In this document: piece by piece, positions 1 to 64,000 of the stretch
Position numbering within the stretch: position 1 is the stretch's first letter
How the letters are laid out: each line of letters starts with the position of its first letter
Assembly: GCA_949841595.1 (NCBI GenBank)
Contig: CATKZB010000005.1
Coordinates: 2,178-66,177 of the forward strand
Reading direction: 5' to 3'
DNA length: 64,000 nt
Source: an uncultured Christensenella sp.
GTDB taxonomy: Bacteria; Bacillota; Clostridia; Christensenellales; UBA1242
Made by a program: the position numbers and the translations under genes
The notes under the pieces: generated by a model
What the model was told of the DNA's origin: nothing
Seen by the model: the letters and a program-made list of their open reading frames with translations, nothing else
The model's database searches: none

Positions 1-5
1 AAAAC

Positions 6-3000
6 TTGCCAGTTCTGTTGAATAATATCAGCAATCTTTTGACATATGGTAATGTAAATTTGGAATGGACTGGTCCTTGGGATTTTAAAGACAAGTGGGT
101 GTATTCAAACATAACTACCACTGGCTCTGCCGTTGACAGTTATCACCTGGTTACAAAGCCATTTATGACTTACACAGAAGGATCACATCACAAAGTATAT
201 CTTTACAACACAAAATCTGACGTGACACAAGGTGTGTTGGCTTATGTTGCCACAACCAATTCAGTTGTGACCAGTTCTCAATTATGGTTTTCAGAAACCG
301 GATATCAACATAAATGGGCATACAATCCTGAAGGCTATGGATTGGACAGTGTTAAAATCACTGAAGATTGTGATCTCTACACAATTTGGAGTCCTATTTC
401 ATCAACAGTTACCCTCAATCCAGATGGTGGCTCGCTTAATTCTCCAAGCTCAATGACTGCAGACTATGGAACAATCCTGAATATTCAAGATCCAACAAAA
501 ACAGGTTATACATTCAAAGGTTGGACAGGGGACACTGCATATATAGGTGCAAATGACGAAAAAACTTTTAATGGCACAAGTGATTTTTACACTTTGGACA
601 AAAAATATAAATTCAAAGATGCGATAACTGTCAATCTTTGGGGCTATATGGACAACTGGGCAGAATATGGCACGAGTGAATGGGCAATGAGAATGATTTC
701 ATGTACGGAAGGAGGAGGTTGGGACATTCAATCCTCTAATTCGGGTCAAGTTCATTTTGGAATTTATGACGAAGGTAAGGGTTATAAAAATATAGTTTCA
801 AACACTCTTTATTGGAAAGATTTAACAAGTGGCTGGCATATGTTTACTTTGACTTTTGGAGGTCAAACTGCCACAGCATATGTTGACGGGAATAGTATTG
901 GTTCAAGTGTTATAACAAGTGGCAGAATAGGTTATAATGCAAACAACACGATTTTTGTGGGAGCTGAAGCCGGTGGAAATGCAACAACTGCAGCAAGCAG
1001 CTATTTTAAAGGGAAAATCAGAAATGTGACTGTGGCGAACACTACTCTTACGTATGAAGAAATTTCAAAACTCTATGTTCAAACTCTTGGTTGGACCACT
1101 GACTATGATTATGTGGGAAGAAATGATGAGAAAACTTTTTCGGCTGATTCTGATGAATATACGATAGATAAAAAATATAAATACAACGACAAGTTTACTG
1201 TAAACTTTTGGGCTTATATGGACGATTGGGATAATTTCCCTACAGGTTCAAGACTTTTTGACGCTGGCAGTTGGTATGTTTATCGCAGTGGAAGTAGTAT
1301 AGTCGTCTATGGGTTGAATGGCAGTGTATCGCGATCTCTTGGGTCATTATCGACATTAGGTTCTGGTTGGCATATGTTTACAATTAGTTATACATATGGT
1401 AGCCAATTATGTTGGGGTGTGGATGGAAATATAAGTACTCTTACCACAGGTATCACCCGACCATCTATAACAACGGCTAATATAAAAATCGGGACAAAAT
1501 TCAGAGGAAAAATTAAAAATGTTTCAATAATACATAACGCCCTTTCAAGAGAACAATTAAGATACCTTTATACAACAAATTTGGGTTGGACAAGTGACAA
1601 AGGCTATGTTGATAAGTCTTATGAAAGAACCTTCAACGGAACAAGTGATTATTTCACTATTGACAGAAAATATATGTTTGAAGATGCAATCACAGTCAAC
1701 CTTTGGGGTTATATGGATGACTGGACTGGCTATGGTGTAAATGATTGGGCAATGAGAATGATTTCTTGCACTGAAAGTGGTGGCTGGAACATTGAATCAA
1801 CCCCTGATGGATTTATTAAATTTGCAATCTTTGACAAAGGGGTTGATTATCTTGCATTGACTGCCGAAAAAGAATGGAAAAATTTGTCAAGTGGCTGGCA
1901 TATGTTCACTCTGACTTTTAATGGAAATCAGGCGTTTGCTTATGTGGACGGAGAAACAATTAATTCTGTTTCTTTAACAAGTAAAAAAATTGGATATCAT
2001 CCTTCAAATTCTATTTTCGTTGGCGCAGAAGCTGCAGGCAGTGCAACTGCATCTGGTGGATGTTATTTCAAAGGAAAGATTAAGAATATTCAAATCTTGA
2101 ATTATGCAATAAATAATGTTTACAATTTATATAAAAGTGGACCAAGTGGTCAATTGGTGGATTTTGACACGGCTTACTCAACTCATTTTATGGCTGGAGA
2201 TGATACCTTAACTGCAAATTGGGAAACGGGTGTATATAGAGTTGTATTGGACAATCAAGAAGCAACCACAGCAGGAACTGAAGCTGTTTGGCTGAAATAT
2301 AACACAAATTGGTTTGCTGATAATAATGGAGCAATTTCAAATTCGAGCATTACTTCAATCACAGTTCCAAAAAAGACAGGGAATGCTTTTGGTGGCTATT
2401 ATACCGAACCTAATGGAAATGGCACGCAAATTATCAATGCAAGTGGAACCTTTGTTTCAACGACCTGCCTTTCTGAGAGTTGCACTCTTTATGCAAAGTG
2501 GACTTATGTAGCTCCACCAACAATTGAAAGAGCAACTTACGTTCAAAATGGAAAAGAAGGTTTTTACGTTTATGCTTATGTCACAAGTCAAGGCACAATA
2601 CAACAGGTTCAAACCTTGACAAGAAATGTGGAGACAGGACAAAATTATCCAGCTGATGGTTGGTGGTATAATTCTGCAGCTCGAATGACTTTGGGCGATT
2701 ACATAGTTGACGAAGAAACTTATAATTATCGAATCTATATTGATCTTGCAAATTTCGATTATAATTACACTCCTTATTGGACATTGATTAGAGCTTATGA
2801 CACTGTTGGAAATGGTGGCGACGGGAAGAACGATGTCACAGTGAATGTTAAACTTGGCTTTGATGTAACCTTTGAAAAGGGCCCTGCAACAGGTGGAACA
2901 GATTCTGTTTTCGCATATTATGGGGAAAATATGCCGGGAGTGCACGGTGAGAGTGACGACGATTATATTGATATGCCAACACCACCTGCAGGTTATTATC

Positions 3001-6000
3001 AAGGAATTTATTATTCAGGAACGGAGTATACAGAAAGTGCGACAATTCTTCCAACATATAGCAATTTGAATATAAGAAGAGTAAGCTTTGAAGGAGAGTC
3101 CTATGAATCGACTATTTTCCAAAAAGGAACATATGTTTATTTTGACTTTGCTTTAAATACTGACAATGAAAGCACGATCAAAGAAAATTTTGACTATGTC
3201 TCAATAAATGATAAGATATTAGGCGCTGTTTTTGATGGCAATCGTGTTTACGGCTCATATACAATAGGTGAAGGAGTTCAATATTTAGGAAAATATAGCT
3301 TTATTGATTTTAAAACTAAAGATCTCAACAACTTGGATATAATTGGTGTCAACAAACTTTATGTTATTCAACCTGAGGACAAATCGTATTATGATTGTGA
3401 CGGATATTATAATTGCACAATGGATGTTGCTGATGATATGACTTTGTTCTTGCAACTTGAAGGAGATATCTTCAACATAACTTTGGACAATCAAGATGCG
3501 AATACAACAGGAACAACAAGAATTCAATTGGAATATGCAAGTCGTTGGTGGCTGCAAGGAAAAGAAATTGCTGTCATAACAAAACCTGAAAAAGATGGAA
3601 ATTCTTTTGGTGGATACTTCACTGAAGCAAATGGCGCTGGAAAGCAAATTATTGACGCAAATGGAAATATTTTGCCAGGAAATACGACCTTTACAACGGC
3701 AAACACAACAATTTATGCAAAATGGGAAGCAAGTTCTTTCACAGTGACGGCAGATGCTAATGGTGGAACTATCACTGACTTGCCAGCTGAATGGACAATG
3801 GTTGAAGGTTCTGATGACACAAAAGCAACAGAAACTGTTCAATATGGTGGAACTTATATTTCTTTGCCATCAGCTGAGAGAACAGGATATACTTTTGCTG
3901 GATGGTTCACTCTTCCTGTTGGTGGAACAAAGATTGAAACAACTTCAATTTTTGAAGGTGTGAATGATTCAACTGTTATCTATGCACAATGGACGGCAAA
4001 CAGATATGAAATAAGTTTGGATGCGACGACTGGTGGAAGTTCACCTGCTTCAGTTTGGGTGGATTTTGACAGTAGTGATCTTTTTGACAGTGACGGTGTA
4101 ACAGTAAATCCAGTTGCAACAAAGGAAGGTTTAAATTTTGCAGGTTGGTATTTGCAAGGAACTGAAACTTTGCTTATTTCAAGTGAAGGAAGTCTGATTG
4201 CAAGTGTTGATGGCTACACAAACGAAAATGCACAATGGATCAGAGACGGTGGAGTCAGCTTGGTTGCAAAATGGAATGCCATGACTTATGTTTTGAAGTT
4301 TATGGATGGAGAAACTGAACTTAACTCAACAAATAAAGTTTATGGGACAGCTTTTACTGCTGATGAACTTTTCACTCCAACAAAAATGGGTTACACTTTT
4401 GGTGGATGGTTTGCAAATGATAAATTCACAGGTGATGCAGTTGTTGTGGATTCTGTTTTTGGAACAATCACAGCAACTTTTGACGATGTTTCAACGGAAG
4501 GTACAAATGCTTATATCTATGCAAAATGGAATGCAATCACTTATGAATTGGCATATGAAACCAATGGTGGCGAACCAATAACTCAGACACGTGAAAAAGA
4601 ATATAACACAAAGTTCACAGAAAACGAACTTCCAACTCCAACAAGAAAAGGTTACACTTTCTTGGGTTGGTTTAAGAATGTGGCTCTCACAGGAGACAAT
4701 CTTACAACAGAAGACTCTTTCAATGAGAATTCTGCAACATTTGTCACTTCAACAGAAAATAAAGTGACAGCTTATATCTATGCAAAATGGTCAGTTAACA
4801 CCATTGAAGTGACTTTGAATTTAAATAAAGCAAATGGCGAAACAACTGATAAAACAAGCACAAATCCAACTTTTGAAGGAGTGACAGCAAGTGCTGGTGA
4901 TGCAAATTTGGCTGTTGTTTACATAACTTATGCAACTACAAATATCTATGCTTCAAGGAGTGGAGAAAATTATCCTTATGCTCCTGTTGGAAGTGTTGTA
5001 AATCCAAAAGCAACAAGAGTAGGTTATAGCTTTGCTGGTTGGTTTACAGCTGAAACTGCTGGCGAAAAAATCATAGATGAGCAAGGCAATTTGGTGAGTG
5101 CTTTTGCTGCAAGTGGTGTGGATGGTTTGATGCTTTATGCACAATGGACGGCAAATTCTTACTCAATCACTTACAACCAAAACAAACCAGATGTTGCAAG
5201 CTCGACTGTCGAAGGAACAACAACAAATTCTGTTCATCATTTTGATGAATCAACCAATTTGACTGAAAATGACTTCACTCTTACGGGATGGAGCTTTGCA
5301 GGTTGGAACACTCAAGCTGATGGTTCTGGCGAAGCTTATTCAAATGGTCAGTCAGTTCTCAATTTAACAAATCAAAATAACATTGAAATTGTCTTCTATG
5401 CACAATGGACAGCAAACACATATACTTTGAATTACAACACAAATGGTGGAAATGAAATTGAAAGTGTGCAAAAAACTTATGACACTGCTTTCACAGCAAG
5501 CGAATTGCAAGCTCCTGTGAAAGACGGTTACACATTTGTCGGCTGGTATAATAATTCTGGTTTTGCAACGTTGGTTTCTGTTGGAGATATATTCAACAGT
5601 GCAAAAGCAACTTTTGCAGAAATTGGTCAAAAAGATACAAATGCAACAATTTTTGCAATGTGGAATGCAAGCAGATTTACTGTGACAGCAGATGCCAATG
5701 GTGGAACGATAACCGATGGAACTGGTGGCTGGGGTGTTGTTGCAAACACTGAAAATTCTCGTGCAACAAAACAAATAACTCATGGAGAACTCTATGGCAC
5801 ATTGCCTACAACTTCTAGAGTTGGTTACACTCTTTTGGGCTGGTTTACTTCAATCGAAGGTGGAACTCAAATCACTGATGCGTCTGTTTTTGAAGGAGTG
5901 GATGATTCAACTGTCGTTTATGCTCATTGGCAAGCAAACACAGTTCAAGTTACACTTGATTTAAACAAAGCAAACGGAACAACATCGTCTCCTAGCTTTG

Positions 6001-9000
6001 TTGAAGTGTCAGCCATTGAAGGAAATAATTCTAAAGCATTTGTTTACATCACATATGAAACAAAAAACATCTATGGGTCAAGAAATGGAGATGTTTATCC
6101 TTACGCACCTGTAGGTGACGTGATTGCTCCTAAAGCAGAACGTGACGGCTACAGATTTAATGGTTGGTTCAATGGAAACACAAAAGTTATTGATGAAAAC
6201 GGCGTTTTATGCGAAAATTGGACTTTGAAAGGTGAAGACGGTTATGGACTTCTTGCAAACTGGACTGCTTTATCTTACACAATAACTTTGGATGCAACCA
6301 CAAATGGAGGCAGTGGTGGTGAAACCTCTCATTCTGTAAAATTTGACGAACAAGTTAAGAATATTTCTTCTCTTCCTTCAAAAGAGGGATACAGCTTCTC
6401 TGGGTATTACACAGAAGCAGAAAATGGGACTCAAATTTTCTCTAATGAAGGTGCAATCATCCCTAATGTAAGTGGTTATACTGGTGCTAACGGAATTTGG
6501 AATTTTGCTGATAACATCACTCTTTATGCTCAATTTGGTGTGAGAGAATTCAATGTTACAGCAAGTGCAAACGGTGGAACAATTTCAGTGTTGAATGGTT
6601 GGAATGGAAATGCTGGTGACACTGCTGTGTCAAAGGGTGTGAAATTTGGCACGTCTTATGGAACATTGCCAGTGGCTGAAAGACTGGGATATACATTCCT
6701 TGGTTGGGCAAATTCTCAAGATGCAACAACAGCAAACATCACAGTGGAAACGCTTGGTTCGGCTTACGATCAAAACATTTGGGCTGTTTGGCAGATTGAT
6801 TCATACACAATCACATATAAAGACGGAGAAAATGAAATTTCAGATTTGATTCCAACAAGTTACACAGTCGAAAGCAACTCCGTTTTGCCAACTTACACAA
6901 AAACGGGATATGCTTTCCTTGGTTGGGAAACGTTGGAAGACTCTGGAAGTTGGAAAGTTGGACAAACATACTTAAACACTTCATTAAATGGAAAATATGG
7001 CGATGTTGTGTTGGTTGCAAAATGGAATGCAAACAAACATGTCATTACTCTCAATCAAAACGGAGCAACAATAAGTTCTGACCCAACAAGTTTGGAAATT
7101 GTTTATGAAACATCTCCAAAACTTTTGATAATCAATCCAGAAAGAACTGGCTACACTTTTGAAGGTTGGGCTGCTGATGAAAACGGAACTCTTTTGGTGG
7201 TAAACACAAAAGGTGAACTTTTGAAGAATGTCAACAAGTTTACAAATGAGCTTGGACAATGGATAAGAGATGAAGATGTGACATTGTTTGCAAAATGGTC
7301 TGGAAACAAATATACAATCACTTACAAAGCAAATGGTGGCGTGGGTGATGATCAAACACAAGAAGTGATTTTTGGATCTGCTTTCACAACAAAATCAAAC
7401 ACAACCTTCACTCGAACTGGTTACACACTCTCAAGCTGGGACGGAGAATATTCAGTTGTCAGCACTTCCTATATATATAACACAGCAGACGACACGGTGT
7501 TGAATGCACAATGGACTGCAAATAATTATAAAGTTTCTCTTGACAGACAAGGGGCAACAAACGGAACACAAGTTGTTTATCTGAAATATAACACAGCTTG
7601 GATTCTTGCTGATGAAAACGAAAATATCACAACAACTGTGATTGAGTCTGTGACAGTTCCTTCAAGAAGTGGTTTCAATTTCAATGGATACTACACAGCA
7701 ACAAATGGTGTTGGAAATCAAATTATAGATAAAGACGGAAAATTGGTTGGCAGTTTGACTTTCACATCTGACAACACAACAATTTATGCATGTTGGACAG
7801 CAAACAGATATGAAATTGTTTTGAATCTTGAAGGAGGTTCGTTGCTTGCTGGTTCTGTTGTAAACAACATTCTTTATGCTGAATATGGAAGCAGTTCAAT
7901 TTATTTGAATGCAGAAGGTATGGCTGTTTCTGTGCCTAGAGCAACAAAAAATGGCTATAGCTTTGCTGGTTGGTGGACAGCTGCTAATGCAGGAAATCAA
8001 ATTATTGACGAAAATGGTGAATATGTTGTAAGTTCGATTTTCACAAATGCAAACAAAGAGTGGATAGGCACAACTGGAACTTCACTCTATGCACAATGGA
8101 CAGCAGATGTTTACACAATCACTTATGACGCCAATGGTGGCGAATTTGCAAGTGGAATAAATGGTTCTCAAACTTACAAGATTGATGATGACAGTGTTGT
8201 TATCTATGGAAACAATCAAGTTTCAAGAAAAGGTTACACCTTGCAATGGAAAGCTGAAATTGTTCAAGGTTCAACAGTTTCAACCATTTGGTCAAATGCA
8301 ACTTCAGAATCAGGATATCTTGCACCTAGTGCTAATGTTGTCGGCGCTTACGGAAATGTTAAACTCGTTGCTCAATGGACCCCAAAGACAACAAACATTG
8401 TTTTGAACTTGATTCTTAATGGTGGCGTTGGACCAACAAGACACACTGCAGAATATGGACAAGTTGTGGCACAAATCCAATATTCAGGAGAAAAACCAGT
8501 TGGAATCACAACTGTTGCATGGAAAACAGGTTACACATTTGATGGTTTCTACACAGCAGATGGAAGTGGTTATAAGCTTTTCAATAATGACGGAACGGTT
8601 GTTGAAACTGCTGTTGCTGGTTGGCTTGAAGAAGGTGGAATTTGGGCTTGGGATGAAGATATCTTAAGTGGCGAAAAGACAAATGAGGTTACTCTTTATG
8701 CTCATTGGTCTGCAAATAAATATGTGCTGAATTACACCGTGGGAGAAGGCGTTTCAAAAATTGTTATTGCTGGTTCACTTGATAATGGCGAAAAGACAAC
8801 AAGTGGAAGTGTTGAAGCAGTTTACGGTCAAACTGTGACATTTACTGCAGTGCCTCAAGAAGGTTATTCAATAACAAATTGGACTGCTGGAACTACAGCA
8901 AATCCAACAAAACATGTCGGCTCTGTCACAACTGGTGCAAATGCAACGGCAAATTATACTTTTGTTTTAAACAATTCGTTGTTTGGAGTTGAAGAAGGGG

Positions 9001-12000
9001 CAACCATTCCTTCAAATGCTGTCTATTATCTTGCGTCTCATGCAACAGCAAATGAAGTTCAATACAGAATTCAATACAGACTCCAAAATGCTGACGGAAC
9101 TTATGGCAGTGCAAACATCTTGGGTGATTATGATGCTTTGACGGGCAGTGTGATCTTGCTTGAAGAAGTTAAGACCACTGTTGGAACAGTAAATGGTTAC
9201 AACTATGCTGGAAACAGATATTACACAAACAGCAGTGCTTCTGCAACGGGTTCTAATGCTGAATCCTTTATGGTTCTTGGTGATGGGAGTTTGGTTATTG
9301 AACTTGACTATAACTTTGCAACATACACCATCACATATGAAGGTGGAAATGGAAGCTATTGGCTTTATGGAGCAAAAAATACACAAAATTACACTATTTT
9401 TGATGAAATTCAATTAAAAACTTCAGAAAATATAAGAAGAACAGGATATGTTTTGTCTGCATGGACTCCAAACAATCAAGGTAATTGGGGGACGATAGAC
9501 ATTGCTGTAGATTCTGTTGTTTCAAGAGGAAAATATGGTGATGTCACATTAACAGCCGTTTGGACATTGGAAAGTTTTGACATTTCTTATGTTTTGTACA
9601 ATGGAAATTTTGTTAATGGCTTCACAGCACCAAACAGCTACACTTTCACAACAAGTGCAGTTACTTTACCTACGGCATCAAATGTAAATAGACTTGGATA
9701 TGAGTTTGCAGGTTGGAAAGAATCAATTAGCATCAAAAAATGGCATAATGGTTTTATCAATGCAACAAACGGAAATTTTGAAATAAGCGAAACATATGCA
9801 AATTCTGTTTACTCAGAAGCATTCACTTTGAAAGCTGGAAAAAACTATACTTTAAATGATTTTGCTGGAGATTTCAGATTTGCGATTTTTGACCTTGAAG
9901 GAAATTATATTGAAAGTGTTTATAATCGTTCTTATTCTCCTACTCAAGATGTCGTAGTTTGGTTGTTGCTCTATAGTGGCGCAACTGAAGCAGAAAAATC
10001 AGCGATAAACATTTCTTGTGACGAAGTTGTCGAAACGATTTCAACTCACAGTTTGGGACACAGAAATTATTCTGCACTATGGACTGCAAACAAAATTGAA
10101 GTGGAACTTAACCTTAATGATGTAAATTCTGGAAATGGATCTACTGTTGCAACAATTTCTCCTGCTTTGGAAGAAAATAAAGTTTATGTTAAATATGACA
10201 GCAAATATGTTTATGCAAATCTTTCAACAACAGTTTCTATAAGTCCAGTGGCAATCAGAGATGGTTACACATTCTTGGGGTGGTTTACACAAGATGAAAA
10301 TAAAATCTTCAATGCAGATGGAACTTTGATTGAAAATTGGACTTCAACAGAGAAAGTTGTACTTTATGCACATTGGCAAGCAAATTCTTACACTGTGACA
10401 TTAAATGGAAATGGTGGAAGTGTGACAAGCTTGACACTTTCAGCAAATTCAAATCTTCAAATTTCAACAGAAAATTCTGTTGTTACTGCAACTTTTGATA
10501 AGGAAGGAACTTTCAATACAACGCTTTCAAGAACAGGATTTACTTTCAAAGGTTGGTCGTTGAGTGCAAACGAAATGTCAGTTGATGGAATAACCAATGG
10601 TGTTATTGCAGGAAGCAATGGAACTTACACTTCAACAAGCACAAAAATATTGAATTTGGCAAACAGTGGAAATGTTGATTTGTTTGCAATTTGGGAAGCT
10701 GATTATGTGGAGGTTTCTCTTGAGCTAAATAAGGGCGAAGGATCAACAAATCCAACAATTACACAAGCCGTTGTTTATGCAAAATATGGTTCAACTTATT
10801 CAGAAGCAGTGACAGATAAGTCAAATGCTTCAACAACAAAAACTGGACTTCTTGTGCCTTCAAGAGATGGATATACTTTTGCTGGCTGGTGGACTGCTCA
10901 GACAGGAGGAACTCAAATTACAAATTCTTCTGTTGTAAGTGGAACATATGAAGACGGTGTTTATAAGACAACACTTTATGCTCATTGGACAGCAAACACA
11001 TACAATGTAACTTATTTCAAAAATTCTGGTGACACAACATCAGTTGCAGACACAGCAAAGGCGACTTTTGACCAAGATTACACTGTGCTTGCAGAAACAA
11101 ATGCATTATTTGATTTCAAAGTTGAAGGTTACACTTTTGCAAACTGGCAAACTTCACCGACAGGTGGAACAATCTATAATGTTGGGACAATCAAATATAC
11201 AGCTGTGGGAGATTTGTTCTTATATGCGATAAGAAATATAAATTCGTACACAGTGAATTATGATGCAAATGATTCCAACTATCAAGGAAAAGCAACATTA
11301 ATTGACGGAAAAACTTCAAGCTCAGTTTATTTGTACACTGCTTCAACCGATATATCTTCAAGATATACAAGAACTGGATATGATTTTGTGGCATGGAACA
11401 CAAGTGCAGACGGAACAGGAAAAACCATTACCGACACAAATAATATTGGCTTAGTTTCTGATGCAAATGGTTCTATCACTCTTTATGCAATTTGGAAACC
11501 TGAAGCTGTGAAATATACCGTATATCACATGACGCAAAATGTGGACGCAGCAGTGGCAGGAAAAACTGCATTTACTGTGATTGACAAATCAAATTATTCT
11601 CAAAATTCTGTTGAAACAAAAGAAGCTCAAAGTGGAGAAACTCTTTCTCAAGAGATTCTTGATGGATTGTATAAGTCTGTTGCAGGTTTTGAAAAATCAG
11701 AAACGATTGTGACAAACACCGATGCTTTTGTAGTTCAAGCAGACGGAACTTTGGAAATTTACTTGTTGTATTTAAGACAAAAACAAAACAATTTGGTAGT
11801 TTCAATTGGAACAGGCGTTGCTTCAGTTTCTGCAAAAGGTTTTGAGACAAGAAATATAACAGGCGTTACAGTTGATGACGTTATCACATTTAGTGGAATT
11901 TATTTTGGTGAAAGTGTAACCGTTTCAGCGTCAACTTTGTCAGGTTATAATAACCCAACATTTACAATTTTAAACAACTCAATAGAAAGCTTAACAAACA

Positions 12001-15000
12001 ACACATTCACAATGCCAAACAACGAAGCAAAACTTTCTGTTTCTGCAGTCGCAGGGCAAGTTGGATATAAAATCAACGTTTATTTGATGGATGTAAATGG
12101 AAATTATTCTGTGACAGAAAGCGAAGTTATTTCAGACGGTTTGTTTGCAACGACTGATACTGAAGTGCTTATCAACTCTTCAATATACACAAAGACGGGA
12201 TTCGCATTTGACAGTGAAAATGCAAATAATGTTTTAAAACTTACAGTTTCCGGCGACGGAACAACTACATTCAAGCTTTATTTTGAAAGAAATAAATACA
12301 ATTTCATAGTTTCGGGCGTTGTAAACGGAAATGCAAGCTCCATTGCTCCTAACAGTGTGAAAGTGAATAATTTGGCAGTTTCAAGTTACAGAGAACAACA
12401 TTATTTTGAAGAAACCGTTTCAATTTCAGAACTCGTGTTGCATGCTGGTTATGATTATATAGGCTATCAAATTACAGGAGCAGAAAAAGTTGATGAATCA
12501 GCATTCTCTGCAAAATCTGTAAGTGTTCAAGCAAAGGATACAGAAATTAAATTATACTTTACTGGCAAGCCTTTTGACATTGAATATGTTTTAAATGATG
12601 GAACAAATGTTGAAACAAATCCAACATCTTACACAACAGACACTAAAGCTCAAACTTTGAAGATTTTAAATCCAACAAAAACGGGATATAATTTTGCTGA
12701 TTGGACTGTGACTTTCTTTGATGGAACTCAAATCAATATTTCTGACGGAAATCTTATAATTTCAGCTAATACATACGGAAAAATTGTTTTGACTGCAAAT
12801 TGGGATGCAAAAGAAATTGAAATCACCCTCAATCAAAATGGTGCAACCACAGAAGGAACAACTAAGGTTGTTGCAGTCTATGAAACCACCTCTGAATTTG
12901 AGATTGTAAACCCACAAAAAGTTGGATATACATTCTTAGGTTGGACAACAGCATTAAATGGAGAAATTTATGTTGTGGACACAACTGGAAAATTGTTATC
13001 TGACGTTGAAGGTTTCACAACTTCTGGTAAGTGGACAAATGCTGAAAATGTGACCTTGTTTGCAGCTTGGGAAGCAAATTCTTACACTGTTGTTTTTGAT
13101 GGAAATGGAAACACAAGTGGTGAAACTGCAAGTATGTCACTTAAATATGGCGAAAAGGCAAACTTAACTGCAAACGGCTTTGAAAAACTTGGATACACAT
13201 TCATTGGTTGGTCAACGACAGCGAATGGTGAAGTTGTTTATGACGACGAAGCTGAAATTGAAAATTTGACTGCAGAAAATGGTGCACAAGTTGTGCTTTA
13301 TGCAAAATGGTTGCCAAACACAAATTCAACATACAAAGTTTTGGTATATCAGCAAGATACTGACGGAAATTATGATTTAACTGTTTTCGCAACAGATAAC
13401 AGAACGGGGACAACCGATTCAGAAATTTCTTTTGAGGTTGGAAGCACATCAATTTCTATTAATGGAAAAGTTTATGAATATGCTGGATTCAGCTTGGATG
13501 CAACAAAGACTGGAATAACAGACACAACAAAGAAAACCATTTTGGCTGACGGAAGTCAAGAAATTAAACTTTACTTCAGCAGAAATGAATATACATTGAC
13601 AATTTTGCCAAATGGTGGAACTTACGATGGTTCTGATTCAAGTGTGACAATAAAAGGTTTATACGAAAAAACAATCACACTTTCTGTTCCACAAAGAGAA
13701 GGTTATGACTTTGAAAAGTGGACATTAAGTGGAGAAGGAAACATAAGTGGAAACGCATATACTTTTGGACTTGGAAATGACACTTTGACTGCAGAGTGGA
13801 CAATCCTTTCTTATACTTTGAATTTGAGTTCTGACGAGGGCTTTAAGTCAGTCGATGCAACGGGTGACAATGTCACAATTGAAGAAGGTGTAATCACAGT
13901 TGTTTATAGTTCAACAGTAAGACTTACTTATTCACTTAAAGATGGATACACTTTCAAAGCTTGGAACACAACAGATGCAACTGTTTCTGGAAATGTGTTT
14001 ACAATGCCAGCAAAAAATGTTTCTATTGAAGCTGTTTCGGAAGCAAATTCTTACACTATTCGTCTCAATTTGAATGGTGGTGAGGGTGGTTCTAACACAG
14101 TTGATTTAAGTGCAAAATATGACACACCAATTGCTTTGACAACTGTTGAAACTCTTGGTTGGTCAAAACCTGGATTTAATTTCAATGGCTGGGCATTGAC
14201 AGAAGATGCAACAATAGGTAAATATGCAGACGGAGAAACTGTTTCTAATCTTGCGACAAGTGGAGTGTTCAACTTGTTTGCCGTTTGGGGTGCAAAGATG
14301 TATAGCATCACCTTTGACAGCAATGGTGGAGAAGGCTCAATCCCTGCAATGATGAACATACCTTTTGAATCAAATGTAACGCTCACCTTAAACAATGATG
14401 CTATGGCAAAAACAGGTTACACATTCTTGGGCTGGTCAGAAGATGCGACTGCAACATCTCCAACATATTTGGATGGAGCAACTTTCAAATATACAAAAGT
14501 TGGAGCAATGACCTTGCATGCTGTTTGGAAGGCTAATTCATATACGATAGTTTATAATGAAAACACAGTAGACATAAATGGAGATGCACTGTATGGAACT
14601 GTGACAGGATTGACAACAGAAACTTCTGCCACATACAATCAAAAGGTGACTTTAAATTCAAATGGATTTATTCTTACTGGTTACACTTTCAAAGGGTGGA
14701 AAGACAAAGCAACAGACACTGTTTATGAAGCAGGTTCTACCACAACAACAGCTCCAAACTTTACAAGTGAAGCTGATGGAACTTACACACTTTATGCAGT
14801 TTGGGAAGCAAAAACATCTACCATTCAAATTGTAAAGGAAACTGAAACAATTGAAACAATTGTTTTGACTTACGGAAAAGCATATATTGATTCTGATGTT
14901 AAGGTAGTGGAAAACATTAAGCCTTATGAAAAAGTTGGATATAATGTTGTTGGATTTAAAACTTCTGAAGAAATTACCTTTATAGATTCGTTAGGAAATT

Positions 15001-18000
15001 TGATGTATAATGTTTCAGGGTTAACGAAAGACGGAGTATGGATTGCTGAAGACGATTTTATTGCAAACCCACAATATATTGCTAAAGAATATAAAGTAAA
15101 TTTCAATGTGACTGACACTGATCCTTCAACAACAAGCGATCCAACAGTCCCTTATGAAAATAAGTTGGTGTCATATGATTCAACATTTGGAGGAAATGGA
15201 GTTTGGCCAACACCAACATTATCTGGTTATTTCTTTGATGGTTGGTCAACACAAAGTAATTACAGAGCTGTTGCTTTGCAAGTTTATTGTGATCTTTATA
15301 ATGCAGGACAACCTGAAGAAAACAAGAAAACTTTGGAACAAATAAGAGCTGAAATTCAAGCCAAAGAAACAACAGACAATGCAACATATATCTTCACCCG
15401 TGGAGAAGCTAAAGATGCTGTTGAGTATGTTTACGTTTTGACAAATTATGATTCGACAAACAAAGTGGCTATGCCAACAACAACTCTTGTGGATGTGGAT
15501 GTTGTTCAAAGCTCTTACATTTTGGCAACAGACAAAATCACAAGTGACAAGTCTTATTTTGCTCAACTTGAATCCGAAGCAGGCTTGACTGTTTATGCAA
15601 CTTGGATTGGAAGAACAGATATTAGATATACAGTGTATTATCTTCTTGAAGAAGTGATAATAGATAAAGAAGTTTCTGATTTCAAAGAAAGATCAGAAAA
15701 CACTTCTTATCCTGATGTTGTGACAAATGTTGGAGATAAGATAAATCATACAATCAATGGAGTAAAGAGAACATATAAGTTGCTTAAATTTGAAACATAT
15801 GATGATGCGTTGATTGCAGATAAAGTAGAAAATTATATTCATAAATATGATATTAAGGGATTTAATTATTGTTATTATGAATATCAAGACGACACTATCC
15901 AATCAGTTGGAAATGTTGGTGTATCAAAAATTTATGCATTCTATAATCGTCAACAATATGAATTGACGCTTGAAGCAGGTGTTGGAATATCTTCTGTTTC
16001 AGCTGCAGTGAACGATGGAGTTGTCAAAGTTTCAGAAGGCAATTATCTTGTTAAATATGATGCAGAAGTTGTTTTGACATACGAATTGAAAAATGCTGGG
16101 TATGAATTTGCTGGTTGGGTAAATGGAACTGGTTTTACAGCAGTAACTGTTGCCAACGGAAAATTCAACATGCCTTCAACCGAACTCGGAGTTTATTTGA
16201 CTGCCACAGCGAAAGCTTTGGAAGTTGAATATAAAGTTGAATATTACAAACAAAAACTTGGAAGTCAAGAGTTTGAGAAAGATGAAACTCTAAACAAAAC
16301 TTTGAAGGGAGTTACTGACACTCTTGCACCAATTTTGACCTTATGTGGAAATGTTTTTGGTGATGGATATAATTATTCTTATTATACAGTTCAATCAACT
16401 AAGATTTCAACACCTGTTGAAAATGGCTCATTAAACATAGAAGGCGACGGAAGTCTTGTTATCAGACTATATTATCAGAGAAATGCTTACAGTCTTGCAG
16501 TTGAAAGACTTGAAGGAGACAACGGAATTGCCAGCATAACAGGTTCTGGAAATTATGATTTTGCCGAAGAAGTGACAGTAGTTGCAGTTGTCAAACCAGG
16601 TTATGTTTTTGAAGGATTTAAATCTTCAAATAAAACCATTTTTGCAGATGTTGCTGCTTCTGATTGTGAAGTTTCTTTTGATGAAGAAACAAAACTTACA
16701 ACTTATTCTTACACATTCAACATGCCAGCAAGTGCGCTTGTTTTGACAGCTGTTACTTCTAAGTATCTAAACACATCGTTCAACATTGTTTATATGTTTG
16801 AAGAAAGGGATCAAGTTGGAGTTTATGCTGAAAACGATACTCTCTCTTCTGGCTTTGCAAAAACAGGAAATGGAGAAACAGAGAGCAATGTGACTCTTGC
16901 AATGATTCAAACAGCAAACAAAGGAAGAGTTCCAACAGTTTCTGGATTTGAATATGCAAATTTTGGCGTTTTGAAAGACAACAATTTTGAAGCTGTTGAA
17001 ATCAAAGGTGATGGAACAAGTGTTGTTTATGTTTATTATTCAAGATTGACATTCACTTTGACAATCAATTATTATCGTGTGGACACAACAACAGAAATGG
17101 CGTCCTCATTCTCTATCGACGTCATTCATGAAGGAAGTTACACAAAATTATCTCCAGAAATTATAGGGTATACAGCAGATCAAACTTCTGTTTCTTGGAC
17201 AATGGCAGGAGAAGATAAGACGATCAATGTGTATTATACTCCAAAAACTTATGTGCTGACTTATGATGCAGGAAGTGGCACTGTCCCTTCTGCAACAGTA
17301 AATTTCACAATTGAAGATGAAATCACATTATCAACACCAACAAATGCTGGATACAAATTCTTGGGTTGGAGAGTTGCCACTGTTTCAACAGAAACAAACT
17401 TTGTTGAAGGAGCTTTGCTAGTTGATAAGATTGAAAAAGGTGCTTATGGAAATGTAACTTTAAATGCAGAATATGAAGCAAAATCAAACAAAGTTGTTTA
17501 CAATATGACCAACACTGTTCTTGTTTCTGGAGCAGAAAACATAACAAGTGGAAGCACATTCTCAGCAACAGTAAAAGCAGCTGAAGGATATACTCTTCCA
17601 GGAACTATTGCAGTTTTAGTTGACGGAAAACCTTTTGAAAACTTTACTTATGAAAATGGAGTTATTCAAATTGCTGGAACATATGTGACAGGTGAAATCA
17701 CAATCAATGTAACATCAGTCGCAAACAAATATAATGCAATCGTAAACACTCTTCATACACAAATAAAAGTTGAAGACGACAGTGAATTTGTTGACACAAA
17801 AACACAAGAAGTTTCAACGGGAACAACTTTGACAATTTATGCGAAAGCTGATGAAGGATATGGCACAAGTGGCATTGTTATCACTGTTGAAAGTGGAAAA
17901 GCAACTTTAAGCGAAGTAAATGAATTAAATGGAATATACAGTGTTGTTGTGAGTGGGTATACTGATTCGTTCACTATTGTTGCAACGGCGTCAGTCAACA

Positions 18001-21000
18001 GTTACACTCTTACAGTTAATCCAGCGAAAGGTGTCTTTAACGGAAGCGAAACTTCTGTGACATACATAAGAAATTATAAGGAAACGGTTGAAATTTCAAA
18101 TCCAACAAGAGAAGGATATGATTTTGTTGAATGGCAACTTTCAGCAACAGTAGGGGAAACTGCAAAAGGTAAGCTTGAGAATGGAGTGTTTACATTTGGT
18201 GCAGGTGATGACACTTTGACTGCTGTGTGGTCTCCAAAACGTTATGAAGTTGTTTTAAACTTTAATGACAGCACATTTAACAATGGTTCAACAAATGCTG
18301 ACATTTCAACAGTTTTGACGAACGAAGGACAAACTCTTGAAATTTCAAGTGGACTTTTGTCAATGTTTGTTGAGTTTGACAACATATATTCAAAACTTTA
18401 TACAAGTGAAAATGGCACAGATTATGTTTTGTTTAACGATTTGGTTGCAACAAGAACAGGCTATACATTCACAAAATGGTCAAGTTCTGTTGCTGGTGAA
18501 GATTCTGTCACAGAAAACACAAAATGTGAAACAACAAGTTCGTTAACTATTTTCGCAATTTGGTCTGCAAATTCTTACACATTGACAGTTTCAAGAAATT
18601 TGGAAGAAAAATTGACAGTTGATGTTGCAAATGCAACAAAGACAGCTGAAGATGTTTATTCAGTCAAATTTGACTCAAAAGTGACATTAACAGCAAATGT
18701 GGAAACAGGTTATCATTTCACATCTTGGATTGAAGAAGATGATGTGCTGTCAACACAAAGTCAATTTGAATATAGTTTTGTCACAGCAGGGAATGTGACT
18801 ATAAAAGCAAATGCTACAGCAAATTCTTACACAATATCTTATGACAGCAATGGTGGTGAAGGCTTGGTTGCTGACACAAATGCAACTTATGATGTTGAAG
18901 TTGTTTTGTCAAATGGTGAAGGATTCAGCAAAGTGGGTTACACTCTTTCTGCATGGTCTTTCAATGGAACAACTTATCAGATTGGTGGAAAAGCTTTGAA
19001 CTTGACATCAGCCGATAATGGAAATGTCACAATGACTGCTGTTTGGACAGCAAACACATATACAATTGCATTTGATGTCAATGGTGGATCTGCAATTTCC
19101 AATATGACGGCAGATTACAACACTGCAGAAGAGATTGTGGGAAAAACCACAAAGAAAGGTTATAATTTTGTAGGTTGGTCAACTTCAAATGGAGATGAAT
19201 CAGATTCAATTGAAATTGATGATTTGGGAGAATATGAAGATATAACAACATATCTTGTTGAAACCAACAAGATTGCTGGAATATATCGTTATGAAAACAA
19301 ATATTATGCATTTAATTTAAGTGCAACGGTTCAAACAATAACTGTTTATGCAATTTGGGAAGAAGGTGCTTCAAGTTATAAAGTTGAATATTATTTGAAA
19401 GGGCTTGATGACGAATATATCCTCGATAGTGAGATTGTTGAAGAAGGTTTGACAATCGTTTCAAATTCAAGAGAGATTTCTGAAAATGTTATGACAGGCA
19501 TGGAAGTTTTAATTCCACAAGTTGAGTATAAAGGATTTACTCTTGATCTTGGGGTGGAAGGAACTCTCACAAATGGGGTTGTTTTAGGAGATGGTTCACT
19601 CACACTTAAATTGTTCTACACAAGAAATACATACACAGTTGACTTTATTGTTCCAGACAAAGGTGTCAAGAGTTCAACTGCAACAGGTGAATATCAAATT
19701 TCAACCAATGTGTTTAAATTTAACAGTTCTGTGACAATCACAGTTGAAGAGGAAAAAGGTTATAAGTTTGACAATTTGACTTATTTGGAAAACACGATAA
19801 CCACAAAAACTCACACATTTAATATTCAAGAAAATGTGACAATCAAAATCCATGTTTCGGCATTAGCTTATGATTATGTTGTTAAATTTAAATTTGAATC
19901 TCTTGATGACTCTAATATTTATGAAACTGATGAAAATATTTCAGATGTCACACTCACAGCGAATGTAGATACTGAAATTACTTATGACATGATAAAAGAT
20001 TCTATTCAATCTGTCGAAGGATTCACATATAAAGATTTTGAAACAGGTCTTGTTGTAAAGGCAGTGGTTGAAGCTGAAGATAAGCCAACTGAAGTTGTTG
20101 TGAGATATTCAAGAAACATATATCAACTTGTTTTGCAAAAAACAACAGGCGTGGAAGACATCTCTGCAACAACAGATGATTTCTATGTTGTGGAAGATGC
20201 TAATAATGCTGTTGAAGACACAAAACTTTACAATGTAAGATATGAAGCAGAGGTGACTTTAAGTTGCACAGTTAAAACAGGATATGAATTTGGTTCATGG
20301 TCTTCAAACCTTGTGGAAGGAAACAAACTTGACAAGATGCCAGCTCAAAACCTTACAATTTATGCAAATTTAAATAAGTTGCAAGTTAAAGTTTCAATAA
20401 GATACAACTTGGAAAACTTTGCTGGAACTGGTTATGAAGTTTACAAACAAATGGGAGAACATGGCGAAGAGATTTATCTTGATACTGCTTATGGCTATAC
20501 AGACAGCGAGATTGAACAGATTTCTGATCTTAAAGCAGACGTAGATGGAGATAGTTTCATCTTAAAAACTATTGAAGGATTTGCTTATTCAACATTTGAA
20601 AGTGGGGTCTTTGTTTCTGGTGATGGATCAACAATTTTGGATGTTTATTACTTAAGAAATTCTGTTGAAATCAACATTGACATGACAGAAGGAATTGAAA
20701 GTGTGATAGCTTCAGCAAGTGAAGAAGCTGGTGCATACTCTTTCAATTACACTTACACAGAAAAAGCAATGTTCACAGCAAAATATGGTGCAACTATTGT
20801 GTTGGAATATCAACTTGTTATGGTCGGAGTTGAAAGTGGTTACACTTGGGTAGAATTTACTGGTGGTGTGACAAAACTTGACGATGTTTACTCAATTGTT
20901 GTTGGAACTGAAGATATCAATATCATGGCAGTTGCAAAAAATAATGAATATATAATCACTTTCCAAGGTAATGGTGGAGAATATAAGGAAGTTGTTTCCG

Positions 21001-24000
21001 AAGGAACGGAAACAGAAGAAACAGTAAGCAGTATACTGACAACTCTCACACAAAATGTGATTTATAACAGAGATGTCACATTAAATGCAAACACATTCTT
21101 AAGAGAAGGATATGTTTTTGCTGGATGGAACACTCAAGCAGATGGTATGGGTGAAGCTTATGAAGATGGCAAAACATTCACATATTTGATTATTGGAAAT
21201 TTGGAATTGTTTGCACAATGGACACCAATAACTTATAACATTGAGTATGTTGCAAATGGTGGAACAGGCTCTATGCTTGGACATGAAAATGTTGCTTATG
21301 ATGAAGATGTGACATTGAGAGAAAATGAGTTTGCAAGAATTGGTTACACATTCAATGGCTGGAGCTATGAAGCTGACAACACAGAAATTAAATATATCTC
21401 TAAAGACACTACAACTATTAGAAACTTAACTGCTTCAGCAGGAAAAACTGTCACTCTGAAAGCAGAATGGTTGGAAAACACTTATACGATAGTTTATAAC
21501 TCAAATTATTCTTCAGTTTCAGATAATGCTGATGAAACAACAGAAACAGAAAGTTATAATTATAGTGAAGAAATAACTGTTAAATCAATAACAGAATTCA
21601 ATTATTCAGTAACAGGCTATAAGTTTATTGGTTGGGCAATGGAAGGTGTAGAAAATCATTTGATGCCTGATGACAAAGTAAGCATGTTGACTGCCAAAGA
21701 TAAAGACCAAGTTGTTTTGAAAGCAGTTTGGGAAGCTATAACATATAAAATCGCATTTGACAAAAACACAGGTATTGGCGAAATGGCAGAAATTTCAGCT
21801 GTATATGATTTGCCTGTGACATTGCCAGAAAACACATTCACAAAAATTGGTTATGATTTTGCAGGATGGGCACTTTCTGCTGACGGAGAAGTTGCTTATT
21901 TGAATAAAGCTGATGTTGAGAATTTGACATCTGAAGAAGGAGAAACTGTAACATTATTTGCTGTGTGGGAAACTAAAACTTACACGATCACATACATGCC
22001 TAATGGTGGAATTTTTGATAGCACATTGACATTGACTGATGAAAGTTATGTATATGAATTTACGATTGAAGATTCTATTCAACTTCTTGATCAAAGCAAA
22101 TTGAGCAAAGTTGGACATACTTTGCTTGGCTATACATTTGTAGGTGAGACAATAGAGGGCAATTGGAAAGAGATTTTCATTGCTGACATAAACTTAAACA
22201 CATTGTCATCTTTGACTTTGGATGCTGGAATTTATGGAAATGTAACATTAGCAGCAAAATGGCAAGTTAATACCTATAAATTGACAATCAAATATCAATT
22301 TGCAAATGGAGACACGGCTGCAGAAACATTGATAAGTGATGTAAATTATGGTGATAGTTACAGCGTTGCTTCACCTGTTGTTGTAGGTTATACTCCAGAT
22401 GTATCTACTGTTGTGGGAACAATGGATGATGTAAATGGAAAGTCATACACAGTGACTTATGCTGCAAATGTTTACACATTGACTTTCAACACAAACAAAG
22501 TTGTGGGCACAGGAGATGTTGAATTTGATTATGAAACAGCCAAAGTTGTTTATGATGACACATATGCAAACGCTTATATTGTTGTTGATGAAGAAACTGT
22601 CAAGATAGGACTTCCAACACCACAAAGAGAAGGATATAGCTTTGGTGGCTGGTTCTTTACAACTGCTTACGAAAACGAAGTGTTGGCAAATCAAACAGTC
22701 AAGATTGTGACAGACACAACCATTTATGCAAAATGGATTACAGAGACAAACACAAGATATTTTGTGGATTATAAGTTTGAAAGCCTGGACGGAAGTGAAT
22801 TTGTGATTGACACAACGCTTCAAAACACTCTTACAGGCGTTGGAACAACTGATACAGCAGTGACAGAAGATATGGTGAAAGCATTGACAGCAAATGCTTA
22901 TCCAATAATCAGTGGATATTCTTATAAGAACATTGAATTGACAACAATCACAGCTGATGGCAATGCAAGAGTTGTGGTAAATTATGTAAGAAATTATTAT
23001 GATTTGGCCGTGACAGCTGGCGATGGAATCGACACTGTTTCTGTTAGCACAACACAAACTCCTTCTGAATCTCAAGAATTGGATTTCTATATAGAAAATC
23101 GTGAAAATGGACATTATTCAGTCAGATTTGGTGCAACAGTTGTCTTGAGTTATACAATTGAAAATGTGGGATATGAATTTGCAAGATATAACACATCAGA
23201 TGTTGAAATAACTGATGACAGTTTTGATATGGTCGCAAAAACAGTCAATGTTATTGTTGAAGCCAAAGCAAAAAGATATATTATTGAATTTGTTGGCAAC
23301 AATGGAACTTTTGTTGAAGATGAACAAACAAAAAATACTTACAGACAAGAAGGTGAAAATGTTGTCTATAAAGCACCAGTAAGGTTGACAGAAAACAAAT
23401 TCACAAGAAATGGATATTCATTCTTGGGTTGGGCAACATCTCAAGCTGATGCTGACAACAAGATTGTGTCTTATGCAGATACTGCAGAGTTCACATTGGA
23501 AGAATATGTTGAAATAGTTAATCTGTATGCAGTTTGGGGACCAATGAGATATGATTTGGTCGTAACTGGAGATATCGGAATTGACAAAGCTAAGATTGTG
23601 ATTTATGTTGACGGAACAAAAGTTGAGAGTGACGAAAACAAACTTTCAGTTTATTTTGACAGCAATGTTAAAGTTTACGTTACTGACACAGAAGAAACAA
23701 CAACGGCAGTCAAAGGAGGTTATGACTTTAACTGCTTCAAAGTCAATGACATTGTTGTTGGCAACGATGAGTATTGCGAATTTACACTCAGTGGAAACAC
23801 AACAGTTAGTTTGACAACTACTCCAAGAAATGACACTTTGTTTAAAGTTGTTTATCAAAAAGAAAACTTAGGCAAAACTGGTTATACAGATGTTAAAGAG
23901 AAGATTGTTGAAGGAACAACTGACAAAGTTGTGACCTATGAATATCTATCTCAACTTAAACTTATTGAAAATTATGAAGGATTTGTTTATTCAACCTTTA

Positions 24001-27000
24001 CGGATGGAAACGAAAATGAAGCTATCAGCATTGTTTACAGCAATGATAATCCAGATGGTTACACAATTGTTTACATCAGATATGTCAGATTGCATTATTC
24101 ACTTGTTTTAAACAAGTCAGAAGGAATACAGGCATTGTTGCCACAAGAAGTTGTGGAAAACACGGTTGTTTCAATTGAGGGTGAAAGCAGAGTTTATTAT
24201 GAAGCTCCATTTAACTTGGTTCTCATTATGTCTGAAGGTTATTCTTTGGATGAAATCACAGTTGTTGTGAAAATGGCTCAAGGTTCTTCTGCTTTGGATG
24301 AAGTAAACACTGAATGGGCACTCGTTGCAAAAGAAGATGGTTTCTATTACAACGAAACAAAAGTTTTTGGTTTTGTTTATGACAATCAAAATAAATATTA
24401 TGTTATTGACAAAATGCCTCCATTTGACATGGAGATAACTACAGAATCTTCAGCAAACGATTATAAGATTATTTACAACAGAAATTTAAATGATGAAGAT
24501 ACAACCAAGTCCGAAGAAAATGTTAAGTTTAATTCTTCTTATTCTATTAAACATGCAAGCAATTTGAGTTGGGCAAAACCTGGTTATCAATTTATTGGTT
24601 GGGCAAGTTCTAAAGAAAATGCAGAAAATAGAATTGCAATGTTTGAGTTTGAAAACACAAGCGACCTATCATTTGATAATTATCAGTTTGCTTATGACAC
24701 AGAACTTTGGGCAATTTGGAAAGCAGAGTCACGAGACTATAGTATCGAATATTATTTTGAAGAACTTGATGGAACATTCAAACTTTCTGAAACTGCTATT
24801 AAGACAGGTGAAACAGATGCAACAGTTTCATATGAACTGCTTGATTCAACAAAGACTGTTGGTTATACTTTTGATGAAAATAACAATGAAAATATTTTGA
24901 CAGGCACGATAACAGCAGGCACAAATTTGATTCTTAAAGTTTATTACACAAGAAATTGGTATAGTTTTACAATCAATTATGATTCAGGATTTAAGTCACT
25001 TTCTGCAAATTCTGGTGACAATCTTAAAAATGAAACATCAGCAGAAGATGAATTTAAATTTGTTGCAAAAGTCAAATTTGGAGCAACTGTTTCAATCGAA
25101 AAAGAAATCTATGAAGGTTTTGAGTTTGTGGGATTTGCTGAATTGTCTGCAACTGGAATCAACTTTACTTCAGAAGAATTTGTAATGCCAAAAGCTGATA
25201 TAACTTTAAGTGCAACCACAAAAGCAAAAACTTACACAATCACTTTCCAAGGAAATGGTGGAAGTTTTGTTGAAAATGGAGAAGAAAAGACAACTTACAC
25301 ACAAGAATTTGTTTATCTTTCTTCAAAAAATCTCTTGGCAAATAAATTTGAAAACACAGGATTCAATTTTGTAGGTTGGAGCATAACAAAATCAGATAAA
25401 GAAGAATTCTTTGGCAATGAAGAAACCTTTAAATATGATGTTGCAAAAGATTTGGTGGCTGTTGCTCAATGGCAAGAAGATCCAAACACCAAGTATACGA
25501 CAGAATATTATGTTCAAGACATTGAAGGCAATTACACAAAAGTTGGAAGTGTTGAACTTTATGGATTTACACATCAAGTTATCACTGACGAAATGGTGAT
25601 TGCTGGTTTTGCTCAAGTAAGCATAGACAAAAATGGCTACACCTTTGGCAGAATACGTGAAAATAAACCAACCATTGCAGCTGACGGAACTGCCATTGTT
25701 TCGGTTGAATATGATTTGGCAAAATTTGATGCAACATTCAACTTTGCTCAAATGGATGAAGAGTTGGGTGCTATTGGAATCGACAATGTTCAAGTTGTTT
25801 ACAATTCAACAAATGGAAATGTTGAAAAGACAGTTTCACACGGAGATGTTGAAAAAGTCGAATATACTTCAAATATCAAAGTTAAGGTAGTTCCTTCAAA
25901 AGGTTATAGATTCAAGCAGATAACTGTTTCAGGAAATGACATAAATCAAACTTACACAACGTTAGATGAAAATGGATATGTTACATTCGATATGCCTTAT
26001 AAAGACATTGAGATCAAGATTGAAGTCGAAATAGTTAAAGTGACAATACATTTCCACAAAGCTATCAAGGCAGATGAAACAACTTCAACTCAAACAGTAA
26101 CTTATCTTGATAATGTTGTTTTGAATGGACTTTTCTTTGAAGCTGGTTATACAATGCTTGGTTGGTCTGACCAAGAGAACGGCGAAAAAATTTATGATAT
26201 AAGAGAAGAGATAGTTTGTGACTTCACAGAAGATTTGCATTTATATGCAGTTTGGCAGGCAAATAAATATACGATTGCTTACAACAATAACACAGGTGTG
26301 GGAACTTTGGAAAACACTGAAGCTGTCTTTGACCAGGTTGTTGAACTTGGCGATGAAACTTTGCTTTCAAAGAAAGGTTACAAGTTTGTTGGCTGGACAA
26401 CAAATCTCGCAGAAAACTTGGTTATTCAAGTTGAAGATAAAGACAGCATCAAGACTGCCGGAATCTATTTCAACAAAACTGACGAAAAATATTATGCATT
26501 AAATCTTGCAACTGGTTCAGAATCAGATAAGGTGGTTACGCTTTATGCATATTGGTCTGCAATAAAATATTCAATAACTTATGCCTTTGAAGAGGGCAGT
26601 GAAACAACAAAATTTGCTGGTGAATTTGAATATGACAAATCATATAATTTGACTGCTTATGATATGATAAACTGGACAAACAGTGGCTATGAATTTGTTG
26701 GTTGGTATTATTATAATGATAATGGTGACAGAGTGGACATTCGCTGCGAAAAGAGTGAAACTCCTTCTGTTGAAAATTTGACTGCCACAGATGGAAAGGA
26801 TGTTGAACTTTATGTTATTTGGGGAAAAGGCAAGACAACTTTCACAATCAGAATTTTGCTTGAAACTCTAAATGGACAATATGGTGAAACAGAAGGCAAT
26901 TTCTTAGATTTGACAGACAATGAAATTGAAACAGAAAAAATTGTTTCAAGTGAATATGTTTATAATGAATATATAAGCCTGATGGAAAACTTTGAAGTTG

Positions 27001-29846
27001 TCGGTTTCCGTTATGATAATTCAATTCAAGATGAAAATGTCAGAATTGATGGAAAAGGCACAAGTGTTGTTAAAGTTTATTATTCAAGAAATTATTACAA
27101 TTTGATTATAAATCTAGATAACAACATTGACGAAGTTTCTATTTCAACAGAAACAGCGACTCATAGAGTTGTGTCAACAACAGCAAAAGCAGTTACATAT
27201 GCAGTTAAATATCAAGATAAGGTGACTCTAAGCCTTGTTGAAGCTGCAGGTTACAGCAATGGAAGTTTCTCTGTTGATATTGAAAACAGTGTTGAAGGTG
27301 CAATATTAGAAAGCGATAACTTTACAATATATATGAAAGGTGGCTCTGAGCTAAATCCTAAGGCTGGCAACATAACACTTAATACATCTGCTGAGGCTAA
27401 CAAAGATACTCAATTTACTATCAATGTATACAAACAAAACTTTGAAATGAACTATGATGAAACTCCTGATTATACAACATATTCAACTGGAGAAACCGAC
27501 AGTGAGATCTCTGTTGAAGTTGTTCAAAAACTTGTTGAAGAAAATGAAGCTTTTGATTTTGTTGGATTCACATTTGCACAAGTTATGTTTGTGAATGGAA
27601 CCACAATTTCTGGAAAAGGTGATACTGTTGTAAATGTTTATTACTCAAGAAATTTCCATGTTGTTCAAATAAACACAACAAATATCAAAGCCATAGCTGA
27701 AATTCCAGAAGGTGGAAGATACTTGTTTGGACAAGAGCTTGAATTCAACATTGTAGTTAAACAAGGTTATTCACTTGATTGTGTGGCAGGCTTTGCTTTA
27801 ACAAATTCTGAGGGTGAAGATTGGAGCGACTATGTTGTTGAACAAAATGACAATGTTTACACAGTTAAATTTACACTCCCTGATTTTGATGTCAACATCA
27901 AGGTGATGCCAGAAACAAACAAAGACACTGAATACACTGTTGTTTATCTGTTCCAGACACTTGAACTGGGATTGGACTATGTTGAAAATGAAATCTTTGA
28001 AAGAGTTGTCAAAACTGGAGAAACTGATGCACAAATAACAAGAGAAGGGCTTAACATTGATGAAATCAATTTGCAAGGATTCAATTTCTCTTATACATCA
28101 GTGGACACAACCCCAACATTCATCAATGGAGATGGCTCAACAATTGTTTACATCTATTTCAACAGAATGGTAAATTCTGTAAGCTTTGAATTTGTTGATG
28201 AAATGCATGGTTATATCTCAGAATCGCTTGTTGTTACAGTAAATGGAAAGCCAGCAAGTCAATTGTCAGATTTTACTTGGAATGTGGCATACGAACAAAC
28301 TTTTGTTGCTTCATTTGAAATGCATCCTGGATTTACCTTTGAAGGTTTTGAAGTGAATGGTGTTCCACAAGCCGAAACAACAGGACAGTCAATAACTTTG
28401 AATATGGGACTAGAAAACATCCAGATTAAGATAACAATTGTTGCAAGCACAGACACAAAATATCATGTTGAATATTACAAGCAAAATTTGGATGGAGAAG
28501 ACTCATTTGAATTGGTTTGGACAATTGAAAAAACAGGAACAACTCATACTGTGATTTTGCCTGAGATAATCCAAACAGAATTTGTTGACAACATAACCTC
28601 TCTTGAAGGTTATGACGAAGAGATGTTTAAGGGCTTGGAATTTGGTTATTACACAGCTTTGATGTATGGTGAAGATGCAACTGCGTTTATTCAAATTGCA
28701 GGAGATGGTTCAACAATAATCAGAATTTATTACACAAGAAGGATGATAAATGTTTCTATCACCTTTGATGAAACTCAGATTTTCTCTGTTTCTGGTCAAG
28801 GAAGATATGCATTTGGAAGCGAAATCACAATTTCAGCAACTCCAAGACAAGGATATAAATTTGATCATTGGATTATCAAAGGGGAAAGTATAACTGAAAA
28901 TGAATATACATTTGTGCTGGATGAAGATGTTGATATTGAAATTGTTTTGATTTCTGATTTTGGCGAAACAAATTACACTGTTGAACATTATTTCGAACAA
29001 ATTGAGGGAATTGAATACGAACTTAGATTTACTGAAAATAAAGTCGGAACAACAGGCAGTGCTGTTGTGATCGAAGAAATTCTGAAAGACATAGAAGGAT
29101 TTGAATATTCTCAATATTCAATAAGCAGTCCAAATTATGTTCTTGCTGGAGATGGAAGTTCAGTTGTCAGAATTTACTATACTTTGAAAGTGATTGAATT
29201 TAAAGTTTCTTATTCAAGTGGAATCAAGTCTATCACAGTGGAAGGATATAACAATTCTAGAAACTTGGAACTTGTGGGAACTGATCCTGTGACAGGAGTT
29301 TTGACTTACAGGTCTAAATATTCAAAGAGATTGAGTTTGAGTGTTGAACTTGAAGAGGGATTTGAACTTTATGGTTGGATTTTGAATGACAACAAACAAC
29401 CAGAACTCAATTCAAATGAAACTCGAGGATATTTGTTTGATGTGAGAAGTGAAGATTTCAGTTTGAGAGCAATTGCAATCACAAAACTTATCACAATAAG
29501 ATTCAATCCAAATAATGGTTCAAGTGAAATCATTGAAATGCAAGTTTATTACGGAAGTGAAAATGTAAGACTTAGAAAAAACACTTTCACAAACGGAAAT
29601 AACAAGTTTGTGGGTTGGGCTCTTTCTGCTGATGGAGATGTTGCATATTTTGACGAAGATGTAATTGAAATTGTTGATTTCAATGAAACATTGACTCTTT
29701 ATGCAGTCTGGGAGGCGCAACCTGGAAGCAATTGGTGGATTTATCTATTGATTGTGCTTTTGATTTTGCTTCTGTTATTGTTTATCATAATTCTTATCAT
29801 GAGAAAACGCAGAAAAGACAGAAACAGAATGATGAGCAAACAATAA
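6..29846 (+). CDS. giant modular cell-surface protein (putative adhesin/fibre), 5'-truncated by the window edge; at least 9,946 aa
   Basis: One stop-free frame runs from the window edge to TAA at 29844-29846, and it is open back to nt 3. The nominal TTG at nt 6 has no SD, and the first residues are not a signal peptide. The translation is strongly modular: 3 LamG-like units, about 55 GY(T/S)F.GW Listeria-Bacteroides repeats, about 20 MucBP-like modules paired with divergent InlB B-repeats, and a C-terminal hydrophobic helix plus basic tail. A rho-independent terminator follows. Confidence 0.9.
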   Translation: MPVLLNNISNLLTYGNVNLEWTGPWDFKDKWVYSNITTTGSAVDSYHLVTKPFMTYTEGSHHKVYLYNTKSDVTQGVLAYVATTNSVVTSSQLWFSETGYQHKWAYNPEGYGLDSVKITEDCDLYTIWSPISSTVTLNPDGGSLNSPSSMTADYGTILNIQDPTKTGYTFKGWTGDTAYIGANDEKTFNGTSDFYTLDKKYKFKDAITVNLWGYMDNWAEYGTSEWAMRMISCTEGGGWDIQSSNSGQVHFGIYDEGKGYKNIVSNTLYWKDLTSGWHMFTLTFGGQTATAYVDGNSIGSSVITSGRIGYNANNTIFVGAEAGGNATTAASSYFKGKIRNVTVANTTLTYEEISKLYVQTLGWTTDYDYVGRNDEKTFSADSDEYTIDKKYKYNDKFTVNFWAYMDDWDNFPTGSRLFDAGSWYVYRSGSSIVVYGLNGSVSRSLGSLSTLGSGWHMFTISYTYGSQLCWGVDGNISTLTTGITRPSITTANIKIGTKFRGKIKNVSIIHNALSREQLRYLYTTNLGWTSDKGYVDKSYERTFNGTSDYFTIDRKYMFEDAITVNLWGYMDDWTGYGVNDWAMRMISCTESGGWNIESTPDGFIKFAIFDKGVDYLALTAEKEWKNLSSGWHMFTLTFNGNQAFAYVDGETINSVSLTSKKIGYHPSNSIFVGAEAAGSATASGGCYFKGKIKNIQILNYAINNVYNLYKSGPSGQLVDFDTAYSTHFMAGDDTLTANWETGVYRVVLDNQEATTAGTEAVWLKYNTNWFADNNGAISNSSITSITVPKKTGNAFGGYYTEPNGNGTQIINASGTFVSTTCLSESCTLYAKWTYVAPPTIERATYVQNGKEGFYVYAYVTSQGTIQQVQTLTRNVETGQNYPADGWWYNSAARMTLGDYIVDEETYNYRIYIDLANFDYNYTPYWTLIRAYDTVGNGGDGKNDVTVNVKLGFDVTFEKGPATGGTDSVFAYYGENMPGVHGESDDDYIDMPTPPAGYYQGIYYSGTEYTESATILPTYSNLNIRRVSFEGESYESTIFQKGTYVYFDFALNTDNESTIKENFDYVSINDKILGAVFDGNRVYGSYTIGEGVQYLGKYSFIDFKTKDLNNLDIIGVNKLYVIQPEDKSYYDCDGYYNCTMDVADDMTLFLQLEGDIFNITLDNQDANTTGTTRIQLEYASRWWLQGKEIAVITKPEKDGNSFGGYFTEANGAGKQIIDANGNILPGNTTFTTANTTIYAKWEASSFTVTADANGGTITDLPAEWTMVEGSDDTKATETVQYGGTYISLPSAERTGYTFAGWFTLPVGGTKIETTSIFEGVNDSTVIYAQWTANRYEISLDATTGGSSPASVWVDFDSSDLFDSDGVTVNPVATKEGLNFAGWYLQGTETLLISSEGSLIASVDGYTNENAQWIRDGGVSLVAKWNAMTYVLKFMDGETELNSTNKVYGTAFTADELFTPTKMGYTFGGWFANDKFTGDAVVVDSVFGTITATFDDVSTEGTNAYIYAKWNAITYELAYETNGGEPITQTREKEYNTKFTENELPTPTRKGYTFLGWFKNVALTGDNLTTEDSFNENSATFVTSTENKVTAYIYAKWSVNTIEVTLNLNKANGETTDKTSTNPTFEGVTASAGDANLAVVYITYATTNIYASRSGENYPYAPVGSVVNPKATRVGYSFAGWFTAETAGEKIIDEQGNLVSAFAASGVDGLMLYAQWTANSYSITYNQNKPDVASSTVEGTTTNSVHHFDESTNLTENDFTLTGWSFAGWNTQADGSGEAYSNGQSVLNLTNQNNIEIVFYAQWTANTYTLNYNTNGGNEIESVQKTYDTAFTASELQAPVKDGYTFVGWYNNSGFATLVSVGDIFNSAKATFAEIGQKDTNATIFAMWNASRFTVTADANGGTITDGTGGWGVVANTENSRATKQITHGELYGTLPTTSRVGYTLLGWFTSIEGGTQITDASVFEGVDDSTVVYAHWQANTVQVTLDLNKANGTTSSPSFVEVSAIEGNNSKAFVYITYETKNIYGSRNGDVYPYAPVGDVIAPKAERDGYRFNGWFNGNTKVIDENGVLCENWTLKGEDGYGLLANWTALSYTITLDATTNGGSGGETSHSVKFDEQVKNISSLPSKEGYSFSGYYTEAENGTQIFSNEGAIIPNVSGYTGANGIWNFADNITLYAQFGVREFNVTASANGGTISVLNGWNGNAGDTAVSKGVKFGTSYGTLPVAERLGYTFLGWANSQDATTANITVETLGSAYDQNIWAVWQIDSYTITYKDGENEISDLIPTSYTVESNSVLPTYTKTGYAFLGWETLEDSGSWKVGQTYLNTSLNGKYGDVVLVAKWNANKHVITLNQNGATISSDPTSLEIVYETSPKLLIINPERTGYTFEGWAADENGTLLVVNTKGELLKNVNKFTNELGQWIRDEDVTLFAKWSGNKYTITYKANGGVGDDQTQEVIFGSAFTTKSNTTFTRTGYTLSSWDGEYSVVSTSYIYNTADDTVLNAQWTANNYKVSLDRQGATNGTQVVYLKYNTAWILADENENITTTVIESVTVPSRSGFNFNGYYTATNGVGNQIIDKDGKLVGSLTFTSDNTTIYACWTANRYEIVLNLEGGSLLAGSVVNNILYAEYGSSSIYLNAEGMAVSVPRATKNGYSFAGWWTAANAGNQIIDENGEYVVSSIFTNANKEWIGTTGTSLYAQWTADVYTITYDANGGEFASGINGSQTYKIDDDSVVIYGNNQVSRKGYTLQWKAEIVQGSTVSTIWSNATSESGYLAPSANVVGAYGNVKLVAQWTPKTTNIVLNLILNGGVGPTRHTAEYGQVVAQIQYSGEKPVGITTVAWKTGYTFDGFYTADGSGYKLFNNDGTVVETAVAGWLEEGGIWAWDEDILSGEKTNEVTLYAHWSANKYVLNYTVGEGVSKIVIAGSLDNGEKTTSGSVEAVYGQTVTFTAVPQEGYSITNWTAGTTANPTKHVGSVTTGANATANYTFVLNNSLFGVEEGATIPSNAVYYLASHATANEVQYRIQYRLQNADGTYGSANILGDYDALTGSVILLEEVKTTVGTVNGYNYAGNRYYTNSSASATGSNAESFMVLGDGSLVIELDYNFATYTITYEGGNGSYWLYGAKNTQNYTIFDEIQLKTSENIRRTGYVLSAWTPNNQGNWGTIDIAVDSVVSRGKYGDVTLTAVWTLESFDISYVLYNGNFVNGFTAPNSYTFTTSAVTLPTASNVNRLGYEFAGWKESISIKKWHNGFINATNGNFEISETYANSVYSEAFTLKAGKNYTLNDFAGDFRFAIFDLEGNYIESVYNRSYSPTQDVVVWLLLYSGATEAEKSAINISCDEVVETISTHSLGHRNYSALWTANKIEVELNLNDVNSGNGSTVATISPALEENKVYVKYDSKYVYANLSTTVSISPVAIRDGYTFLGWFTQDENKIFNADGTLIENWTSTEKVVLYAHWQANSYTVTLNGNGGSVTSLTLSANSNLQISTENSVVTATFDKEGTFNTTLSRTGFTFKGWSLSANEMSVDGITNGVIAGSNGTYTSTSTKILNLANSGNVDLFAIWEADYVEVSLELNKGEGSTNPTITQAVVYAKYGSTYSEAVTDKSNASTTKTGLLVPSRDGYTFAGWWTAQTGGTQITNSSVVSGTYEDGVYKTTLYAHWTANTYNVTYFKNSGDTTSVADTAKATFDQDYTVLAETNALFDFKVEGYTFANWQTSPTGGTIYNVGTIKYTAVGDLFLYAIRNINSYTVNYDANDSNYQGKATLIDGKTSSSVYLYTASTDISSRYTRTGYDFVAWNTSADGTGKTITDTNNIGLVSDANGSITLYAIWKPEAVKYTVYHMTQNVDAAVAGKTAFTVIDKSNYSQNSVETKEAQSGETLSQEILDGLYKSVAGFEKSETIVTNTDAFVVQADGTLEIYLLYLRQKQNNLVVSIGTGVASVSAKGFETRNITGVTVDDVITFSGIYFGESVTVSASTLSGYNNPTFTILNNSIESLTNNTFTMPNNEAKLSVSAVAGQVGYKINVYLMDVNGNYSVTESEVISDGLFATTDTEVLINSSIYTKTGFAFDSENANNVLKLTVSGDGTTTFKLYFERNKYNFIVSGVVNGNASSIAPNSVKVNNLAVSSYREQHYFEETVSISELVLHAGYDYIGYQITGAEKVDESAFSAKSVSVQAKDTEIKLYFTGKPFDIEYVLNDGTNVETNPTSYTTDTKAQTLKILNPTKTGYNFADWTVTFFDGTQINISDGNLIISANTYGKIVLTANWDAKEIEITLNQNGATTEGTTKVVAVYETTSEFEIVNPQKVGYTFLGWTTALNGEIYVVDTTGKLLSDVEGFTTSGKWTNAENVTLFAAWEANSYTVVFDGNGNTSGETASMSLKYGEKANLTANGFEKLGYTFIGWSTTANGEVVYDDEAEIENLTAENGAQVVLYAKWLPNTNSTYKVLVYQQDTDGNYDLTVFATDNRTGTTDSEISFEVGSTSISINGKVYEYAGFSLDATKTGITDTTKKTILADGSQEIKLYFSRNEYTLTILPNGGTYDGSDSSVTIKGLYEKTITLSVPQREGYDFEKWTLSGEGNISGNAYTFGLGNDTLTAEWTILSYTLNLSSDEGFKSVDATGDNVTIEEGVITVVYSSTVRLTYSLKDGYTFKAWNTTDATVSGNVFTMPAKNVSIEAVSEANSYTIRLNLNGGEGGSNTVDLSAKYDTPIALTTVETLGWSKPGFNFNGWALTEDATIGKYADGETVSNLATSGVFNLFAVWGAKMYSITFDSNGGEGSIPAMMNIPFESNVTLTLNNDAMAKTGYTFLGWSEDATATSPTYLDGATFKYTKVGAMTLHAVWKANSYTIVYNENTVDINGDALYGTVTGLTTETSATYNQKVTLNSNGFILTGYTFKGWKDKATDTVYEAGSTTTTAPNFTSEADGTYTLYAVWEAKTSTIQIVKETETIETIVLTYGKAYIDSDVKVVENIKPYEKVGYNVVGFKTSEEITFIDSLGNLMYNVSGLTKDGVWIAEDDFIANPQYIAKEYKVNFNVTDTDPSTTSDPTVPYENKLVSYDSTFGGNGVWPTPTLSGYFFDGWSTQSNYRAVALQVYCDLYNAGQPEENKKTLEQIRAEIQAKETTDNATYIFTRGEAKDAVEYVYVLTNYDSTNKVAMPTTTLVDVDVVQSSYILATDKITSDKSYFAQLESEAGLTVYATWIGRTDIRYTVYYLLEEVIIDKEVSDFKERSENTSYPDVVTNVGDKINHTINGVKRTYKLLKFETYDDALIADKVENYIHKYDIKGFNYCYYEYQDDTIQSVGNVGVSKIYAFYNRQQYELTLEAGVGISSVSAAVNDGVVKVSEGNYLVKYDAEVVLTYELKNAGYEFAGWVNGTGFTAVTVANGKFNMPSTELGVYLTATAKALEVEYKVEYYKQKLGSQEFEKDETLNKTLKGVTDTLAPILTLCGNVFGDGYNYSYYTVQSTKISTPVENGSLNIEGDGSLVIRLYYQRNAYSLAVERLEGDNGIASITGSGNYDFAEEVTVVAVVKPGYVFEGFKSSNKTIFADVAASDCEVSFDEETKLTTYSYTFNMPASALVLTAVTSKYLNTSFNIVYMFEERDQVGVYAENDTLSSGFAKTGNGETESNVTLAMIQTANKGRVPTVSGFEYANFGVLKDNNFEAVEIKGDGTSVVYVYYSRLTFTLTINYYRVDTTTEMASSFSIDVIHEGSYTKLSPEIIGYTADQTSVSWTMAGEDKTINVYYTPKTYVLTYDAGSGTVPSATVNFTIEDEITLSTPTNAGYKFLGWRVATVSTETNFVEGALLVDKIEKGAYGNVTLNAEYEAKSNKVVYNMTNTVLVSGAENITSGSTFSATVKAAEGYTLPGTIAVLVDGKPFENFTYENGVIQIAGTYVTGEITINVTSVANKYNAIVNTLHTQIKVEDDSEFVDTKTQEVSTGTTLTIYAKADEGYGTSGIVITVESGKATLSEVNELNGIYSVVVSGYTDSFTIVATASVNSYTLTVNPAKGVFNGSETSVTYIRNYKETVEISNPTREGYDFVEWQLSATVGETAKGKLENGVFTFGAGDDTLTAVWSPKRYEVVLNFNDSTFNNGSTNADISTVLTNEGQTLEISSGLLSMFVEFDNIYSKLYTSENGTDYVLFNDLVATRTGYTFTKWSSSVAGEDSVTENTKCETTSSLTIFAIWSANSYTLTVSRNLEEKLTVDVANATKTAEDVYSVKFDSKVTLTANVETGYHFTSWIEEDDVLSTQSQFEYSFVTAGNVTIKANATANSYTISYDSNGGEGLVADTNATYDVEVVLSNGEGFSKVGYTLSAWSFNGTTYQIGGKALNLTSADNGNVTMTAVWTANTYTIAFDVNGGSAISNMTADYNTAEEIVGKTTKKGYNFVGWSTSNGDESDSIEIDDLGEYEDITTYLVETNKIAGIYRYENKYYAFNLSATVQTITVYAIWEEGASSYKVEYYLKGLDDEYILDSEIVEEGLTIVSNSREISENVMTGMEVLIPQVEYKGFTLDLGVEGTLTNGVVLGDGSLTLKLFYTRNTYTVDFIVPDKGVKSSTATGEYQISTNVFKFNSSVTITVEEEKGYKFDNLTYLENTITTKTHTFNIQENVTIKIHVSALAYDYVVKFKFESLDDSNIYETDENISDVTLTANVDTEITYDMIKDSIQSVEGFTYKDFETGLVVKAVVEAEDKPTEVVVRYSRNIYQLVLQKTTGVEDISATTDDFYVVEDANNAVEDTKLYNVRYEAEVTLSCTVKTGYEFGSWSSNLVEGNKLDKMPAQNLTIYANLNKLQVKVSIRYNLENFAGTGYEVYKQMGEHGEEIYLDTAYGYTDSEIEQISDLKADVDGDSFILKTIEGFAYSTFESGVFVSGDGSTILDVYYLRNSVEINIDMTEGIESVIASASEEAGAYSFNYTYTEKAMFTAKYGATIVLEYQLVMVGVESGYTWVEFTGGVTKLDDVYSIVVGTEDINIMAVAKNNEYIITFQGNGGEYKEVVSEGTETEETVSSILTTLTQNVIYNRDVTLNANTFLREGYVFAGWNTQADGMGEAYEDGKTFTYLIIGNLELFAQWTPITYNIEYVANGGTGSMLGHENVAYDEDVTLRENEFARIGYTFNGWSYEADNTEIKYISKDTTTIRNLTASAGKTVTLKAEWLENTYTIVYNSNYSSVSDNADETTETESYNYSEEITVKSITEFNYSVTGYKFIGWAMEGVENHLMPDDKVSMLTAKDKDQVVLKAVWEAITYKIAFDKNTGIGEMAEISAVYDLPVTLPENTFTKIGYDFAGWALSADGEVAYLNKADVENLTSEEGETVTLFAVWETKTYTITYMPNGGIFDSTLTLTDESYVYEFTIEDSIQLLDQSKLSKVGHTLLGYTFVGETIEGNWKEIFIADINLNTLSSLTLDAGIYGNVTLAAKWQVNTYKLTIKYQFANGDTAAETLISDVNYGDSYSVASPVVVGYTPDVSTVVGTMDDVNGKSYTVTYAANVYTLTFNTNKVVGTGDVEFDYETAKVVYDDTYANAYIVVDEETVKIGLPTPQREGYSFGGWFFTTAYENEVLANQTVKIVTDTTIYAKWITETNTRYFVDYKFESLDGSEFVIDTTLQNTLTGVGTTDTAVTEDMVKALTANAYPIISGYSYKNIELTTITADGNARVVVNYVRNYYDLAVTAGDGIDTVSVSTTQTPSESQELDFYIENRENGHYSVRFGATVVLSYTIENVGYEFARYNTSDVEITDDSFDMVAKTVNVIVEAKAKRYIIEFVGNNGTFVEDEQTKNTYRQEGENVVYKAPVRLTENKFTRNGYSFLGWATSQADADNKIVSYADTAEFTLEEYVEIVNLYAVWGPMRYDLVVTGDIGIDKAKIVIYVDGTKVESDENKLSVYFDSNVKVYVTDTEETTTAVKGGYDFNCFKVNDIVVGNDEYCEFTLSGNTTVSLTTTPRNDTLFKVVYQKENLGKTGYTDVKEKIVEGTTDKVVTYEYLSQLKLIENYEGFVYSTFTDGNENEAISIVYSNDNPDGYTIVYIRYVRLHYSLVLNKSEGIQALLPQEVVENTVVSIEGESRVYYEAPFNLVLIMSEGYSLDEITVVVKMAQGSSALDEVNTEWALVAKEDGFYYNETKVFGFVYDNQNKYYVIDKMPPFDMEITTESSANDYKIIYNRNLNDEDTTKSEENVKFNSSYSIKHASNLSWAKPGYQFIGWASSKENAENRIAMFEFENTSDLSFDNYQFAYDTELWAIWKAESRDYSIEYYFEELDGTFKLSETAIKTGETDATVSYELLDSTKTVGYTFDENNNENILTGTITAGTNLILKVYYTRNWYSFTINYDSGFKSLSANSGDNLKNETSAEDEFKFVAKVKFGATVSIEKEIYEGFEFVGFAELSATGINFTSEEFVMPKADITLSATTKAKTYTITFQGNGGSFVENGEEKTTYTQEFVYLSSKNLLANKFENTGFNFVGWSITKSDKEEFFGNEETFKYDVAKDLVAVAQWQEDPNTKYTTEYYVQDIEGNYTKVGSVELYGFTHQVITDEMVIAGFAQVSIDKNGYTFGRIRENKPTIAADGTAIVSVEYDLAKFDATFNFAQMDEELGAIGIDNVQVVYNSTNGNVEKTVSHGDVEKVEYTSNIKVKVVPSKGYRFKQITVSGNDINQTYTTLDENGYVTFDMPYKDIEIKIEVEIVKVTIHFHKAIKADETTSTQTVTYLDNVVLNGLFFEAGYTMLGWSDQENGEKIYDIREEIVCDFTEDLHLYAVWQANKYTIAYNNNTGVGTLENTEAVFDQVVELGDETLLSKKGYKFVGWTTNLAENLVIQVEDKDSIKTAGIYFNKTDEKYYALNLATGSESDKVVTLYAYWSAIKYSITYAFEEGSETTKFAGEFEYDKSYNLTAYDMINWTNSGYEFVGWYYYNDNGDRVDIRCEKSETPSVENLTATDGKDVELYVIWGKGKTTFTIRILLETLNGQYGETEGNFLDLTDNEIETEKIVSSEYVYNEYISLMENFEVVGFRYDNSIQDENVRIDGKGTSVVKVYYSRNYYNLIINLDNNIDEVSISTETATHRVVSTTAKAVTYAVKYQDKVTLSLVEAAGYSNGSFSVDIENSVEGAILESDNFTIYMKGGSELNPKAGNITLNTSAEANKDTQFTINVYKQNFEMNYDETPDYTTYSTGETDSEISVEVVQKLVEENEAFDFVGFTFAQVMFVNGTTISGKGDTVVNVYYSRNFHVVQINTTNIKAIAEIPEGGRYLFGQELEFNIVVKQGYSLDCVAGFALTNSEGEDWSDYVVEQNDNVYTVKFTLPDFDVNIKVMPETNKDTEYTVVYLFQTLELGLDYVENEIFERVVKTGETDAQITREGLNIDEINLQGFNFSYTSVDTTPTFINGDGSTIVYIYFNRMVNSVSFEFVDEMHGYISESLVVTVNGKPASQLSDFTWNVAYEQTFVASFEMHPGFTFEGFEVNGVPQAETTGQSITLNMGLENIQIKITIVASTDTKYHVEYYKQNLDGEDSFELVWTIEKTGTTHTVILPEIIQTEFVDNITSLEGYDEEMFKGLEFGYYTALMYGEDATAFIQIAGDGSTIIRIYYTRRMINVSITFDETQIFSVSGQGRYAFGSEITISATPRQGYKFDHWIIKGESITENEYTFVLDEDVDIEIVLISDFGETNYTVEHYFEQIEGIEYELRFTENKVGTTGSAVVIEEILKDIEGFEYSQYSISSPNYVLAGDGSSVVRIYYTLKVIEFKVSYSSGIKSITVEGYNNSRNLELVGTDPVTGVLTYRSKYSKRLSLSVELEEGFELYGWILNDNKQPELNSNETRGYLFDVRSEDFSLRAIAITKLITIRFNPNNGSSEIIEMQVYYGSENVRLRKNTFTNGNNKFVGWALSADGDVAYFDEDVIEIVDFNETLTLYAVWEAQPGSNWWIYLLIVLLILLLLLFIIILIMRKRRKDRNRMMSKQ
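546..2141 (+). repeat. three tandem LamG / concanavalin-A-like (Laminin_G_3-type) modules inside the giant ORF (546-1115, 1116-1610, 1611-2141)
   Basis: A protein pattern of about 165-190 aa repeats three times: (N)DEKTF.G.SD.YT.DKKY.F.D..TVN.W.YMD.W ... GWHMFT.T ... VDG ... IFVGAEA ... YFKGKI.N(V/I). The final 'F.G.I..V.I.N..L' motif is typical of Laminin_G_3 domains. Confidence 0.6.
2230..29715 (+). repeat. protein-level repeat array: Listeria-Bacteroides repeats (Flg_new type), divergent InlB B-repeats (Flg_new_2 type) and MucBP-like modules
   Basis: Units of about 70 aa recur, each ending ...G(Y/F).F.GW....dG..y......(L/I)YA.W. From about nt 11500 there are also about 20 units of about 90 aa (Y.V.YY...dG.Y....G.T......GF.Y.....G.V..DGS....(L/V)YY.R..Y). 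Each is followed by a unit of about 75 aa (..G(V/I).S(V/I)S..G......v.f...VTL.a....GY.F..W......F.MP...v...A). Counts are by eye. Confidence 0.7.
29733..29843 (+). other. C-terminal transmembrane anchor plus basic tail of the giant protein (no LPXTG)
   Basis: The sequence is WWIYLLIVLLILLLLLFIIILIM followed by RKRRKDRNRMMSKQ and the stop codon. The residues before the helix are EAQPGSN, with no LPXTG-like motif. Confidence 0.75.
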
Positions 29847-29854
29847 TGACTAAA

Positions 29855-29885
29855 AAAGGATAGAAAACACTCTATCCTTTTTTTA
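29855..29885 (+). terminator. rho-independent terminator of the giant gene
   Basis: Hairpin aaaggatag / ctatccttt with an 8-nt loop, followed by a T-run, starting 9 nt after the stop codon. Confidence 0.8.
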
Positions 29886-29953
29886 ATCAATTTTCCATTC
29901 ATTTTATTTTGATTTTTAGACAAAATATTATAAACTACATCAAGGAGGGAAAA

Positions 29954-31093
29954 ATGAGTAAAATCAAAGTAGTTCAGTATGGCTGTGGAAAAATGAGTGT
30001 CTACACAATGCGTTATGTTTTTGAAAAAGGTGCAAAGATTGTGGGTGCATTTGACATAGATCCAAATAAGATAGGAAAAGATATAGGAGAAATTATAGGT
30101 GACAACAAAACCTATAAAGTTAAAATTCAAGATGCTAAAAATTTTGAGAAATTTTTAAATTCAAACCAAGTGGATATTGTGCTTGTGACAACAATGAGCT
30201 TGCTTTCTGATGTTGAAGAAGCTTTGCTTACATGTGCTAGATGTGGTGTGAATGCAATCACAACTTGTGAAGAAGCTTTCTTTCCACAAAACAGCAATCC
30301 AAAATTGTTCCAAAAAATCGATCAGCTTGCATCAGAAATGGAGTGCACAATTTGTGGAACAGGCTATCAAGATGTTTTTTGGGGAAACTTAATCAGTGTT
30401 ATTGCTGGTGCAACTCACAAAATAACAAAGATAAAGGGCAAAAGCAGTTATAATGTTGAAGATTATGGCATCGCTTTGGCAAGAGCACATGGTGCAGGGC
30501 TTTCTGTTGCAGACTTTGAAAAAGATGTTGCATCTGCAGATGATATTTCTGATGCAGAAAGAAAGAAGATTATAAGAGCAGGCAAATTTGCACCAAGTTA
30601 TATGTGGAATGTAAATGGCTGGCTTTGCAACAAATTGGGACTTACTGTCACAAAACAAACTCAAAGATGCATTCCTCAAATTGCAAAAAAAGCAATCAAG
30701 AGTTCGACACTTGGCATGACAATTCCAAAAGGTGCATGCACTGGGATGAGTGCCGTTGTTACAACTGAGACGAAGGAAGGAATTGTTATCGAATCCGAAT
30801 GTATCGGAAAAGTTTATGACAACACAGAATTTGATTGCAACGATTGGACAGTTGAGGGAGAACCAAACACAAGAGTTGTGATTGAAAGACCTGCAACGGT
30901 TGAGCTTACTTGTGCCACAGTGGTAAACAGAATTCCAGAGGTTTTGATGGCACCTCCAGGATTTTTCACAACAGATTATATGCCAGAAAATTATTATAAA
31001 CAAGCAAATTTGGACAAGTATGTTGCTTTTGAAGATTGTTGTTGTGACGAAGGTTGCGATTGTCATTCACATAACCATGAATGTGATTGCTAG
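29954..31093 (+). CDS. NAD(P)-binding oxidoreductase, DapB-like / amine-dehydrogenase-like family, with a Cys/His-rich C-terminal tail
   Basis: ATG at 29954 is preceded by AAGGAGGG, and the ORF-track start at 29909 has no SD. The N-terminal Rossmann motif is KVVQYGCGKMS. The general layout resembles dihydrodipicolinate-reductase-like amine dehydrogenases. The tail is FEDCCCDEGCDCHSHNHECDC. Confidence 0.5.
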   Translation: MSKIKVVQYGCGKMSVYTMRYVFEKGAKIVGAFDIDPNKIGKDIGEIIGDNKTYKVKIQDAKNFEKFLNSNQVDIVLVTTMSLLSDVEEALLTCARCGVNAITTCEEAFFPQNSNPKLFQKIDQLASEMECTICGTGYQDVFWGNLISVIAGATHKITKIKGKSSYNVEDYGIALARAHGAGLSVADFEKDVASADDISDAERKKIIRAGKFAPSYMWNVNGWLCNKLGLTVTKQTQRCIPQIAKKAIKSSTLGMTIPKGACTGMSAVVTTETKEGIVIESECIGKVYDNTEFDCNDWTVEGEPNTRVVIERPATVELTCATVVNRIPEVLMAPPGFFTTDYMPENYYKQANLDKYVAFEDCCCDEGCDCHSHNHECDC

Positions 31094-31134
31094 TGTGAAT
31101 TAAATTTGCTTTATTATGTTTACAGGAGAAAAAA

Positions 31135-31767
31135 ATGAAAAACGGAATGATTGTCAGTTTTGAAGGTGGAGAAGGGTGTGGAAAAAGCACTCAAATCAAA
31201 ATGTTTAAAGAATATCTTGAAAAAAATGGTTTTGATTTTTTGATAACTCGAGAGCCAGGAGGCACTGAACTTGGAGAAAACATCAGAGAATTATTGCTAC
31301 ATTCAAAGGGTGAAATTTCTCCTGAAACTGAATTTCTTCTTTTCAGTGCAAGCAGAGCAAAATTGGTTCAAGATGTGATAAAGCCTGCACTTGCAAATGG
31401 AAAAATCGTTGTGCTTGACAGATATTATGATTCTTCTTACACCTATCAAGGTTATGCTGGAAATCTTTCTCTTTCAGATTTAAAAACAATCACTGAATTT
31501 GCAATTAAGGGATGTGTCCCTGATTTGACAATTCTTTTGGATTTAAGCTTTGATGAAGGAATGAGCAGAAAATCGAAGGATGAAAATTTGAAAAATCTGG
31601 ACAGAATTGAGCAAAAAGGAAGATCTTTTCATGAAAAGGTGAGAGAAGGCTATTTGAAACTTGCCGAGCAAGATAAAGAGCGTATTTTTGTTGTTGATGC
31701 TTCACAATCACCTTATAAGGTTTTTGAGACAATAAAAACAGAATTTGAAAAAAGACTGAAAAAGTAA
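31135..31767 (+). CDS. tmk: thymidylate kinase (dTMP kinase)
   Basis: The P-loop is FEGGEGCGKSTQ, with the DRY-type motif LDRYYDSSYTYQG. Length is 210 aa, and an AGGAG SD lies upstream. Confidence 0.9.
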   Translation: MKNGMIVSFEGGEGCGKSTQIKMFKEYLEKNGFDFLITREPGGTELGENIRELLLHSKGEISPETEFLLFSASRAKLVQDVIKPALANGKIVVLDRYYDSSYTYQGYAGNLSLSDLKTITEFAIKGCVPDLTILLDLSFDEGMSRKSKDENLKNLDRIEQKGRSFHEKVREGYLKLAEQDKERIFVVDASQSPYKVFETIKTEFEKRLKK

Positions 31768-31772
31768 AAAAT

Positions 31773-31799
31773 AAAAAACACGGTAATCCGTGTTTTTTT
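31773..31799. terminator. bidirectional rho-independent terminator between convergent tmk and the YhhN-family gene
   Basis: Hairpin aaaaaacacgg-taat-ccgtgtttttt, flanked by an A-run and a T-run. Confidence 0.8.
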
Positions 31800-31800
31800 A

Positions 31801-32499
31801 TTAAATTATAAACAAAATTGAAATTGCAAGCATCACTTGTGCCAAGTAATATGTGATATGATTTAAATAGACAAGATATTTTGCAGTTTTCCCACCAAAA
31901 TATTGCATTGACAGAACCATGTCGGAAATCAAGAACAAGATCATTCCACTTGCAAATATCCAATAAATTGGGTTGAAAATTGCAATTGCAATTGTATAAG
32001 CCACCATGAAGGTGAGAATAAAGCAATATGAAATCACAACATAGAGCATTTTTCCGAAGTCCAGCCCCATTTTTTTAGAGATAAAGATTATGGCAATTGT
32101 CAACACGATTGCAATTCCAACTGAAGCGAGCACACACCACAAAAGATTTTTTGGTGAAACTGCTGAGTTGTATAACAACGCTGAAATAAAGTAGAAAAAG
32201 TGTCCAACTGCAAAAGAATATGTACCAGCAACAAAATATTTGTTGCCATCTTCTGGATACATGATTTTCAAATCAAGCAATATATCGCCCACAAGTCCAA
32301 AAACAAGTCCAATCAAAATCAAAAGGTTGAAATTGTTTGAGGATGATACTTTAATTGCAAAAACAGCACATAAAACAAAACATAGTGATGAGAAAATTTT
32401 GAGTAGAAGGGAGTACACATTTGCTTTTTCTGTTCTAAACCAACAGAAAATTGAAGCAAAAATCAAACTAAAAACTCCAAAAATAATACTTGCAATCAT
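31801..32499 (-). CDS. YhhN-family membrane protein (lysoplasmalogenase-like, TMEM86 family)
   Basis: Polytopic membrane protein with YhhN-type motifs: GLVGDILLD, FAVGHFFY, LFLISDMVLS, YYLAQVMLA. A GGAGG SD is present. The gene starts 11 nt after the upstream hydrolase stop. Confidence 0.7.
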   Translation of the reverse strand: MIASIIFGVFSLIFASIFCWFRTEKANVYSLLLKIFSSLCFVLCAVFAIKVSSSNNFNLLILIGLVFGLVGDILLDLKIMYPEDGNKYFVAGTYSFAVGHFFYFISALLYNSAVSPKNLLWCVLASVGIAIVLTIAIIFISKKMGLDFGKMLYVVISYCFILTFMVAYTIAIAIFNPIYWIFASGMILFLISDMVLSMQYFGGKTAKYLVYLNHITYYLAQVMLAISILFII

Positions 32500-32510
32500 A
32501 AGACCTCCAA

Positions 32511-33479
32511 TTATTCATTATAAAAATTGACAATATCTTGATAAATTGTGTCACGATCAGTTTCATTCAAAAGTTCGTGACGGTCATTTTCATAGATTTT
32601 CAATATTGTGTTCACATTGTTGTGTAGATAAATTTTAAAAAGTTTTTTGACATGTTTTCCACCAGAGCTCAGTGGGTCTTTGTCCCCAACAATCAGCATA
32701 AGTTTCTTGTTTCCAATTTTGTTTATGCCAGAGTTTGCTTTTGTCATTGCCTTAAACAAACTTTTATAAAAACTGAAAGGGAACGAACCTCCACAATATT
32801 CATCGCTCAGATATTCGTCATAAATTTTTTCGTCTTTTGTCAGCCAATTGCCTCTTTCAAATCCTTTTTCATAGGATTTGATACACATTTTCTCAATGAA
32901 ACCACCCATTGAGTTTTCGGTTTTGAAAGGGGTAAGAAGGGTTGCAACAACATTTCCGAGTTTCATTGCAAGACAGCTTCCATTGGTTGTGCCACTTATC
33001 ACAGCTTTTTCAACAAGGGATGTGCGTTGGACAAGATTTTGAGTTAACATAGAACCATAAGAATGGCCAAGTAAATAAATTGGAAGATTATACTTTTCTT
33101 TTGCAAAAGAAATGATGTTGAGTTGGTCTTGAAGAGTTTCATTAAAAATGTCTTTTTCACCAAATCCAAGTTTGTCTTTACTTATGGCAGTTTTTCCATG
33201 CCCACGCAAATCACTGGTTATGACCAAAAAGCCATTTTTATTAAGAAACTGAGCAAAGTTTTTATAACGCAAGCAATGCTCTTGCATTCCATGGACAATG
33301 ATCACAACAGCTTTTGGGTTTTCAACATTTTCATACAAATAAGTGTTCAGTTCCAAATCATGAAAGCCGAGAATCTTTATATTTTTTGGTTCAAAAGTTT
33401 TTGCAGATTTCTTTTTTGTTGAAACTTTTGTGGCAGAAACTTTTTTTGTTGATTTTGTTTTTTGTTTGTTCTCTTCCAT
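32511..33479 (-). CDS. alpha/beta hydrolase, lysophospholipase / monoacylglycerol-lipase-like
   Basis: Motifs: HGMQEH..RY...A..L...GF.V...DLRGHGKT, nucleophile elbow GHSYGS, VGDKDPL, and a C-terminal RHELLNE. ATG at 33479 has an AAGGAG SD, whereas the ORF-track GTG start at 33512 does not. The N-terminus is Lys-rich. Confidence 0.75.
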   Translation of the reverse strand: MEENKQKTKSTKKVSATKVSTKKKSAKTFEPKNIKILGFHDLELNTYLYENVENPKAVVIIVHGMQEHCLRYKNFAQFLNKNGFLVITSDLRGHGKTAISKDKLGFGEKDIFNETLQDQLNIISFAKEKYNLPIYLLGHSYGSMLTQNLVQRTSLVEKAVISGTTNGSCLAMKLGNVVATLLTPFKTENSMGGFIEKMCIKSYEKGFERGNWLTKDEKIYDEYLSDEYCGGSFPFSFYKSLFKAMTKANSGINKIGNKKLMLIVGDKDPLSSGGKHVKKLFKIYLHNNVNTILKIYENDRHELLNETDRDTIYQDIVNFYNE

Positions 33480-33733
33480 ATTTCTCCTTACTTTATTAAT
33501 AATGATTTCCACTTTTATTTAATTATATATCTTTTTATAAGTTTAGCACATTTGTTGTTTTTGTTAAAGCGAAAATTGAAAATTTTTCAACTTATCAGAC
33601 TATGGGCTCTTTTAATTACACAAAACAAGGTAAAATCTTAAATTTCACTGATTTATTTTTAAATATTGGATTTATCTTTTTAAAGTTTGGAAATTCTAGC
33701 ATTTTTTCTCACAAATTTTGGAATTAGAGTTTA

Positions 33734-33786
33734 TTCGACAAGTTCTGATTTATCGCGACAAAATTACCAATTTTTTTATTTCGTCA
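33734..33786 (+). promoter_or_regulatory. cluster of Spo0A-box (0A box, TGNCGAA) motifs upstream of the spo0A-like gene
   Basis: TTCGACA at 33734-33740 is the reverse complement of TGTCGAA. TTCGTCA at 33780-33786 is the reverse complement of TGACGAA. A degenerate TCGCGACA lies at 33753-33760. All three are in the same orientation, 67-119 nt upstream of the ATG. Confidence 0.45.
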
Positions 33787-33852
33787 TTTTGTTATTATGT
33801 GGTATCTTTATCATGTTTTTGCAAGAATACAAAATTTAAAGGAGTAAAAATC

Positions 33853-34602
33853 ATGGAAAACATTATAGAAAACAATATGCCGAAAATTTATTTCGCAGAC
33901 AACACAGAAGAAAATTCAGTTATGGAATATTTTAAAAAGAGTGAAAATTTCAACTTTGTGGGAGCAAGCTCTGACGGGCTTAAAGTTGTCAAAGATGTTG
34001 AAGCTTTGAAACCCGATGTTTTGGTTATGGAAGTTATGCTTTCAAATCTTGATGGATTTGCAGTTTTGGACAAAGTGAAAGAACTTAAGGATATGATGCC
34101 AAAAGTGTTTTTCATTTCAAATTTGTCACACAGTGGTTTTGTGACAAAGGCAATTCAGTCAGGAGCAAGTTATTTTATGGTTAAACCTGTTTCTCCAGAA
34201 AACTTGGAAAACAGAATTTTTGAAGTTTTAAACAACGGTAAAAGCAAGGATGGAAACAAACAACTTGATGAAAAGATTTCAAATATTTTTATCAGCATTG
34301 GCATCCCTGCGCATATAAAAGGTTATCAGTTCCTTCGTGAAGCTGTGAAGCTGGCAGTTGAAGAGCCTGAAATCATTGGTTCTATCACCAAAAAACTTTA
34401 TCCAACGATTGCCGAAAGGTTTGAAACAAGCTCAAGCAAAGTTGAAAGAGGTATGCGTCATGCCATTGAAGTTGCGTGGAACAGAGGAAAAATTGAAAAT
34501 ATAAACAATATTTTCGGATTAAAGATATATAATAGAAATGAGAAGCCTACAAACGGCGAACTTATCGCTTTGATTGCAGACAAAATGATTATGGACGGCT
34601 GA
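33853..34602 (+). CDS. spo0A: Spo0A-family response regulator with an atypical receiver domain (Glu at the phospho-acceptor position)
   Basis: The C-terminal domain closely matches the Spo0A DNA-binding domain: GIPAHIKGYQFLREAV, GSITKKLYP.IA..F.TSSSKVERGMRHAIEVAWNRG, KPTNGELIALIADK. In the receiver, PDVLVMEVMLSNLDG aligns with PDVLVLDIIMPHLDG of B. subtilis. ATG at 33853 has an AAAGGAG SD, and the ORF-track start at 33718 is rejected. Confidence 0.85.
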   Translation: MENIIENNMPKIYFADNTEENSVMEYFKKSENFNFVGASSDGLKVVKDVEALKPDVLVMEVMLSNLDGFAVLDKVKELKDMMPKVFFISNLSHSGFVTKAIQSGASYFMVKPVSPENLENRIFEVLNNGKSKDGNKQLDEKISNIFISIGIPAHIKGYQFLREAVKLAVEEPEIIGSITKKLYPTIAERFETSSSKVERGMRHAIEVAWNRGKIENINNIFGLKIYNRNEKPTNGELIALIADKMIMDG

Positions 34603-34660
34603 TTTAGCACAAAATTACTCAAAAAATTGAATAATTTATAAAAAAATTTTGAATAAGGTA

Positions 34661-34689
34661 TTGAATTAAAATTTTTGATGTGCTATAAT
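34661..34689 (+). promoter_or_regulatory. sigma-A-type promoter (TTGAAT-17-TATAAT with TG extension)
   Basis: TTGAAT at 34661-34666, a 17-nt spacer ending tgc, and TATAAT at 34684-34689. AGGAGG and ATG 34713 lie downstream. Confidence 0.65.
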
Positions 34690-34712
34690 ATGCCTAACTT
34701 AGGAGGTATTTT

Positions 34713-36332
34713 ATGTCTAGAACACTCTCAAAAATTTTAGTTACGTGTGCTATGATAGCTGTTTTCCCACTTATTATTGTTGGGACAGCATTTGCAGCTT
34801 ATTTCTCTATAGACGCAAGTGTAAATGTAGGTGTTTACACAAATCAATTGTCACCTGCTGTTGATGCATATGCACAAGTGCTCTATAATGGAAAGGCTAA
34901 TTCTGACAAAATTCTTATCAAACAAGGACACACAAACACAATAGAACTTAAAGCAACTGCAAAAGGTTATGATTTCAAAGGCTGGTTTGCTGGAGATAAA
35001 GAATCATATGCAGCTGCTCATCAAGCAGGCACTGTTAAATTTGCAATGGAAGACGATGTTGTTACTGTTGGCATGACAGACTATCAAAAACTTTTGGCAG
35101 TTTTTGAAATTCAGGAAAATGAAGTTTCATATGCTTATAAAGCGACTCCAGATGCAACAGAAAACACATTGACTACTCCAGAAACAGATGATAGTGATGC
35201 CACAACAAAAATTTATTATTATGGAGAAAATCTTCCAATTTTGGTTGCTCCAACAGCTCAATATTCATTTGGTGGTTGGAAAGTGGTTGGAGATGAAACA
35301 AACACTATCTATACTCAAGCAACATTCTCTGGTTTGAAAGACATTACTTTGGAAGCAGTTTGGAATGAAAATCTTGAAATTAAAGTGAACTATTATAATA
35401 ACAAAAATGACGAAGAGCCTCTTTGGATAGAAACTGACATTGTTTACCAAAATCAAGAATACACATTGAAAAAATTGGAAAACTTTAAACCTGATTTTGC
35501 AAAAGAAGCTGGCTATGCATATAGCTGGGTTGATGGAGAAGGTAATGCAATTACAAAAATAATCTCAAAAGAAGATGTTAATGTCTATCTTGCTAAAACA
35601 GCCATCAATTATAGTGCAGCATTAACAATAAATGAAAGTGATGAGGCATTTATCAGCACAAACGTTGCTACAGATGTAAACTTTACAGCAGAAAATATGA
35701 GTGCTTTGGAAGCATGGTTTAATGTTGAAAATTGGAATATAAAATATTCATTCCATAAATTTATAGGAATAAAAGTAGGTGAAACAACTTATACAGATTT
35801 CGACACTTTTAAAACTGTTGCAGAAAACTTGATCAACGCAAACCCAGATGGACCAAAAGATAATAAAATATCTGCAGAAGTTGTATTAGAGAAGAATTTC
35901 ACAAAAGTTGAAGTTACTGAAAAAGTTTCTTACAAACTTGCTCATGCTCAAAATCCTAACATTGCAATTGACAACATTTACACAGAAGCTGGATCAGTTA
36001 AAGATGAAATTACTGGCGAAAATGAAGTTAATTCAATAGACAATATTTTGGAATTGATTCATATGGATGAAAATTCTAAATTCTATGATGCAGATAAAAA
36101 TGCAGAAACACGTAATCCTGTTGAATTGTCAAGAGTAAGAGTCACAATCAACGGAACTCAAAAAGTTTACAGAGTTTCTGCAAATATGACAGTTAATGAT
36201 TTGATTGAATTGATTGTGCAAGATTATACCCTTGATGGCGTTGATATTTTGACAATTTCAACAGTTGAGGTTATCTTCAACAGAACTGCTGTTGAAACAG
36301 AAACTCCAACAGAACCTGATTTTGTAATCTAA
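34713..36332 (+). CDS. membrane-anchored surface protein with Listeria-Bacteroides-type repeats
   Basis: The N-terminal hydrophobic anchor is ILVTCAMIAVFPLIIVGTAFAAYF. Flg_new-like motifs are KGYDFKGWF, YSFGGWKV and GYAYSWVDG. An AGGAGG SD is present. Confidence 0.6.
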   Translation: MSRTLSKILVTCAMIAVFPLIIVGTAFAAYFSIDASVNVGVYTNQLSPAVDAYAQVLYNGKANSDKILIKQGHTNTIELKATAKGYDFKGWFAGDKESYAAAHQAGTVKFAMEDDVVTVGMTDYQKLLAVFEIQENEVSYAYKATPDATENTLTTPETDDSDATTKIYYYGENLPILVAPTAQYSFGGWKVVGDETNTIYTQATFSGLKDITLEAVWNENLEIKVNYYNNKNDEEPLWIETDIVYQNQEYTLKKLENFKPDFAKEAGYAYSWVDGEGNAITKIISKEDVNVYLAKTAINYSAALTINESDEAFISTNVATDVNFTAENMSALEAWFNVENWNIKYSFHKFIGIKVGETTYTDFDTFKTVAENLINANPDGPKDNKISAEVVLEKNFTKVEVTEKVSYKLAHAQNPNIAIDNIYTEAGSVKDEITGENEVNSIDNILELIHMDENSKFYDADKNAETRNPVELSRVRVTINGTQKVYRVSANMTVNDLIELIVQDYTLDGVDILTISTVEVIFNRTAVETETPTEPDFVI

Positions 36333-36360
36333 AATTATTTTTGAAATATTTGAAAATAAG

Positions 36361-36390
36361 TTGACACTCGCTCTCTGAATATGATATATT
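36361..36390 (+). promoter_or_regulatory. promoter of tRNA-Val (TTGACA -35, TATATT -10)
   Basis: TTGACA at 36361-36366 and tgaTATATT ending at 36390. The tRNA starts 14 nt downstream. Confidence 0.55.
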
Positions 36391-36403
36391 TAGAGAGCAT
36401 TGA

Positions 36404-36479
36404 GGAAGTTTAGCTCAGCTGGGAGAGCATCTGCCTTACAAGCAGAGGGTCATAGGTTCGAGCCCTATAACTTCCACCA
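36404..36479 (+). tRNA. tRNA-Val (anticodon TAC)
   Basis: A 76-nt cloverleaf folded by hand: acceptor GGAAGTT/AACTTCC, D stem GCTC/GAGC, anticodon stem TCTGC/GCAGA with loop CTTACAA, T arm ATAGG-TTCGAGC-CCTAT, and an encoded CCA. Confidence 0.92.
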
Positions 36480-36486
36480 ATCGATG

Positions 36487-36516
36487 AAACACATCACTTT
36501 AAGTGATGTGTTTTTT
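36487..36516 (+). terminator. rho-independent terminator after tRNA-Val
   Basis: Hairpin aaacacatcac-tttaa-gtgatgtgttt followed by T6. Confidence 0.8.
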
Positions 36517-36575
36517 CTTATATAATTTGGAAAATTTTTGGTTTGGTGATATAATCATCAAAAGGAGACTTAAAC

Positions 36576-37220
36576 ATGAGAATTGCTTTAATAAACGAAA
36601 ATAGTCAAGCAGGCAAAAATGAGTTGATATTTAACATTTTAAATAATGTTGCGTCAAAATACGGTGACACTGTTGTCAATTACGGTATGTTTGGTGCAGA
36701 TGATAAACATTCGTTGACTTATGTGAAAGCTGGACTACTTGCTGGAATTTTGTTAAACTCCGAAGCAGTGGATTTTGTGGTGACTGGGTGTGGAACTGGT
36801 CAAGGAGCAATGTTGGCACTTAACAGTTTTCCAAATGTTTTATGTGGACATATTGTAGATGCAAGTGATGCATTTATGTTTCGTGAAATCAATGATGGAA
36901 ATGCAGTTAGTTTGGCTTATGCAAAAGGTTTTGGTTGGGGAGCAGAGCTTGAACTGGAAAATATATTTGACAAACTTTTAAGTACATCAGGTGGAAATGG
37001 TTATCCAAAAGAGAGAGCTGTTCCAGAAAAACAAAACAAACTTATTTTGGACGATGTAAAAAATGTGACACACAAAGATATGTTGACGATTCTGAAATCC
37101 ATTGATCAGCAATTTTTGAAAGAAACAATTGATTATCAGTTTTTCAGAGATAATTTCTTTACTTCATGTAAAGATAAAAAGATAGAGAAATATTTAAGAC
37201 AGATATTGAAGATAAAATAA
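36576..37220 (+). CDS. RpiB/LacA/LacB-family sugar-phosphate isomerase-like protein with a C-terminal extension
   Basis: MRIALINENSQAGKN..., VVTGCGTGQGAMLALN and NAVSLAYAKG resemble the RpiB fold motifs (ICGTGIG..., NVL.LG). Length is 214 aa against about 150 for RpiB. An AAGGAG SD is present. Confidence 0.5.
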   Translation: MRIALINENSQAGKNELIFNILNNVASKYGDTVVNYGMFGADDKHSLTYVKAGLLAGILLNSEAVDFVVTGCGTGQGAMLALNSFPNVLCGHIVDASDAFMFREINDGNAVSLAYAKGFGWGAELELENIFDKLLSTSGGNGYPKERAVPEKQNKLILDDVKNVTHKDMLTILKSIDQQFLKETIDYQFFRDNFFTSCKDKKIEKYLRQILKIK

Positions 37221-37262
37221 TGCGACAGAGAGAATCTAAGATTTTTTCTTTTTTTCAAAAAA

Positions 37263-37328
37263 ATGTAAATAAAACTTGACATATTCTAAGAAAAGTCATA
37301 TAATTATAATGTAAATAAAACTTTACAT
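37263..37328 (+). promoter_or_regulatory. consensus sigma-A promoter (TTGACA-17-TATAAT) bracketed by two copies of a 20-bp palindromic operator
   Basis: ATGTAAATAAAACTTGACAT at 37263-37282 overlaps the -35 hexamer (TTGACA 37276-37281). TATAAT is at 37299-37304. ATGTAAATAAAACTTTACAT at 37309-37328 lies over the expected transcription start. Each copy is an inverted repeat, ATGTAAA-N6-TTTACAT. Confidence 0.6.
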
Positions 37329-37343
37329 AAAAGGAGAAGGAAT

Positions 37344-37676
37344 ATGGAAAAAGAAGAAGTCTTAAAAAAGGCTAAAAGCAAAAAATCTTATGTTGGTGAA
37401 ATGGAATCAACAAAAATGAATTTGGGAAATTGGATTGCTTTGATAATTGCAGGTGTGGTGGCAGTTGGTTTCATTATAACTGAAGGTTGTTTAAGACATT
37501 TCACTGCACAATTTGCTATTTCTGCAATTTGTTTTACTTGGGCAAGCGTGATGTATTCATGTCAATATTTCATGGCGAAACGTCCATGGCCAGTTCTGAT
37601 CGGGGCTGTTTTGGAAGGTCTTGCAGCGATTGCAATGATTGTTCTGTTTGCTGTATCTTATGTACAAGCGTGGTGA
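37344..37676 (+). CDS. small membrane protein (DUF6442-like), first gene of the XRE operon
   Basis: 110 aa with an AAGGAGAAGG SD. Polar N-terminus MEKEEVLKKAKSKK, then 3 hydrophobic helices. The stop is 4 nt before the HTH gene. Confidence 0.55.
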   Translation: MEKEEVLKKAKSKKSYVGEMESTKMNLGNWIALIIAGVVAVGFIITEGCLRHFTAQFAISAICFTWASVMYSCQYFMAKRPWPVLIGAVLEGLAAIAMIVLFAVSYVQAW

Positions 37677-37680
37677 CGAG

Positions 37681-37887
37681 ATGAATAGAGATATAACTTT
37701 AAACAACAACCTTAAAGAAATAAGAAACAAAAAGAACCTTTCTCAAGAAGAGTTGGCACGACAAACTGGAACAACAAGACAAACAATAATTGCAATTGAA
37801 AAAGGCGTTTTCAACCCTTCTGCAAAGCTTGCTCTTTTGCTGTGTTTGGTGTTGGATTGCAAGTTTGAAGAATTATTTTATTTCTAA
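37681..37887 (+). CDS. XRE/Cro-C1-family helix-turn-helix transcriptional regulator
   Basis: The HTH_3-type motif is LKEIRNKKNLSQEELARQTGTTRQTIIAIEKGVFNPS. Length is 68 aa. ATG 37681 is chosen rather than the overlapping ORF-track start at 37639. Confidence 0.8.
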   Translation: MNRDITLNNNLKEIRNKKNLSQEELARQTGTTRQTIIAIEKGVFNPSAKLALLLCLVLDCKFEELFYF

Positions 37888-37915
37888 AATAATAAAATTT
37901 TTCATAAGATAATTT

Positions 37916-38392
37916 ATGATAAAAGAATATGACAGAAAAAATGCAATTCTTTATGCTCAAAGATGGGCGTTGAAAGCCAATCCTGCATTCTATCATTTTG
38001 GTGGAATCGGAGGTGATTGCACAAATTTCATTTCCCAATGTTTGCTGGCAGGTGGTGCAAAAATGAACTTTTCCCCTTTGGGTTGGTTTTACCAAGATGT
38101 AAACAGCAGGTCGCCAAGTTGGACAAGTGTTTTGAGTTTGCAAAATTTTCTCTTAAAAAATTCAGGGATAGGTCCATTTGGACATATTGAAGATGTTTCA
38201 AAACTGCAAATTGGCGATTTGATTCAATTACGACAAAACCCAACTCATTTTAATCACACAGTAATAATAACTAAAATAACATATAATGACATCTATGTTT
38301 GTGCTCATTCAAATGATGCACTGAACAAATCTTTGCGACAATATCAGTTTGAGGAACTTCTTGGTATTCATATTGATGGGATTAGAGTTTGA
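37916..38392 (+). CDS. putative amidase-domain protein (papain-like/NlpC-type Cys protease fold)
   Basis: AILYAQRWA...NP.FY.FGGIGGDCTNFISQCLLAGG matches the 'putative amidase domain' family signature, with a later His (NPTHFNHTVII). No obvious SD. Confidence 0.5.
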   Translation: MIKEYDRKNAILYAQRWALKANPAFYHFGGIGGDCTNFISQCLLAGGAKMNFSPLGWFYQDVNSRSPSWTSVLSLQNFLLKNSGIGPFGHIEDVSKLQIGDLIQLRQNPTHFNHTVIITKITYNDIYVCAHSNDALNKSLRQYQFEELLGIHIDGIRV

Positions 38393-38409
38393 ATTTATTT
38401 TGTTCGATT

Positions 38410-38445
38410 AAAATTTTCACTTAGTTATTAGGTGAAAATTTTTGT
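38410..38445 (+). terminator. rho-independent terminator
   Basis: An 11-bp stem aaaattttcac / gtgaaaatttt, followed by T-rich sequence. Confidence 0.65.
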
Positions 38446-38488
38446 TTTGTGATATACTAAGATTGAAGAATCAAAGGAGAAAGTTGAC

Positions 38489-40357
38489 ATGAAAAAACTT
38501 ATTCTATTTGTTGCAACCTTATGCTTTTCACTTTCAACAGCAATTTTGTTGTCGGCTTGTGGACAGCAAGCACAATATAAAATTGAAATAGTTCAACCTC
38601 TTGCTGAGAGTGAACTTTTTGATGTGATTTTAAAAAAAGACAATGAAACATTGGTTGCTGCAAATAATACATATTCTGTTGACGCTGAATCAAATATAAA
38701 AGTTGAAATTTATGCTAAGAAAAAAGGCGTAAGTTTTGATGATTTGATTGTAAAGGTTGGAAACATAAACAAAGCGATTATTAAAAACAACAATTATAGT
38801 CTTGTTCCTAATCAAGGAGAATTATATTATGGATATTTTTCTCTTGCAAATATAAATGCTGATTTAAAAGTTACTTTTTCAGGTGCAAAGCAAGCATCAT
38901 CCACATTTAGTTTTGCAGTGGATGATATGGAAGATGAATCTGTGGTAGAAAAACTTAAACTCACACAAGTAAGACTGGATAACTCAGAAGAAAACTTTGT
39001 TAATCTTTATGACTATTTGACTGGAGAAGGAGATAAAAGTTTTGTTAGAGTTTTTAATTCAGAAGATGATTATGATAACTTTAAAACATTGAAAATTAAG
39101 TTTGAAGGAATTATTCCCTTTAATTTGAAAACGGCGCATCCTTTTACACTTTCAGCTGAGAATGAAACATCATTAGATATACGAATGGAAAGAGTTGAAG
39201 ATTGCTTTGTCATTGATTTGGGCAAAGTTGGTGATAAAAAGAATTACATAATAAATATAAATTACAAAGATTTAGGATATCAAAATTTTGACATTGTGTT
39301 GCCAAAAGATAATCTTACATATTCTGTTTCAATAGATGCACCTAAAATTAATTTTTTGCAAGAAAGAATTATCACGATTCAAAAACTTCAAGATACATCA
39401 AAGGTTGACTATAGTGAAATGAAAGTCTATGCAAATAATTTGCTATTGGAAAATGTGGAAAACAGCGAAACAGAAACCGAAATTAAATTTTTTCTTCCAA
39501 AGGGGCAAACTCCAGCAAGCACTGGAGGTCAAGAGAAATTTGAAATAAAAGTCGAAGGAATTAAATATATTGCCGAGACTTTTAGGATGACAGTCAAGAC
39601 TGATGTTGATTTGATGGAAACACAATGGAGTTTACCAAAATTTTATTCAATCGGTGAGAATGACGAACTGCAAGATGTTGCAGGTGTAAATCCCGATGGA
39701 TCTGCAATTTCAATCAAAGGGGAAGCCAATTGTTTGAAATGGGGATATGTTTGGGATGAAGGGTATTCATTTAAATATGATTTATACAACTACGATGTCT
39801 TTTGTGGAGAAACAAAACTTTTTAATCTTCAAGAAATTTTAGCTTTTCATACAGAAGATTTTGAAGAAAGTGTTTTAAGTGGTGAATTTAAATTCAAAGC
39901 GTTTTATAACAATCAAACAAACTGCTTTGACAATTTTCAACTTGAATTTGTAAGCAATAAAGATGTTGACATAAATTTAAAGGATTTTGTTGAGTTTGAA
40001 AAGCGTATTAAAGTGGGCTACACTTTTGAAGATCGCAGAGTGCTTGGACTTGAAGTTGGAGTGGAAAATTATGCTCAAACGGAAGAGTTGGAAACTGTTT
40101 CCATTGAGCAAAACAGCACTGCTGATTTCACAGTAAAAGGAGAGCAGATTCTTGTTATAAAAATTATCACGGGAAACGAGTTAGTTGGTTTATATGAGTT
40201 CCGTCTTGATAATAAAAAAGTTTCGTATGCTTGGGAAGAAAGTAAACATGGGGTTGACGAAGAAGGCAGAAAGTATACTGAATGTCGTTTTGTAATTTCT
40301 AATTTACAGTTTGATGAAATAATGAATGTTCAATTAGTTCCTGCTGTGGCAGAGTGA
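38489..40357 (+). CDS. lipoprotein of unknown function
   Basis: The signal peptide has a lipobox (MKKLILFVATLCFSLSTAILLSAC-GQQ). An AAGGAGAAAG SD is present. I recognise no domain in the 622 aa. Confidence 0.7.
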   Translation: MKKLILFVATLCFSLSTAILLSACGQQAQYKIEIVQPLAESELFDVILKKDNETLVAANNTYSVDAESNIKVEIYAKKKGVSFDDLIVKVGNINKAIIKNNNYSLVPNQGELYYGYFSLANINADLKVTFSGAKQASSTFSFAVDDMEDESVVEKLKLTQVRLDNSEENFVNLYDYLTGEGDKSFVRVFNSEDDYDNFKTLKIKFEGIIPFNLKTAHPFTLSAENETSLDIRMERVEDCFVIDLGKVGDKKNYIININYKDLGYQNFDIVLPKDNLTYSVSIDAPKINFLQERIITIQKLQDTSKVDYSEMKVYANNLLLENVENSETETEIKFFLPKGQTPASTGGQEKFEIKVEGIKYIAETFRMTVKTDVDLMETQWSLPKFYSIGENDELQDVAGVNPDGSAISIKGEANCLKWGYVWDEGYSFKYDLYNYDVFCGETKLFNLQEILAFHTEDFEESVLSGEFKFKAFYNNQTNCFDNFQLEFVSNKDVDINLKDFVEFEKRIKVGYTFEDRRVLGLEVGVENYAQTEELETVSIEQNSTADFTVKGEQILVIKIITGNELVGLYEFRLDNKKVSYAWEESKHGVDEEGRKYTECRFVISNLQFDEIMNVQLVPAVAE

Positions 40358-40364
40358 GGATGCA

Positions 40365-40703
40365 ATGAATGGATTTTTTGAAAGGGTTTATAATGTCGTG
40401 AAAGATATACCAAAGGGGAAAGTGGCAACTTATGGTCAGATAGCGAAAATGTTGAATGCTCCAAGATATTCTCAAATTGTGGGTTATGCACTTCACGGAA
40501 ATCCAGATCCCAAAACAATACCTTGTCACAGAGTTGTCAACAGACAAGGAAAAATAAGCACAAGTTTTGCTTTTGGTGGCAAGTTTTCGCAAAAACAATT
40601 GCTTGAAAAGGAAGGTGTTGTTTTTGTGGATGAAGAGACAGTTGATTTAAAGCAATGTCAGTGGCAACCTGAAATTTTGGATGTTGAATTAAAGTTTGAA
40701 TAA
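40365..40703 (+). CDS. MGMT-family protein (methylated-DNA-protein-cysteine methyltransferase DNA-binding domain, PCHRV present)
   Basis: IPKGKVATYGQIA...IPCHRVV is the DNA_binding_1 / Ogt C-terminal signature. Length is 112 aa, and the gene starts 7 nt after the lipoprotein stop. Confidence 0.8.
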   Translation: MNGFFERVYNVVKDIPKGKVATYGQIAKMLNAPRYSQIVGYALHGNPDPKTIPCHRVVNRQGKISTSFAFGGKFSQKQLLEKEGVVFVDEETVDLKQCQWQPEILDVELKFE

Positions 40704-40735
40704 AAAATAAGCAAATTCAATTGCTTATTTTTTTA
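40703..40735. terminator. bidirectional terminator between the MGMT-family gene and metK
   Basis: aaaaaataagcaa-attcaa-ttgcttattttttt. The metK stop codon lies inside the 3' arm. Confidence 0.75.
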
Positions 40736-41813
40736 ATGTGATAAGTTTTTCCCAAGGAAATTCGTTTCTTCCAAAATGACCATAACATGCAGTCTGCTTA
40801 TAAATTGGGCGAAGAAGATCAAGTTCTTTTATAATGTTATCTGGAGAAAAATCAAAATTTGAATTGACAATTTGATATATTTTTTTCAATTCGACCTTTT
40901 CTGTTCCAAAAGTTTCGATGTTGATTGACAAAGGTTTTTCCAGCCCAATTGCATAGGAAACTTCAATCTCGCATTTTGAGCAAAGTTTGTTGTAAACCAA
41001 GTTTTTTGCAACATATCGTGCATAATATGCAGCACTTCTGTCAACTTTTGTTGCATTTTTGCTTGAAAAACAACCACCACCAACTTTTGCAATTCCACCA
41101 TATGTATCAACGACAATTTTTCTTCCAACACAACCACTATCTCCATAACTTCCCCAAATTGTAAACTTTCCACTTGGGTTTATTTGATATTTGGTTTGCT
41201 TTTTAACATATTTTTTATATTCCTCCAAAACTGGATCAATAACATTTTCTTTGATTTGTTGTTCAAGGTTTTTGCAATTTTCTTTATGGCTTGCACTGAT
41301 TAAGATTGTTTCAAAATAGAGTGGTTTGTCGTCTTCATAGCAAACAGAAACTTGACTTTTGGCGTCTGCATAGAAGTTGGGATTTGATTTTCGAAAAGTT
41401 TCATATTGTTTCATCAATTTGTGAGCCACAACAATTGTCAGTGGCATAAATTCTTTTGTTTCATTTGCTGCATATCCAAACACCATACCTTGATCGTTTG
41501 CACATAACTTATCTTTCACAACTGCTTGATTTATATCTGCACTTTGTTTTGAAATCTCTTGATATATTTTAAATTTTTGGTTATATCCAATTTCTTGAAG
41601 TATTTGGGTTGCAATTTTTTTGTAATTTATTTTTGCATTTGTTGTGGCTTCTCCGTAGATGTAAAGTTTGTTGTTTTTGATGGCGCATTCCACTGCCATT
41701 TGTGAGTTTTTGTCTTGTCTTAATGCTTCATCCAAAAATGCATCTGCCAAAGTGTCACAGGTTTTGTCAGGATGTCCGATATTCACACTTTCGCTTGTTA
41801 AAATTTTTCTCAT
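40725..41813 (-). CDS. metK: S-adenosylmethionine synthetase (methionine adenosyltransferase)
   Basis: SESV..GHPDK.CD..AD..LD, DQGMVFGYA, GGGCFSSKNATKVDRSAAYYARYVAKN. An AAGGAG SD is present, and the gene is preceded by a SAM-I riboswitch. At 362 aa it is somewhat shorter than typical bacterial MetK. Confidence 0.92.
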   Translation of the reverse strand: MRKILTSESVNIGHPDKTCDTLADAFLDEALRQDKNSQMAVECAIKNNKLYIYGEATTNAKINYKKIATQILQEIGYNQKFKIYQEISKQSADINQAVVKDKLCANDQGMVFGYAANETKEFMPLTIVVAHKLMKQYETFRKSNPNFYADAKSQVSVCYEDDKPLYFETILISASHKENCKNLEQQIKENVIDPVLEEYKKYVKKQTKYQINPSGKFTIWGSYGDSGCVGRKIVVDTYGGIAKVGGGCFSSKNATKVDRSAAYYARYVAKNLVYNKLCSKCEIEVSYAIGLEKPLSINIETFGTEKVELKKIYQIVNSNFDFSPDNIIKELDLLRPIYKQTACYGHFGRNEFPWEKLITLKK

Positions 41814-41837
41814 ATATTTTCTCCTTAAGTTTTCTCA

Positions 41838-41968
41838 TAAAAAATGTCCATCTTAGCGACGGACAAGAAATTTATTTTCTCCATCGCTTCAAGCTTTAGC
41901 ACCTTGTCTAAAAAAGATAGGTTGCTGTGTGTTCAACGGGCTTGTCCCTAGCACACTCTTTATGGTGT
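41838..41968 (-). promoter_or_regulatory. SAM-I (S-box) riboswitch with intrinsic terminator in the metK leader
   Basis: The minus-strand read is ...ccataAAGAGtgtgcTAGGGAcaaGCCCgttGAAcacacaGCAACCtatc...aaGGTGCTAAAgcttgaagcgatggaga... This matches the conserved S-box core (AGAG, AGGGA, GCCC, GAA, GCAACC, GGTGCTAA). It is followed by the hairpin tgtccgtc-gctaa-gatggaca and U6. Confidence 0.85.
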
Positions 41969-41972
41969 TTTC

Positions 41973-42001
41973 ATTATAATACTTTTCAAATAAAAAATCA
42001 A
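41973..42001 (-). promoter_or_regulatory. promoter of the S-box/metK unit (TTGATT-17-TATAAT)
   Basis: Minus-strand TTGATT (plus 41996-42001), a 17-nt spacer, and TATAAT (plus 41973-41978), just upstream of the riboswitch. Confidence 0.6.
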
Positions 42002-42097
42002 ATATTTTTTGAAAAGAGTTGATTTTTTTGTTATTTTGCTTGATTTTTATATCAGATTTTTTTATTCTATATATAGATAAAAAAGGAGTTTTAAATT

Positions 42098-42718
42098 ATG
42101 AAAGGGATAAAGAAATTTTTTGCCGATTTCAAAAAGTTTATAAGCCGTGGCAATGTCATTGATATGGCAGTCGGTGTTATCATAGGTGGTGCATTTTCAG
42201 CAATTGTGACATCTTTGACAAACAAAATCATTATGCCACTTATCAATTTGTTGTTGTCTCTTGCAGGAGGAGATGGGTTAGAATCTGCTCGTACCATTTT
42301 GGGACAACCAGTTTACAACACACCTGGCGTTATTGAAAGTGGAATCAATTGGGCTTCAACAATTTATATTGATTGGGGTGCATTCATAACAGCTATTATT
42401 GATTTCTTGTTGATTGCACTTGTGCTTTTCATTATTTTGAAAGTAATGATGAGTGCTCAAGGATTCTGGAAAAAGAGTGTGGGAGAATATCCAACAAAAG
42501 AAGAAAGAAAAGTTTTGAGAGCAGAAGGCGTAGATATGAAAGACAAAAAAGTTCTTATTGCTGCAACTGCTGAACTTCGTGAAAAGAACAAGCCTATTCC
42601 AGCTCCACCAAAGCCTACACAAGAAGAATTGCTGTCAGAAATTTTGGTTGAACTTAAAAAGCAGAACGCAGAATCTGAAGTTGTTGTTGAAACAAAAAAA
42701 TCTAAAAAGACAAAATAA
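42098..42718 (+). CDS. mscL: large-conductance mechanosensitive channel MscL with an extended charged C-terminus
   Basis: F..FI.RGNVIDMAVGVIIGGAFSAIVTSL...I.MP is the MscL signature. Length is 206 aa against about 130-150, with an AAGGAG SD. Confidence 0.9.
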   Translation: MKGIKKFFADFKKFISRGNVIDMAVGVIIGGAFSAIVTSLTNKIIMPLINLLLSLAGGDGLESARTILGQPVYNTPGVIESGINWASTIYIDWGAFITAIIDFLLIALVLFIILKVMMSAQGFWKKSVGEYPTKEERKVLRAEGVDMKDKKVLIAATAELREKNKPIPAPPKPTQEELLSEILVELKKQNAESEVVVETKKSKKTK

Positions 42719-42746
42719 AAGACAAGCAAAAAAGCTTGTCTTTTTT
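42717..42746. terminator. bidirectional terminator
   Basis: aaaagacaagc-aaaaaa-gcttgtctttttt, between convergent genes. Confidence 0.75.
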
Positions 42747-43536
42747 AAACCACTTTTGTTTTAAGAGTTTTCATGATAATTTTAAAACTTTTGTCTTCTC
42801 TTTTCTTTTTGATATGTTCATAAACATAAAAAGGAGTGATAGTGATTATTGCGATAACTAGAAGCAGAATTGCATAAGTGAAAAGATGTGAGTGATTTGG
42901 AAATAGATTGAATGGCAAACCATTTTCCATAAGATATAAATAATTTGCTCCTTCAATCACACTATTTCCAATCATGGACCATCCAGCAAGCAAAAAGATC
43001 CCAACAAAACCTTGCCAAAATTCTTTTATTTGAACTTTGAAATAACCAGTTGAAATGCAAGCGATAACAACAGTTGGCATTGCAAAATGCAAAAACAAAC
43101 TTTCGTAGTGTAAGAATGAAAGCGTGCTTAAGTAATAATAGTCGCCAAAGATGAATGTTAAAACACCACCGAAAAAAGTTACAATCAATACGGGCAAAAA
43201 GAATTTTTTTGTTTTTGTGAGAAAGAATATTGGAAAAACAAAGCTCATCACGTGGCAAAGATGCCAAGGAAGAATTTCAACAAAGGTTTGAGCCCCTGAA
43301 AAGTAGAGAAGTGCCATTCTGAATAGTCTTGTCCCAATCATTAGCCAGCTTAAAACTTTCGTGAAAGTTAGTGCAAACTTTTTGTGCTTTTTGAAGATAA
43401 ACCAACATGTAACAAGCCAAGCTGCAAGACAACACATAAGTGTTATATGCAAAGGACACCATAGTCCTGGGCCATCACCCATGACATCGGCGTTTTCAAT
43501 CAACCAATCATAAAAAGTAAAAATTGCGTTAAGCAT
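42745..43536 (-). CDS. YwaF/TMEM164-like integral membrane protein
   Basis: Polytopic, with the LPWHLCH motif typical of the TIGR02206/YwaF family. 263 aa. Confidence 0.5.
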   Translation of the reverse strand: MLNAIFTFYDWLIENADVMGDGPGLWCPLHITLMCCLAAWLVTCWFIFKKHKKFALTFTKVLSWLMIGTRLFRMALLYFSGAQTFVEILPWHLCHVMSFVFPIFFLTKTKKFFLPVLIVTFFGGVLTFIFGDYYYLSTLSFLHYESLFLHFAMPTVVIACISTGYFKVQIKEFWQGFVGIFLLAGWSMIGNSVIEGANYLYLMENGLPFNLFPNHSHLFTYAILLLVIAIITITPFYVYEHIKKKREDKSFKIIMKTLKTKVV

Positions 43537-43614
43537 ATAACCTCATTTTTATTATATTCTAATATATTAAATTTCAAAATGCAAAACATTTTGTTTAATT
43601 GGCGAAAAAACAAG

Positions 43615-43641
43615 ATAAGAAAAAAATTGCCTATGCAATTT
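43615..43641 (-). terminator. rho-independent terminator of the DUF2188-like gene
   Basis: On the minus strand, hairpin aattgc-atag-gcaatt followed by a T-run, immediately after the stop codon. Confidence 0.55.
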
Positions 43642-44228
43642 TATTTCTTTTGAAATTTTCCGTCTTTTTTATGTACCACAAAATTTAACTCGTTTGAAGA
43701 AGACAATTCTTTAACTCTTTCCAAGGCTTCTTCTTTGGTCGCGAAGGATGCGATAGTTCTTTTTGCTCCATCCTTTTTGATCAACCACAATCTGGCCTCT
43801 TTATCAAACAAAACGCGATAGACAGGTTTCTTTGTTTTCTCAACAGTTTCTGATTTTGTCTGTTCTTGTTTTGATGAACTTTTTGCAGTTGAAGTTTTTT
43901 CTGTTTTGGTCGCAGGTTTTTCTTTTGTTTCAACATTTTTAGTTTCTTTGGATGACACAGATTTTCCTGTCTTTGCAGGACTTTTCTTTGAAGAAGAAAC
44001 CGTCTTTGTTGCAGGTTTTGCAGTTTCATCTTTTTTCACTGTTTTTGCTGTGCTTTTTGGTGAAGACACTTTTTTTGCACTTTCAGTTTTTGGTGTCGAT
44101 GTTTTTTTAGTTGTTTGTTTGCTTGTTGTTTTCACGTTCTTTGCTGCTGAATTTTCCTCTTTTGGTGTTTCAACAACTTTCTTTTCAACTTTTTCTTCTT
44201 TCTTTTTCTTTTTTGTAAATGGCCACAT
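43641..44228 (-). CDS. Lys/Ser/Thr-rich low-complexity protein with a C-terminal DUF2188-like domain
   Basis: About 140 aa of K/T/S/E repeats, then YRVLFDKEARLWLIKKDGAKRTIASFATKEEALERVKELS (DUF2188-type pattern). A GGAGAG SD is present. Confidence 0.55.
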   Translation of the reverse strand: MWPFTKKKKKEEKVEKKVVETPKEENSAAKNVKTTSKQTTKKTSTPKTESAKKVSSPKSTAKTVKKDETAKPATKTVSSSKKSPAKTGKSVSSKETKNVETKEKPATKTEKTSTAKSSSKQEQTKSETVEKTKKPVYRVLFDKEARLWLIKKDGAKRTIASFATKEEALERVKELSSSNELNFVVHKKDGKFQKK

Positions 44229-44427
44229 AATTCTCTCCTATATTTTTGATTTCAATATTATTATAAATCATTTTTATAAAAAGGCAAAAGAAATTGAAAA
44301 GATTGTTATTAAAAAATTAAAAATTTTTGTGAATTGATTTGTGTATTTTGTCTGTTATGTTATAATTCCATTAGACTGATTGTTTGTAATATTATATTGC
44401 AACTGATATAAACTAAAAGGGTAAAAC

Positions 44428-45354
44428 ATGAAAAATATAATCGAGATCAAAGACCTTAGAAAATCTTATGGTGAAGTCAAAGCAGTTGACGGCGTTTCTT
44501 TTTCTGTGAAAGAGGGGAGTTTGTTTGCTTTTTTGGGACTGAATGGAGCTGGAAAGTCAACCACAATAAACATAATCTGTTCAATTTTGAAGAAAGACAG
44601 TGGAACAGTTTTGATTGATGGAAAAGAGTTAGAAAAACATTCTGAAGAGATAAAATCACTTATTGGAGTTGTTTTTCAAAACTCCACACTGGACAATATT
44701 TTGTCAGTTAAAGACAACTTGACAATCAGGGCAGGTTTTTATGGCTTGAAAGGAAAAGAATGGAAGAAGAGATTAGACGAACTTACAGAACTTTTGGATT
44801 TGCAAAAAATTCTTAAGCGCCCTGTTAAAAACTTAAGTGGGGGACAGAAGAGAAGAGTTGACATTGCTCGCAGTCTTATCAATTATCCAAAAATTTTGAT
44901 TTTAGACGAACCTACAACAGGTCTTGACCCTCAAACAAGAATGAAAATATGGAATCTTATTGATGAATTGAGAGTGGAAAAAAATATGACAGTTTTCTTG
45001 ACAACTCACTATATGGAAGAAGCCAACAAAGCTGACAGGGTTGTTATGATCGACGCAGGACATATCGTGGCAAATGACACCCCTCACAACCTTAAAAACA
45101 AATATTCCAGTGACTATATCAAGGCTTACATGCCAGAGAATCCTGAATTTGAAAAGAAATTTGGAGATGGGTTGGAATATGAAGGTGAATATTATAAGAT
45201 CAAAATAAAGAATAGCGAAGAAGCAAAAAAAATCATAAAGAAATATAATGAATATTTAACTGATTTTGAAGTGCTTAAAGGGGATATGGACGACGTGTTC
45301 TTAAACATAACAGGAAAAAGTTTGTCTGCTGGAGTGAATGACGATGAAAAATAA
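44428..45354 (+). CDS. ABC transporter ATP-binding protein (ABC-2 exporter type)
   Basis: Walker A GLNGAGKST, signature LSGGQKRR, Walker B ILILDEPTTGLD, and H-loop TTHYMEE. Confidence 0.9.
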   Translation: MKNIIEIKDLRKSYGEVKAVDGVSFSVKEGSLFAFLGLNGAGKSTTINIICSILKKDSGTVLIDGKELEKHSEEIKSLIGVVFQNSTLDNILSVKDNLTIRAGFYGLKGKEWKKRLDELTELLDLQKILKRPVKNLSGGQKRRVDIARSLINYPKILILDEPTTGLDPQTRMKIWNLIDELRVEKNMTVFLTTHYMEEANKADRVVMIDAGHIVANDTPHNLKNKYSSDYIKAYMPENPEFEKKFGDGLEYEGEYYKIKIKNSEEAKKIIKKYNEYLTDFEVLKGDMDDVFLNITGKSLSAGVNDDEK

Positions 45355-46294
45355 TTGTTTGGCTTTATACATGTTGGTTAAGAGAAATGTTAAGTTGTTT
45401 TTGAAAGACAAGATGACAGTTTTCTTTTCTCTTCTTGCACCAATAATAATTTTGATACTTTACATTTTGTTTTTGGGCAATATTCAAGCAGACACTGTTC
45501 ACGGAATTATTGAAGAGTTTGGGCAAAATATTGATGACAAACTTATCATGGGATTCATCAACAATTGGATGATAGCTGGAGTTATGGGTGTTTCGTGCAT
45601 TACTGTTGCATTCAATGCATGCACCATAATGGTTAGAGACAGAGAACGTGGAACAGTCAACGACGTTTTGGCTGCACCAGTGAAAAGATCTGTTATTTAC
45701 TTAAGTTACATTATTTCATGTTTTGTCATCACTTTTGTGATTTGTTTTATGGTTTTGTTGTTCTCAATGATTTATTTAGCTTGCACAGGTGGGATGATGA
45801 TGTCATTCAAAGACTTTATGGCGATTTTTGGAGTGACCATATTATCTATTATCTGTTCTTCTGTGTTTGCTGTGTTGTTTTCAAGTTTCATCAAAACTGA
45901 AGCAGCTCTTGGCTCAATTTGTGGAATTTTGAGCGCAGCAATAGGTTTCTTGACAGGTGCATATATGCCTTTGAGTGTTTTTCCAGAAACAATTCAATAT
46001 TTGGTTTGTTTCATTCCGGGGACATACTCAGCTGGTCTTTTCAGAAATTATTTCCTTCATGGGCCAATGAACATCTTGTTGGAGCAACTTCCAGAAGATT
46101 TGGTTCGTCAACTCATGGGCAATTATTCAGTGGAGATGAAATTCTTTGGAAACACGATTTCGGCAGGTTGGATGGTGCTTGCACTTGTTGTTTCAATAGT
46201 TCTTTTTGCATCTATACTTGCAATTTTATATTCAAGAAAAAAGACCAATATGTTTTTGCTTAAACATAAAAAAAGAAAGAAAAAACAAGCTTAA
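45338..46294 (+). CDS. ABC-2-type transporter permease
   Basis: Six predicted TM helices. The gene overlaps the ATPase gene stop. The alternative start ATG 45344 has better spacing from GGAG at 45331-45334. Confidence 0.75.
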   Translation: MTMKNNCLALYMLVKRNVKLFLKDKMTVFFSLLAPIIILILYILFLGNIQADTVHGIIEEFGQNIDDKLIMGFINNWMIAGVMGVSCITVAFNACTIMVRDRERGTVNDVLAAPVKRSVIYLSYIISCFVITFVICFMVLLFSMIYLACTGGMMMSFKDFMAIFGVTILSIICSSVFAVLFSSFIKTEAALGSICGILSAAIGFLTGAYMPLSVFPETIQYLVCFIPGTYSAGLFRNYFLHGPMNILLEQLPEDLVRQLMGNYSVEMKFFGNTISAGWMVLALVVSIVLFASILAILYSRKKTNMFLLKHKKRKKKQA

Positions 46295-46295
46295 C

Positions 46296-46321
46296 AAAAA
46301 AGTGATTTTTATCACTTTTTT
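46296..46321 (+). terminator. rho-independent terminator of the ABC operon
   Basis: aaaaagtgat-tttt-atcacttttt. Confidence 0.75.
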
Positions 46322-46350
46322 AAATTTTTTATAAATGCGTATAAAATACG

Positions 46351-46379
46351 TTGACTTTTAAAAATTAGTGTATTATAAT
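46351..46379 (+). promoter_or_regulatory. sigma-A promoter TTGACT-17-TATAAT
   Basis: TTGACT at 46351-46356, a 17-nt spacer, TATAAT at 46374-46379, then AAGGAGG and ATG 46404. Confidence 0.65.
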
Positions 46380-46403
46380 ACTTGAAACTCAAGGAGGTAT
46401 TAT

Positions 46404-47150
46404 ATGAGTGATGCAGCAACAGATATGGAAAAAGAAATAAAACATGAGAGACTATGTAGAGAAAATCTTAATAAATGGTCTATCGATAAACCTTTATTTG
46501 AAAGGGGTACAAAGGAATATAAAAAACATCTTGAACAAATTTTTTATGCAGCAAGTGATCTTCAATATAATTACACAATGTCGTATAAAATGGTTGTAAA
46601 TTTGGTAACGAGATATCCAGAACTTTATGATTTTAAATATGAACCTGGTTTTAAAGTAACGCCTGACAATATTTTTGATTGTATTAATGAAAAATCTAGA
46701 GATGCCAAAAATTTGGAAATTATAAAAAATGTTATTAAAAATAACTTAAAAAATTTGCAAAATATAACCGAAGCAGTGGAAAGATTGGAATATTGTGCAA
46801 ATGTATTGGAAGTAAAAAACTTAACAGAAACGAAAAGAAATAAATTGTGCAAACAAATCTATAAAGATGTCAAATTTCTTACAGATGATTGCTATTTATA
46901 TGTAAATGTTGATAATGTTGAGAAGATTTGTAACAAATTGCCAGAACTATATTATAGAACTAAGTCAACTTTTGGATTGTTGCAATGTGTGGATGTAAAC
47001 CACATCTATGATATAAATTATATTTATCAAAATAATATTAAAAACTCTCAAGAAAGATTGAAGAAAAAATTTGGATCTCACAAAAAATACATGAAACCTG
47101 ATGCAACCACTAAACAATCAGAAAAACGCAATGTTTCAAAAGCCTTTTAG
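46404..47150 (+). CDS. hypothetical cytoplasmic protein (no recognisable domain)
   Basis: Strong promoter and AAGGAGG SD. 248 aa, Lys/Asn-rich, with no TM segment. Confidence 0.6.
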   Translation: MSDAATDMEKEIKHERLCRENLNKWSIDKPLFERGTKEYKKHLEQIFYAASDLQYNYTMSYKMVVNLVTRYPELYDFKYEPGFKVTPDNIFDCINEKSRDAKNLEIIKNVIKNNLKNLQNITEAVERLEYCANVLEVKNLTETKRNKLCKQIYKDVKFLTDDCYLYVNVDNVEKICNKLPELYYRTKSTFGLLQCVDVNHIYDINYIYQNNIKNSQERLKKKFGSHKKYMKPDATTKQSEKRNVSKAF

Positions 47151-47198
47151 CAATAAAGACCGAACCAAAGCTTAATTTCAGCATTTGCTTGGTATAAG

Positions 47199-47226
47199 AA
47201 AAAAACTCTCTAATGAGAGTTTTTAT
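47199..47226. terminator. bidirectional terminator (shared with ppa)
   Basis: aaaaactctc-taat-gagagttttt. The ppa stop codon lies in the 3' flank. Confidence 0.75.
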
Positions 47227-47756
47227 TGTTTTAATATGTCTTTTTTGTAAAGCTCTAAACTTTCTTCAATAATCTCCAAGGCTCTTTGATGATTTCCAAG
47301 TTCTTTAATTTCAACTGGTTTGTTTTCAAGTTGCTTATAAACTGTCAAAAAATGCATCAATTCTTCAAAAATATGTTCAGGAAGTTCGTCAATATCTTTG
47401 TAAGTGTTATATTGTGGGTCGCCATATGGGATTGCAATCACCTTTTCATCTCTTTCGTTTCTATCTGTCATGATGACAACGCCAATAGGATAACATCTTA
47501 CAATAGACAATCTCTCAAGAGGCTCTGAACAAAGCACAAAAACATCCAAAGGATCGTGATCTCCACAATAAGTAAGAGGGATGAAGCCATAATTCATTGG
47601 ATAGTGGGTGCTTGTGTACAAAACTCTGTCCATAATCAAACAGCCAGTTTCTTTGTCAAGCTCATATTTTGTTTTGTCTCCTTGTTGAATTTCAATACAT
47701 GCGATAAAGTCGTTTGGCTTAACACGGCTTTCATCCATATCTTTCCAAATATTCAT
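47223..47756 (-). CDS. ppa: inorganic pyrophosphatase, family I
   Basis: IEI..G...KYE.DKE.G....DR.L......YP.NYGFIP.T...D.DPLDV.VL is the family I PPase signature. 177 aa with an AAGGAG SD. Confidence 0.9.
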   Translation of the reverse strand: MNIWKDMDESRVKPNDFIACIEIQQGDKTKYELDKETGCLIMDRVLYTSTHYPMNYGFIPLTYCGDHDPLDVFVLCSEPLERLSIVRCYPIGVVIMTDRNERDEKVIAIPYGDPQYNTYKDIDELPEHIFEELMHFLTVYKQLENKPVEIKELGNHQRALEIIEESLELYKKDILKQ

Positions 47757-47894
47757 TTTGTTTCTCCTTTAAGTGTGTTTTATTATAGTATACTTCCAAA
47801 AATTATGCAAATAAAATTACTTAAAAAATTTGTAATTTTTATTTGGTAATTATTTCCTAATGTGTTATATTAGAATTAGCTTAAGGGAGGTTTT

Positions 47895-49949
47895 ATGAAA
47901 AATAAAATTTGGGCAATTTTAGTGGCTGCACTTGTGGTTGTTGGAATTGTCTTAGGTATTGTTTTGCCAAGCGTTTTGAAAAAAGACGAAGGCACAGAGG
48001 CAAACTATAACATTATTTTTGCCAACTCATCAATTCCACCAACATTGGCAGCAATGGATTCTATCCTTGCAGGTGGAGAGTCTTATGCCTATATTCAAAG
48101 AGGAAAGACTTATTCAGGAATTGCTCAAACAGCAGGATTTACAAATTCTGGTTTTGATGTAAAAGTAAACGGCGATGGAAAAGACAACGTTTTGTCACCT
48201 GCACAAGTTCAAGATTTTGCAAATTTGGTGAAAAGACTTAAGACAGAAAACAAAAAGGCTAAATTTACAATTTATGTAACTGACTTTGATGCTTATGCCG
48301 GATTTGCTATCGGAATTTATGGTGGGCTTTCAGACAGTGATTTTAAGGTTGTTATGATTGAAGATGGTTATTCAACATATGCAAACTTCAGAAACTATTT
48401 TGTCAATGGCAAAAATGTGACTGGGGGGGGTGCTGACGAGCCTTTTGAAGCTTTTAAAGCTCTTCTTGATGATTCTGTTGAAAAAATTAACAACATGAAA
48501 CGCGATGCAGCAGGTGCTTTGCCAGGCCAAGATTTGATGTTCCATAGTCCATATGCTGTTTATGCACTTGCAACACTCAGCAATGCTGAATATCGTGTTC
48601 AAAATAAAAATACTCTTTTAAATGATTTAAACAGCGTAGCTTCTTCAAGATTGAACACTATATATAAAGGAGAAGATTCAGAATATAAAATTAACATCAA
48701 ATCTTCTTCAATAAGTGAAACAATGGGGAAATTTAATGCAGAACAAAAAGAAAAATATCTTACATTGACACTTGGTGATTTTAGAACAGAAGCAACAAAT
48801 ATGTTGACAAGAACTGTTGACGGAAATGAAAATGAAGTTTCTTCAAAAAAATTAGTTTATATCGGTTCTCGTGCATATGGTTATGATTATGCATTGGTTG
48901 AAGATTTGACTGAAGCAAATTACTCAACATATATCGTTGAATATTCAGTTCTTCAAACTTTGGCTGAAGGTGGAGACGCTTTTGCAACATTCTTGACAAG
49001 TGAATATACAGAAAGCGATTGGGCTTCATTCGTAGCTTTGATGCCATCAACTTATAATGTTGCATATACTGCTGCGTTTAATAAATTCCAAGAATATAGA
49101 TATGCTTTCTCTTGGGTTCTTTCACTTTATGGTGGCACTGAAGAAGGGAAATATGACATCCTATATAAAGGACATCCATCAGAACTTGTTGACACAAAAT
49201 CCACTTTCCAAGAAAAGCATTATAAAGTGGATGGGGTTCCTTTCAATGAAGAAATGTATACAATGGTAAATCATTTCCATTTTAGTGATTCAGTAGGAAA
49301 GAGAATTGGAGTTCTTCCTGGTGGAGTTGCTGTTGAAAACTTTGCATATTTGGGACTTGATTTCTCAATTTGTGGGCTTGATAGTTCTTCTTATAAAGGT
49401 TATGAACCTTCAGTTCCTGTTGAATTTGTTATTGGTGGTGGAAACTATAATGTTTTCAGTACAAATCTTGTAGGTAGATATATTGCTGGAAACTTGCTTG
49501 ATAGTGCCGAAGAACAAACTTTGATTTTGAATAAAGGAAACCTTTTAAAACTTCTTGGCCGTGAAACTGAATACAAAAATTGGGTTAAAGCAACATTCGG
49601 AATTACAGAAAATGTTGACAATTACACTCTTGACAGAAGAGGATTGTTGGCTTATTCAGATGAATATGTTGCAGCAAACAGCCTTGAAAATAATGTAATC
49701 AAGAGAAACGTTGTGTTTGGCCATATGGAAAGTGAAAGCTTTGTTGCTGACAAAACAGTTGAAAATGTTGCAAACGGGACTCAACTTTCTGCAATTGTTT
49801 CAGAATTTGCAGGTACAGTTCCAGAAGGAAAAGTATTTGCTGGCTGGGCATATGAAGGTCAAACAACAGTTTGGAACAGTTATTTCAACACTGTTGAAGG
49901 TGAAATAAGAATGGTTCCAGTTTTCACTAACGTTACTACAGAAGCTTAA
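47895..49949 (+). CDS. membrane-anchored protein with bacterial sialyltransferase-like (GT80-like) motifs and a C-terminal Listeria-Bacteroides-type repeat
   Basis: N-terminal TM helix (IWAILVAALVVVGIVLGIVLP). The D/E-D/E-G motif is VVMIEDGYSTY and the HP motif is ILYKGHPSE. The downstream DSSSY aligns, from my memory of Pasteurella PmST1, with LYDDGSMEY / YFKGHPRGG / GVASSLY. Also SSIPPTLAAMD vs ASLPALNQLMD and KYLTLTLGDF vs FYLTLVGF. The C-terminus has KVFAGWAYEG. A GGGAGG SD is present. Confidence 0.5.
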   Translation: MKNKIWAILVAALVVVGIVLGIVLPSVLKKDEGTEANYNIIFANSSIPPTLAAMDSILAGGESYAYIQRGKTYSGIAQTAGFTNSGFDVKVNGDGKDNVLSPAQVQDFANLVKRLKTENKKAKFTIYVTDFDAYAGFAIGIYGGLSDSDFKVVMIEDGYSTYANFRNYFVNGKNVTGGGADEPFEAFKALLDDSVEKINNMKRDAAGALPGQDLMFHSPYAVYALATLSNAEYRVQNKNTLLNDLNSVASSRLNTIYKGEDSEYKINIKSSSISETMGKFNAEQKEKYLTLTLGDFRTEATNMLTRTVDGNENEVSSKKLVYIGSRAYGYDYALVEDLTEANYSTYIVEYSVLQTLAEGGDAFATFLTSEYTESDWASFVALMPSTYNVAYTAAFNKFQEYRYAFSWVLSLYGGTEEGKYDILYKGHPSELVDTKSTFQEKHYKVDGVPFNEEMYTMVNHFHFSDSVGKRIGVLPGGVAVENFAYLGLDFSICGLDSSSYKGYEPSVPVEFVIGGGNYNVFSTNLVGRYIAGNLLDSAEEQTLILNKGNLLKLLGRETEYKNWVKATFGITENVDNYTLDRRGLLAYSDEYVAANSLENNVIKRNVVFGHMESESFVADKTVENVANGTQLSAIVSEFAGTVPEGKVFAGWAYEGQTTVWNSYFNTVEGEIRMVPVFTNVTTEA
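48423..48430 (+). repeat. G8 homopolymeric tract inside the sialyltransferase-like ORF
   Basis: ctGGGGGGGGtg, read directly from the sequence. It encodes T-G-G-G at about codon 177 of the ORF. Confidence 0.95.
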
Positions 49950-49964
49950 TTTTAAGAGGATACA

Positions 49965-50981
49965 ATGGAAAAAAGTTTATTTTGGATCAAAATAGCAAGA
50001 AAAGGAGCAACCATGGTTGCTTCTCTTGTTCTGTTTGTGGGTATTTTACTTGATTTGATATTTAGATATATGGGAATATCTTCCCTTATTGGTTACAAAA
50101 TTTTTGCAGCAGGGATGATTGTGTTTGGTGTTATTTTTGGACTCTCAATTGCAATCACTTTTCTTGCTGATAAGTTGAAAAACCAACAGAACAAAGATTT
50201 ACCTGAGAAAAAAGAAGAAGAGAAATCTTCTGAAAAGAAGTTTAAGTTTTTTGAATTTTTATATAAATATGAAAACACAATCAAGTTGTTTTTCTATGCA
50301 TTAGGTTTGTTTTTGGCTGTTTATTTTGCTTACAGCATTTTATCAACCAATTTGTATTGGACAATTTATTACTTTATTTGTCTTTTCCTTTGGACAATGG
50401 CAGTTTTGGCATTTATGGAATTGTTTTATTCCAAAGATAAGAAAACTTTTATCACATTTGGAGTGCTTTTAGGCGTAACTTTGGTGCTTCTTGTTTGGTA
50501 TACGGTCTTGGCACATAAAACTTTCTTTGTTGCAACAGCAAAACCAAATCTGAAACTTATGGATATATTGTTGCTTATAACATTATTCTTGATGACAGTT
50601 TTGTATTTGATTATTGTTTCAGAAAATCAAATTTCAAAAGTGAAACATACAAGAAATTGTGGTGTGGGCTTGATTTTGCTTTGTGCAGGGGTTTGTATGT
50701 ATCATGTGCAAGCTATCGCAGCTTTCATATTGAAAAAATGGGACACCACTGCAGACTTGAGAGACAGAGTTCAATATCTTTTGAAACCTATGAACATTTG
50801 CATGTATGTTGTTATCGCTCTTGTTATTGTGGCTATGATAAATGTGGCACTCAACACAACTCATTACATCAAAACAAAAAACTGGCTTGGGCTTGTGGAT
50901 GTGTTGGCATCGTTTGTGTGCGTGGTGCTTTGTTTGGTGGGAATCCTTACTTTCGCAAACTTTATTGCATATCTTAAATAA
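49965..50981 (+). CDS. polytopic membrane protein of unknown function
   Basis: Starts 15 nt after the previous gene with an AAGAGGA SD. 338 aa with about 8-9 hydrophobic helices. Confidence 0.65.
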   Translation: MEKSLFWIKIARKGATMVASLVLFVGILLDLIFRYMGISSLIGYKIFAAGMIVFGVIFGLSIAITFLADKLKNQQNKDLPEKKEEEKSSEKKFKFFEFLYKYENTIKLFFYALGLFLAVYFAYSILSTNLYWTIYYFICLFLWTMAVLAFMELFYSKDKKTFITFGVLLGVTLVLLVWYTVLAHKTFFVATAKPNLKLMDILLLITLFLMTVLYLIIVSENQISKVKHTRNCGVGLILLCAGVCMYHVQAIAAFILKKWDTTADLRDRVQYLLKPMNICMYVVIALVIVAMINVALNTTHYIKTKNWLGLVDVLASFVCVVLCLVGILTFANFIAYLK

Positions 50982-50987
50982 AAAAAT

Positions 50988-51016
50988 AAAACATCTGCAA
51001 CTTGCAGATGTTTTTT
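50988..51016. terminator. bidirectional terminator
   Basis: aaaacatctgcaa / cttgcagatgtttt, between convergent genes. Confidence 0.8.
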
Positions 51017-51218
51017 AATCTTCCAAACCAAAAATATAATCCATTGAAACTTTAAAGTATCTAGAATAAATTAGCAATATTTCAAAACTTGGCGTTCTCG
51101 TGCCATTTTCCCAACGTGAGATAGTATTACGGCTTGTCATAACAATTTTACTAAATTCTTTTATAGATAAATTCTTTTCTATTCTTAATTCTCTAAGTGT
51201 TTTTCCTAATTTTTCCAT
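51015..51218 (-). CDS. XRE-family HTH transcriptional regulator
   Basis: LRELRIEKNLSIKEFSKIVMTSRNTISRWENGTRTPS is an HTH_3 motif. 67 aa. Confidence 0.8.
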   Translation of the reverse strand: MEKLGKTLRELRIEKNLSIKEFSKIVMTSRNTISRWENGTRTPSFEILLIYSRYFKVSMDYIFGLED

Positions 51219-51382
51219 TTAAATGTTTATTTCCTTTTATATAAAATGCAGAAATATAATAAATATTATAGTAATGTATTGAAAACATAGAAATTATAAA
51301 ATAGTCAAATCCTATATTAGTTTAATGCTTTATGTTTTTTCAAAATACGAACCATCTTTTAAATAAGTATAGCATTAATTAT

Positions 51383-51419
51383 AAAAAAAGCTCAGGGATA
51401 TATCCCTGACTTTATTTTT
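51383..51419. terminator. orphan hairpin terminator in the intergenic region
   Basis: aaaaaaagc-tcaggga-tata-tccctga-ctttattttt. No + strand ORF lies upstream of it. Confidence 0.5.
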
Positions 51420-51450
51420 GATTTGAGTATACTTATTAAGATAGAAGAAT

Positions 51451-51639
51451 ATGATTAGTGAAAATATAAGCGTGGGAGAGTGGAAAAAACTTTCATACAA
51501 AGAGAAAACAGATGCAATAAAAGAATATTTTGACTCTATTGAAATTGTTGAATTGTCTGAGAAAACAATAGAGTCCTTAAAATCAAAAGTTAGAGAATTG
51601 GGGGAAATAAAGTTATTTGATTTTTTAGTTGGGTCTTGA
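51451..51639 (+). CDS. small acidic hypothetical protein (62 aa)
   Basis: An ORF with only a weak SD (agaag). It slightly overlaps the region of the next gene's SD. Coding status is uncertain. Confidence 0.35.
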   Translation: MISENISVGEWKKLSYKEKTDAIKEYFDSIEIVELSEKTIESLKSKVRELGEIKLFDFLVGS

Positions 51640-51682
51640 AGTTATGGTTTTTCTGTGTTATAATAGACGCAGAGGAAGATAC

Positions 51683-52687
51683 ATGCGAAATAAAATTAGT
51701 CGGGAACAGTTATTTTTTATGCACCTGGTAGATAAATATGATGAAGAATTTTTGAAGATTAGAGATAAATCTAATATTCAAGATCCAAAGTTAAGAAAAA
51801 TTTATAACTACTTTAAAAACAGATTACATAGTAATTTTTCTATCGGTATGATGTGGTACGAATATGTTAAAGTGAAAAATGGAAATTCTGCAGAAAAAGA
51901 ATTTGAAAAAATTAAAAAGCATATGGACAGATATCTGAAAATATATGCCAAAGAAAATAAATTGGATTTAAACAAAATAGATACTGATATTATCAATTAT
52001 GGTTCAACTGAATTTGTTTTTGCGTTGATTGTAGATAAGAAAGTGAAATGTTCTCTTTTATTAAAACAGCCGATTGTCCCTTTTGGGAATGTTTATAAAG
52101 AAATGCAAAATCTTCTTGAATTGAGCAAAAGCAACAACAATGTTATAACTCCAATTGATTATTATGCAAAAGATGAACAAGAGCTTATGGTAACTCCATA
52201 TATTAAACAAGCAAGATGTATTTCTTGTGTGAATGATGTGTGGGGAATGTATATTCCAGAACCTTGTTATAGATTTGAAGCATTTTCTAAAGAACAAGAG
52301 TCTCTCGTTCTTGAGTGCATGATAGCAAAACTTATGAGCATGTATGATTTTGATAAAAAGCGAGGATTATCTAAATTCAGATTCATAAGTGGAGATTTCA
52401 TGTTTACAAAATCGTGGAGTGAATGTCCACGTACCATTGCAACGACATTGCACTGTATGTGGCTGGGTGCTGCAAGAGATTTTGTTGAATGCTCATTTGA
52501 AGATTACAAAAGTTTGATGATAAAAGAATTGTCAAAATCAGGAAAAGAAAATTACAAAAATATCATCTTCCAAGGGCCATATCCTGCTGTTGATGAAAAA
52601 GTTGTTGAAAATGGCATGAAACTTGGAGAGAAGTTGATCAAAGACAAAATTAAGTCAAAATCCGAAAAAGAATTTGAAAAAAGATAG
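51683..52687 (+). CDS. hypothetical protein (334 aa), no confidently recognisable domain
   Basis: ATG 51683 is preceded by AGAGGAAG, and the ORF-track start at 51629 is rejected. A strong terminator follows. Confidence 0.65.
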   Translation: MRNKISREQLFFMHLVDKYDEEFLKIRDKSNIQDPKLRKIYNYFKNRLHSNFSIGMMWYEYVKVKNGNSAEKEFEKIKKHMDRYLKIYAKENKLDLNKIDTDIINYGSTEFVFALIVDKKVKCSLLLKQPIVPFGNVYKEMQNLLELSKSNNNVITPIDYYAKDEQELMVTPYIKQARCISCVNDVWGMYIPEPCYRFEAFSKEQESLVLECMIAKLMSMYDFDKKRGLSKFRFISGDFMFTKSWSECPRTIATTLHCMWLGAARDFVECSFEDYKSLMIKELSKSGKENYKNIIFQGPYPAVDEKVVENGMKLGEKLIKDKIKSKSEKEFEKR

Positions 52688-52705
52688 CTTTTGCTATCTT
52701 TTTTT
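52682..52705 (+). terminator. rho-independent terminator
   Basis: agatagc-tttt-gctatct followed by T6. It overlaps the stop codon. Confidence 0.8.
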
Positions 52706-52707
52706 GT

Positions 52708-52784
52708 TGGTGCGTCCGTGGGGATTCGAACCCAAGACCTTTCGTTCCGTAGACGAACGCTCTATCCAGCTGAGCTACGGACGC
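52708..52784 (-). tRNA. tRNA-Arg (anticodon ACG)
   Basis: A 77-nt cloverleaf: acceptor GCGTCCG/CGGACGC, D stem GCTC/GAGC, anticodon stem TTCGT/ACGAA with loop CTACGGA, T loop TTCGAAT (one T-stem mismatch), and an encoded CCA. Confidence 0.9.
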
Positions 52785-52827
52785 ATGTAGTTGTAGGTTA
52801 CAATAGTTTTCTTTTGCAACTTTAAGC

Positions 52828-52856
52828 ATTATACAACAAAATGAAAAAATTGTAAA
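52828..52856 (-). promoter_or_regulatory. promoter of tRNA-Arg (TTTACA-17-TATAAT)
   Basis: Minus-strand TTTACA (plus 52851-52856), a 17-nt spacer, and TATAAT (plus 52828-52833). Confidence 0.6.
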
Positions 52857-52877
52857 CTACTTTTTGTTAACTTATTC

Positions 52878-53432
52878 TTATTTTTGTTGTTGAGATTGTT
52901 TCATCAAAGTTTGTATGCCAGTGGTGCAAACATCTTTTTCAGAAACACCATATTTTTTCACAAAATCAAATATTTTTGAAGTGTCAGCATTTTCAAGTTC
53001 GATGTTTTTCCACTCGATTTCCATAAATTCACCAAGATTTTTCACACTGTCAAAATCAAACTCAAAATTTTGATAGGAATAACTTTCTCGAGTTTTATCG
53101 ATAATCATTTGAACAGAAAAACCAATGGAAAACAAAATCTTTTCCAAATTCTCTTTGTTTTCAATTGAAGTTTCAAATTCGTCACAATAAACAGGTGTGT
53201 GTTCTTTATGAATTTTTTTATAAGCCAAAACAATCCCTTTTTTCTCTTCCCTTATTCTCAAGCATTCTATTGTTTCACCATTCAACTCAAAATCTTTGTA
53301 ATATGGAATGTAATATGTATCAATCAAATGCGAAGTTTTTTCAAATTTTCCTATATTTTTAAGATCTTTTATAATCTGTTGTTTTTGTTTTGTTGTGATT
53401 TTAAATTTAACTTCAATTTCTTTTCCTTTCAT
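52878..53432 (-). CDS. CYTH-domain protein (class IV adenylate cyclase / triphosphatase family)
   Basis: N-terminal EXEXK motif (KEIEVKFKI). 184 aa, with the pattern expected of a typical CyaB-like beta-barrel. An AAGGAG SD is present. Confidence 0.7.
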   Translation of the reverse strand: MKGKEIEVKFKITTKQKQQIIKDLKNIGKFEKTSHLIDTYYIPYYKDFELNGETIECLRIREEKKGIVLAYKKIHKEHTPVYCDEFETSIENKENLEKILFSIGFSVQMIIDKTRESYSYQNFEFDFDSVKNLGEFMEIEWKNIELENADTSKIFDFVKKYGVSEKDVCTTGIQTLMKQSQQQK

Positions 53433-53543
53433 TTGGCACTCCTTTGTTTATTATATAAAATTCCTTTTAGCAAAGCAACAAAATAGTTTAAAAAACTAAA
53501 ATAAGCTATTGAAATTCAAAATGAAATGTGTTAGAATCATTTT

Positions 53544-54149
53544 ATGAGAAGTGGAATTTTAAAAAATATGGATGAAGTGTTGAAATCTTTTGACAATGTC
53601 AGATTGACAATTTTTAACTATGCAGTTTACACTGTAAGACAGTTTGTTGATAATGGCTCAATCATTTATGATTTGATGTATGGAAAGACAAAAGTTGGAA
53701 TGTTGGAACTTATGCTGTTGGAAAGAGACGATAAAAGAATAAGTAACATGAAGTTATGTGCAAAAGAAGTGCCAGAGAAGTTTTTCTATTTGCAAGGAAT
53801 TGATATTTTTGAAAAATACCAAAATATGCACTTGGGAACGCAATTTTTGAATTTTGTTTTTAAAGATATTGAAAATTACAACAAAGAACACAAAACTGAT
53901 TTAAAACTGTTGTTATATCGAGCAAACAGCAAACAAACTCTCCCTTTCTATAAGAAGTTTGATGCGAGATACAATGACATAAATCCTACAGACAAATTTG
54001 ATAAATATTGTTATATGATTGTCGATGAAGTAAAACACAAAGAAAAATTTGATGGCAAAAAAATCTGCCCAATCAAATTGATTAAAGCAGATTTGCAAGG
54101 CAAAAGTGATGTTACAACAAAAGATATAATCTGTGAAAAACAATATTAA
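53544..54149 (+). CDS. hypothetical protein, possibly a GNAT-type acetyltransferase
   Basis: IDIFEKYQNMHLGTQFLNFV resembles GNAT motif A, and LPFYKKFDARY resembles motif B. There is no SD, and the ATG lies 7 nt after a TGtTAGAAT -10 element. Confidence 0.4.
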   Translation: MRSGILKNMDEVLKSFDNVRLTIFNYAVYTVRQFVDNGSIIYDLMYGKTKVGMLELMLLERDDKRISNMKLCAKEVPEKFFYLQGIDIFEKYQNMHLGTQFLNFVFKDIENYNKEHKTDLKLLLYRANSKQTLPFYKKFDARYNDINPTDKFDKYCYMIVDEVKHKEKFDGKKICPIKLIKADLQGKSDVTTKDIICEKQY

Positions 54150-55963
54150 TTTTCTGTTTTGAAATAATCTTTGATTTTTATTGCCAAGGCTTGATGAATC
54201 CCTTTAACAAGGCACAATTCTTCAACTGTGGCATTTTTTATGTTTTCTGTTGTGCCAAAGGCTTTAAGAAGTGCATCTATCTTTGTTTTGCCAAGCCCAT
54301 TGATGTTTTCAAGTTCGGTCACAGTTTGACTTTTTGTTCTTAAAGTTCTGTGGAATGTTATGGCAAATCTGTGAGCTTCATCACGAAGTCGTTGCAAAAG
54401 TTTAAGTTCTGCACTTGCATATTTCAAAATTACAGGAGTTGTGTTTTCAACAGTGAAAACCTCTTCAATTCTCTTTGCCAAAGAAATCATTTCGATTTTG
54501 TTTTCAAGATGAAAACTTTTCAAAATTTCATAACAAGAAGAAAGTTGTCCCTTCCCACCGTCTATCACGAGAAGATCGGGCTTTTCTTTGAAACTTTCTC
54601 CGTTTTGATCAACATATCTTTGCAGTCTGCGAGTTAGGGCTTCTTTTAAAGATTCAAAATCGTTGTTGCCCTCCACAGTTTTGATTTTAAATTTGCGATA
54701 ATGTTTTTTTGCAGGGCGTCCGTCAATGAAAACAACCATGGAAGCGACTTTGTTTGTTCCACTTATGTGAGAAATGTCATAGCATTCCATGCGTTTTGGC
54801 AGAGATTTGAGCCCAATTTTGTCTTGAAGTTGTTTCAAAGCCCCAAGCCCAGTGTTGTATGCCAATTTTTCTTTTTCTAGATGTTTTTCTAAATATTCTT
54901 TGGCGTTTTCTTTTGCCATATGGAGCAATGTAAAGTTTACACCATGTGGATTGGAGATTATTTTTGTTTTTTTGTTGAGATATTCACAAAGAAGAGCTTC
55001 GTCTATTGCGTGGCTGACAATGATTTCATTTGGCACAAGCATGTTGGCATAATATTGTGAAATGAAGTTAAACAAAGTTTCGTTTTCTTCAAGCTCAGCA
55101 TCACTTTGAACGAAATTTGCTATGCCAAGAATTTTTCCGCCTCTGACCACCATAACGGTGACAACGCCACTCAGTCCGTCACTGTGATAAGCAAAAACAT
55201 CTTTGTTTACATCTTTTGGAAGATTTGCCACGACGCGTTGTTTGAGTTTTGCAATCATTTTCAAACCTTCACGGAGTTCAATTGCTCTTTCAAAGTTTTG
55301 CAAATTTGAAGCAGTTTCCATTTTTTGTAGCAAAATTTCTTCTATCTCTGCGTCATTGCCATTTAAAAAACGAATGACTTTTTTTATTTCTTCAGCATAA
55401 TCCTCTTTGGTTATTTTTCCAGTGCAAGGTGCTGGGCATAGCCCAAGAGAATAATTTAGGCATTCTCTCTTTGCATTTGGGGTGTTGGTTATTTTAAGTG
55501 AACAAGTTCTGATTTTGAAGGCAAAATTTATTGTCTTTAAAATCTCTCTTGGGTCAATACCTGCAAAATAAGGTCCAAAATATTTTGCATTCGGCTCATT
55601 TTTAACTTTTCTGACAATTTCAAATCTTGGGAAGTCTTCTTTCATGTCGATTTTTATATAAGGAAACGCTTTTCCGTCCTTAAGAAGAATGTTGTAAAAT
55701 GGTTGATGTTTGTGAATTAAATTGCTTTCAAGTGCAAGGGCATCAAGTTCTGAAACAGCAATAAAATAGTCAAAATCATCCACATGGTCAACCATTGCTT
55801 GAACTTTGCTTGGTTTTGGCGAAGATCGGAAGTATTGGCTTACTCTGTTTTTCAAATTCTTGGCTTTTCCAATGTATATAATCTCTCCACTTTTGTCACG
55901 CATAACATAAACACCAGGCTTTGTGGTGAGAGTTTTAAGTTTTTCTCGTATTTTTTCATTCAT
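54146..55963 (-). CDS. uvrC: excinuclease ABC subunit C
   Basis: GIY-YIG N-terminus (GVYVMRDKSGEIIYIGKAKNLKNRVSQYF), the UvrBC-interaction and endonuclease V-like regions, and a C-terminal (HhH)2 (INGLGKTKIDALLKAFGT). 605 aa. Confidence 0.93.
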   Translation of the reverse strand: MNEKIREKLKTLTTKPGVYVMRDKSGEIIYIGKAKNLKNRVSQYFRSSPKPSKVQAMVDHVDDFDYFIAVSELDALALESNLIHKHQPFYNILLKDGKAFPYIKIDMKEDFPRFEIVRKVKNEPNAKYFGPYFAGIDPREILKTINFAFKIRTCSLKITNTPNAKRECLNYSLGLCPAPCTGKITKEDYAEEIKKVIRFLNGNDAEIEEILLQKMETASNLQNFERAIELREGLKMIAKLKQRVVANLPKDVNKDVFAYHSDGLSGVVTVMVVRGGKILGIANFVQSDAELEENETLFNFISQYYANMLVPNEIIVSHAIDEALLCEYLNKKTKIISNPHGVNFTLLHMAKENAKEYLEKHLEKEKLAYNTGLGALKQLQDKIGLKSLPKRMECYDISHISGTNKVASMVVFIDGRPAKKHYRKFKIKTVEGNNDFESLKEALTRRLQRYVDQNGESFKEKPDLLVIDGGKGQLSSCYEILKSFHLENKIEMISLAKRIEEVFTVENTTPVILKYASAELKLLQRLRDEAHRFAITFHRTLRTKSQTVTELENINGLGKTKIDALLKAFGTTENIKNATVEELCLVKGIHQALAIKIKDYFKTEN

Positions 55964-55969
55964 AAAAAT

Positions 55970-55997
55970 ATTTTAACATTTTTTTTGAGTTTTACAA
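55970..55997 (-). promoter_or_regulatory. uvrC promoter (TTGTAA-16-tgtTAAAAT) placed for a leaderless transcript
   Basis: Minus-strand TAAAAT (plus 55970-55975) ends 7 nt before the A of the uvrC ATG. No SD is present. Confidence 0.45.
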
Positions 55998-56090
55998 ATT
56001 ATTTTGCCTGACTGAAAAATTTTTCTGAGAATAACTCTTCAAATACTTAAATATTTTTAGACATTTTGAAGGTTATTTTAAAGAAATATG

Positions 56091-56119
56091 TTGTAATTTG
56101 TAATTTTATTTGTTATAAT
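56091..56119 (+). promoter_or_regulatory. sigma-A promoter TTGTAA-17-TATAAT (TG-extended)
   Basis: TTGTAA at 56091-56096 and tgtTATAAT ending at 56119. The ATG at 56118 lies inside the -10 element, which argues for the ATG at 56148 as the start. Confidence 0.6.
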
Positions 56120-56147
56120 GAAGAAAATAGAAGCAGGAGGATTGCAA

Positions 56148-58499
56148 ATGTCAACTTCAATGTTATTGGGTATGTTTGATTGGATTGCTGATTTTTTCAA
56201 AGCATTATTTGATCTTATTCCAAAAATAATGTATTTGTTGTATTCATCATTGGCATGTGTTTTGGATGTTTTGCAGCTCTTCTTCAGAAAACTCGCAGGT
56301 CTTGATGTTTATTATGTGGATGGAAAAGCAGTTACTGGTGACTTGGTGACCAATTTCATCACTGGCATTTTGGGTATTAATGCAGAAGGTTTTCAATATT
56401 CTGCTCTTACAACTGTTTTTTGGTCTTTCATTGTTTTTGGTGTTATTGTTTGTTTTGGTTCAACAATCATCGCTGTTATAAAAAGTCATTATTCTTATGA
56501 CGATAAAGCAGCAAAAGGACCTATGCAATATGTTTACACAGCTGGAAAGGCAATCATCAACATTGTTGCTGTTCCTGTGATTGTGGTTTTGGGGCTTTAT
56601 GTTTCCCAAGCGCTTTTGACGGCTCTTGACACAATGACTTCAATTTCAAGTGGAAATGTAACTTCAATTTTTGGACAGATTGAAGAAGAACGATATGACA
56701 GTAATGGTCAATTAATTAAGGTCAAAGTCAACATTGCAGACAGATTGTTGAAATCTTCAAGCTCTTCACGTACACAATCAGATGAAAAGACTTTTATTTA
56801 TTATGATATATTTGGATATGGCAGTAATATTTTCTATGGATTAAATTCGGACGAAGGGGCTGTCCCAAGTGACAATGCTTGTGCATTGATTGCTGCAAAA
56901 AATCAAACCTTCTCAGGCTCATTGTTTAGAGTTGCTGCATACAACGGAAATCGTGCAAGATTGAGACAAATTGCTCCTAAGGCTGAAAATTTTTCTGGAA
57001 CAAAATCGGGAGAACTGTTTTCAAACACAAATGACCCAGAAGTTTTGGCAGATATGATTGATATGGCATTTGCTTGCAATTTGCATTTGCAAAAGAATAT
57101 GCATTTGGACTATTCTTCAGATGGGCAAAGTTTGGCAGCAGGTGACTGGACAAGCATGAAATATTTCACCAACTTTTTAACTCAAAATGCTTCAGCATTT
57201 TCAAAGTTTAATGTTGGTTTGGTTTGGTATTATTACGACTTATGGAACTTCAACTTTATTGTTGGATTTGCTGGATGTATTGTTTGTGTGACTTTGTTTA
57301 TAAACATAATTATGGGTCTGATAACAAGATTGTTTATGTGTGTTGGACTGTTCTTGGTTGCACCTCCACTCTTTGGCTTGTCTCCACTTGATGGTGGAAA
57401 AGCTGGAAAGAGCTGGCGAGAAAACTTCATGAAACAAGTTTTGATGGCTTATGGTGCTGTTGTGGGCATGAACATAATGTTCTTGATTTTGCCTTACATA
57501 AACGAGATAGATTTCTTCAACATTCCAATCGCTGATTATTTTGCTCAAACTTTGATTATCATTGTTGGACTTATCACCATCAAAGCCTTCATTGCAACTT
57601 TGTCTGGACTTATTGGTGGAGCAGATGCAAATGAAACTGGTGGAAAAATTTCAGAAGAAGTTGGTCAAGTTGCAGGTAAAGCGACACATATGACTCTTGG
57701 AGCTGCTAAATTTGCAGGTAAGACTGTCAAGAATGGTGCTTCTTTGGCAGGAAATATGGCAATGTCTACTTATCATGCTGGAAATTCAATAAGACATCAA
57801 GTGCAAGCACATAATGCAGATAAAAAGGCTAATGACATCAATAATTTAGAGAAAAAAGAAAATTTGTTAAATCAATTTACAAGAACTAAATTCGATGATT
57901 TAACAAAAGAGCATGTTATGAAGCAAGCTATGGATGCTGGTTTGTCTAAGAAAGAAGCTAAAAAGATGTCTGAAGCAGTGGAGAAATCTAAGGAACGAGT
58001 AGGTTCTGCTGATGCGTGGAATAGTCTATCAGGCGCTGATAGAACTATAGCTAGTGCACATATGAGAGATGATCTCAAGAAAGAGGATAAAAGTTATAAA
58101 AAGTATGCAGATTTTGACTCTGCTCGTCGTATTCAAAAATATGTAGAATATTCAGATAAAGCAGTAAAACATAGAGATAAGTTTGATCAAGCTGTTGTTA
58201 AATCAAATGCAAGACTTGATCGTGCTGGTGGAAATGTTAAGGGCTTATGGAAAGGATTAACCGGTATTGCGACAGACGTTTATGATGATACATTTAAAGA
58301 TGATAAAGTTATAGGTACATTCCTTGATAAATCAAAAATTAAACAAAAACCTAATTGGGATAAGATGTCTTATAAACAAGATAGTGATGCTTTGGCTCAA
58401 AGTAAGTTTGCTAACTGGATGCAAGAACAATCTATGTTAGGAAGCACTCCAACTGCAGCTGAAATTAGAGCTAAGAAGGAAGAACTTGGAATTAAGTAA
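56148..58499 (+). CDS. large polytopic membrane protein with a long charged C-terminal domain, unknown function
   Basis: AGGAGG at 56135-56140, 7 nt before ATG 56148. About 8 hydrophobic segments in the first 500 aa or so, then about 280 aa of a Lys/Asp/Ala-rich soluble region. Confidence 0.7.
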   Translation: MSTSMLLGMFDWIADFFKALFDLIPKIMYLLYSSLACVLDVLQLFFRKLAGLDVYYVDGKAVTGDLVTNFITGILGINAEGFQYSALTTVFWSFIVFGVIVCFGSTIIAVIKSHYSYDDKAAKGPMQYVYTAGKAIINIVAVPVIVVLGLYVSQALLTALDTMTSISSGNVTSIFGQIEEERYDSNGQLIKVKVNIADRLLKSSSSSRTQSDEKTFIYYDIFGYGSNIFYGLNSDEGAVPSDNACALIAAKNQTFSGSLFRVAAYNGNRARLRQIAPKAENFSGTKSGELFSNTNDPEVLADMIDMAFACNLHLQKNMHLDYSSDGQSLAAGDWTSMKYFTNFLTQNASAFSKFNVGLVWYYYDLWNFNFIVGFAGCIVCVTLFINIIMGLITRLFMCVGLFLVAPPLFGLSPLDGGKAGKSWRENFMKQVLMAYGAVVGMNIMFLILPYINEIDFFNIPIADYFAQTLIIIVGLITIKAFIATLSGLIGGADANETGGKISEEVGQVAGKATHMTLGAAKFAGKTVKNGASLAGNMAMSTYHAGNSIRHQVQAHNADKKANDINNLEKKENLLNQFTRTKFDDLTKEHVMKQAMDAGLSKKEAKKMSEAVEKSKERVGSADAWNSLSGADRTIASAHMRDDLKKEDKSYKKYADFDSARRIQKYVEYSDKAVKHRDKFDQAVVKSNARLDRAGGNVKGLWKGLTGIATDVYDDTFKDDKVIGTFLDKSKIKQKPNWDKMSYKQDSDALAQSKFANWMQEQSMLGSTPTAAEIRAKKEELGIK

Positions 58500-58509
58500 T
58501 TGGTGAACT

Positions 58510-58752
58510 ATGGGGATTTTGAAAAAGATAAAAGAAGTGGCTAAACCACTGTATGAAGATGATAAGTTTCTTGGAAGTTTTTTAGACAAATCAGGAATTG
58601 CTAAGAAGCCTAATTATCAAAAAGAAACTTACAAAGTTTTGGTTGAGAAAAACAAACTTGCTGAGACTCGCAACAAAATTCTTGAATGGCAAGTTCTTAA
58701 TCCAGGCAAAACAATGCCACAAGATGTCCTTGACAAAATCAAAGAAAAATAA
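58510..58752 (+). CDS. small protein paralogous to the C-terminal module of the preceding membrane protein
   Basis: YEDDKFLGSFLDKSGIAKKPNYQKETYK aligns with FKDDKVIGTFLDKSKIKQKPNWDKMSYK (nt 58299-58376). A terminator follows. Confidence 0.6.
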   Translation: MGILKKIKEVAKPLYEDDKFLGSFLDKSGIAKKPNYQKETYKVLVEKNKLAETRNKILEWQVLNPGKTMPQDVLDKIKEK

Positions 58753-58753
58753 A

Positions 58754-58781
58754 AAAAGCAGAGATTGTTCTCTGCTTTTTC
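58754..58781 (+). terminator. rho-independent terminator
   Basis: aaaagcagaga-ttgt-tctctgcttttt. Confidence 0.8.
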
Positions 58782-58933
58782 TTTTGTTTATAAATTTACA
58801 CTTATCAAAATGGCACACATTTTGGCACACTTTCGTATTACGAAGAATAAATCTAGCTAAATTTGTTCTACAAGTAAATAACAAAAAATCGCTATACATA
58901 CGTAATTGCAGAATATATTGCGATTTAATAGTT

Positions 58934-58960
58934 TGGTGGTGATAACTGGGATCGAACCAG
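58934..58960 (-). repeat. 27-nt exact duplicate of the 3' end of tRNA-Met (T-arm 3' half, acceptor and CCA), not part of a complete tRNA
   Basis: tggtggtgataactgggatcgaaccag at 58934-58960 is identical to 59040-59066. The flanking sequence cannot form the 5' acceptor strand (there is no tatcacc between the two copies). Confidence 0.9.
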
Positions 58961-59009
58961 AAAGGTTTATACTCCACTACGTTTCGTATAAGTTCACTGG
59001 TCCTAAAGA

Positions 59010-59034
59010 TAAAAAACAGAGCATTCACTCTGTT
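59010..59034 (-). terminator. rho-independent terminator of tRNA-Met
   Basis: Minus-strand hairpin acagag-tgaatg-ctctgt followed by T6, a few nt after the tRNA CCA end. Confidence 0.7.
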
Positions 59035-59039
59035 AATCC

Positions 59040-59116
59040 TGGTGGTGATAACTGGGATCGAACCAGTGACCTTATGGGTATGAACCATACGCTCTAGCCA
59101 GCTGAGCTATATCACC
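59040..59116 (-). tRNA. tRNA-Met (anticodon CAT, elongator-like; a lysidine-modified tRNA-Ile2 cannot be excluded)
   Basis: A 77-nt perfect cloverleaf: GGTGATA/TATCACC, GCTC/GAGC, TATGG-TTCATAC-CCATA, ACTGG-TTCGATC-CCAGT, and an encoded CCA. There is no C1:A72 initiator mismatch. Confidence 0.9.
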
Positions 59117-59140
59117 TTATTGAGATAAGAAAACATTGAA

Positions 59141-59169
59141 ATTATACATTATAAACCCTTATTTGTCAA
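59141..59169 (-). promoter_or_regulatory. consensus promoter of tRNA-Met (TTGACA-17-TATAAT)
   Basis: Minus-strand TTGACA (plus 59164-59169), a 17-nt spacer, and TATAAT (plus 59141-59146). Confidence 0.7.
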
Positions 59170-59257
59170 TTATTTTAAGAAAAATTTTGAGTGTTTTTGC
59201 TTTTGCTTGCTTTTAAACTGAAAAATGTTTTAAAATAACAATAAAAGGAGAAGGTTT

Positions 59258-59683
59258 ATGATTGAAGAAGAAATTAAAAAAGCAAACATTGAAGCTATGA
59301 AAAAGAAAGATAGTGTGGCAAGAGCTTTTTATAGTGTGCTTATGACAAAAATTATGCTTGAAAGAATTGCAAGAAGAGAAAGTGGAAAAGATCTTACTGA
59401 TGCTGATGTTTCAAACATCATTCAAAAAGTTATAAAAGAATTGAATGACGAAAAAGAAAATTACCAAAAAGTGGGAAATGCTGAAGAGGTTGCAAACCTT
59501 GAAAGACAAATTCAACTTGCTTCTGCATATCTTCCAAAAATGCTTTCTAAGGGTGAAATAAAGGAGATTATTTTGGGGTTGGACGACAAGTCGATTCCTT
59601 TTGTTATGAAACATTTTAAAGCAAATTTTAATGGACAAGTGGACATGAGACTTGTTCAAGAAGTTTTGAAGGAACTTACATGA
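59258..59683 (+). CDS. GatB/YqeY-domain protein
   Basis: 141 aa. I..A.KA.K.KD......L......I...E.....L.D.....I..K..K....S.. is the YqeY-like pattern. An AAGGAGAAGG SD is present. Confidence 0.7.
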   Translation: MIEEEIKKANIEAMKKKDSVARAFYSVLMTKIMLERIARRESGKDLTDADVSNIIQKVIKELNDEKENYQKVGNAEEVANLERQIQLASAYLPKMLSKGEIKEIILGLDDKSIPFVMKHFKANFNGQVDMRLVQEVLKELT

Positions 59684-60375
59684 AAGTTTTTGCAATAAGT
59701 GACTTGCATCTTTCTGTAAACAATCCAAAACCGATGAACATCTTTGGCCCAACATGGGAAGGTTATTTAGACAAAATTTTTGCAGACTGGAAAGAAAAAG
59801 TTTGTGAAGATGACGTTGTTTTGATGGCTGGCGATTTTTCTTGGGCAATGAAATTGGAAGAAACCAAAGCAGATTTTGAGTTGTTAAAAAACTTGCCTGG
59901 GAAAAAAGTGTTGATAAGAGGCAATCATGACTATTGGTGGAGCAGTATCAGTGCAGTGAGAAAGTTTGTTCCTGAAAACTTTTTTGCTATTCAAAATGAC
60001 GCTATCAAGTTTGGTGATTACATCATCTGTGGAACAAGACTTTGGACGTTGCCTGACACAGCAAAAGTTTTAAGTGCTGAAGATGAAAAAATCTATAAAA
60101 GAGAACTTATTCGTCTTGAAATGACTCTTCAAAGTGCAAAGAAATTGCAAATTTCTGATGAAAAAATTATTTGCATGTTGCACTATCCACCTTACACCTT
60201 CAAGGAAGAAGATAATGAGGTCACAGCACTGATTGAAAAATATGGCGTAAGCAAGGTGGTTTATGGGCATATTCATGCAAATTGCAGGCAAAATTTGATT
60301 TTAAATAAAAATGGTGTGGATTATTATTTAACTTCATGTGACATTGTTGGAAATCGCTTAATCGCAATAGATTAA
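59680..60375 (+). CDS. metallophosphoesterase (calcineurin-like phosphoesterase family)
   Basis: ISDLHLS, AGDFSW, RGNHDYWW and GHIH motifs. An ATGA start/stop overlap with the upstream gene. Confidence 0.8.
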   Translation: MKVFAISDLHLSVNNPKPMNIFGPTWEGYLDKIFADWKEKVCEDDVVLMAGDFSWAMKLEETKADFELLKNLPGKKVLIRGNHDYWWSSISAVRKFVPENFFAIQNDAIKFGDYIICGTRLWTLPDTAKVLSAEDEKIYKRELIRLEMTLQSAKKLQISDEKIICMLHYPPYTFKEEDNEVTALIEKYGVSKVVYGHIHANCRQNLILNKNGVDYYLTSCDIVGNRLIAID

Positions 60376-60410
60376 GCGTTTTTACATCTTTTTAAGATGT
60401 TGAAAATTTA

Positions 60411-60439
60411 TTGACAATTTGGGCAATAATAGGTATAAT
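60411..60439 (+). promoter_or_regulatory. consensus sigma-A promoter TTGACA-17-TATAAT
   Basis: TTGACA at 60411-60416, a 17-nt spacer, and TATAAT at 60434-60439. Confidence 0.7.
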
Positions 60440-60470
60440 TAAAAAGCTATAAAATTTATTGGAGAATTTG

Positions 60471-61913
60471 ATGAAAAAAATTACAAAGACTTTATGTGGA
60501 GTTGTTGGCAGTGTTTTGGGGTTAAGTTTTTTGGTGGCAGGTTGTGCAACAGTGCCATCTATCAAAAACACAGATTCTGAATTGATATACAATGGCAATG
60601 CAGCAGTTATGGTTGACGGCTATCTCTATTATGGGAATGCTTTTGCTGATTATTCAACTTTTACGAGTGATGGAGATTACAACAAGAGTGTTGCTGTTTC
60701 TTATTTGTCAAGACTCAACACAAACATAGACTTGGCTGCAAAATCAAAGGATTATTCACCTAAATCTGTGGAGAAAGTTGCAGATGAAATCACTGCTCAA
60801 GGGAAAGCATTCACTTTTGTTTTGGGTGATCACATATATTATTCAACTCCAAACCGACAAAAATTTTCTGATGAAAATGGAAAAGCAAGTCATTATTTCA
60901 ACTACAGCACAATTTACAGAAGTAATTTGAATGGTGACAATAAAGAAAAAGTTTACACAACCAATGGAGAAGTTTCTCAAATTGAGACTTTGAAATTCAA
61001 CGGAAGATATTACATCGTTTTACTTGCTGGAGAAAACTTGGTTAAGATTGAAATAGGCAACAAAGTGTCAGCAGAGACTATTTCTGACAGTGCAAAAAGC
61101 GTGGCTATTCCAAAAACATACCAAAAAAAGAAAGATGGAAGCACTTTGAATTGGAATGGAGATATTTATTTCACAGAAGAAAAATCTGATGAAGATAATG
61201 GACTTTCTGGAAGCATTGTAAAAAAAGTTTCTGTTGCTGGTAGTGAGACAAAACAAATTTTCCACAAAAATGGTGCAACATTGAAATTTGTTGGCAGAGA
61301 AAGAGACGAACTCTTTTATTCCTTGTCAAATGAAATTTATAAGATAGATTCAAACTCAATCACAGGACAACCAAATTTTGCAAGTGATAACAACAGATTT
61401 TATTCTGCTTCAACAATTTCAAACTTAAATTTGATTGCAACGGAAAATTATGAGTATGGATACGTCTTCACAACATCTTCTAATGCACTTGTTTATGCAA
61501 CAAAAACAGGAAAGTTTGGTTCAATTACATTAAAAAATGGTGATACAGCACTCTCTTCTTACAAAATTTTGTTGATTTCAGGCAGAACGATTTATGTTTC
61601 AACAACCACAGGAATTTATAAGGCGACACTTTCTGGTATTTTCAGTGGAAATGGTGGAAACGTTGAAATTGAATGTGAAACTATTGTTGAAATGACTGCC
61701 ATTTATGACGGAACGTTGTGTGCATTTGATAAAGATTACATCTATTATTATGCAAAGCTTGAAACTGTTGAAAAAGATGAAGATGAAACAGAAGAGACAA
61801 CTGAAGAAACAGATGACAACTATTACCTTTATAGAGCAAGAGTGGGAGTGACATCTGCAGATGGATACGAACTTTTGGGACTAACAAAAATTGCTTCAAG
61901 ACACACAAAATAA
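60471..61913 (+). CDS. lipoprotein of unknown function (possible beta-propeller; repeated IYY/LYY motifs)
   Basis: MKKITKTLCGVVGSVLGLSFLVAGC-ATV is a lipobox signal. GGAG lies 6 nt before ATG 60471, and the TTG at 60459 is rejected. Confidence 0.65.
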   Translation: MKKITKTLCGVVGSVLGLSFLVAGCATVPSIKNTDSELIYNGNAAVMVDGYLYYGNAFADYSTFTSDGDYNKSVAVSYLSRLNTNIDLAAKSKDYSPKSVEKVADEITAQGKAFTFVLGDHIYYSTPNRQKFSDENGKASHYFNYSTIYRSNLNGDNKEKVYTTNGEVSQIETLKFNGRYYIVLLAGENLVKIEIGNKVSAETISDSAKSVAIPKTYQKKKDGSTLNWNGDIYFTEEKSDEDNGLSGSIVKKVSVAGSETKQIFHKNGATLKFVGRERDELFYSLSNEIYKIDSNSITGQPNFASDNNRFYSASTISNLNLIATENYEYGYVFTTSSNALVYATKTGKFGSITLKNGDTALSSYKILLISGRTIYVSTTTGIYKATLSGIFSGNGGNVEIECETIVEMTAIYDGTLCAFDKDYIYYYAKLETVEKDEDETEETTEETDDNYYLYRARVGVTSADGYELLGLTKIASRHTK

Positions 61914-61920
61914 TTTTAAT

Positions 61921-61951
61921 AAATCTACGATAGCTTCGTAGATTTTATTTT
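61921..61951 (+). terminator. rho-independent terminator
   Basis: aaatctacga-tagct-tcgtagattt followed by T-rich sequence. Confidence 0.8.
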
Positions 61952-62033
61952 TGTTATTTTGATTGTTGAAATTTAATGTAACATGTCGAAAATTAGTTGA
62001 TTAAATCGAAAAATTGTGTTATATCTAAATTGA

Positions 62034-62774
62034 ATGAAACCAATTTTTAAAAAATACTTAATATGCATCAGTTGTGCTGTTGTTGCAATATTGACAGGGC
62101 TTGGCATTTATCTTGGAGTTTCTCACTCAAATCCACCAGCCTTAGATGTTTCTATCAATAATTTTGATATTAAGGTTGGAGAAAAAGTTAAGATTGAATA
62201 TGATGTTTCAATCTCAGATGCAGTGATTTTTCTTGATGTGGACAAAAACCAAATAGCAAGTTTGATTCAGGAAAACGGAATAAATTATTTGACAGGCTGT
62301 TCAGAAGGAAAAGCAAACTTGACACTGATTGCCAAATATAGAAATCAAAAAGTTGAAAAGGTTGCAAAAGTTGTTGTTTCGGCAGTTTATCAAAAACCAA
62401 GTGAAGGTGATAACACAGGTTCTGAAGATACAAAAGATCCAACAAAACCAGAAAACCCTGATAAAGATGATGAAAAAGAAGACACCGAAAAAGAAGACGC
62501 ACTTTTACTTGAATTTTTGAATGTTCAAAATTGCTCTATTGAAAAGAATGTCATCAATATGAAGCAAAGTGTTTTGGCAATATTTTCTGTAAGTGCAAAT
62601 ATTTCAATCACAAATTTGCATATAGATTTGATTGCTGCTGACCTGTCTGATGATTTTGTTCAAGAAATTGGGAATAACACATTTTGCTTACTTTCTGACA
62701 TTTCAGGAGACTTTGAAATTGATTTTGTTGTGAACAATCAGTTTAGATTGAGATATCATGTGATTATCAAATAA
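62034..62774 (+). CDS. membrane-anchored hypothetical protein with a possible Ig-like (Big_2-type) domain and an acidic linker
   Basis: N-terminal anchor ICISCAVVAILTGLGIYLGV. The GKANLTLIAKY...VKVVV pattern is Ig-like. The linker is D/E/K/P-rich. No SD is present. Confidence 0.55.
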   Translation: MKPIFKKYLICISCAVVAILTGLGIYLGVSHSNPPALDVSINNFDIKVGEKVKIEYDVSISDAVIFLDVDKNQIASLIQENGINYLTGCSEGKANLTLIAKYRNQKVEKVAKVVVSAVYQKPSEGDNTGSEDTKDPTKPENPDKDDEKEDTEKEDALLLEFLNVQNCSIEKNVINMKQSVLAIFSVSANISITNLHIDLIAADLSDDFVQEIGNNTFCLLSDISGDFEIDFVVNNQFRLRYHVIIK

Positions 62775-62800
62775 AAAAAGAATGGAAAACATTCTTTTTT
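62774..62800. terminator. bidirectional terminator
   Basis: aaaaagaatg-gaaaa-cattctttttt, between convergent genes. Confidence 0.75.
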
Positions 62801-63386
62801 ATTGGATCCAAAGATCTTTATCCTTATCCCAAAAAGTTGCTTTTTTATCTAAAAGTGTGAAAATGTCATCTTGTGAATAAGGTCTGAAATGGTTTAAATC
62901 AGTTGCCACATTAAGTCCAAATGGTTTCCAAATCCCACCTTCTCTATGTAAATGACCAAATAAATTTATATAATTCTTTTTGTATTGAGTGGGTTTGTGA
63001 ACTAAATAAAAGTCTTTGCCATTCATTTTTATGTAATCATCTTGTTTCACATCTTCAAAACCGTTTTCCATACAATAATTTCTAAACGCTTCGAAATCGT
63101 TGTTAAAAAAATATTTCATAATTCGTTCTTCGTTGTTTCCCATGATGAGAATAACTGGAGCTTTAATTTTTTTAGGGAAATCAGAAACATCGCTCCATGA
63201 AGTTTTTGTTTCATCATCGCAATCTAAAAAATCTCCGATAACATAAAGAATATCATTTTTGGTGAGAACTTTGTTGAGATTTTTTATTAAGATTTTGTTC
63301 ATCTGCTTAACACTTTTAAATGGTCTGTTTTCCACTTTCATGGTTGTTTCATCACCAAAATGCAAATCACTTGTGAAATAATACAT
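62799..63386 (-). CDS. metallophosphoesterase-family protein
   Basis: TSDLHFGD, VIGDFLD, MGNNE and FGHLH motifs. 195 aa with a GAGG SD. Confidence 0.75.
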   Translation of the reverse strand: MYYFTSDLHFGDETTMKVENRPFKSVKQMNKILIKNLNKVLTKNDILYVIGDFLDCDDETKTSWSDVSDFPKKIKAPVILIMGNNEERIMKYFFNNDFEAFRNYCMENGFEDVKQDDYIKMNGKDFYLVHKPTQYKKNYINLFGHLHREGGIWKPFGLNVATDLNHFRPYSQDDIFTLLDKKATFWDKDKDLWIQ

Positions 63387-63496
63387 ATTTACCTCTCGCT
63401 ATTATTTTAATTATTTTGATAGATTAATGCAACTTAAAAGATAAATTTGCTTTTTTTTTATAAATTTATGTGGTATCATAATCTTGAAGGAGAAAG

Positions 63497-64000
63497 ATGG
63501 AATTTAAACATATACCTGTCATGCTCAATGAAGTTGTGGAAGGGTTGAACATAAAAAAAGATGGAATCTATGTTGACTGCACTGTTGGAGGTGGTGGACA
63601 TTCTTTTGCAATTGCAAGTAAATTGACAACAGGTCATCTTTTTGCTTTTGACAGAGATGAAGATGCAATCAAAAAAAGCAAGCAAACTTTAAAAGATTTT
63701 GCAGGCAAAGTGACGTTGGTTAAAGCTAATTATAAAGAAGCTCCAAACATTTTGAAAACTGAGTTTGGAATTGGCAAAATAGATGGCTTTTTGATTGATT
63801 TGGGAGTTAGTTCTTATCAACTGGATGAGGGCGACAGAGGATTCAGTTTTGTACATGACGGAATTTTGGATATGCGTATGGACAAAAATGAAGAAACGGA
63901 AACAGCAAGAACTGTTGTAAACAATTATACTTATGAAAATTTGGTCAAAATTTTTCAAACTTATGGAGAAGAAGAGTTTTCAAGAAACATCGCGAAAAAT
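63497..64000 (+). CDS. rsmH: 16S rRNA (cytosine1402-N4)-methyltransferase RsmH (MraW), 3'-truncated by the window edge
   Basis: Not in the ORF track because the ORF is open at the right edge. My own translation from ATG 63497 (SD GAAGGAGA) is MEFKHIPVMLNEVVEGL...GIYVDCTVGGGGHS...FAFDRDEDAI...DLGVSSYQLDEGDRGFSF..DG.LDMRMD, the canonical RsmH signature. Confidence 0.9.
   Translation, partial: MEFKHIPVMLNEVVEGLNIKKDGIYVDCTVGGGGHSFAIASKLTTGHLFAFDRDEDAIKKSKQTLKDFAGKVTLVKANYKEAPNILKTEFGIGKIDGFLIDLGVSSYQLDEGDRGFSFVHDGILDMRMDKNEETETARTVVNNYTYENLVKIFQTYGEEEFSRNIAKN

Follow-up and report, generated by a model that had tools for sequence, protein, structure and literature searches.

Our analysis shows that the 29.8-kb open reading frame at the 5' end of the window (the whole stretch of 64,000 nucleotides that was analysed) is genuine and encodes the bulk of one membrane-anchored surface protein of ~10,226 residues (~1.1 MDa), made by an uncultured gut bacterium of the Clostridia whose genome is probably small. 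The giant ORF is not an assembly artefact. It is a well validated example of a bacterial protein of ~1.1 MDa, backed by five assemblies, by purifying selection and by syntenic orthologues. As to its function, the protein is probably, though by no means certainly, a fibrillar adhesin or tether with a LamG head.

The reading frame and its missing 5' end

Frame +3 is free of stop codons from nt 3 to nt 29843 (9,947 codons) and closes with a TAA at 29844-29846, which agrees with the stop-free 29.8-kb frame described in the earlier note. The giant ORF occupies 3..29846 on the forward strand, its 5' end being truncated by the window edge; in the ORF listing it appears as a nominal ORF 6..29846 of 9,946 aa with a TTG start. 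The GC content of the window is 34.06% (34.1%), and the stop frequency computed from its base composition is 0.079 per codon, so that an open run of 9,947 codons would arise by chance with a probability of ~1e-358. Pfam domains are present in this frame in all of the 10 chunks of 995 aa into which it was divided. The longest open stretches in other frames that overlap the giant gene measure 224-225 aa; that the rival frames are short had been noted before, with a figure of 223 aa.

The missing part of the gene can be sized from conspecific contigs, in which the full-length gene lies in the interior of the contig and counts 10,225-10,228 codons; ~281-283 N-terminal residues (about 845 nt) must therefore lie upstream of the window. 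The contigs that should contain the 5' end are ENA ERZ28572814 scaffold_12 (about positions 39,100-69,800), ERZ28571351 scaffold_858 (from nt ~309), JGI 3300006217 Ga0081461_1000043 and Logan DRR855202_1774 (nt 1-3,200). In two assemblies the contig breaks off 225-310 nt ahead of the start of the gene, a hint that a repeated element lies there. The proposal that the true start is upstream and that the protein is longer than 9,946 aa is borne out by these contigs. Its placement in the size class of the largest bacterial proteins needs correction, as the protein is indeed large but with ~1.1 MDa stays far below the reported maximum of 85,804 aa (10.1101/2023.11.21.568195).

The missing N-terminus was not recovered by any of several searches. 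Homologous-protein searches gave no close match to aa 1-1000 or to aa 1-134, the all-against-all search of representatives lacked the protein's own cluster and had a top match of 33% identity, and the C-terminal fragments of three loci (L017, L019 and L020) had no exact match in the protein collection. Scans of genome and metagenome contigs recovered just LamG relatives at 36-55% identity.

Assembly, repeats and selection

Giant genes rich in repeats are notorious for mis-assembly, and some of the orthologues in MAGs look split. One could argue from this that the repeats of the giant ORF were collapsed or joined into a chimera during assembly, or that it is a pseudogene open by chance, but the evidence is such that we consider this explanation effectively refuted. 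In five assemblies made independently from different samples (Logan, three from ENA, and JGI) the gene is called complete, with 10,225-10,228 aa; the strains behind them are 96.5-99% identical and the gene length agrees within 3 codons. No tandem arrays were detected in the giant gene by TRF, exact intragenic DNA repeats are no longer than 21 nt (maximum in codon-shuffled controls, 15-19 nt), and the intragenic repeats have 60-81% identity at the DNA level, with a single 45-nt pair at 89%. Two of the three orthologue splits (L023 and L025) fall at scaffold N-gaps; the third (L026) has no N-gap and consists in a frameshift close to nt 967 of the locus. An alternative genetic code or a true splitting of the gene was also considered for the orthologues and was rejected for L023 and L025, where the scaffolds contain runs of N. 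A dead gene is contradicted by the substitution pattern: dN/dS is 0.14-0.17 over the last 2,903 codons of conspecific strains, there are no internal stops in 10 conspecific loci, and the indels are single in-frame codons only. Judged from these comparisons, the giant gene is under purifying selection.

The worries about mis-assembly and gene stability that had been raised earlier are thus dispelled by the shortness of the exact repeats and by the agreement of the assemblies. The ~100 domains are so far diverged that no recombinogenic DNA repeat is left, and this divergence, together with the positional orthology of the domains described below, suggests how such a gene stays stable.

The distal region and the LamG domains

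The visible protein begins with a distal region of no recognisable family (3..404, forward strand as for all features of the protein; aa 1-134), for which no homologue was found, followed by the first Flg_new (Listeria-Bacteroides) repeat (405..572; aa 135-190). Three tandem LamG / ConA-like domains come next (543..2150; aa 181-362, 373-530 and 536-716), and a beta-rich region without a family assignment (2421..3470; aa 807-1156) leads from the head to the stalk. An AF2 model of aa 836-1156 made without an alignment had a pLDDT of 38 and was unusable.

The LamG domains match Laminin_G_3 (PF13385) with 87.1 bits and an E-value of 1.7e-24 in three stretches of aa 1-995 (cut-off 27.6). When the LamG profile was compared with the PDB, ConA-like lectin/glucanase and neurexin LamG structures were matched, the best of them weakly (E 6e-7) and belonging to an uncharacterised S-layer-domain protein; a single-sequence PDB search with the LamG head gave no match. 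The GH16 structures in the PDB are matched by the profile only at E~1e-3 and over ~60 residues, and the catalytic ExDxxE motif of GH16 (pattern E.D.{1,2}E) does not occur in aa 171-720. The type of LamG domain seen in the window recurs, at 45-55% identity, in numerous smaller surface proteins from other phyla. On these sequence comparisons the triple LamG is a probable glycan-binding head, and since the match to solved structures is weak, the class of its ligand is a guess.

The stalk

The whole stalk consists of ~100 small beta domains and can be divided in two. Segment 1 (3471..8570; aa 1157-2856) contains ~20 consecutive Flg_new repeats with a period of ~85-90 aa, and in segment 2 (8571..29636; aa 2857-9878) Flg_new, Flg_new_2-like and 19 so-called M modules are interleaved, from the first M module (nt 9063-9335) to the last (nt 28974-29207) and beyond. 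By HMMs built from the protein's own repeats we counted 50-57 Flg_new, ~17 Flg_new_2-like, 19 M and 3 LamG modules, which together cover ~75% of the visible protein; the other ~25%, aa 1-134 and 807-1156 included, has no assigned fold. The ectodomain has a pI of 4.4 and is 11.8% Thr.

The hmmscan check that had been proposed for four Pfam families upheld three of them. Apart from PF13385, Flg_new (PF09479) exceeds its cut-off of 27 in 10 of 10 chunks, with 32.3-184 bits and 42 separate stretches, TIGR02543 being likewise matched, and Flg_new_2 (PF18998) exceeds its cut-off of 23.6 in 7 of 10 chunks, with up to 61.5 bits. The fourth family, MucBP (PF06458), was absent from the chunk scan and at its best, in aa 7383-7490, reached 21.3 of the 23 bits required. 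The same module (22149..22472) is the only one that passes Muc_B2 (PF17966; 25.9 bits against a cut-off of 23.5, E 1.5e-5), matches elsewhere in the protein being sub-threshold. With LamG, Flg_new and Flg_new_2 all above threshold, the reading as a single giant modular surface protein composed of binding and stalk modules is upheld.

The M module is not annotated by Pfam, and its predicted structure has a pLDDT of 94.4. The top Foldseek matches of this model in the PDB are MucBP-type domains of the surface proteins YwfG, Mub (type 2 repeat) and lmo0835, with TM-scores of 0.42-0.55; these matches are weak (E 0.04-0.6, none at E<=0.001). A sequence search of the PDB with the M-module profile found no match; of the 19 M modules, not one hits PF06458 and a single one hits MucBP_2 (PF17965) at E 0.02. 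The M module is tentatively called MucBP-like from the weak fold match of its model. A galectin-like insert was considered for aa 5797-6023 (Pfam Gal-bind_lectin, E 0.019) and was rejected, the sequence being two further Flg_new_2-like units; this stretch has a close counterpart in just one orthologue.

The C-terminal anchor

Only one TM-like segment is found in the 9,947 aa, at the extreme C-terminus. This sole predicted transmembrane helix, WWIYLLIVLLILLLLLFIIILIM (29733..29801; aa 9911-9933), is followed by the basic, presumably cytoplasmic tail RKRRKDRNRMMSKQ (29802..29843), which has a net charge of about +7 and the ending ...[MI][MR][SA]KQ of which is kept in distant relatives. The membrane anchor that the earlier note placed at the end of the protein is hereby located. 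Helix and tail are part of a conserved C-terminal cassette consisting of LYAVW, WWxW, the TM helix, a K/R-rich stretch and a terminal xMSKQ. There is no LPXTG-type motif in the last 100 aa, and the C-terminal 147 aa match none of the curated NCBIfam sorting signals (LPXTG, PEP-CTERM, GlyGly-CTERM and others); the NCBIfam matches that they do give are sub-threshold and composition-driven, to TM proteins.

Orthologues and genomic context

Related species possess syntenic orthologues that measure at least ~7,700 aa, and NCBI names the relatives of the window protein 'InlB B-repeat-containing protein'. The membrane-proximal ~4,500 aa (16224..29843) align with the orthologues of other species in one colinear HSP at 28-41% identity and match them domain for domain, i.e. 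by positional orthology; the distal half is the part that varies between species.

A terminator-like hairpin flanked by A/T runs (29852..29883) begins 6 nt past the stop codon. It is followed by genes for a DAP_DH_C-like dehydrogenase, Tmk, YhhN and an alpha/beta hydrolase (29954..33512), and genes of these four kinds come after the giant gene in 4 of the 4 related species examined. Pfam and NCBIfam scans of the 34 kb downstream found no sortase, secretion or chaperone gene, in accordance with what had been claimed for this region, and no sortase gene was found anywhere in the window. The spo0A gene is in the window, 4 kb downstream of the giant gene.

Proposed function and its alternatives

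In the mechanism that we propose, one polypeptide of ~10,226 residues would be exported, presumably by Sec with an N-terminal signal lying outside the window, and would be held in the cytoplasmic membrane by its C-terminal stop-transfer helix, the basic tail staying in the cytoplasm. The ~100 tandem beta domains, of the Flg_new / InlB-B-repeat, Flg_new_2 and putative MucBP-like beta-grasp types, would form a long, acidic, Thr-rich stalk, probably with the geometry of an extended rod. Its distal tip would carry the three ConA-like LamG domains and ~400 uncharacterised residues. By analogy with MUB and Ebh the fibre may be about 0.3-0.6 um long, and the stalk would hold the head, which probably binds glycans, several hundred nm outside the wall, where its ligand could be host mucus, a food particle or another cell; both the target and the binding of carbohydrate are what we infer. 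An anchored stalk with a distal head would therefore work as a fibrillar adhesin or tether. Fibrillar adhesins have been described as enriched in Thr and as having stalks of Flg_new (PMC9210967); counting against this reading, equally large surface proteins of staphylococci act as anti-adhesive shields and not as adhesins (PMC6548404).

That precedent opens the way to a different explanation, namely that the protein is a steric shield, spacer or coat whose size repels cells, phages, antibodies or surfaces, or masks shorter adhesins, as the S. aureus proteins Ebh, SasG and SraP were shown to do (PMC6548404). At ~1.1 MDa Ebh is as large as the giant protein, and the degree to which it shields adhesins depends on its size (PMC6548404); the difference of not more than 3 aa between strains fits selection on length. 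However, the three LamG domains are conserved at the distal end and are of a type common in smaller surface proteins, which binding explains more easily, and variability of the distal half between species is what one would expect of a ligand-facing region. We thus regard a shield as quite unlikely. A fibre that is structural to the spore or the envelope (an exosporium nap or a wall scaffold) and not an adhesin would suit the acidic, Thr-rich composition, the sporulation genes kept in the lineage (PMC12306168) and the spo0A gene 4 kb away. The proximity of spo0A is no operon link, since the intervening genes are on the opposite strand; moreover, the C-terminal TM anchor with its basic cytoplasmic tail points to the membrane of the vegetative cell, and collagen-like or BclA-type repeats are absent. 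Such a fibre is very unlikely.

The same molecule could also be a tether to a partner cell, essential for holding the microbe or host cell that supplies metabolites, and would then be analogous to the structures by which Patescibacteria and Omnitrophota attach themselves. The closest named relative of the UvrC encoded here is that of Ca. Caccovivens (80%), a genus in the GTDB family UBA1242, the type genome of which has 34.22% GC and 1.1 Mbp (PMC8035907); the GC content of the window is close to this and Spo0A is present. Genomes of UBA1242 measure 0.67-1.6 Mb, lack many biosynthetic pathways and standard transporters and have kept sporulation genes, and dependence on a partner was proposed for them without experiments and without mention of the giant gene (PMC12306168). 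Taking the ~1.1-Mb size from these relatives, the 30.7-kb gene would make up ~3% of the genome, and even so it has stayed intact, under purifying selection and syntenic across species. On the other side, no partner is known, and the placement in the family comes from the identity of one protein and from GC; an essential partner tether is, in our opinion, unlikely but a serious candidate. Quite unlikely is the further combination in which the fibre would be a conserved attachment organ of partner-dependent UBA1242, genomes of ~1 Mb that would spend ~3% of their DNA on one syntenic gene because it codes for the tether to a feeding partner or host, and the C-terminal cassette an unrecognised anchoring or sorting signal that would engage a cytoplasmic or membrane partner. 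If the host does belong to UBA1242, a ~1-Mb genome invests more in the giant gene than in any other single item, and the gene is an obvious attachment candidate for abundant uncultured bacteria of the chicken and livestock gut.

Comparison with known systems

The fibrillar adhesin or tether that we prefer can be compared with the fibrillar adhesins of Monzon and Bateman (PMC9210967), with which the giant protein shares great length, a Thr-rich stalk of folded domains, a distal N-terminal putative binding region and a C-terminal surface anchor. Of the features that define these adhesins, the repetitive folded stalk and the surface anchor are predicted from its sequence and the distal LamG is the putative adhesive domain. 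The giant protein is several times larger than typical fibrillar adhesins, its anchor is a TM helix and not LPXTG, and its repeats have diverged strongly and do not vary in number. The MUB/MucBP proteins of lactobacilli form a long fibre of tandem beta-grasp modules, which the giant protein may resemble: Mub-RV and the Mub type 2 repeat are among the weak fold matches of the M module, and one module passes Muc_B2. MUB is, however, LPXTG-anchored, while in the giant protein there is no LPXTG motif and PF06458 stays below threshold.

Ebh of Staphylococcus aureus ends, as the giant protein does, in a C-terminal membrane-spanning helix and a positively charged tail, and its rod consists of alpha-helical FIVAR/GA-type bundles. 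Both are single-polypeptide rods of Gram-positive bacteria in the same mass class (~1.1 MDa for Ebh, PMC6548404), but the stalk described here is all-beta (Flg_new, putatively MucBP-like), Ebh has no LamG head and the sequences are unrelated. Periscope proteins, whose length and copy number of near-identical tandem repeats vary between strains, have a surface stalk of many repeated domains as well; here, in contrast, there are no near-identical repeats, the length varies by not more than 3 aa and the domains are positionally orthologous.

With the giants of Omnitrophota (up to 85,804 aa) the protein has in common a possibly partner-dependent bacterium and a proposed role in attachment. Those proteins come from small-celled bacteria and have numerous TM regions and SecA-like DEAD domains (10.1101/2023.11.21.568195), whereas here there is a single C-terminal TM helix and the Pfam scan found no SecA-like DEAD domain. 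This kind of protein is known: in animal gut metagenomes, West-Roberts et al. 2023 found giant proteins of Clostridia that carry Listeria-Bacteroides repeats, and proposed adhesion for them (10.1101/2023.11.21.568195). The protein described here is of the same class (Clostridia, animal gut, at least 10,000 aa, dominated by Flg_new), to which that survey devoted one sentence. Our analysis goes beyond it with the syntenic orthologues, the LamG head, the 19-copy M module, the C-terminal cassette and the proposed link to a reduced genome.

Integrity of the giant gene

Our data confirm that the giant open reading frame is real, and this rests on three independent lines of evidence: repeat content, five assemblies and selection. 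Frame +3 is free of stop codons from nt 3 to 29843 (9,947 codons) and closes with TAA at 29844-29846, which bears out the single giant ORF of the earlier note. The window has a GC content of 34.06%, and with 0.079 stops expected per codon from its composition the chance of such an open run is about 1e-358; alternative open stretches that overlap the gene reach at most 224-225 aa. The 5' end is cut, because the frame is already open at the window's first codon. Complete conspecific genes encode 10,225-10,228 aa, and therefore the window is without about 281-283 N-terminal residues, so the real N-terminus lies upstream, as had been claimed. The visible protein, without this N-terminal part, has a mass of 1.099 MDa.

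Repeat mis-assembly is not indicated. TRF found no tandem arrays in the gene, its dispersed DNA repeats are 60-81% identical, with the exception of one 45-nt pair at 89%, and no exact direct repeat exceeds 21 nt, where the longest in codon-shuffled controls is 15-19 nt. Repeats so diverged and short leave nothing that an assembler could collapse or RecA could recombine. Conspecific loci from other samples and other assemblers were located via the neighbouring Tmk protein and its relatives of at least 90% identity. The same locus was found in Logan DRR855202, in three ENA metagenome assemblies and in JGI 3300006217, with 96.4-99.0% identity to the window across the part of the locus compared. 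The complete gene was called in all five (10,226, 10,225, 10,228, 10,225 and 10,228 aa), by coordinates starting at least about 225 nt from the contig end in each. None of the ten loci covering the final 548-2,903 codons contains an internal stop, the indels examined among conspecific loci are single codons and in frame, and against the window the seven loci that cover the full 2,903 codons have a dN/dS of 0.14-0.17, the other three, with fewer codons, one of 0.05-0.13. The contigs behind two of the independent ENA assemblies (L013 and L014) break 225-310 nt 5' of the start codon, which suggests a repeated element there, for example an rRNA operon, IS or tRNA array, and makes the 5' region harder to recover.

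Domain architecture

The LamG-like, Listeria-Bacteroides and divergent InlB B-repeat modules proposed from the sequence all pass Pfam cut-offs (PF13385, PF09479 and PF18998): Laminin_G_3 matches with 87 bits in three stretches, Flg_new occurs in 10 of 10 chunks of 995 aa (42 stretches) and Flg_new_2 is above its cut-off in 7 of the 10. A finer map, for which profile HMMs were trained on the repeats of the protein itself, assigned about 75% of the sequence and counted 50-57 Flg_new units, about 17 Flg_new_2-like units and 19 copies of an unannotated M module. The visible protein begins with a stretch of no family (aa 1-134), followed by one Flg_new, three LamG domains (aa 181-716), another Flg_new, a beta-rich stretch of no family (aa 807-1156), about 20 Flg_new in a row with no other domain type (aa 1157-2856), and a mixed Flg_new, Flg_new_2 and M stalk to aa 9878. 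A short linker leads to aa 9911-9933, the protein's sole hydrophobic segment, which agrees with the C-terminal membrane anchor proposed earlier, and to the tail RKRRKDRNRMMSKQ. The last 100 aa contain no LPXTG motif; the ectodomain has a pI of 4.4 and 11.8% Thr.

The three LamG domains belong to a subfamily found, with 42-55% identity, in many proteins of 600-1,700 aa from Bacteroidota and Clostridia that combine LamG with Flg_new. The subfamily profile matched the S-layer-domain protein 4qvs among solved structures (E 6e-7) and also reached GH16 glucanases (E about 1e-3) and neurexin LamG domains, all three groups having a ConA-like fold. The GH16 catalytic motif was not found in the LamG head, and a lectin-like function is plausible.

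The claim of MucBP-like modules needs correction. MucBP (PF06458) is nowhere above threshold, its best match, at aa 7383-7490, reaching 21.3 bits (cut-off 23), but the same residues pass Muc_B2 (25.9 bits, cut-off 23.5). The M module (80-95 aa; consensus xTxYxVxYxxxxxxGxxY...GxTD...GFxY...IxGDG...YYxRNxY) gave no convincing match to a MucBP model in any of its 19 copies, and its profile matched no PDB sequence. An AF2 model from the alignment of the 19 copies (pLDDT 94.4) has as its best PDB neighbours the MucBP-type domains of the surface proteins YwfG, Mub type 2 repeat, Mub-RV and lmo0835, although these matches are weak (E 0.04-0.6, TM-scores 0.42-0.55). The defensible description is therefore a MucBP-like fold outside the Pfam MucBP family.

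Relatives and evolution

Neither the giant protein nor any protein more than 50% identical to it was found in the two protein databases searched, which returned distant relatives. Its last 1,200 aa match 8,608 proteins, and the top matches align colinearly and have a C-terminal cassette in common: LYAVW, 5-10 residues, (W)WxW, a TM helix of about 22 aa, a K/R-rich stretch and terminal [IMY][MRL][SA]KQ. This cassette is kept in at least 15 distant relatives (window 29733-29843; C-termini of P0145-P0315) and matched none of the curated NCBIfam sorting-signal models. The extreme end beyond the basic stretch is invariant.

Whole-protein BLASTP against five relatives of 5,416-7,895 aa, most of them truncated at contig ends or scaffold gaps, gave one HSP each, of 4,600-5,150 columns and 28-41% identity, pairing aa ~5,400-9,947 with the C-terminal ~4,500-5,000 aa of the relatives; for the distal half the alignment is only weak and loses register. 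Downstream of the gene, each of the four related species examined has the same DAP_DH_C-like, Tmk, YhhN and hydrolase genes; the first is called in three, and in L024 its position is taken by an uncalled 391-aa ORF only. For L025 (6,082 + 1,662 aa) and L023 (at least 3,294 + 4,694 aa), the apparent split of the giant gene falls at a scaffold N-gap. Identity between species is 52-77% for the neighbouring genes and about 28-33% for the giant protein. The domain array is thus an old one of fixed order and number that diverges fast, which also answers how such a gene stays stable, a question raised in the earlier note.

Host and genomic neighbourhood

The UvrC of the window is 80-82% identical to "Clostridia bacterium" MAG proteins and to a Candidatus Caccovivens sp. 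protein. Caccovivens corresponds to GTDB genus UBA11517 (Christensenellales, family UBA1242), with a type genome of 34.22% GC and 1.1 Mbp (PMC8035907), against 34.06% GC in the window. Genomes of UBA1242 are reported to have 0.67-1.6 Mb and to be metabolically deficient and possibly partner-dependent, with sporulation genes unexpectedly retained (PMC12306168), and the family comprises late-succession "specialists" of chicken caeca (PMC13155120). The giant gene thus probably resides in a reduced genome of about 1 Mb, and the spo0A of the window agrees with the reported retention of sporulation genes. If our inferred UBA1242 assignment holds, the gene makes up about 3% of the genome.

A terminator-like hairpin with flanking A and T runs lies 6 nt past the TAA, and directly beyond it is the DAP_DH_C-like dehydrogenase (29954-31093, +), which ends in a Cys/His-rich tail (...CCCDEGCDCHSHNHECDC). 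The spo0A gene (33718-34602, +; Spo0A_C, E 1.9e-38) is probably over-extended as a 294-aa TTG ORF, judging from calls of 249 aa in relatives. Five kb past the giant gene, a 539-aa protein with an N-terminal signal or TM segment (34713-36332, +) carries Flg_new_2 (28.8 bits, cut-off 23.6) and a near-threshold Flg_new (26.8 bits, cut-off 27); this small paralogue-like surface protein is kept in all sufficiently long conspecific contigs. Three proteins of 480-690 aa (38489-40357, 47895-49949 and 60459-61913, all +) begin with a lipoprotein or signal-type N-terminus, match no family in Pfam or NCBIfam and add to the uncharacterised surface proteins of the organism. Also downstream are uvrC, three tRNAs and metK (40725-41813, -), directly preceded by a SAM riboswitch (41878-41968, -; RF00162, 58 bits). 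A dedicated secretion, sortase or chaperone gene is absent from the 34 kb downstream, as the first reading had noted.

Possible traces of mobility were also seen. A 793-aa protein (56118-58499, +) without a Pfam match hits Mycoplasma-type ICE/conjugation families of NCBIfam (MMCAP2_0566, E 1.8e-31; Mbov_0396, E 2.3e-21). It adjoins a tRNA-Met (59040-59116, -) whose final 27 nt (59040-59066) are exactly repeated 106 nt away at 58934-58960, and this duplication could be an att site left behind in a Clostridia genome by an integrative element. The JGI strain (L022 10725-20498) differs past tmk: in place of YhhN, the hydrolase, spo0A and further genes, it carries a type I restriction-modification system, a MazE-like antitoxin, a Rep protein and a serine recombinase, a strain-variable island adjoining the giant gene.

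Proposed role and comparison with known systems

Export would begin with a Sec-type N-terminal signal, expected 5' of the window; the C-terminal helix would halt transfer, with the basic tail staying cytoplasmic according to the positive-inside rule. An extended stalk would be made up of about 100 beta domains, and the LamG head at its tip would bind a putative carbohydrate carried by mucus, food particles or another cell. MUB measures about 180 nm for about 3,300 aa, and Ebh about 320 nm. By analogy with both, the fibre could be 0.3-0.6 µm long.

In one rival reading, which we consider unlikely, the protein tethers the cell to a partner and is peculiar to a dependent way of life. A shield acting by its size, like Ebh, SasG and SraP (PMC6548404), seems to us rather improbable, and a fibre of the spore or envelope very improbable. 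That the ORF is an artefact is effectively excluded. The interpretation as a giant surface protein is supported, with corrections.

West-Roberts et al. (10.1101/2023.11.21.568195) described genes of 10,000-30,000 aa with Listeria-Bacteroides repeats from gut-metagenome Clostridia and suggested adhesion; our protein resembles them in lineage, in reaching at least 10,000 aa and in these repeats. Its relatives are named "InlB B-repeat-containing protein" by NCBI, and Flg_new is recognised among the domains that build the stalks of fibrillar adhesins (PMC9210967). The kind is thus already known, and this example of it is unusually well supported: new are the demonstrated intactness and selection, the domain-for-domain orthology, the 19-copy unannotated M module, the conserved anchor cassette and the probable reduced-genome context. 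In contrast to "periscope" proteins, whose repeat array is homogenised, the array of the giant protein is diverged and fixed, which is the opposite arrangement.

Follow-up and report, generated by a model that had tools for sequence, protein, structure and literature searches.

A fixed glutamate at the phospho-acceptor position of Spo0A in a clade of gut Clostridia

All Spo0A proteins studied so far are regulated through phosphorylation of an aspartate residue of the receiver domain, and in C. difficile the substitution D56A decreases sporulation more than 1000-fold (bioRxiv 10.1101/2022.02.07.479450). The acceptor Asp is absent from another group of regulators, the ALRs or bacterial pseudo-receivers (e.g. 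ChxR of Chlamydia, RitR, HP1043/HsrA and GlnR). The signature described for these proteins comprises Glu as the most frequent substitute, retention of triad-1 and of the conserved Lys, loss of triad-2 and, commonly, Asn at the second acidic position of the pocket (DD2) (PMC4395418; PMC12632262). The mechanism of pseudo-receivers has been called "largely a mystery" in a 2025 review, from whose text Spo0A is absent (PMC12632262), while the survey of ALRs mentions Spo0A only for a laboratory D-to-E mutant (PMC4395418). Our searches of the literature for natural Asp-less Spo0A, for D56E and for pseudo-receiver Spo0A yielded nothing specific, and we found no paper describing a conserved acceptor Glu in a natural, family-wide Spo0A.

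The gene analysed in this study is located near the middle of the window, i.e. the whole 64-kb stretch of DNA under analysis (Table 1). Its ATG start codon is preceded by a ribosome binding site (AAAGGAG, 33838-33844). The original prediction had placed the encoded protein in the Spo0A family, and profile searches agreed: the protein scored 230.7 bits against the NCBIfam equivalog TIGR02875 (spore_0_A; cutoff 200), with Pfam matches to Response_reg (PF00072; residues 25-122, 55 bits) followed by Spo0A_C (PF08769; residues 142-244, 131 bits, 1.6e-38). This architecture, a receiver and then a Spo0A-specific C-terminal domain above the curated cutoff, is shared with the canonical Spo0A proteins of B. 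subtilis, G. stearothermophilus and C. difficile (PDB 1qmp, 1dz3, 1lq1, 5wq0 and 9phz). The DNA-binding domain matched B. subtilis Spo0A-C of 1lq1 with E = 3e-36 (phmmer against PDB), and the recognition helix, SKVERGMRHAIEVAW, is nearly identical to that of 1lq1, SRVERAIRHAIEVAW. Such a helix, together with TGTCGAA sites upstream of the gene itself, as in canonical Spo0A, points to recognition of 0A boxes.

Table 1. Coordinates of the features identified in the window
Feature	Position	Strand	Basis
spo0A CDS, 249 aa + stop	33853..34602	+	ORF, TIGR02875, Pfam Response_reg + Spo0A_C
Receiver (pseudo-receiver) domain, residues 11-127	33883..34233	+	PF00072; AF2 (beta-alpha)5 fold
Spo0A_C DNA-binding/activation domain, residues 136-249	34258..34599	+	PF08769; 1lq1 match
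Acidic-pocket pair, D16 (GAC, 33898-33900) and N17 (AAC, 33901-33903)	33898..33903	+	phmmer alignment
Codon 60 (GAA, Glu60), phospho-acceptor position	34030..34032	+	alignment to 1dz3 and 9phz
Ser89 (TCA), equivalent of the conserved Thr/Ser ending strand b4	34117..34119	+	alignment, model
F108-M-V-K111-P112, aromatic switch residue and pocket Lys-Pro	34174..34188	+	invariance of F108, K111 and P112 (80/80)
Consensus 0A box, TGTCGAA on the minus strand, 119 nt upstream of ATG	33734..33740	-	consensus match, conservation
Second, partial 0A box (CGCGACA on the plus strand)	33754..33760	-	core 20 nt from first box
Extended -10-like element TGTGGTATCTT, putative spo0A promoter	33798..33808	+	consensus match, upstream alignment
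539-aa membrane-anchored protein, Flg_new repeats (weak hits)	34713..36332	+	directly downstream of spo0A
Tandem 0A boxes, TGTCGAA (61984-61990) and ATCGAAA (62004-62010)	61984..62010	+	upstream of ORF 62034-62774

The receiver domain departs from the canonical proteins at two of the pocket residues. Alignment with PDB sequences (phmmer) placed PDVLVMEVMLSNLDG of the window protein against PDILLLDIIMPHLDG (1dz3) and PDVLVLDIIMPHLDG (9phz), with Glu60, not Asp, in the column of the residue whose phosphorylation activates Spo0A (D56 in B. subtilis and C. difficile). In the AF2 model, the receiver has the (beta-alpha)5 fold (pLDDT 81-94 over residues 11-90), in which E60 is the last residue of strand b3 (56-60), while D16 (after b1), S89 (ending b4, residues 84-89) and K111 (after b5) occupy the canonical pocket positions. 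No other Asp was found at the end of b3 in this model; D55 and D67 of the window protein match the 'PD' and 'LDG' conserved among canonical Spo0A proteins. Since HMMER alignments with three Spo0A structures agree with the strand boundaries of the model, a misalignment hiding an Asp is ruled out. In the acidic pair, 'FAD-NTEE' of the query is aligned with 'IADDNREL', so that N17 replaces the second acidic residue, which in CheY-type receivers coordinates the catalytic Mg2+. The conserved Lys is retained as K111 (AAA, 34183-34185). The original prediction had claimed the exchange of the acceptor Asp for Glu, that of one acidic-pocket Asp for Asn, and the retention of the Lys of the MVKP motif; the alignments to PDB sequences, the model and direct reading of the codons bear out all three. 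Compared with the canonical quintet (DD, D, T/S, K), the window protein thus carries D16, N17, E60, S89 and K111, i.e. two of the five residues (DD2 and the acceptor D) are replaced. A PF00072 match, the (beta-alpha)5 model fold and the missing acceptor Asp are the features of a pseudo-receiver. The model superposed on phosphorylated Spo0A-N (1qmp_B) with an rmsd of 1.3 A over 118 columns, and Foldseek matched it both to 1qmp and to unphosphorylated receivers, a result that does not distinguish the active from the inactive state.

Comparative analysis was performed on 80 species-level relatives (GTDB species representatives; 80 loci from 80 assemblies), and codons were counted in 80 full-length genes (79 loci plus the window). 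The clade appears to consist of gut MAGs of the GTDB family UBA1242 (Christensenellales), whose genomes are mostly smaller than 1 Mb (PMC12306168). Glu occupies the acceptor position in 80/80 species (GAA in 58, GAG in 22), as well as in every one of the 120 closest clusters of the database. The variant characterises the whole family and is not peculiar to the window gene. D16 is likewise invariant in the 80 genes (GAC 42, GAT 38), and F108, K111 and P112 are present in 80/80, with varying synonymous codons. Position 89 is occupied by S (68) or T (12). Position 17 accepts very diverse residues (N24, K14, A13, S12, T6, I5, G2, V2, D1, E1), and the Pro of the canonical D-x-x-M-P motif, four residues after the acceptor, is changed to Ser or Ala in the clade. 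By its sequence the window gene is a Spo0A orthologue. However, we do not file it as a phospho-activated Spo0A, because Glu60 fills the acceptor column and is invariant in the clade.

A sequencing error or assembly artefact behind codon 60 was ruled out, since the identical 249-aa protein is encoded on 23 contigs from independent samples and Glu is encoded clade-wide by both of its codons. The related view, that spo0A is a decaying relic left after the loss of sporulation, could draw on the strongly reduced genomes of the family and on the window itself, where the original prediction had seen no other sporulation gene. Indeed, none was detected within the 64 kb by Pfam and NCBIfam searches of ORFs of at least 120 aa, nor by motif scans of smaller ORFs. 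A decaying gene, however, is hard to reconcile with the observed selection. Synonymous divergence in the clade is near saturation (median pS about 0.72-0.77), whereas dN/dS is far below 1 in the receiver (about 0.20) as well as in the DNA-binding domain (0.017; mean column conservation 0.97), and both domains are under purifying selection. Moreover, no frameshifts were seen, the predicted binding sites are conserved and relatives keep sporulation genes (see below), so that we assign the artefact or relic explanation a negligible probability.

Conservation within the receiver is uneven. Helix a1, the kinase-docking surface of canonical receivers, is poorly conserved in the clade. The b4-a4 segment (K84 and L91-S92-H93-S94-G95-F96-V97-x-K99-A100), variable among canonical Spo0As, is invariant. 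It may be added that a variable a1 combined with an invariant b4-a4 region (L91-S-H-S-G-F-V-x-K-A100) would also fit a receiver that senses a protein partner.

These data bear on the idea that Glu60 is itself covalently modified, as an acyl-phosphate or a methyl ester, with the signalling chemistry kept in an altered form. Phosphorylation or methylation of Glu is possible in principle, but the ALR survey knows of no example from bacterial signalling (PMC4395418). In favour of it, D16 and K111 are retained; DD2, on the other hand, is lost and unconstrained, and helix a1 is poorly maintained. We therefore regard a modified Glu60 as highly improbable.

Another alternative is a pseudo-receiver Spo0A that is not constitutive: Glu60 would be a structural filler, and the receiver would have been re-purposed to respond to some other input via the invariant b4-a4-b5 face. 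Such an input could be a protein that binds it, a small ligand or another kind of modification. The purifying selection on the receiver, the invariance within the clade of the b4-a4 segment (variable among canonical Spo0As) and the maintenance of the switch residues S/T89 and F108 speak for it, and partner binding and other inputs are known mechanisms of pseudo-receivers (PMC12632262). Against it, no gene for a conserved partner was detected. Across the clade, the only gene that stays beside spo0A encodes the secreted or membrane repeat protein of 539 aa, a homologue of which lies directly downstream of spo0A in 51/80 loci, and this gene has its own promoter-like site (TTGAAT-17-TATAAT, 34661-34689). 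In addition, a similar a4 motif, QLSGEGFVSKSL, occurs in an Asp-type sister lineage. The motif is thus not specific to the Glu variant, and the notion that it was gained together with Glu had to be toned down. On balance, we consider re-purposing of this kind rather unlikely.

In the CAG-1138/CAG-917 lineage, which contains the closest sisters of Asp type, the pocket is canonical (DD-D-S-K); this maps the Asp-to-Glu change, as judged from these sequences, to the stem of the clade. Loss of the residue is not restricted to this clade: of the 110 nearest 50%-identity Spo0A representatives, 29 are without Asp, and these 29 belong to scattered lineages.

The distribution of 0A boxes was also analysed. 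The window as a whole is not enriched in such sites (8 matches versus 5.5 expected; 21/100 shuffles reached 8), and only the conservation test carried out per gene family was informative. In this test, only two gene families showed an enrichment of exact boxes in their upstream regions, namely spo0A (47/80) and the homologues of ORF 62034-62774 (17/35, within 200 nt upstream), as compared with 0-5% in the other gene families with at least 20 members. The exact box TTCGACA was found upstream of spo0A in 55/80 species, at -106 to -162; in 44 of these 55 loci a second (C/T)GACA core is present at the same offset, and the alignment of the upstream regions contains a conserved TGTG(T)TATCTT block. 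Because spo0A has a conserved pair of boxes in its upstream region, and one further family has another, 0A-box binding and autoregulation have probably been retained, and ORF 62034-62774 is a candidate Spo0A target. In the Caccovivens subclade, spo0A and spoIIE seemed to share a different upstream element, TTAGACA(A/T)AACTC followed by a hairpin, which resembled a regulon signature. A scan matched it almost only upstream of spo0A, and the sites upstream of spoIIE differ from it in detail; it is not used as evidence here.

Could the Glu-bearing protein be a paralogue of altered function, with sporulation run by a canonical, Asp-bearing Spo0A encoded elsewhere in the genome? Small ORFs encoding only Spo0A_C are present near spo0A in three loci (L062, L072 and L074), and proteins with multiple Spo0A_C domains exist elsewhere, so this domain does get duplicated. 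Nevertheless, the protein passes the Spo0A equivalog cutoff, each of the 80 assemblies contributed a single spo0A locus, the constraint on the DNA-binding domain is extreme, and genomes of the family are very small. The orthologous neighbourhood is also conserved (YqeY, Metallophos, a gene for about 484 aa, spo0A and the gene for about 539 aa); spoIVB and recN, the typical neighbours of spo0A in spore-formers, do not adjoin it here. Finally, tracing of the nearest Asp-type Spo0A representatives, only one cluster of which bears an organism name, revealed none pointing to the family. A second, canonical Spo0A is thus very improbable.

Sporulation genes in UBA1242 genomes have been reported as unexpected (PMC12306168). 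We detected genes for SpoIIE, SleB, YpeB and CwlD near spo0A in relatives from other genera of the clade. The SleB of a relative scored 260 bits, above its cutoff of 236.5, whereas SpoIIE (TIGR02865, 366 bits, full length), YpeB (270 bits) and CwlD (170 bits) remained below the NCBIfam trusted cutoffs. SpoIIE has at least 120 related clusters, one of which bears the name Ca. Caccovivens faecavium. Shared contigs gave no link between SpoIIE and the genus of the window: the contigs with SpoIIE that were retrieved come from a different genus, and their Amidase_6 shares 60% identity with that of the window. Extension of the window to the right added only rsmH. When 1.4 Mb of loci were searched with regular expressions, no sigma factor, SASP, SpoIVA or SpoVT was matched, the patterns being crude and the result no proof of absence; one ORF with a HisKA motif was noted, in L050. 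As relatives carry the four genes near spo0A, sporulation may persist in the lineage.

Taken together, the data are best explained, with a probability of roughly 60%, by a single-copy Spo0A orthologue of genome-reduced gut Clostridia whose receiver is a pseudo-receiver, and which acts without His-Asp phosphotransfer. The original prediction had raised independence from a phosphorelay as a possibility; with Glu invariant over 80 species and no constraint on DD2 (N, K, A, S, T, I, G, V), this is the most reasonable interpretation, and the Spo0A switch of the clade probably works without the usual kinase signal. The substitution pattern matches that of ALRs, i.e. D is changed to E and DD2 is lost, while DD1, Lys, Thr/Ser and the aromatic residue are kept. 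Glu occupies the acceptor position in ChxR of Chlamydia, as in the window Spo0A, and also in plant PRRs; moreover, UBA1242 resembles the host of ChxR in its reduced genome and in a probably dependent way of life. The output domain of the window protein, however, is Spo0A_C, which is discussed as a partner of pseudo-receivers in neither PMC4395418 nor PMC12632262. The same chemical change at the same position is known from laboratory mutants (NtrC D54E, Spo0A D-to-E), but the Glu of the clade is natural, fixed family-wide and accompanied by further changes in the receiver.

A sporulation kinase or phosphorelay would no longer be able to activate Spo0A of this type by His-Asp phosphotransfer. 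Lys111, Ser89 and Asp16 would hold Glu60, which would lock the pocket in a single state, most likely one that resembles the phosphorylated form and is competent for dimerisation. That Glu60 makes Spo0A constitutively active is a guess, because D-to-E alone was insufficient for activation of B. subtilis Spo0A, according to Green et al. 1991 as cited in PMC4395418, and phosphomimicry by Glu has been disproved in some pseudo-receivers (PMC12632262). Promoter occupancy would then be decided by the amount of Spo0A, which would be set via a positive autoregulatory loop on the tandem 0A boxes, possibly with protein partners. Since relatives keep SpoIIE, SleB, YpeB and CwlD, Spo0A probably still governs sporulation, with a trigger that would be transcriptional or based on protein-protein contacts, not on phosphorylation.

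Textbooks place Spo0A at the end of a phosphorelay. This clade, a large and widespread gut family, has fixed a version of it that is probably non-phosphorylatable, with sporulation and germination genes apparently kept. MAG surveys use the presence of spo0A as a marker of sporulation potential; the functionality of the receiver is not looked at there. The system is a natural experiment on (i) a sporulation decision made without kinases, (ii) a minimal sporulation-initiation circuit in a genome of less than 1 Mb, and (iii) the way in which pseudo-receivers work. Tentatively, and at somewhat less than even odds, we propose that a family of tiny-genome (mostly <1 Mb), probably partner-dependent gut Clostridia still sporulates without Spo0A phosphorylation. 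The trigger would be the amount of Glu60 Spo0A, permanently 'on' and made from a promoter that it activates itself through tandem 0A boxes, or else a partner other than a kinase. In this scenario, loss of the acceptor Asp, missing in over a quarter of the nearest representatives, may also be a recurrent route in uncultured Clostridia.

The spo0A gene of the window encodes, as judged from its sequence, a Spo0A orthologue in which the catalytic pocket of the receiver domain lacks two of its five residues; the other pocket residues and the switch residues are invariant, and both the DNA-binding domain and its cognate sites are conserved. The product scored 230.7 bits against the NCBIfam Spo0A equivalog TIGR02875 (curated cutoff 200) and carries the Spo0A C-terminal domain, which bears out its original assignment to the Spo0A family. 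In a PDB sequence search the C-terminal half matched B. subtilis Spo0A-C (1lq1; E = 3e-36), the recognition helix being almost unchanged (SKVERGMRHAIEVAW versus SRVERAIRHAIEVAW in 1lq1), and the N-terminal half matched the Spo0A receiver domains 1dz3/1qmp, 9phz and 5wq0. The stretch PDVLVMEVMLSNLDG was aligned to PDILLLDIIMPHLDG and PDVLVLDIIMPHLDG of PDB Spo0A receivers, which places Glu60 in the phospho-acceptor column, and 'FAD-NTEE' was aligned to 'IADDNREL', so that the second acidic residue is either absent or replaced by Asn17. Ser89 is the equivalent of the conserved Thr/Ser, Phe108 is the aromatic switch residue and Lys111-Pro112 the conserved Lys-Pro. The AlphaFold2 model (input of 35 sequences of the clade, i.e. 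gut MAGs that appear to represent GTDB family UBA1242) has a canonical (βα)5 receiver (pLDDT 81-94 over residues 11-90) and fits phosphorylated Spo0A-N (1qmp_B) at 1.3 Å over 118 columns. In the predicted pocket Glu60 forms the C-terminal end of β3, Asp16 follows β1, Ser89 ends β4 and Lys111 follows β5. Alignments and model thus agree on Glu at the acceptor position, and the loss of one pocket Asp and retention of the Lys, both proposed earlier, were likewise found.

Features of the window spo0A, its product and other ORFs (codon counts from the alignment of 80 genes)
Feature	Position	Strand	Details
spo0A ORF	33853-34602	+	ATG start, 249 codons
Ribosome-binding site	33838-33844	+	AAAGGAG, 5' of spo0A ATG
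Receiver domain	residues 25-122		Pfam, 55 bits
Spo0A C-terminal domain	residues 142-244		Pfam, 131 bits
First acidic-pocket residue	residue 16		Asp, invariant (GAC 42, GAT 38)
Second acidic-pocket residue	residue 17		N24, K14, A13, S12, T6, I5, G2, V2, D1, E1; codons variable
Acceptor position	residue 60 (34030-34032)		GAA in the window; Glu, invariant (GAA 58, GAG 22)
Thr/Ser position	residue 89		S68, T12
Switch residue and Lys-Pro	residues 108, 111, 112		Phe, Lys, Pro, invariant; codons vary synonymously
Consensus 0A box TGTCGAA	33734-33740	-	exact match, 119 nt 5' of spo0A ATG
Second core CGCGACA	33754-33760		spo0A upstream region
Extended -10-like block TGTG(T)TATCTT	33798-33808		conserved, ~45 nt after second core
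ORF 62034-62774	62034-62774	+	246 aa (~250), N-terminal membrane anchor, no family match
Tandem 0A boxes TGTCGAA, ATCGAAA	61984-61990, 62004-62010		5' of ORF 62034-62774, cores 20 nt apart
Giant ORF	6-29846	+	9,946 codons in window, open at its left end
793-aa ORF	56118-58496	+	adjoins uvrC clade-wide

Twenty-three contigs, from independent metagenome assemblies, encode the identical protein, and Glu occupies the acceptor position in all 120 of the closest 90%-identity clusters of the protein database (82-100% identity). When species-representative genomes of GTDB were scanned, 274 stretches encoding relatives emerged; the best 80 of these (one per assembly, 71-89% identity), all from gut MAGs of humans, mice, rabbits, deer and other animals, encode Glu in 80/80 cases. 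The support for codon 60 that the original prediction had wanted checked is therefore provided by the independent contigs and by the relatives, and a sequencing error or singleton is ruled out. In the codon alignment of 80 full-length genes (that of the window and 79 from the loci), synonymous differences were near saturation (median pS 0.72-0.77 between gene pairs), and dN/dS, calculated for 289 unsaturated pairs, was ~0.20 in the receiver as against 0.017 in the DNA-binding domain, the latter being under very strong constraint. The low dN/dS and the invariant Glu indicate that Glu60 is kept by selection and that the receiver is still functional. Readings of the gene as an artefact, a relic or a paralogue, or of Glu60 as a modified residue, received little support.

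A HMMER search against 1.84 billion 50%-identity representatives yielded 858 proteins (E <= 1e-30). Among the 110 full-length representatives from the best 150 of these, 81 have the acceptor Asp and 29 carry another residue (E 11, N 5, G 5, S 4, Q 2, A 1, Y 1), a proportion (26%) which is not the family-wide frequency, since the ranking was by closeness to a Glu-type query and representatives were unweighted. The UBA1242 sequences group as a single clade with a long stem in a neighbour-joining tree, and the remaining Asp-less sequences are dispersed among Asp-type ones, which suggests many independent losses. The nearest Asp-type relatives, including cluster CCY04891.1 (named 'Faecalibacterium sp.'; presumably of the CAG-1138/CAG-917 lineage), have the canonical pocket (DD, D, M-P, S, K), which places the substitution on the UBA1242 stem. 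Three Asp-type cluster representatives placed close to the clade (P0127, P0128 and P0135) no longer have an intact DD pair, one or both of its residues being replaced (NP, NT, ET), and erosion of the pocket may thus begin in several ways.

The Mg2+ required for phosphotransfer is held in CheY-type receivers by the acceptor Asp together with the second Asp of the DD pair. With Glu at the former position and the latter unconstrained, a histidine kinase or Spo0B is very unlikely to pass a phosphoryl group to this receiver. Helix α1, the docking surface for kinases and phosphotransferases in canonical receivers, belongs to the most weakly conserved parts of the clade receiver, and the β4-α4-β5 region is invariant. 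In aspartate-less receivers (pseudo-receivers) the Asp is most often replaced by Glu (26%); 65% of them keep the first acidic residue and 70% the Lys, and only 29% have an acidic residue at the second position, where Asn is a common replacement (PMC4395418; PMC12632262). The pocket pattern of the clade matches this, and by the test that defines the class the window Spo0A is a member of it.

We propose that Glu60, bridged to Lys111 and Ser89, would lock the receiver in a single conformation, in the simplest case a phospho-like one permitting dimerisation; activity would then be set by Spo0A concentration via a self-activating tandem-box promoter, and possibly modulated by a partner on the α4-β5 face. 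The presumed locked state with concentration control is the weakest step of this proposal, because D-to-E alone is described, in a passage of PMC4395418, as not activating B. subtilis Spo0A, and because the α4 motif is common to the clade and its Asp-type sister lineage. The phosphorelay independence originally suggested for a phosphomimetic Glu remains the most plausible reading as regards phosphotransfer, but a constitutively activating effect of Glu would sit poorly with that report. The main alternative keeps everything except the constitutive activity, the receiver serving as a switch for a non-phosphoryl input; we consider it possible, though rather unlikely.

In 55/80 species an exact 0A box occurs between -106 and -162, within diverged surrounding sequence, and is followed exactly 20 nt on (approximately two helical turns) by a second (C/T)GACA core in 44 of these 55; the other 25 species have mostly one-mismatch boxes (e.g. 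TACGACA, TTAGACA). When every gene family represented in the 80 loci was tested for an exact box at most 200 nt upstream, it was detected for 47/80 spo0A genes and 17/35 homologues of ORF 62034-62774, the values being 0-5% for other families of at least 20 members and up to 25% for smaller families (5-9 members), against a background of 9%. This conservation makes ORF 62034-62774 a candidate Spo0A target. The element TGTGTTATAT directly follows its tandem boxes, only ~9 nt before the ATG, and the mRNA may thus be leaderless. Such phylogenetic footprinting argues that 0A-box recognition is retained, with Spo0A acting on paired sites and spo0A autoregulated.

In the Caccovivens subclade (loci L052-L074) a 0A-like box, TTAGACA(A/T)AACTC, abuts a G+C-rich hairpin and T-run, then a -10 element, 5' of spo0A, and similar GACAAAAACTC-hairpin arrangements precede spoIIE in L062, L072 and L073; these may represent an upstream gene's terminator, a regulatory element or a coincidence. 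Stand-alone Spo0A_C-like ORFs (87-98 aa, motif SVERDIRYLLKK) lie ~9 kb from spo0A in L062 (at ~19.5 kb), L072 and L074 (both at ~19.3 kb), and two proteins found elsewhere in the protein database (P0122, P0124) contain four tandem Spo0A_C domains without a receiver.

As originally stated, no other sporulation gene was found among the ORFs of the 64-kb window. Since synteny around spo0A is poor, 1,169 ORFs from the 80 loci were clustered, and representatives of clusters present in at least two loci and without a window homologue were scanned against NCBIfam (the first batch whole, the second hand-picked in part). The scan revealed (i) SpoIIE (TIGR02865; 366 bits, below the cutoff of 490.8, E = 3e-109, model positions 6-763 of 764) in 9 loci, (ii) full-length CwlD (TIGR02883; 170 bits, below 221.55) in 17 ORFs of 16 loci, (iii) YpeB (TIGR02889; 270 bits, below 303.55) in L015, L017, L020 and L027, whose Spo0As are 83-85% identical to that of the window, (iv) SleB (TIGR02869; 260 bits, above 236.5) and (v) SpoVG (NF009749; 116.8 bits, above 108). 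At least 120 clusters (45-100% identity, SpoIIE_N and SpoIIE Pfam domains) are related to the SpoIIE of L062, and one of them is named for Ca. Caccovivens faecavium. As these genes, seen in relatives' loci, are sporulation- or germination-specific, at least part of the programme seems to persist in the family. A motif scan detected one HisKA-motif ORF, in L050.

Two named relatives belong to 'Candidatus Caccovivens' (GTDB genus UBA11517, family UBA1242, order Christensenellales), and L074 is itself a UBA11517 MAG. No member of UBA1242 is in culture; its genomes are mostly smaller than 1 Mb (range 671-1,611 kb), most biosynthesis and parts of glycolysis are absent from them, and the lineage is probably dependent on partner cells (PMC12306168, 2025). 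The window fits this picture; it has a G+C content of ~33%, housekeeping genes (tmk, metK, mscL, ppa, uvrC, rpiB, ABC transporter genes) and many ORFs without a family match. The giant ORF, whose protein has 10,225-10,226 aa on same-species contigs and matches Listeria-Bacteroides (Flg_new) repeats, presumably encodes a huge surface or adhesin-like protein, which is notable in a lineage reportedly mostly below 1 Mb and thought to be partner-dependent. The 793-aa ORF matched two mycoplasma ICE families, the conjugal-transfer protein MMCAP2_0566 (109.6 bits, cutoff 90) and the transmembrane protein Mbov_0396 (76.6 bits, cutoff 70). In relatives the gene order is uvrC, ~800-aa gene, YqeY, Metallophos, ~484-aa gene, spo0A, ~539-aa gene and ~250-aa gene; in the window the spo0A/539-aa pair (33853-36332) lies ~26 kb from the rest of the block (54149-62774) and the 484-aa and 246-aa genes are neighbours, which points to a local rearrangement. 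In three loci of a close relative (L081-L083, 12.7-20.7 kb; Spo0A cluster P0048), prophage-like or integrative elements that differ between strains (cargo including integrase, cI-like repressor, ERF and SSB genes) are inserted just 3' of the spo0A/546-aa pair.

The window Spo0A may be likened to ChxR of Chlamydia, an atypical regulator with Glu at the acceptor position in a dependent host with a reduced genome. Public annotation names the clade proteins 'sporulation transcription factor Spo0A'; they are orthologous by sequence, but the window protein lacks the mechanistic hallmark of Spo0A, activation via the conserved Asp. A full-text search, covering subscription journals incompletely, turned up no account of a Spo0A that naturally lacks the Asp, and Spo0A goes unmentioned in a 2025 review of pseudo-receivers (PMC12632262). 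The change affects the paradigm phosphorelay target in a widespread gut lineage, and how sporulation is started without phosphorylation becomes a directly testable question.

Follow-up and report, generated by a model that had tools for sequence, protein, structure and literature searches.

A predicted surface-anchored relative of bacterial GT80/GT38 sialyltransferases encoded in a putatively phase-variable operon of an uncultured Christensenella sp.

The 684-aa protein encoded in the stretch of DNA analysed here (64,000 nucleotides, hereafter the window) is, judging by profile comparison and by its predicted structure, a genuine but distant relative of the bacterial GT-B sialyltransferases of families GT80 and GT38, with GT80 being the closest. 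The source organism is an uncultured Christensenella sp. with a genome of 1.13 Mb. We assign a probability of about 0.5 to the reading that the locus is a phase-variable two-gene operon whose outward-facing GT-B enzyme adds a sialic-acid-like sugar to the bacterium's own surface using a donor from outside. The homology, the fold, the conservation of the residues and the export signals found across the family are direct observations on which this reading builds. The features of the locus are listed in Table 1.

Table 1. Features of the glycosyltransferase locus (positions in the window).
Feature	Position	Strand	Basis or remark
Promoter-like site	47843..47871	+	TTGGTA-17 nt-TATATT, TG extension; consensus scan
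Shine-Dalgarno sequence AAGGGAGG	47883-47890	+	4 nt 5' of ATG; read directly from the sequence
GT80/GT38-superfamily sialyltransferase-like GT-B enzyme, predicted surface-anchored, 684 aa	47895..49949	+	ORF, AF2, Foldseek, hhalign
Predicted N-terminal signal-anchor helix, ~aa 5-27, K2/K4 on N side	47907..47975	+	Hydropathy; AF2 helix 3-19
E156-D157-G158 (D/E-D/E-G motif), D157 proposed catalytic base	48360..48368	+	Conservation
G8 homopolymer, codons 177-179 (Gly-Gly-Gly), ON as assembled	48423..48430	+	Putative translational ON/OFF slipped-strand switch
C-terminal Rossmann domain, predicted CMP-binding, aa 275-508	48717..49418	+	hhalign, AF2 secondary structure
HP motif K425-G-H427-P428-S-E, H427 equivalent of PmST1 His311 (general acid)	49167..49184	+	HMMER and hhalign pairing, conservation
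E481, equivalent of PmST1 Glu338 (CMP ribose ligand)	49335..49337	+	HMMER and hhalign
S497-S498, equivalents of PmST1 Ser355/Ser356 (phosphate ligands)	49383..49388	+	HMMER and hhalign
InlB-type B-repeat (Listeria-Bacteroides repeat), C-terminal beta-rich surface module	49701..49931	+	Family profile, AF2
Orphan polytopic membrane protein, 338 aa, ~9 helices	49965..50981	+	ORF, AF2
Intrinsic terminator-like hairpin, 12-bp stem, putative end of the two-gene operon	50988-51014	+	Sequence

The open reading frame exists exactly as given in the preliminary description, and its single N-terminal transmembrane helix is found as one hydrophobic helix at approximately residues 5-27. The gene of the polytopic membrane protein starts 15 nt past the stop codon of the glycosyltransferase (GT) gene with no terminator between them, and the hairpin follows it; the two genes are thus most probably co-transcribed, as had been supposed.

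Scans of Pfam, NCBIfam and (by phmmer) the PDB with the 684-aa protein alone returned nothing relevant. A profile of 17 sequences reached the B-repeat only, and a 43-sequence family profile was needed to reach GT80: against the PDB it retrieved the P. dagmatis, PmST1 and Photobacterium GT80 structures with E from 8e-7 to 1e-2. The hhalign comparison with PmST1 (the sequence used matches 2ex0 at 100%) gave a probability of 97.1% and E 5.3e-11 over the entire CMP-binding domain, residues 275-508 of the 684-aa protein (P0001) being aligned with 228-366 of PmST1. Both hhalign and HMMER pair H427 with His311, E481 with Glu338 and S497-S498 with Ser355-Ser356. These PmST1 residues are the ones named catalytic in the literature (PMC4202792). 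The AF2 model (pLDDT 86) has the GT-B fold, in which a cleft separates two Rossmann-like domains; its best PDB match in Foldseek is the GT80 enzyme 2zwi (E 5.7e-10, probability 1.0, TM 0.61 on the target), with generic GT-B enzymes next in rank. The homology to bacterial sialyltransferases, originally proposed from motifs, is therefore borne out by hhalign and Foldseek, with the His of the HP motif, the ribose-binding Glu and the Ser-Ser phosphate site all aligned.

The motifs lie where they had been placed (IEDGY at residues 155-159, KGHPSE at 425-430 and DSSSY at 496-500), and a VENFAY motif occupies residues 480-485. Among 43 homologues reaching down to ~20% identity, the N-terminal motif is preserved almost throughout (E156 in 40/43, D157 and G158 in 41/43 each, Y162 in 42/43), as are K425 (42/43), H427 and P428 (41/43 each), S497 (39/43) and S498 (40/43); position 481 is E or D in 39/43. 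Judging from this alignment, the motifs are not chance strings. Several stretches had also been aligned with PmST1 in the preliminary description: the pairs KYLTLTLGD with FYLTLVGF and VLPGGVAVENFAYLG with NIPANISFEVLMMTG were recovered by HMMER and hhalign, whereas NIIFANSSIPP with ITLYLDPASLP was recovered by no tool.

The correspondence is looser in the N-terminal half. We propose, by motif and fold only, that D157 is the equivalent of PmST1 Asp141: E156-D157-G158-x3-Y162 has the same shape as D140-D141-G142-x3-Y146 of PmST1. The top hhalign alignment of the N-domain pairs VVMIEDGYSTY with LNLYDDGSMEY, at E 0.026 and a probability of 1.9%, which is not significant alone, and the profile of the N-domain only gave zero matches in the PDB. 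Since the N-terminal acceptor domain has no significant sequence similarity to GT80, neither the sugar nor the acceptor specificity can be inferred from the homology.

Membership in GT80 itself, as judged by the PF11477 model, is not upheld. The 684-aa protein gives no match at E<=1, and the best score among the family members is 23.1 bits (cut-off of 25 bits). With the GT38 model PF07388 the 684-aa protein also has no match, while 7/43 members are sub-threshold (best 22.1 bits vs 23.3). As the Pfam thresholds of both GT80 and GT38 are failed, the proteins constitute a separate unannotated sister family, which comprises 74 clusters among 1.8 billion and occurs in uncultured animal-gut Firmicutes. 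A signal-less subgroup is also present in it. One such member (P0057) is encoded in a GT4-GT2-GT2-Wzm-Wzt glycan cluster and directly adjoins NeuB (230 bits); this association is seen on one contig and concerns a different, cytoplasmic subgroup. The context survey of this subgroup in metagenome contigs comprised only two 3-kb contigs, and the single look-ups yielded mostly short contigs.

GT80 enzymes (PmST1/PM0188, 2EX0; P. dagmatis PdST, 4V39; Photobacterium phosphoreum alpha-2,3-ST, 2ZWI; PF11477) share with the 684-aa protein the GT-B fold, an N-terminal membrane anchor or signal before the catalytic domain, and a collinear series of motifs, which begins with [DE]DGxxxY (matched by its shape) and continues with the linker helix (Q)xxYLxL, KGHP, the Glu that binds ribose and the Ser-Ser pair of the phosphate site. 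The identity is, however, ~12%, and in sequence the N-domain shows no recognisable similarity. The 684-aa protein differs further by a family-specific helical insert of ~80 aa (approximately residues 330-415 in the AF2 model) inside the C-terminal Rossmann domain and by a C-terminal extension of ~100 aa and the B-repeat. In contrast to GT80 of Pasteurellaceae and Vibrionaceae, the sister family belongs to gut Firmicutes, is probably displayed outside a Gram-positive-type cell and occurs in carriers without a CMP-sialic acid pathway. The GT38 polysialyltransferases (PF07388; Neisseria meningitidis, E. coli K1) also have the D/E-D/E-G and HP motifs but are cytoplasmic capsule polymerases encoded in neu/kps clusters. 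The two motifs were defined by Freiberger et al. 2007, as cited in PMC7439481 and PMC4202792.

The catalytic domain is predicted to lie outside the cytoplasm, facing outward; a cytoplasmic location, which the preliminary description had left for a topology prediction to decide, is contradicted by the lipoboxes of the homologues, by K2 and K4 on the N side of the helix and by the B-repeat. A lipobox Cys occurs at the position of the N-terminal helix in ~26/43 homologues, in some of them followed by collagen-like or Ser/Thr-rich stalks. It is absent from the 684-aa protein and its two closest relatives, which have what appear to be uncleaved signal-anchors. Since most family members are lipoproteins, the enzyme most probably faces outward. 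At the other end of the protein the Listeria-Bacteroides repeat that had been recognised earlier is confirmed by the match of the family profile to InlB B-repeat structures (E 3e-4, profile positions 605-661). Pfam does not call the repeat on the 684-aa protein itself at E<=1; PF09479 (Flg_new) is found in several homologues, and the AF2 model has beta strands at 603-679 forming a small beta domain. B-repeats are typical of surface or extracellular proteins.

The 338-aa product of the second gene has zero matches in Pfam and NCBIfam. Its AF2 model (pLDDT 74) is all helical and found no match in a fold search of the PDB (best E 1.7), so that no known flippase or transporter is resembled; a word search identified only 6 homologues. 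The partner gene lies directly 3' of the GT gene in four loci (L002, L003, L004 and L056) and 7 genomes, and in the small-genome subfamily it always accompanies the GT gene. The motifs SKDKK, KxKxTRNxGxG and KTKNWLGxxD are conserved in it and are located on predicted cytoplasmic loops. From the linkage we infer a functional partnership between the GT enzyme and the nine-helix protein. A search by hhalign for a divergent partner beside the distant lipoprotein-type members was negative; the genes downstream of those members are convergent and mutually unrelated (an RHS-repeat protein, a Na/H exchanger and an AAA ATPase).

The G8 homopolymer within the GT gene is the sole run of at least seven G in the window. 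Taken on the window alone it is not beyond chance, and its significance derives only from the genome-wide count of such tracts: the source genome has 29 poly-G/C runs of 8-9 nt against ~1 expected, while 6-mers are depleted and the length distribution is bimodal. At least 10 of the genomic tracts lie within a stereotyped promoter of the TTGACA-spacer-poly-C type (TTGACA-poly-C-TGnTAnAAT), and the tract-bearing genes include BspA-LRR, B-repeat and MBG surface proteins, an Acyl_transf_3 and a GT2. In the orthologues of the GT gene a run of G9-10 is found in the promoter spacer, and in five orthologous loci it is the sole tract of at least eight G, in contrast to the promoter-like site in the window, where alignment of the upstream regions reveals no homopolymer tract. 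Slippage of the G8 tract was computed to shorten the 684-aa product to 200 aa (G7) or 180 aa (G9). Over its full length orthologue P0025 corresponds to the computed G7 product, sharing its out-of-frame tail of 22 aa and the place of its stop codon, and thus appears to be a natural OFF allele frozen in the frameshifted state. By its sequence the GT operon has the hallmarks of a simple-sequence contingency (phase-variable) locus. This putative contingency character and the assignment of the partner to a conserved orphan family go beyond the preliminary description.

In agreement with what had been noted for the window, neuA and neuB are found neither there nor anywhere in the 98%-complete source genome, where PF02348 (CMP-nonulosonic acid synthetase) and PF03102 (NeuB) have zero matches. 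None of the 38 other carrier genomes has a convincing CMP-ulosonic acid synthetase, the PF02348 matches being marginal and partial (19-33 bits), and NanE is absent from the source genome and the 7 closest carriers. With the CMP-ulosonic acid synthetase, NeuB and NanE all absent, the sialyl-specific part of the original claim is unproven. Enzymes that use nucleotide sugars, Leloir-type glycosyltransferases among them, normally work in the cytoplasm, the compartment in which these substrates are synthesised. CMP-sialic acid is a labile compound. To our knowledge, no activated sugar donor exists outside a Gram-positive cell. An ordinary CMP-sugar supply is therefore not to be expected for an extracytoplasmic catalytic domain.

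In the favoured reading, the first gene of the operon would supply a membrane-tethered GT-B enzyme with a full set of catalytic and CMP-binding residues. Its expression may be switched by slipped-strand mispairing, within codons 177-179 here and in the promoter spacer in the orthologues, and a slip by +/-1 at G8 would remove the entire CMP-binding domain. The enzyme would transfer a nonulosonic-acid-type sugar to glycans or proteins on the surface of the bacterium itself, resulting in a variable surface coat. As the cell has no means of producing CMP-activated ulosonic acids, the donor would have to come from outside; it may be an exogenous CMP-sugar, or the enzyme may perform a CMP-dependent reverse (trans-sialidase) reaction on existing sialosides. 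Trans-sialidase and sialidase side activities of GT80 enzymes are documented (PMC4202792). The NeuB neighbour of P0057 speaks for a nonulosonic acid link. Counting against the favoured reading are the want of a known activated donor outside Gram-positive cells, the sub-threshold Pfam scores, the dissimilar N-domain, the contradicted surface location of gonococcal Lst, the single contig behind the NeuB association, the lack of a recognisable function in the partner, and the distant lipoprotein-type members, which lack the partner and in some cases adjoin glycoside hydrolases. A bolder version, speculative and in our opinion unlikely to be right in full, is that the whole family consists of enzymes with a GT scaffold that are dedicated to exchanging sialyl (nonulosonyl) groups outside the cell, using trace CMP as a recycling cofactor and moving sialic-acid-type sugars from host mucins or neighbouring microbes to the bacterium's coat, with the nine-helix partner supplying acceptor or nucleotide and poly-G slippage acting as the switch. 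Bacteria would then have arrived, starting from a Leloir enzyme, at a counterpart of the trans-sialidase strategy of trypanosomes.

It is possible, though on balance we find it unlikely, that the donor is made by the cell itself and is not a CMP-ulosonic acid but a lipid-phosphate-linked sugar or another cytidine-linked compound exported or presented by the nine-helix partner. The operon would then represent a new system that acts outside the cytoplasm on wall or teichoic-type polymers, by glycosylation or phospho-transfer, and its sugar would not be sialic-acid-like. The strict linkage of partner and enzyme in the small-genome subfamily fits such a role, as do the conserved charged motifs of the partner, positioned as in a handler of a cytoplasmic ligand, the missing CMP-ulosonic acid pathway, the N-terminal acceptor domain unlike GT80 in sequence, and the GT4 and priming-transferase genes close to some family members. 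However, the conserved ribose-binding Glu and Ser-Ser phosphate site argue for a nucleotide-linked rather than a lipid-linked donor, and the fold is matched best by GT80 rather than by a TagF-type or GT-C enzyme. Moreover, the partner is like no known flippase or transporter, and most lipoprotein-type members have no partner at all, which suggests that the enzyme can work alone.

Another reading, which we regard as improbable, is that the protein is no transferase for the cell's own surface and that a sialyltransferase scaffold has become a surface-exposed adhesin or hydrolase. It would bind host sialoglycans or cleave them, or else collect nucleotides to the benefit of a bacterium with a reduced metabolism. 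Surface display, the B-repeat, the stalks of the homologues and the tiny genome would be in keeping with it, adhesins are often phase-variable, and some distant lipoprotein-type members adjoin glycoside hydrolases such as rhamnosidase and amylase. The sialidase side activity of GT80 (PMC4202792) points in the same direction. Against this, the Asp proposed as catalytic base, the His that acts as general acid and the residues binding CMP are nearly invariant in 43 diverse members, which suggests selection on the full transferase chemistry, and without NanE-type catabolism in the source genome and its closest carriers a canonical use of released sialic acid is not expected. Finally, the topology might have been misread and the protein might be an ordinary membrane-associated Leloir glycosyltransferase with a cytoplasmic catalytic domain, as is normal for nucleotide-sugar enzymes and as the existence of the signal-less subgroup might suggest. 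This is very improbable: the lipoboxes are unambiguous and occupy the same position in close and distant homologues, positive residues precede the helix, repeats of the type seen at the C-terminus are known in extracellular proteins, and even a cytoplasmic enzyme would still find no donor pathway in the genome.

Reliance on an outside donor, as in the favoured reading, is known for Lst of Neisseria gonorrhoeae (GT52), for which the host must provide CMP-Neu5Ac, as the bacterium lacks its own CMP-sialic acid synthesis (PMC4668040, PMC8092323). The two cases have in common a sialyltransferase or sialyltransferase-like enzyme in an organism unable to make CMP-sialic acid; Lst belongs to another GT family and is placed in the cytoplasm, whereas the 684-aa protein has explicit export and anchor signals. 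The idea that Lst might exemplify a sialyltransferase on the cell surface was considered as well and rejected, since the surface location of Lst has been contradicted by re-localisation to the cytoplasm (PMC8092323). It thus serves as a precedent only for dependence on an exogenous donor.

Poly-G/C contingency loci switch surface-glycan transferases in Campylobacter jejuni, Neisseria and Haemophilus. The tracts described here resemble them in being G/C runs of 8-10 nt in the ORFs or promoter spacers of surface genes, with ~29 tracts in a small AT-rich genome; the differences of these predicted contingency loci are the uncultured reduced-genome Clostridia lineage and the stereotyped promoter shared by many tracts. 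The Firmicutes systems CsbB/GtcA/YfhO glycosylate teichoic acids extracytoplasmically by means of GT-C enzymes and undecaprenyl-phosphate sugars. The decoration of a surface polymer with sugar on the outer face of the membrane, as proposed here, and a polytopic membrane component would be shared with them, but the outer enzyme in our case is a GT-B protein with a predicted CMP pocket, and its partner is unrelated to GtcA or YfhO.

The family thus appears to be an unannotated branch of the sialyltransferase superfamily whose catalytic machinery is intact and yet is probably displayed on the outside of Gram-positive-type gut bacteria in which pathways for the synthesis, activation and breakdown of sialic-acid-like sugars are all missing. 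Should the enzyme prove active, there must be either an external donor economy in the gut (CMP-sugars of host or microbial origin, or CMP-catalysed trans-sialylation) or a new type of donor; either outcome, if true, would change the view of surface glycan mimicry by commensals and might provide new biocatalysts. The putative phase-variable design, together with ~29 candidate poly-G/C switches on surface genes in a 1.1-Mb genome, points to strong immune or phage pressure on the lineage. New here are the putative operon with the orphan nine-helix membrane protein, the genome-wide excess of poly-G/C tracts, the promoter tracts of the orthologues and the apparent OFF-state orthologue.

Some observations concern the surroundings of the locus. 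The upstream ORF 46404-47150 was considered as a cytidylyltransferase and rejected, its PF01467 match being sub-threshold (E 0.022, 15 bits vs 21) and the signature being absent. In a genome of the same genus (G039), inspected for an empty site, the flanking gene ppa is present, and synteny is kept on neither side. The giant protein, which the preliminary description had named as a possible target of decoration, is encoded 18 kb upstream of the sialyltransferase-like gene.

The open reading frame of the sialyltransferase-like protein P0001 (hereafter the enzyme) is preceded by a promoter-like TTGGTA-17-TATATT element and by the ribosome-binding site AAGGGAGG. The protein has one hydrophobic helix (residues ~5-27) flanked on its N side by Lys2 and Lys4. 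The D/E-D/E-G, HP and Ser-rich motifs named in the preliminary description were located in it as IEDGY, KGHPSE and DSSSY (see table), and its key residues are conserved in 39-42 of 43 homologues. P0021 (171 aa), an almost identical allele in a different assembly, shows 96% identity to P0001 over residues 1-130 and departs from it abruptly past ...FTIYVTD (residue 130), being unrelated thereafter; the cause may be a rearrangement or insertion, or a junction of the assembly that falls within the gene.

Coordinates of the enzyme gene, its partner, the protein motifs and the homopolymeric tracts
Feature	Position	Strand	Remark
Enzyme ORF	window 47895-49949	+	684-aa product
Partner gene	window 49965-50981	+	338-aa product, ~9 hydrophobic helices
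G8 run	window 48423-48430		inside enzyme ORF; only such 8-9-nt tract in window
IEDGY	P0001 residues 155-159		
KGHPSE	P0001 residues 425-430		
VENFAY	P0001 residues 480-485		
DSSSY	P0001 residues 496-500		
Example tract, genome contig C3	85290-85298		
Example tract, genome contig C3	86935-86943		
Example tract, genome contig C2	112835-112842		
Example tract, genome contig C16	3272-3280		
Example tract, genome contig C1	241442-241449		

Scanned directly, P0001 gave nothing relevant in Pfam, NCBIfam or the PDB sequences. Members of its family are rare, with 17 homologues obtained by word search and 74 representative clusters in a set of 1.84 billion. Among GT80 structures, the 43-sequence family profile, searched against PDB, reached that of P. 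dagmatis at E 8e-7, that of Pasteurella multocida PmST1 at about 1e-4 and that of Photobacterium ST0160 at 6e-3; the aligned parts are the linker helix, KGHP and the Ser-Ser block. By hhalign of this profile with PmST1 (the sequence used being a 100% match to PDB 2ex0_A), residues 275-508 of P0001 fall on PmST1 228-366 with 97.1% probability and E 5.3e-11, and H427, E481 and S497/S498 are paired with His311, Glu338 and Ser355/356, which are given as catalytic residues of PmST1 (PMC4202792). The N-terminal domain alone has no significant GT80 match, either by profile against PDB or by hhalign with PmST1; its best alignment, below significance, sets VVMIEDGYSTY over LNLYDDGSMEY and D157 on the catalytic base Asp141. 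A confident AlphaFold model derived from the family alignment (pLDDT 86.3, pTM 0.79) has the GT80 alpha-2,3-sialyltransferase 2zwi as its top PDB match (E 5.7e-10, probability 1.0, target TM 0.61), followed by generic GT-B enzymes. Against PF11477 (GT80) and PF07388 (GT38), family members score only beneath the curated cut-offs. Profile, hhalign, fold, residue conservation and sub-cut-off Pfam scores together identify P0001, at the level of sequence and model, as a true GT80/GT38 sialyltransferase relative in a separate unannotated family. The GT80-like assignment made earlier thus holds as homology by profile, hhalign and fold, but within the family PF11477 is reached only below its cut-off.

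A C-terminal Listeria-Bacteroides repeat had also been proposed, and it is borne out by a match of the 17-sequence family profile to the InlB B-repeat (E 3e-4) and by PF09479 in several homologues. The same region of the profile matches many large surface proteins of the carrier genomes. At the N-terminus, about 26 of the 43 family members have a lipoprotein signal with a lipobox Cys, and in some of these a collagen-like or Ser/Thr-rich stalk follows. An uncleaved signal-anchor is present in the three closest members, P0001 included, and ~9 have no signal whatever. These export signals and anchors, together with the B-repeat, place the predicted catalytic domain of P0001 outside the membrane. 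A further surface protein with this repeat type (539 aa, 34713-36332, +; Flg_new/Flg_new_2 B-repeats) lies in the window just 3' of spo0A (33718-34602), and a giant ORF of at least 9,947 aa (3-29846, +) extends past the window's 5' end; its product was put forward in the preliminary description as something the enzyme might glycosylate.

The partner gene begins 15 nt past the enzyme gene stop, and a 12-bp hairpin closes the pair. Its product matches no Pfam or NCBIfam entry, and its all-helical model (pLDDT 74) resembles no fold in PDB (best E 1.7). Partner homologues with identity as low as 24-25% are found directly 3' of the enzyme gene at four other loci (L002, L003, L004 and L056), where the remaining neighbours are wholly different between loci. 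Of 38 carrier genomes, 7 also have the pair, and each of these is 0.8-1.2 Mb in size and carries an enzyme of the closest subfamily; the more distant lipoprotein-type members examined lack such a partner. The conserved SKDKK, KxKxTRNxGxG and KTKNWLGxxD of the partner map to predicted cytoplasmic loops.

The G8 run in the enzyme gene is within chance on the window alone. Across the whole genome there are 29 homopolymers of G or C, 8-9 nt long, versus about 1 expected, and its G/C 6-mers are depleted (5 versus about 31 expected). At least 10 tracts belong to promoters of one stereotyped form, TTGACAAAnn-C8/9-GTGnTAnAAT; about fourteen fall inside genes. Among the genes with tracts are those for BspA-LRR, B-repeat and MBG surface proteins, an Acyl_transf_3 and a GT2. 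This putative repertoire of contingency loci, in a 1.13-Mb genome of an uncultured member of the Clostridia, resembles that of Campylobacter. Computed G7 and G9 alleles of the enzyme gene would cut the product to 200 and 180 aa, respectively, ahead of the CMP-binding domain. An orthologue from another assembly, P0025 (65% identity), coincides over its full length with the product computed for G7, down to the out-of-frame tail of 22 residues and the stop, and is a natural OFF allele at the same position. At five independent orthologous loci (L003, L007, L009, L004 and L038) about 14 kb of sequence contains just one G>=8 tract, a G9-10 directly 3' of the TTGAC(T/A) -35 hexamer of the enzyme operon, and the -35/-10 spacers are 19-20 nt in all five assemblies (our count). 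Since the spacer optimum is 17 nt, the consensus state of these operons may be OFF or low.

These facts fit a phase-variable module for surface modification, whose enzyme would act at the outer side of the membrane. The conserved pocket would best suit transfer of a CMP-linked ulosonic acid. Beyond the neu genes already described as absent from the window, the whole 1.13-Mb genome (97.9% complete) has no PF02348 CMP-sugar synthetase, NeuB-family synthase or NanE. In 38 other carrier genomes PF02348 gives partial matches only (19-33 bits), the level expected of other nucleotidyltransferases. The 248-aa protein 5' of the divergent ppa gene (46404-47150, +) was rejected as a cytidylyltransferase, its only such match being sub-threshold (E 0.022), and is probably unrelated to the operon. 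Because the cell cannot make CMP-linked ulosonic acid, the donor would be exogenous or would arise in place by reversal of the reaction, a trans-sialidase activity on record for GT80 enzymes (PMC4202792); the precedent of gonococcal Lst as a surface sialyltransferase is contested (PMC8092323). Two less probable readings are that the donor is of a different kind and supplied by the partner, and that the enzyme has a binding or hydrolytic role. The family itself is tied to nonulosonic acid chemistry by the signal-less member P0057 (L052, region 9760-12643), which ends a GT4-GT2-GT2-Wzm-Wzt glycan cluster and adjoins a NeuB homologue (230 bits). Two other signal-less members (L047, L060) adjoin alanine racemase and CotH spore-coat kinases; the neighbours of the signal-less members hint that spores or capsules may be decorated with nonulosonic acids. 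One distant lipoprotein-type member comes after a priming-transferase/GT4 cluster.

The enzyme gene is a patchy accessory gene. All 38 loci found by scanning species-representative genomes come from MAGs of uncultured Firmicutes of the gut or rumen; the hosts are deer, sheep, goat, mouse and human. It occurs in none of 16 other families of the same order and, within the window's own genus (0.7-1.3-Mb genomes), in only 2 of 25 species, one copy being fragmented. The window and the locus (L061) of a same-genus genome, G039, are arranged very differently around ppa and tmk, these two genes being about 1.5 kb apart in G039 and 16 kb apart in the window, which indicates extensive rearrangement in the small genomes of this genus.
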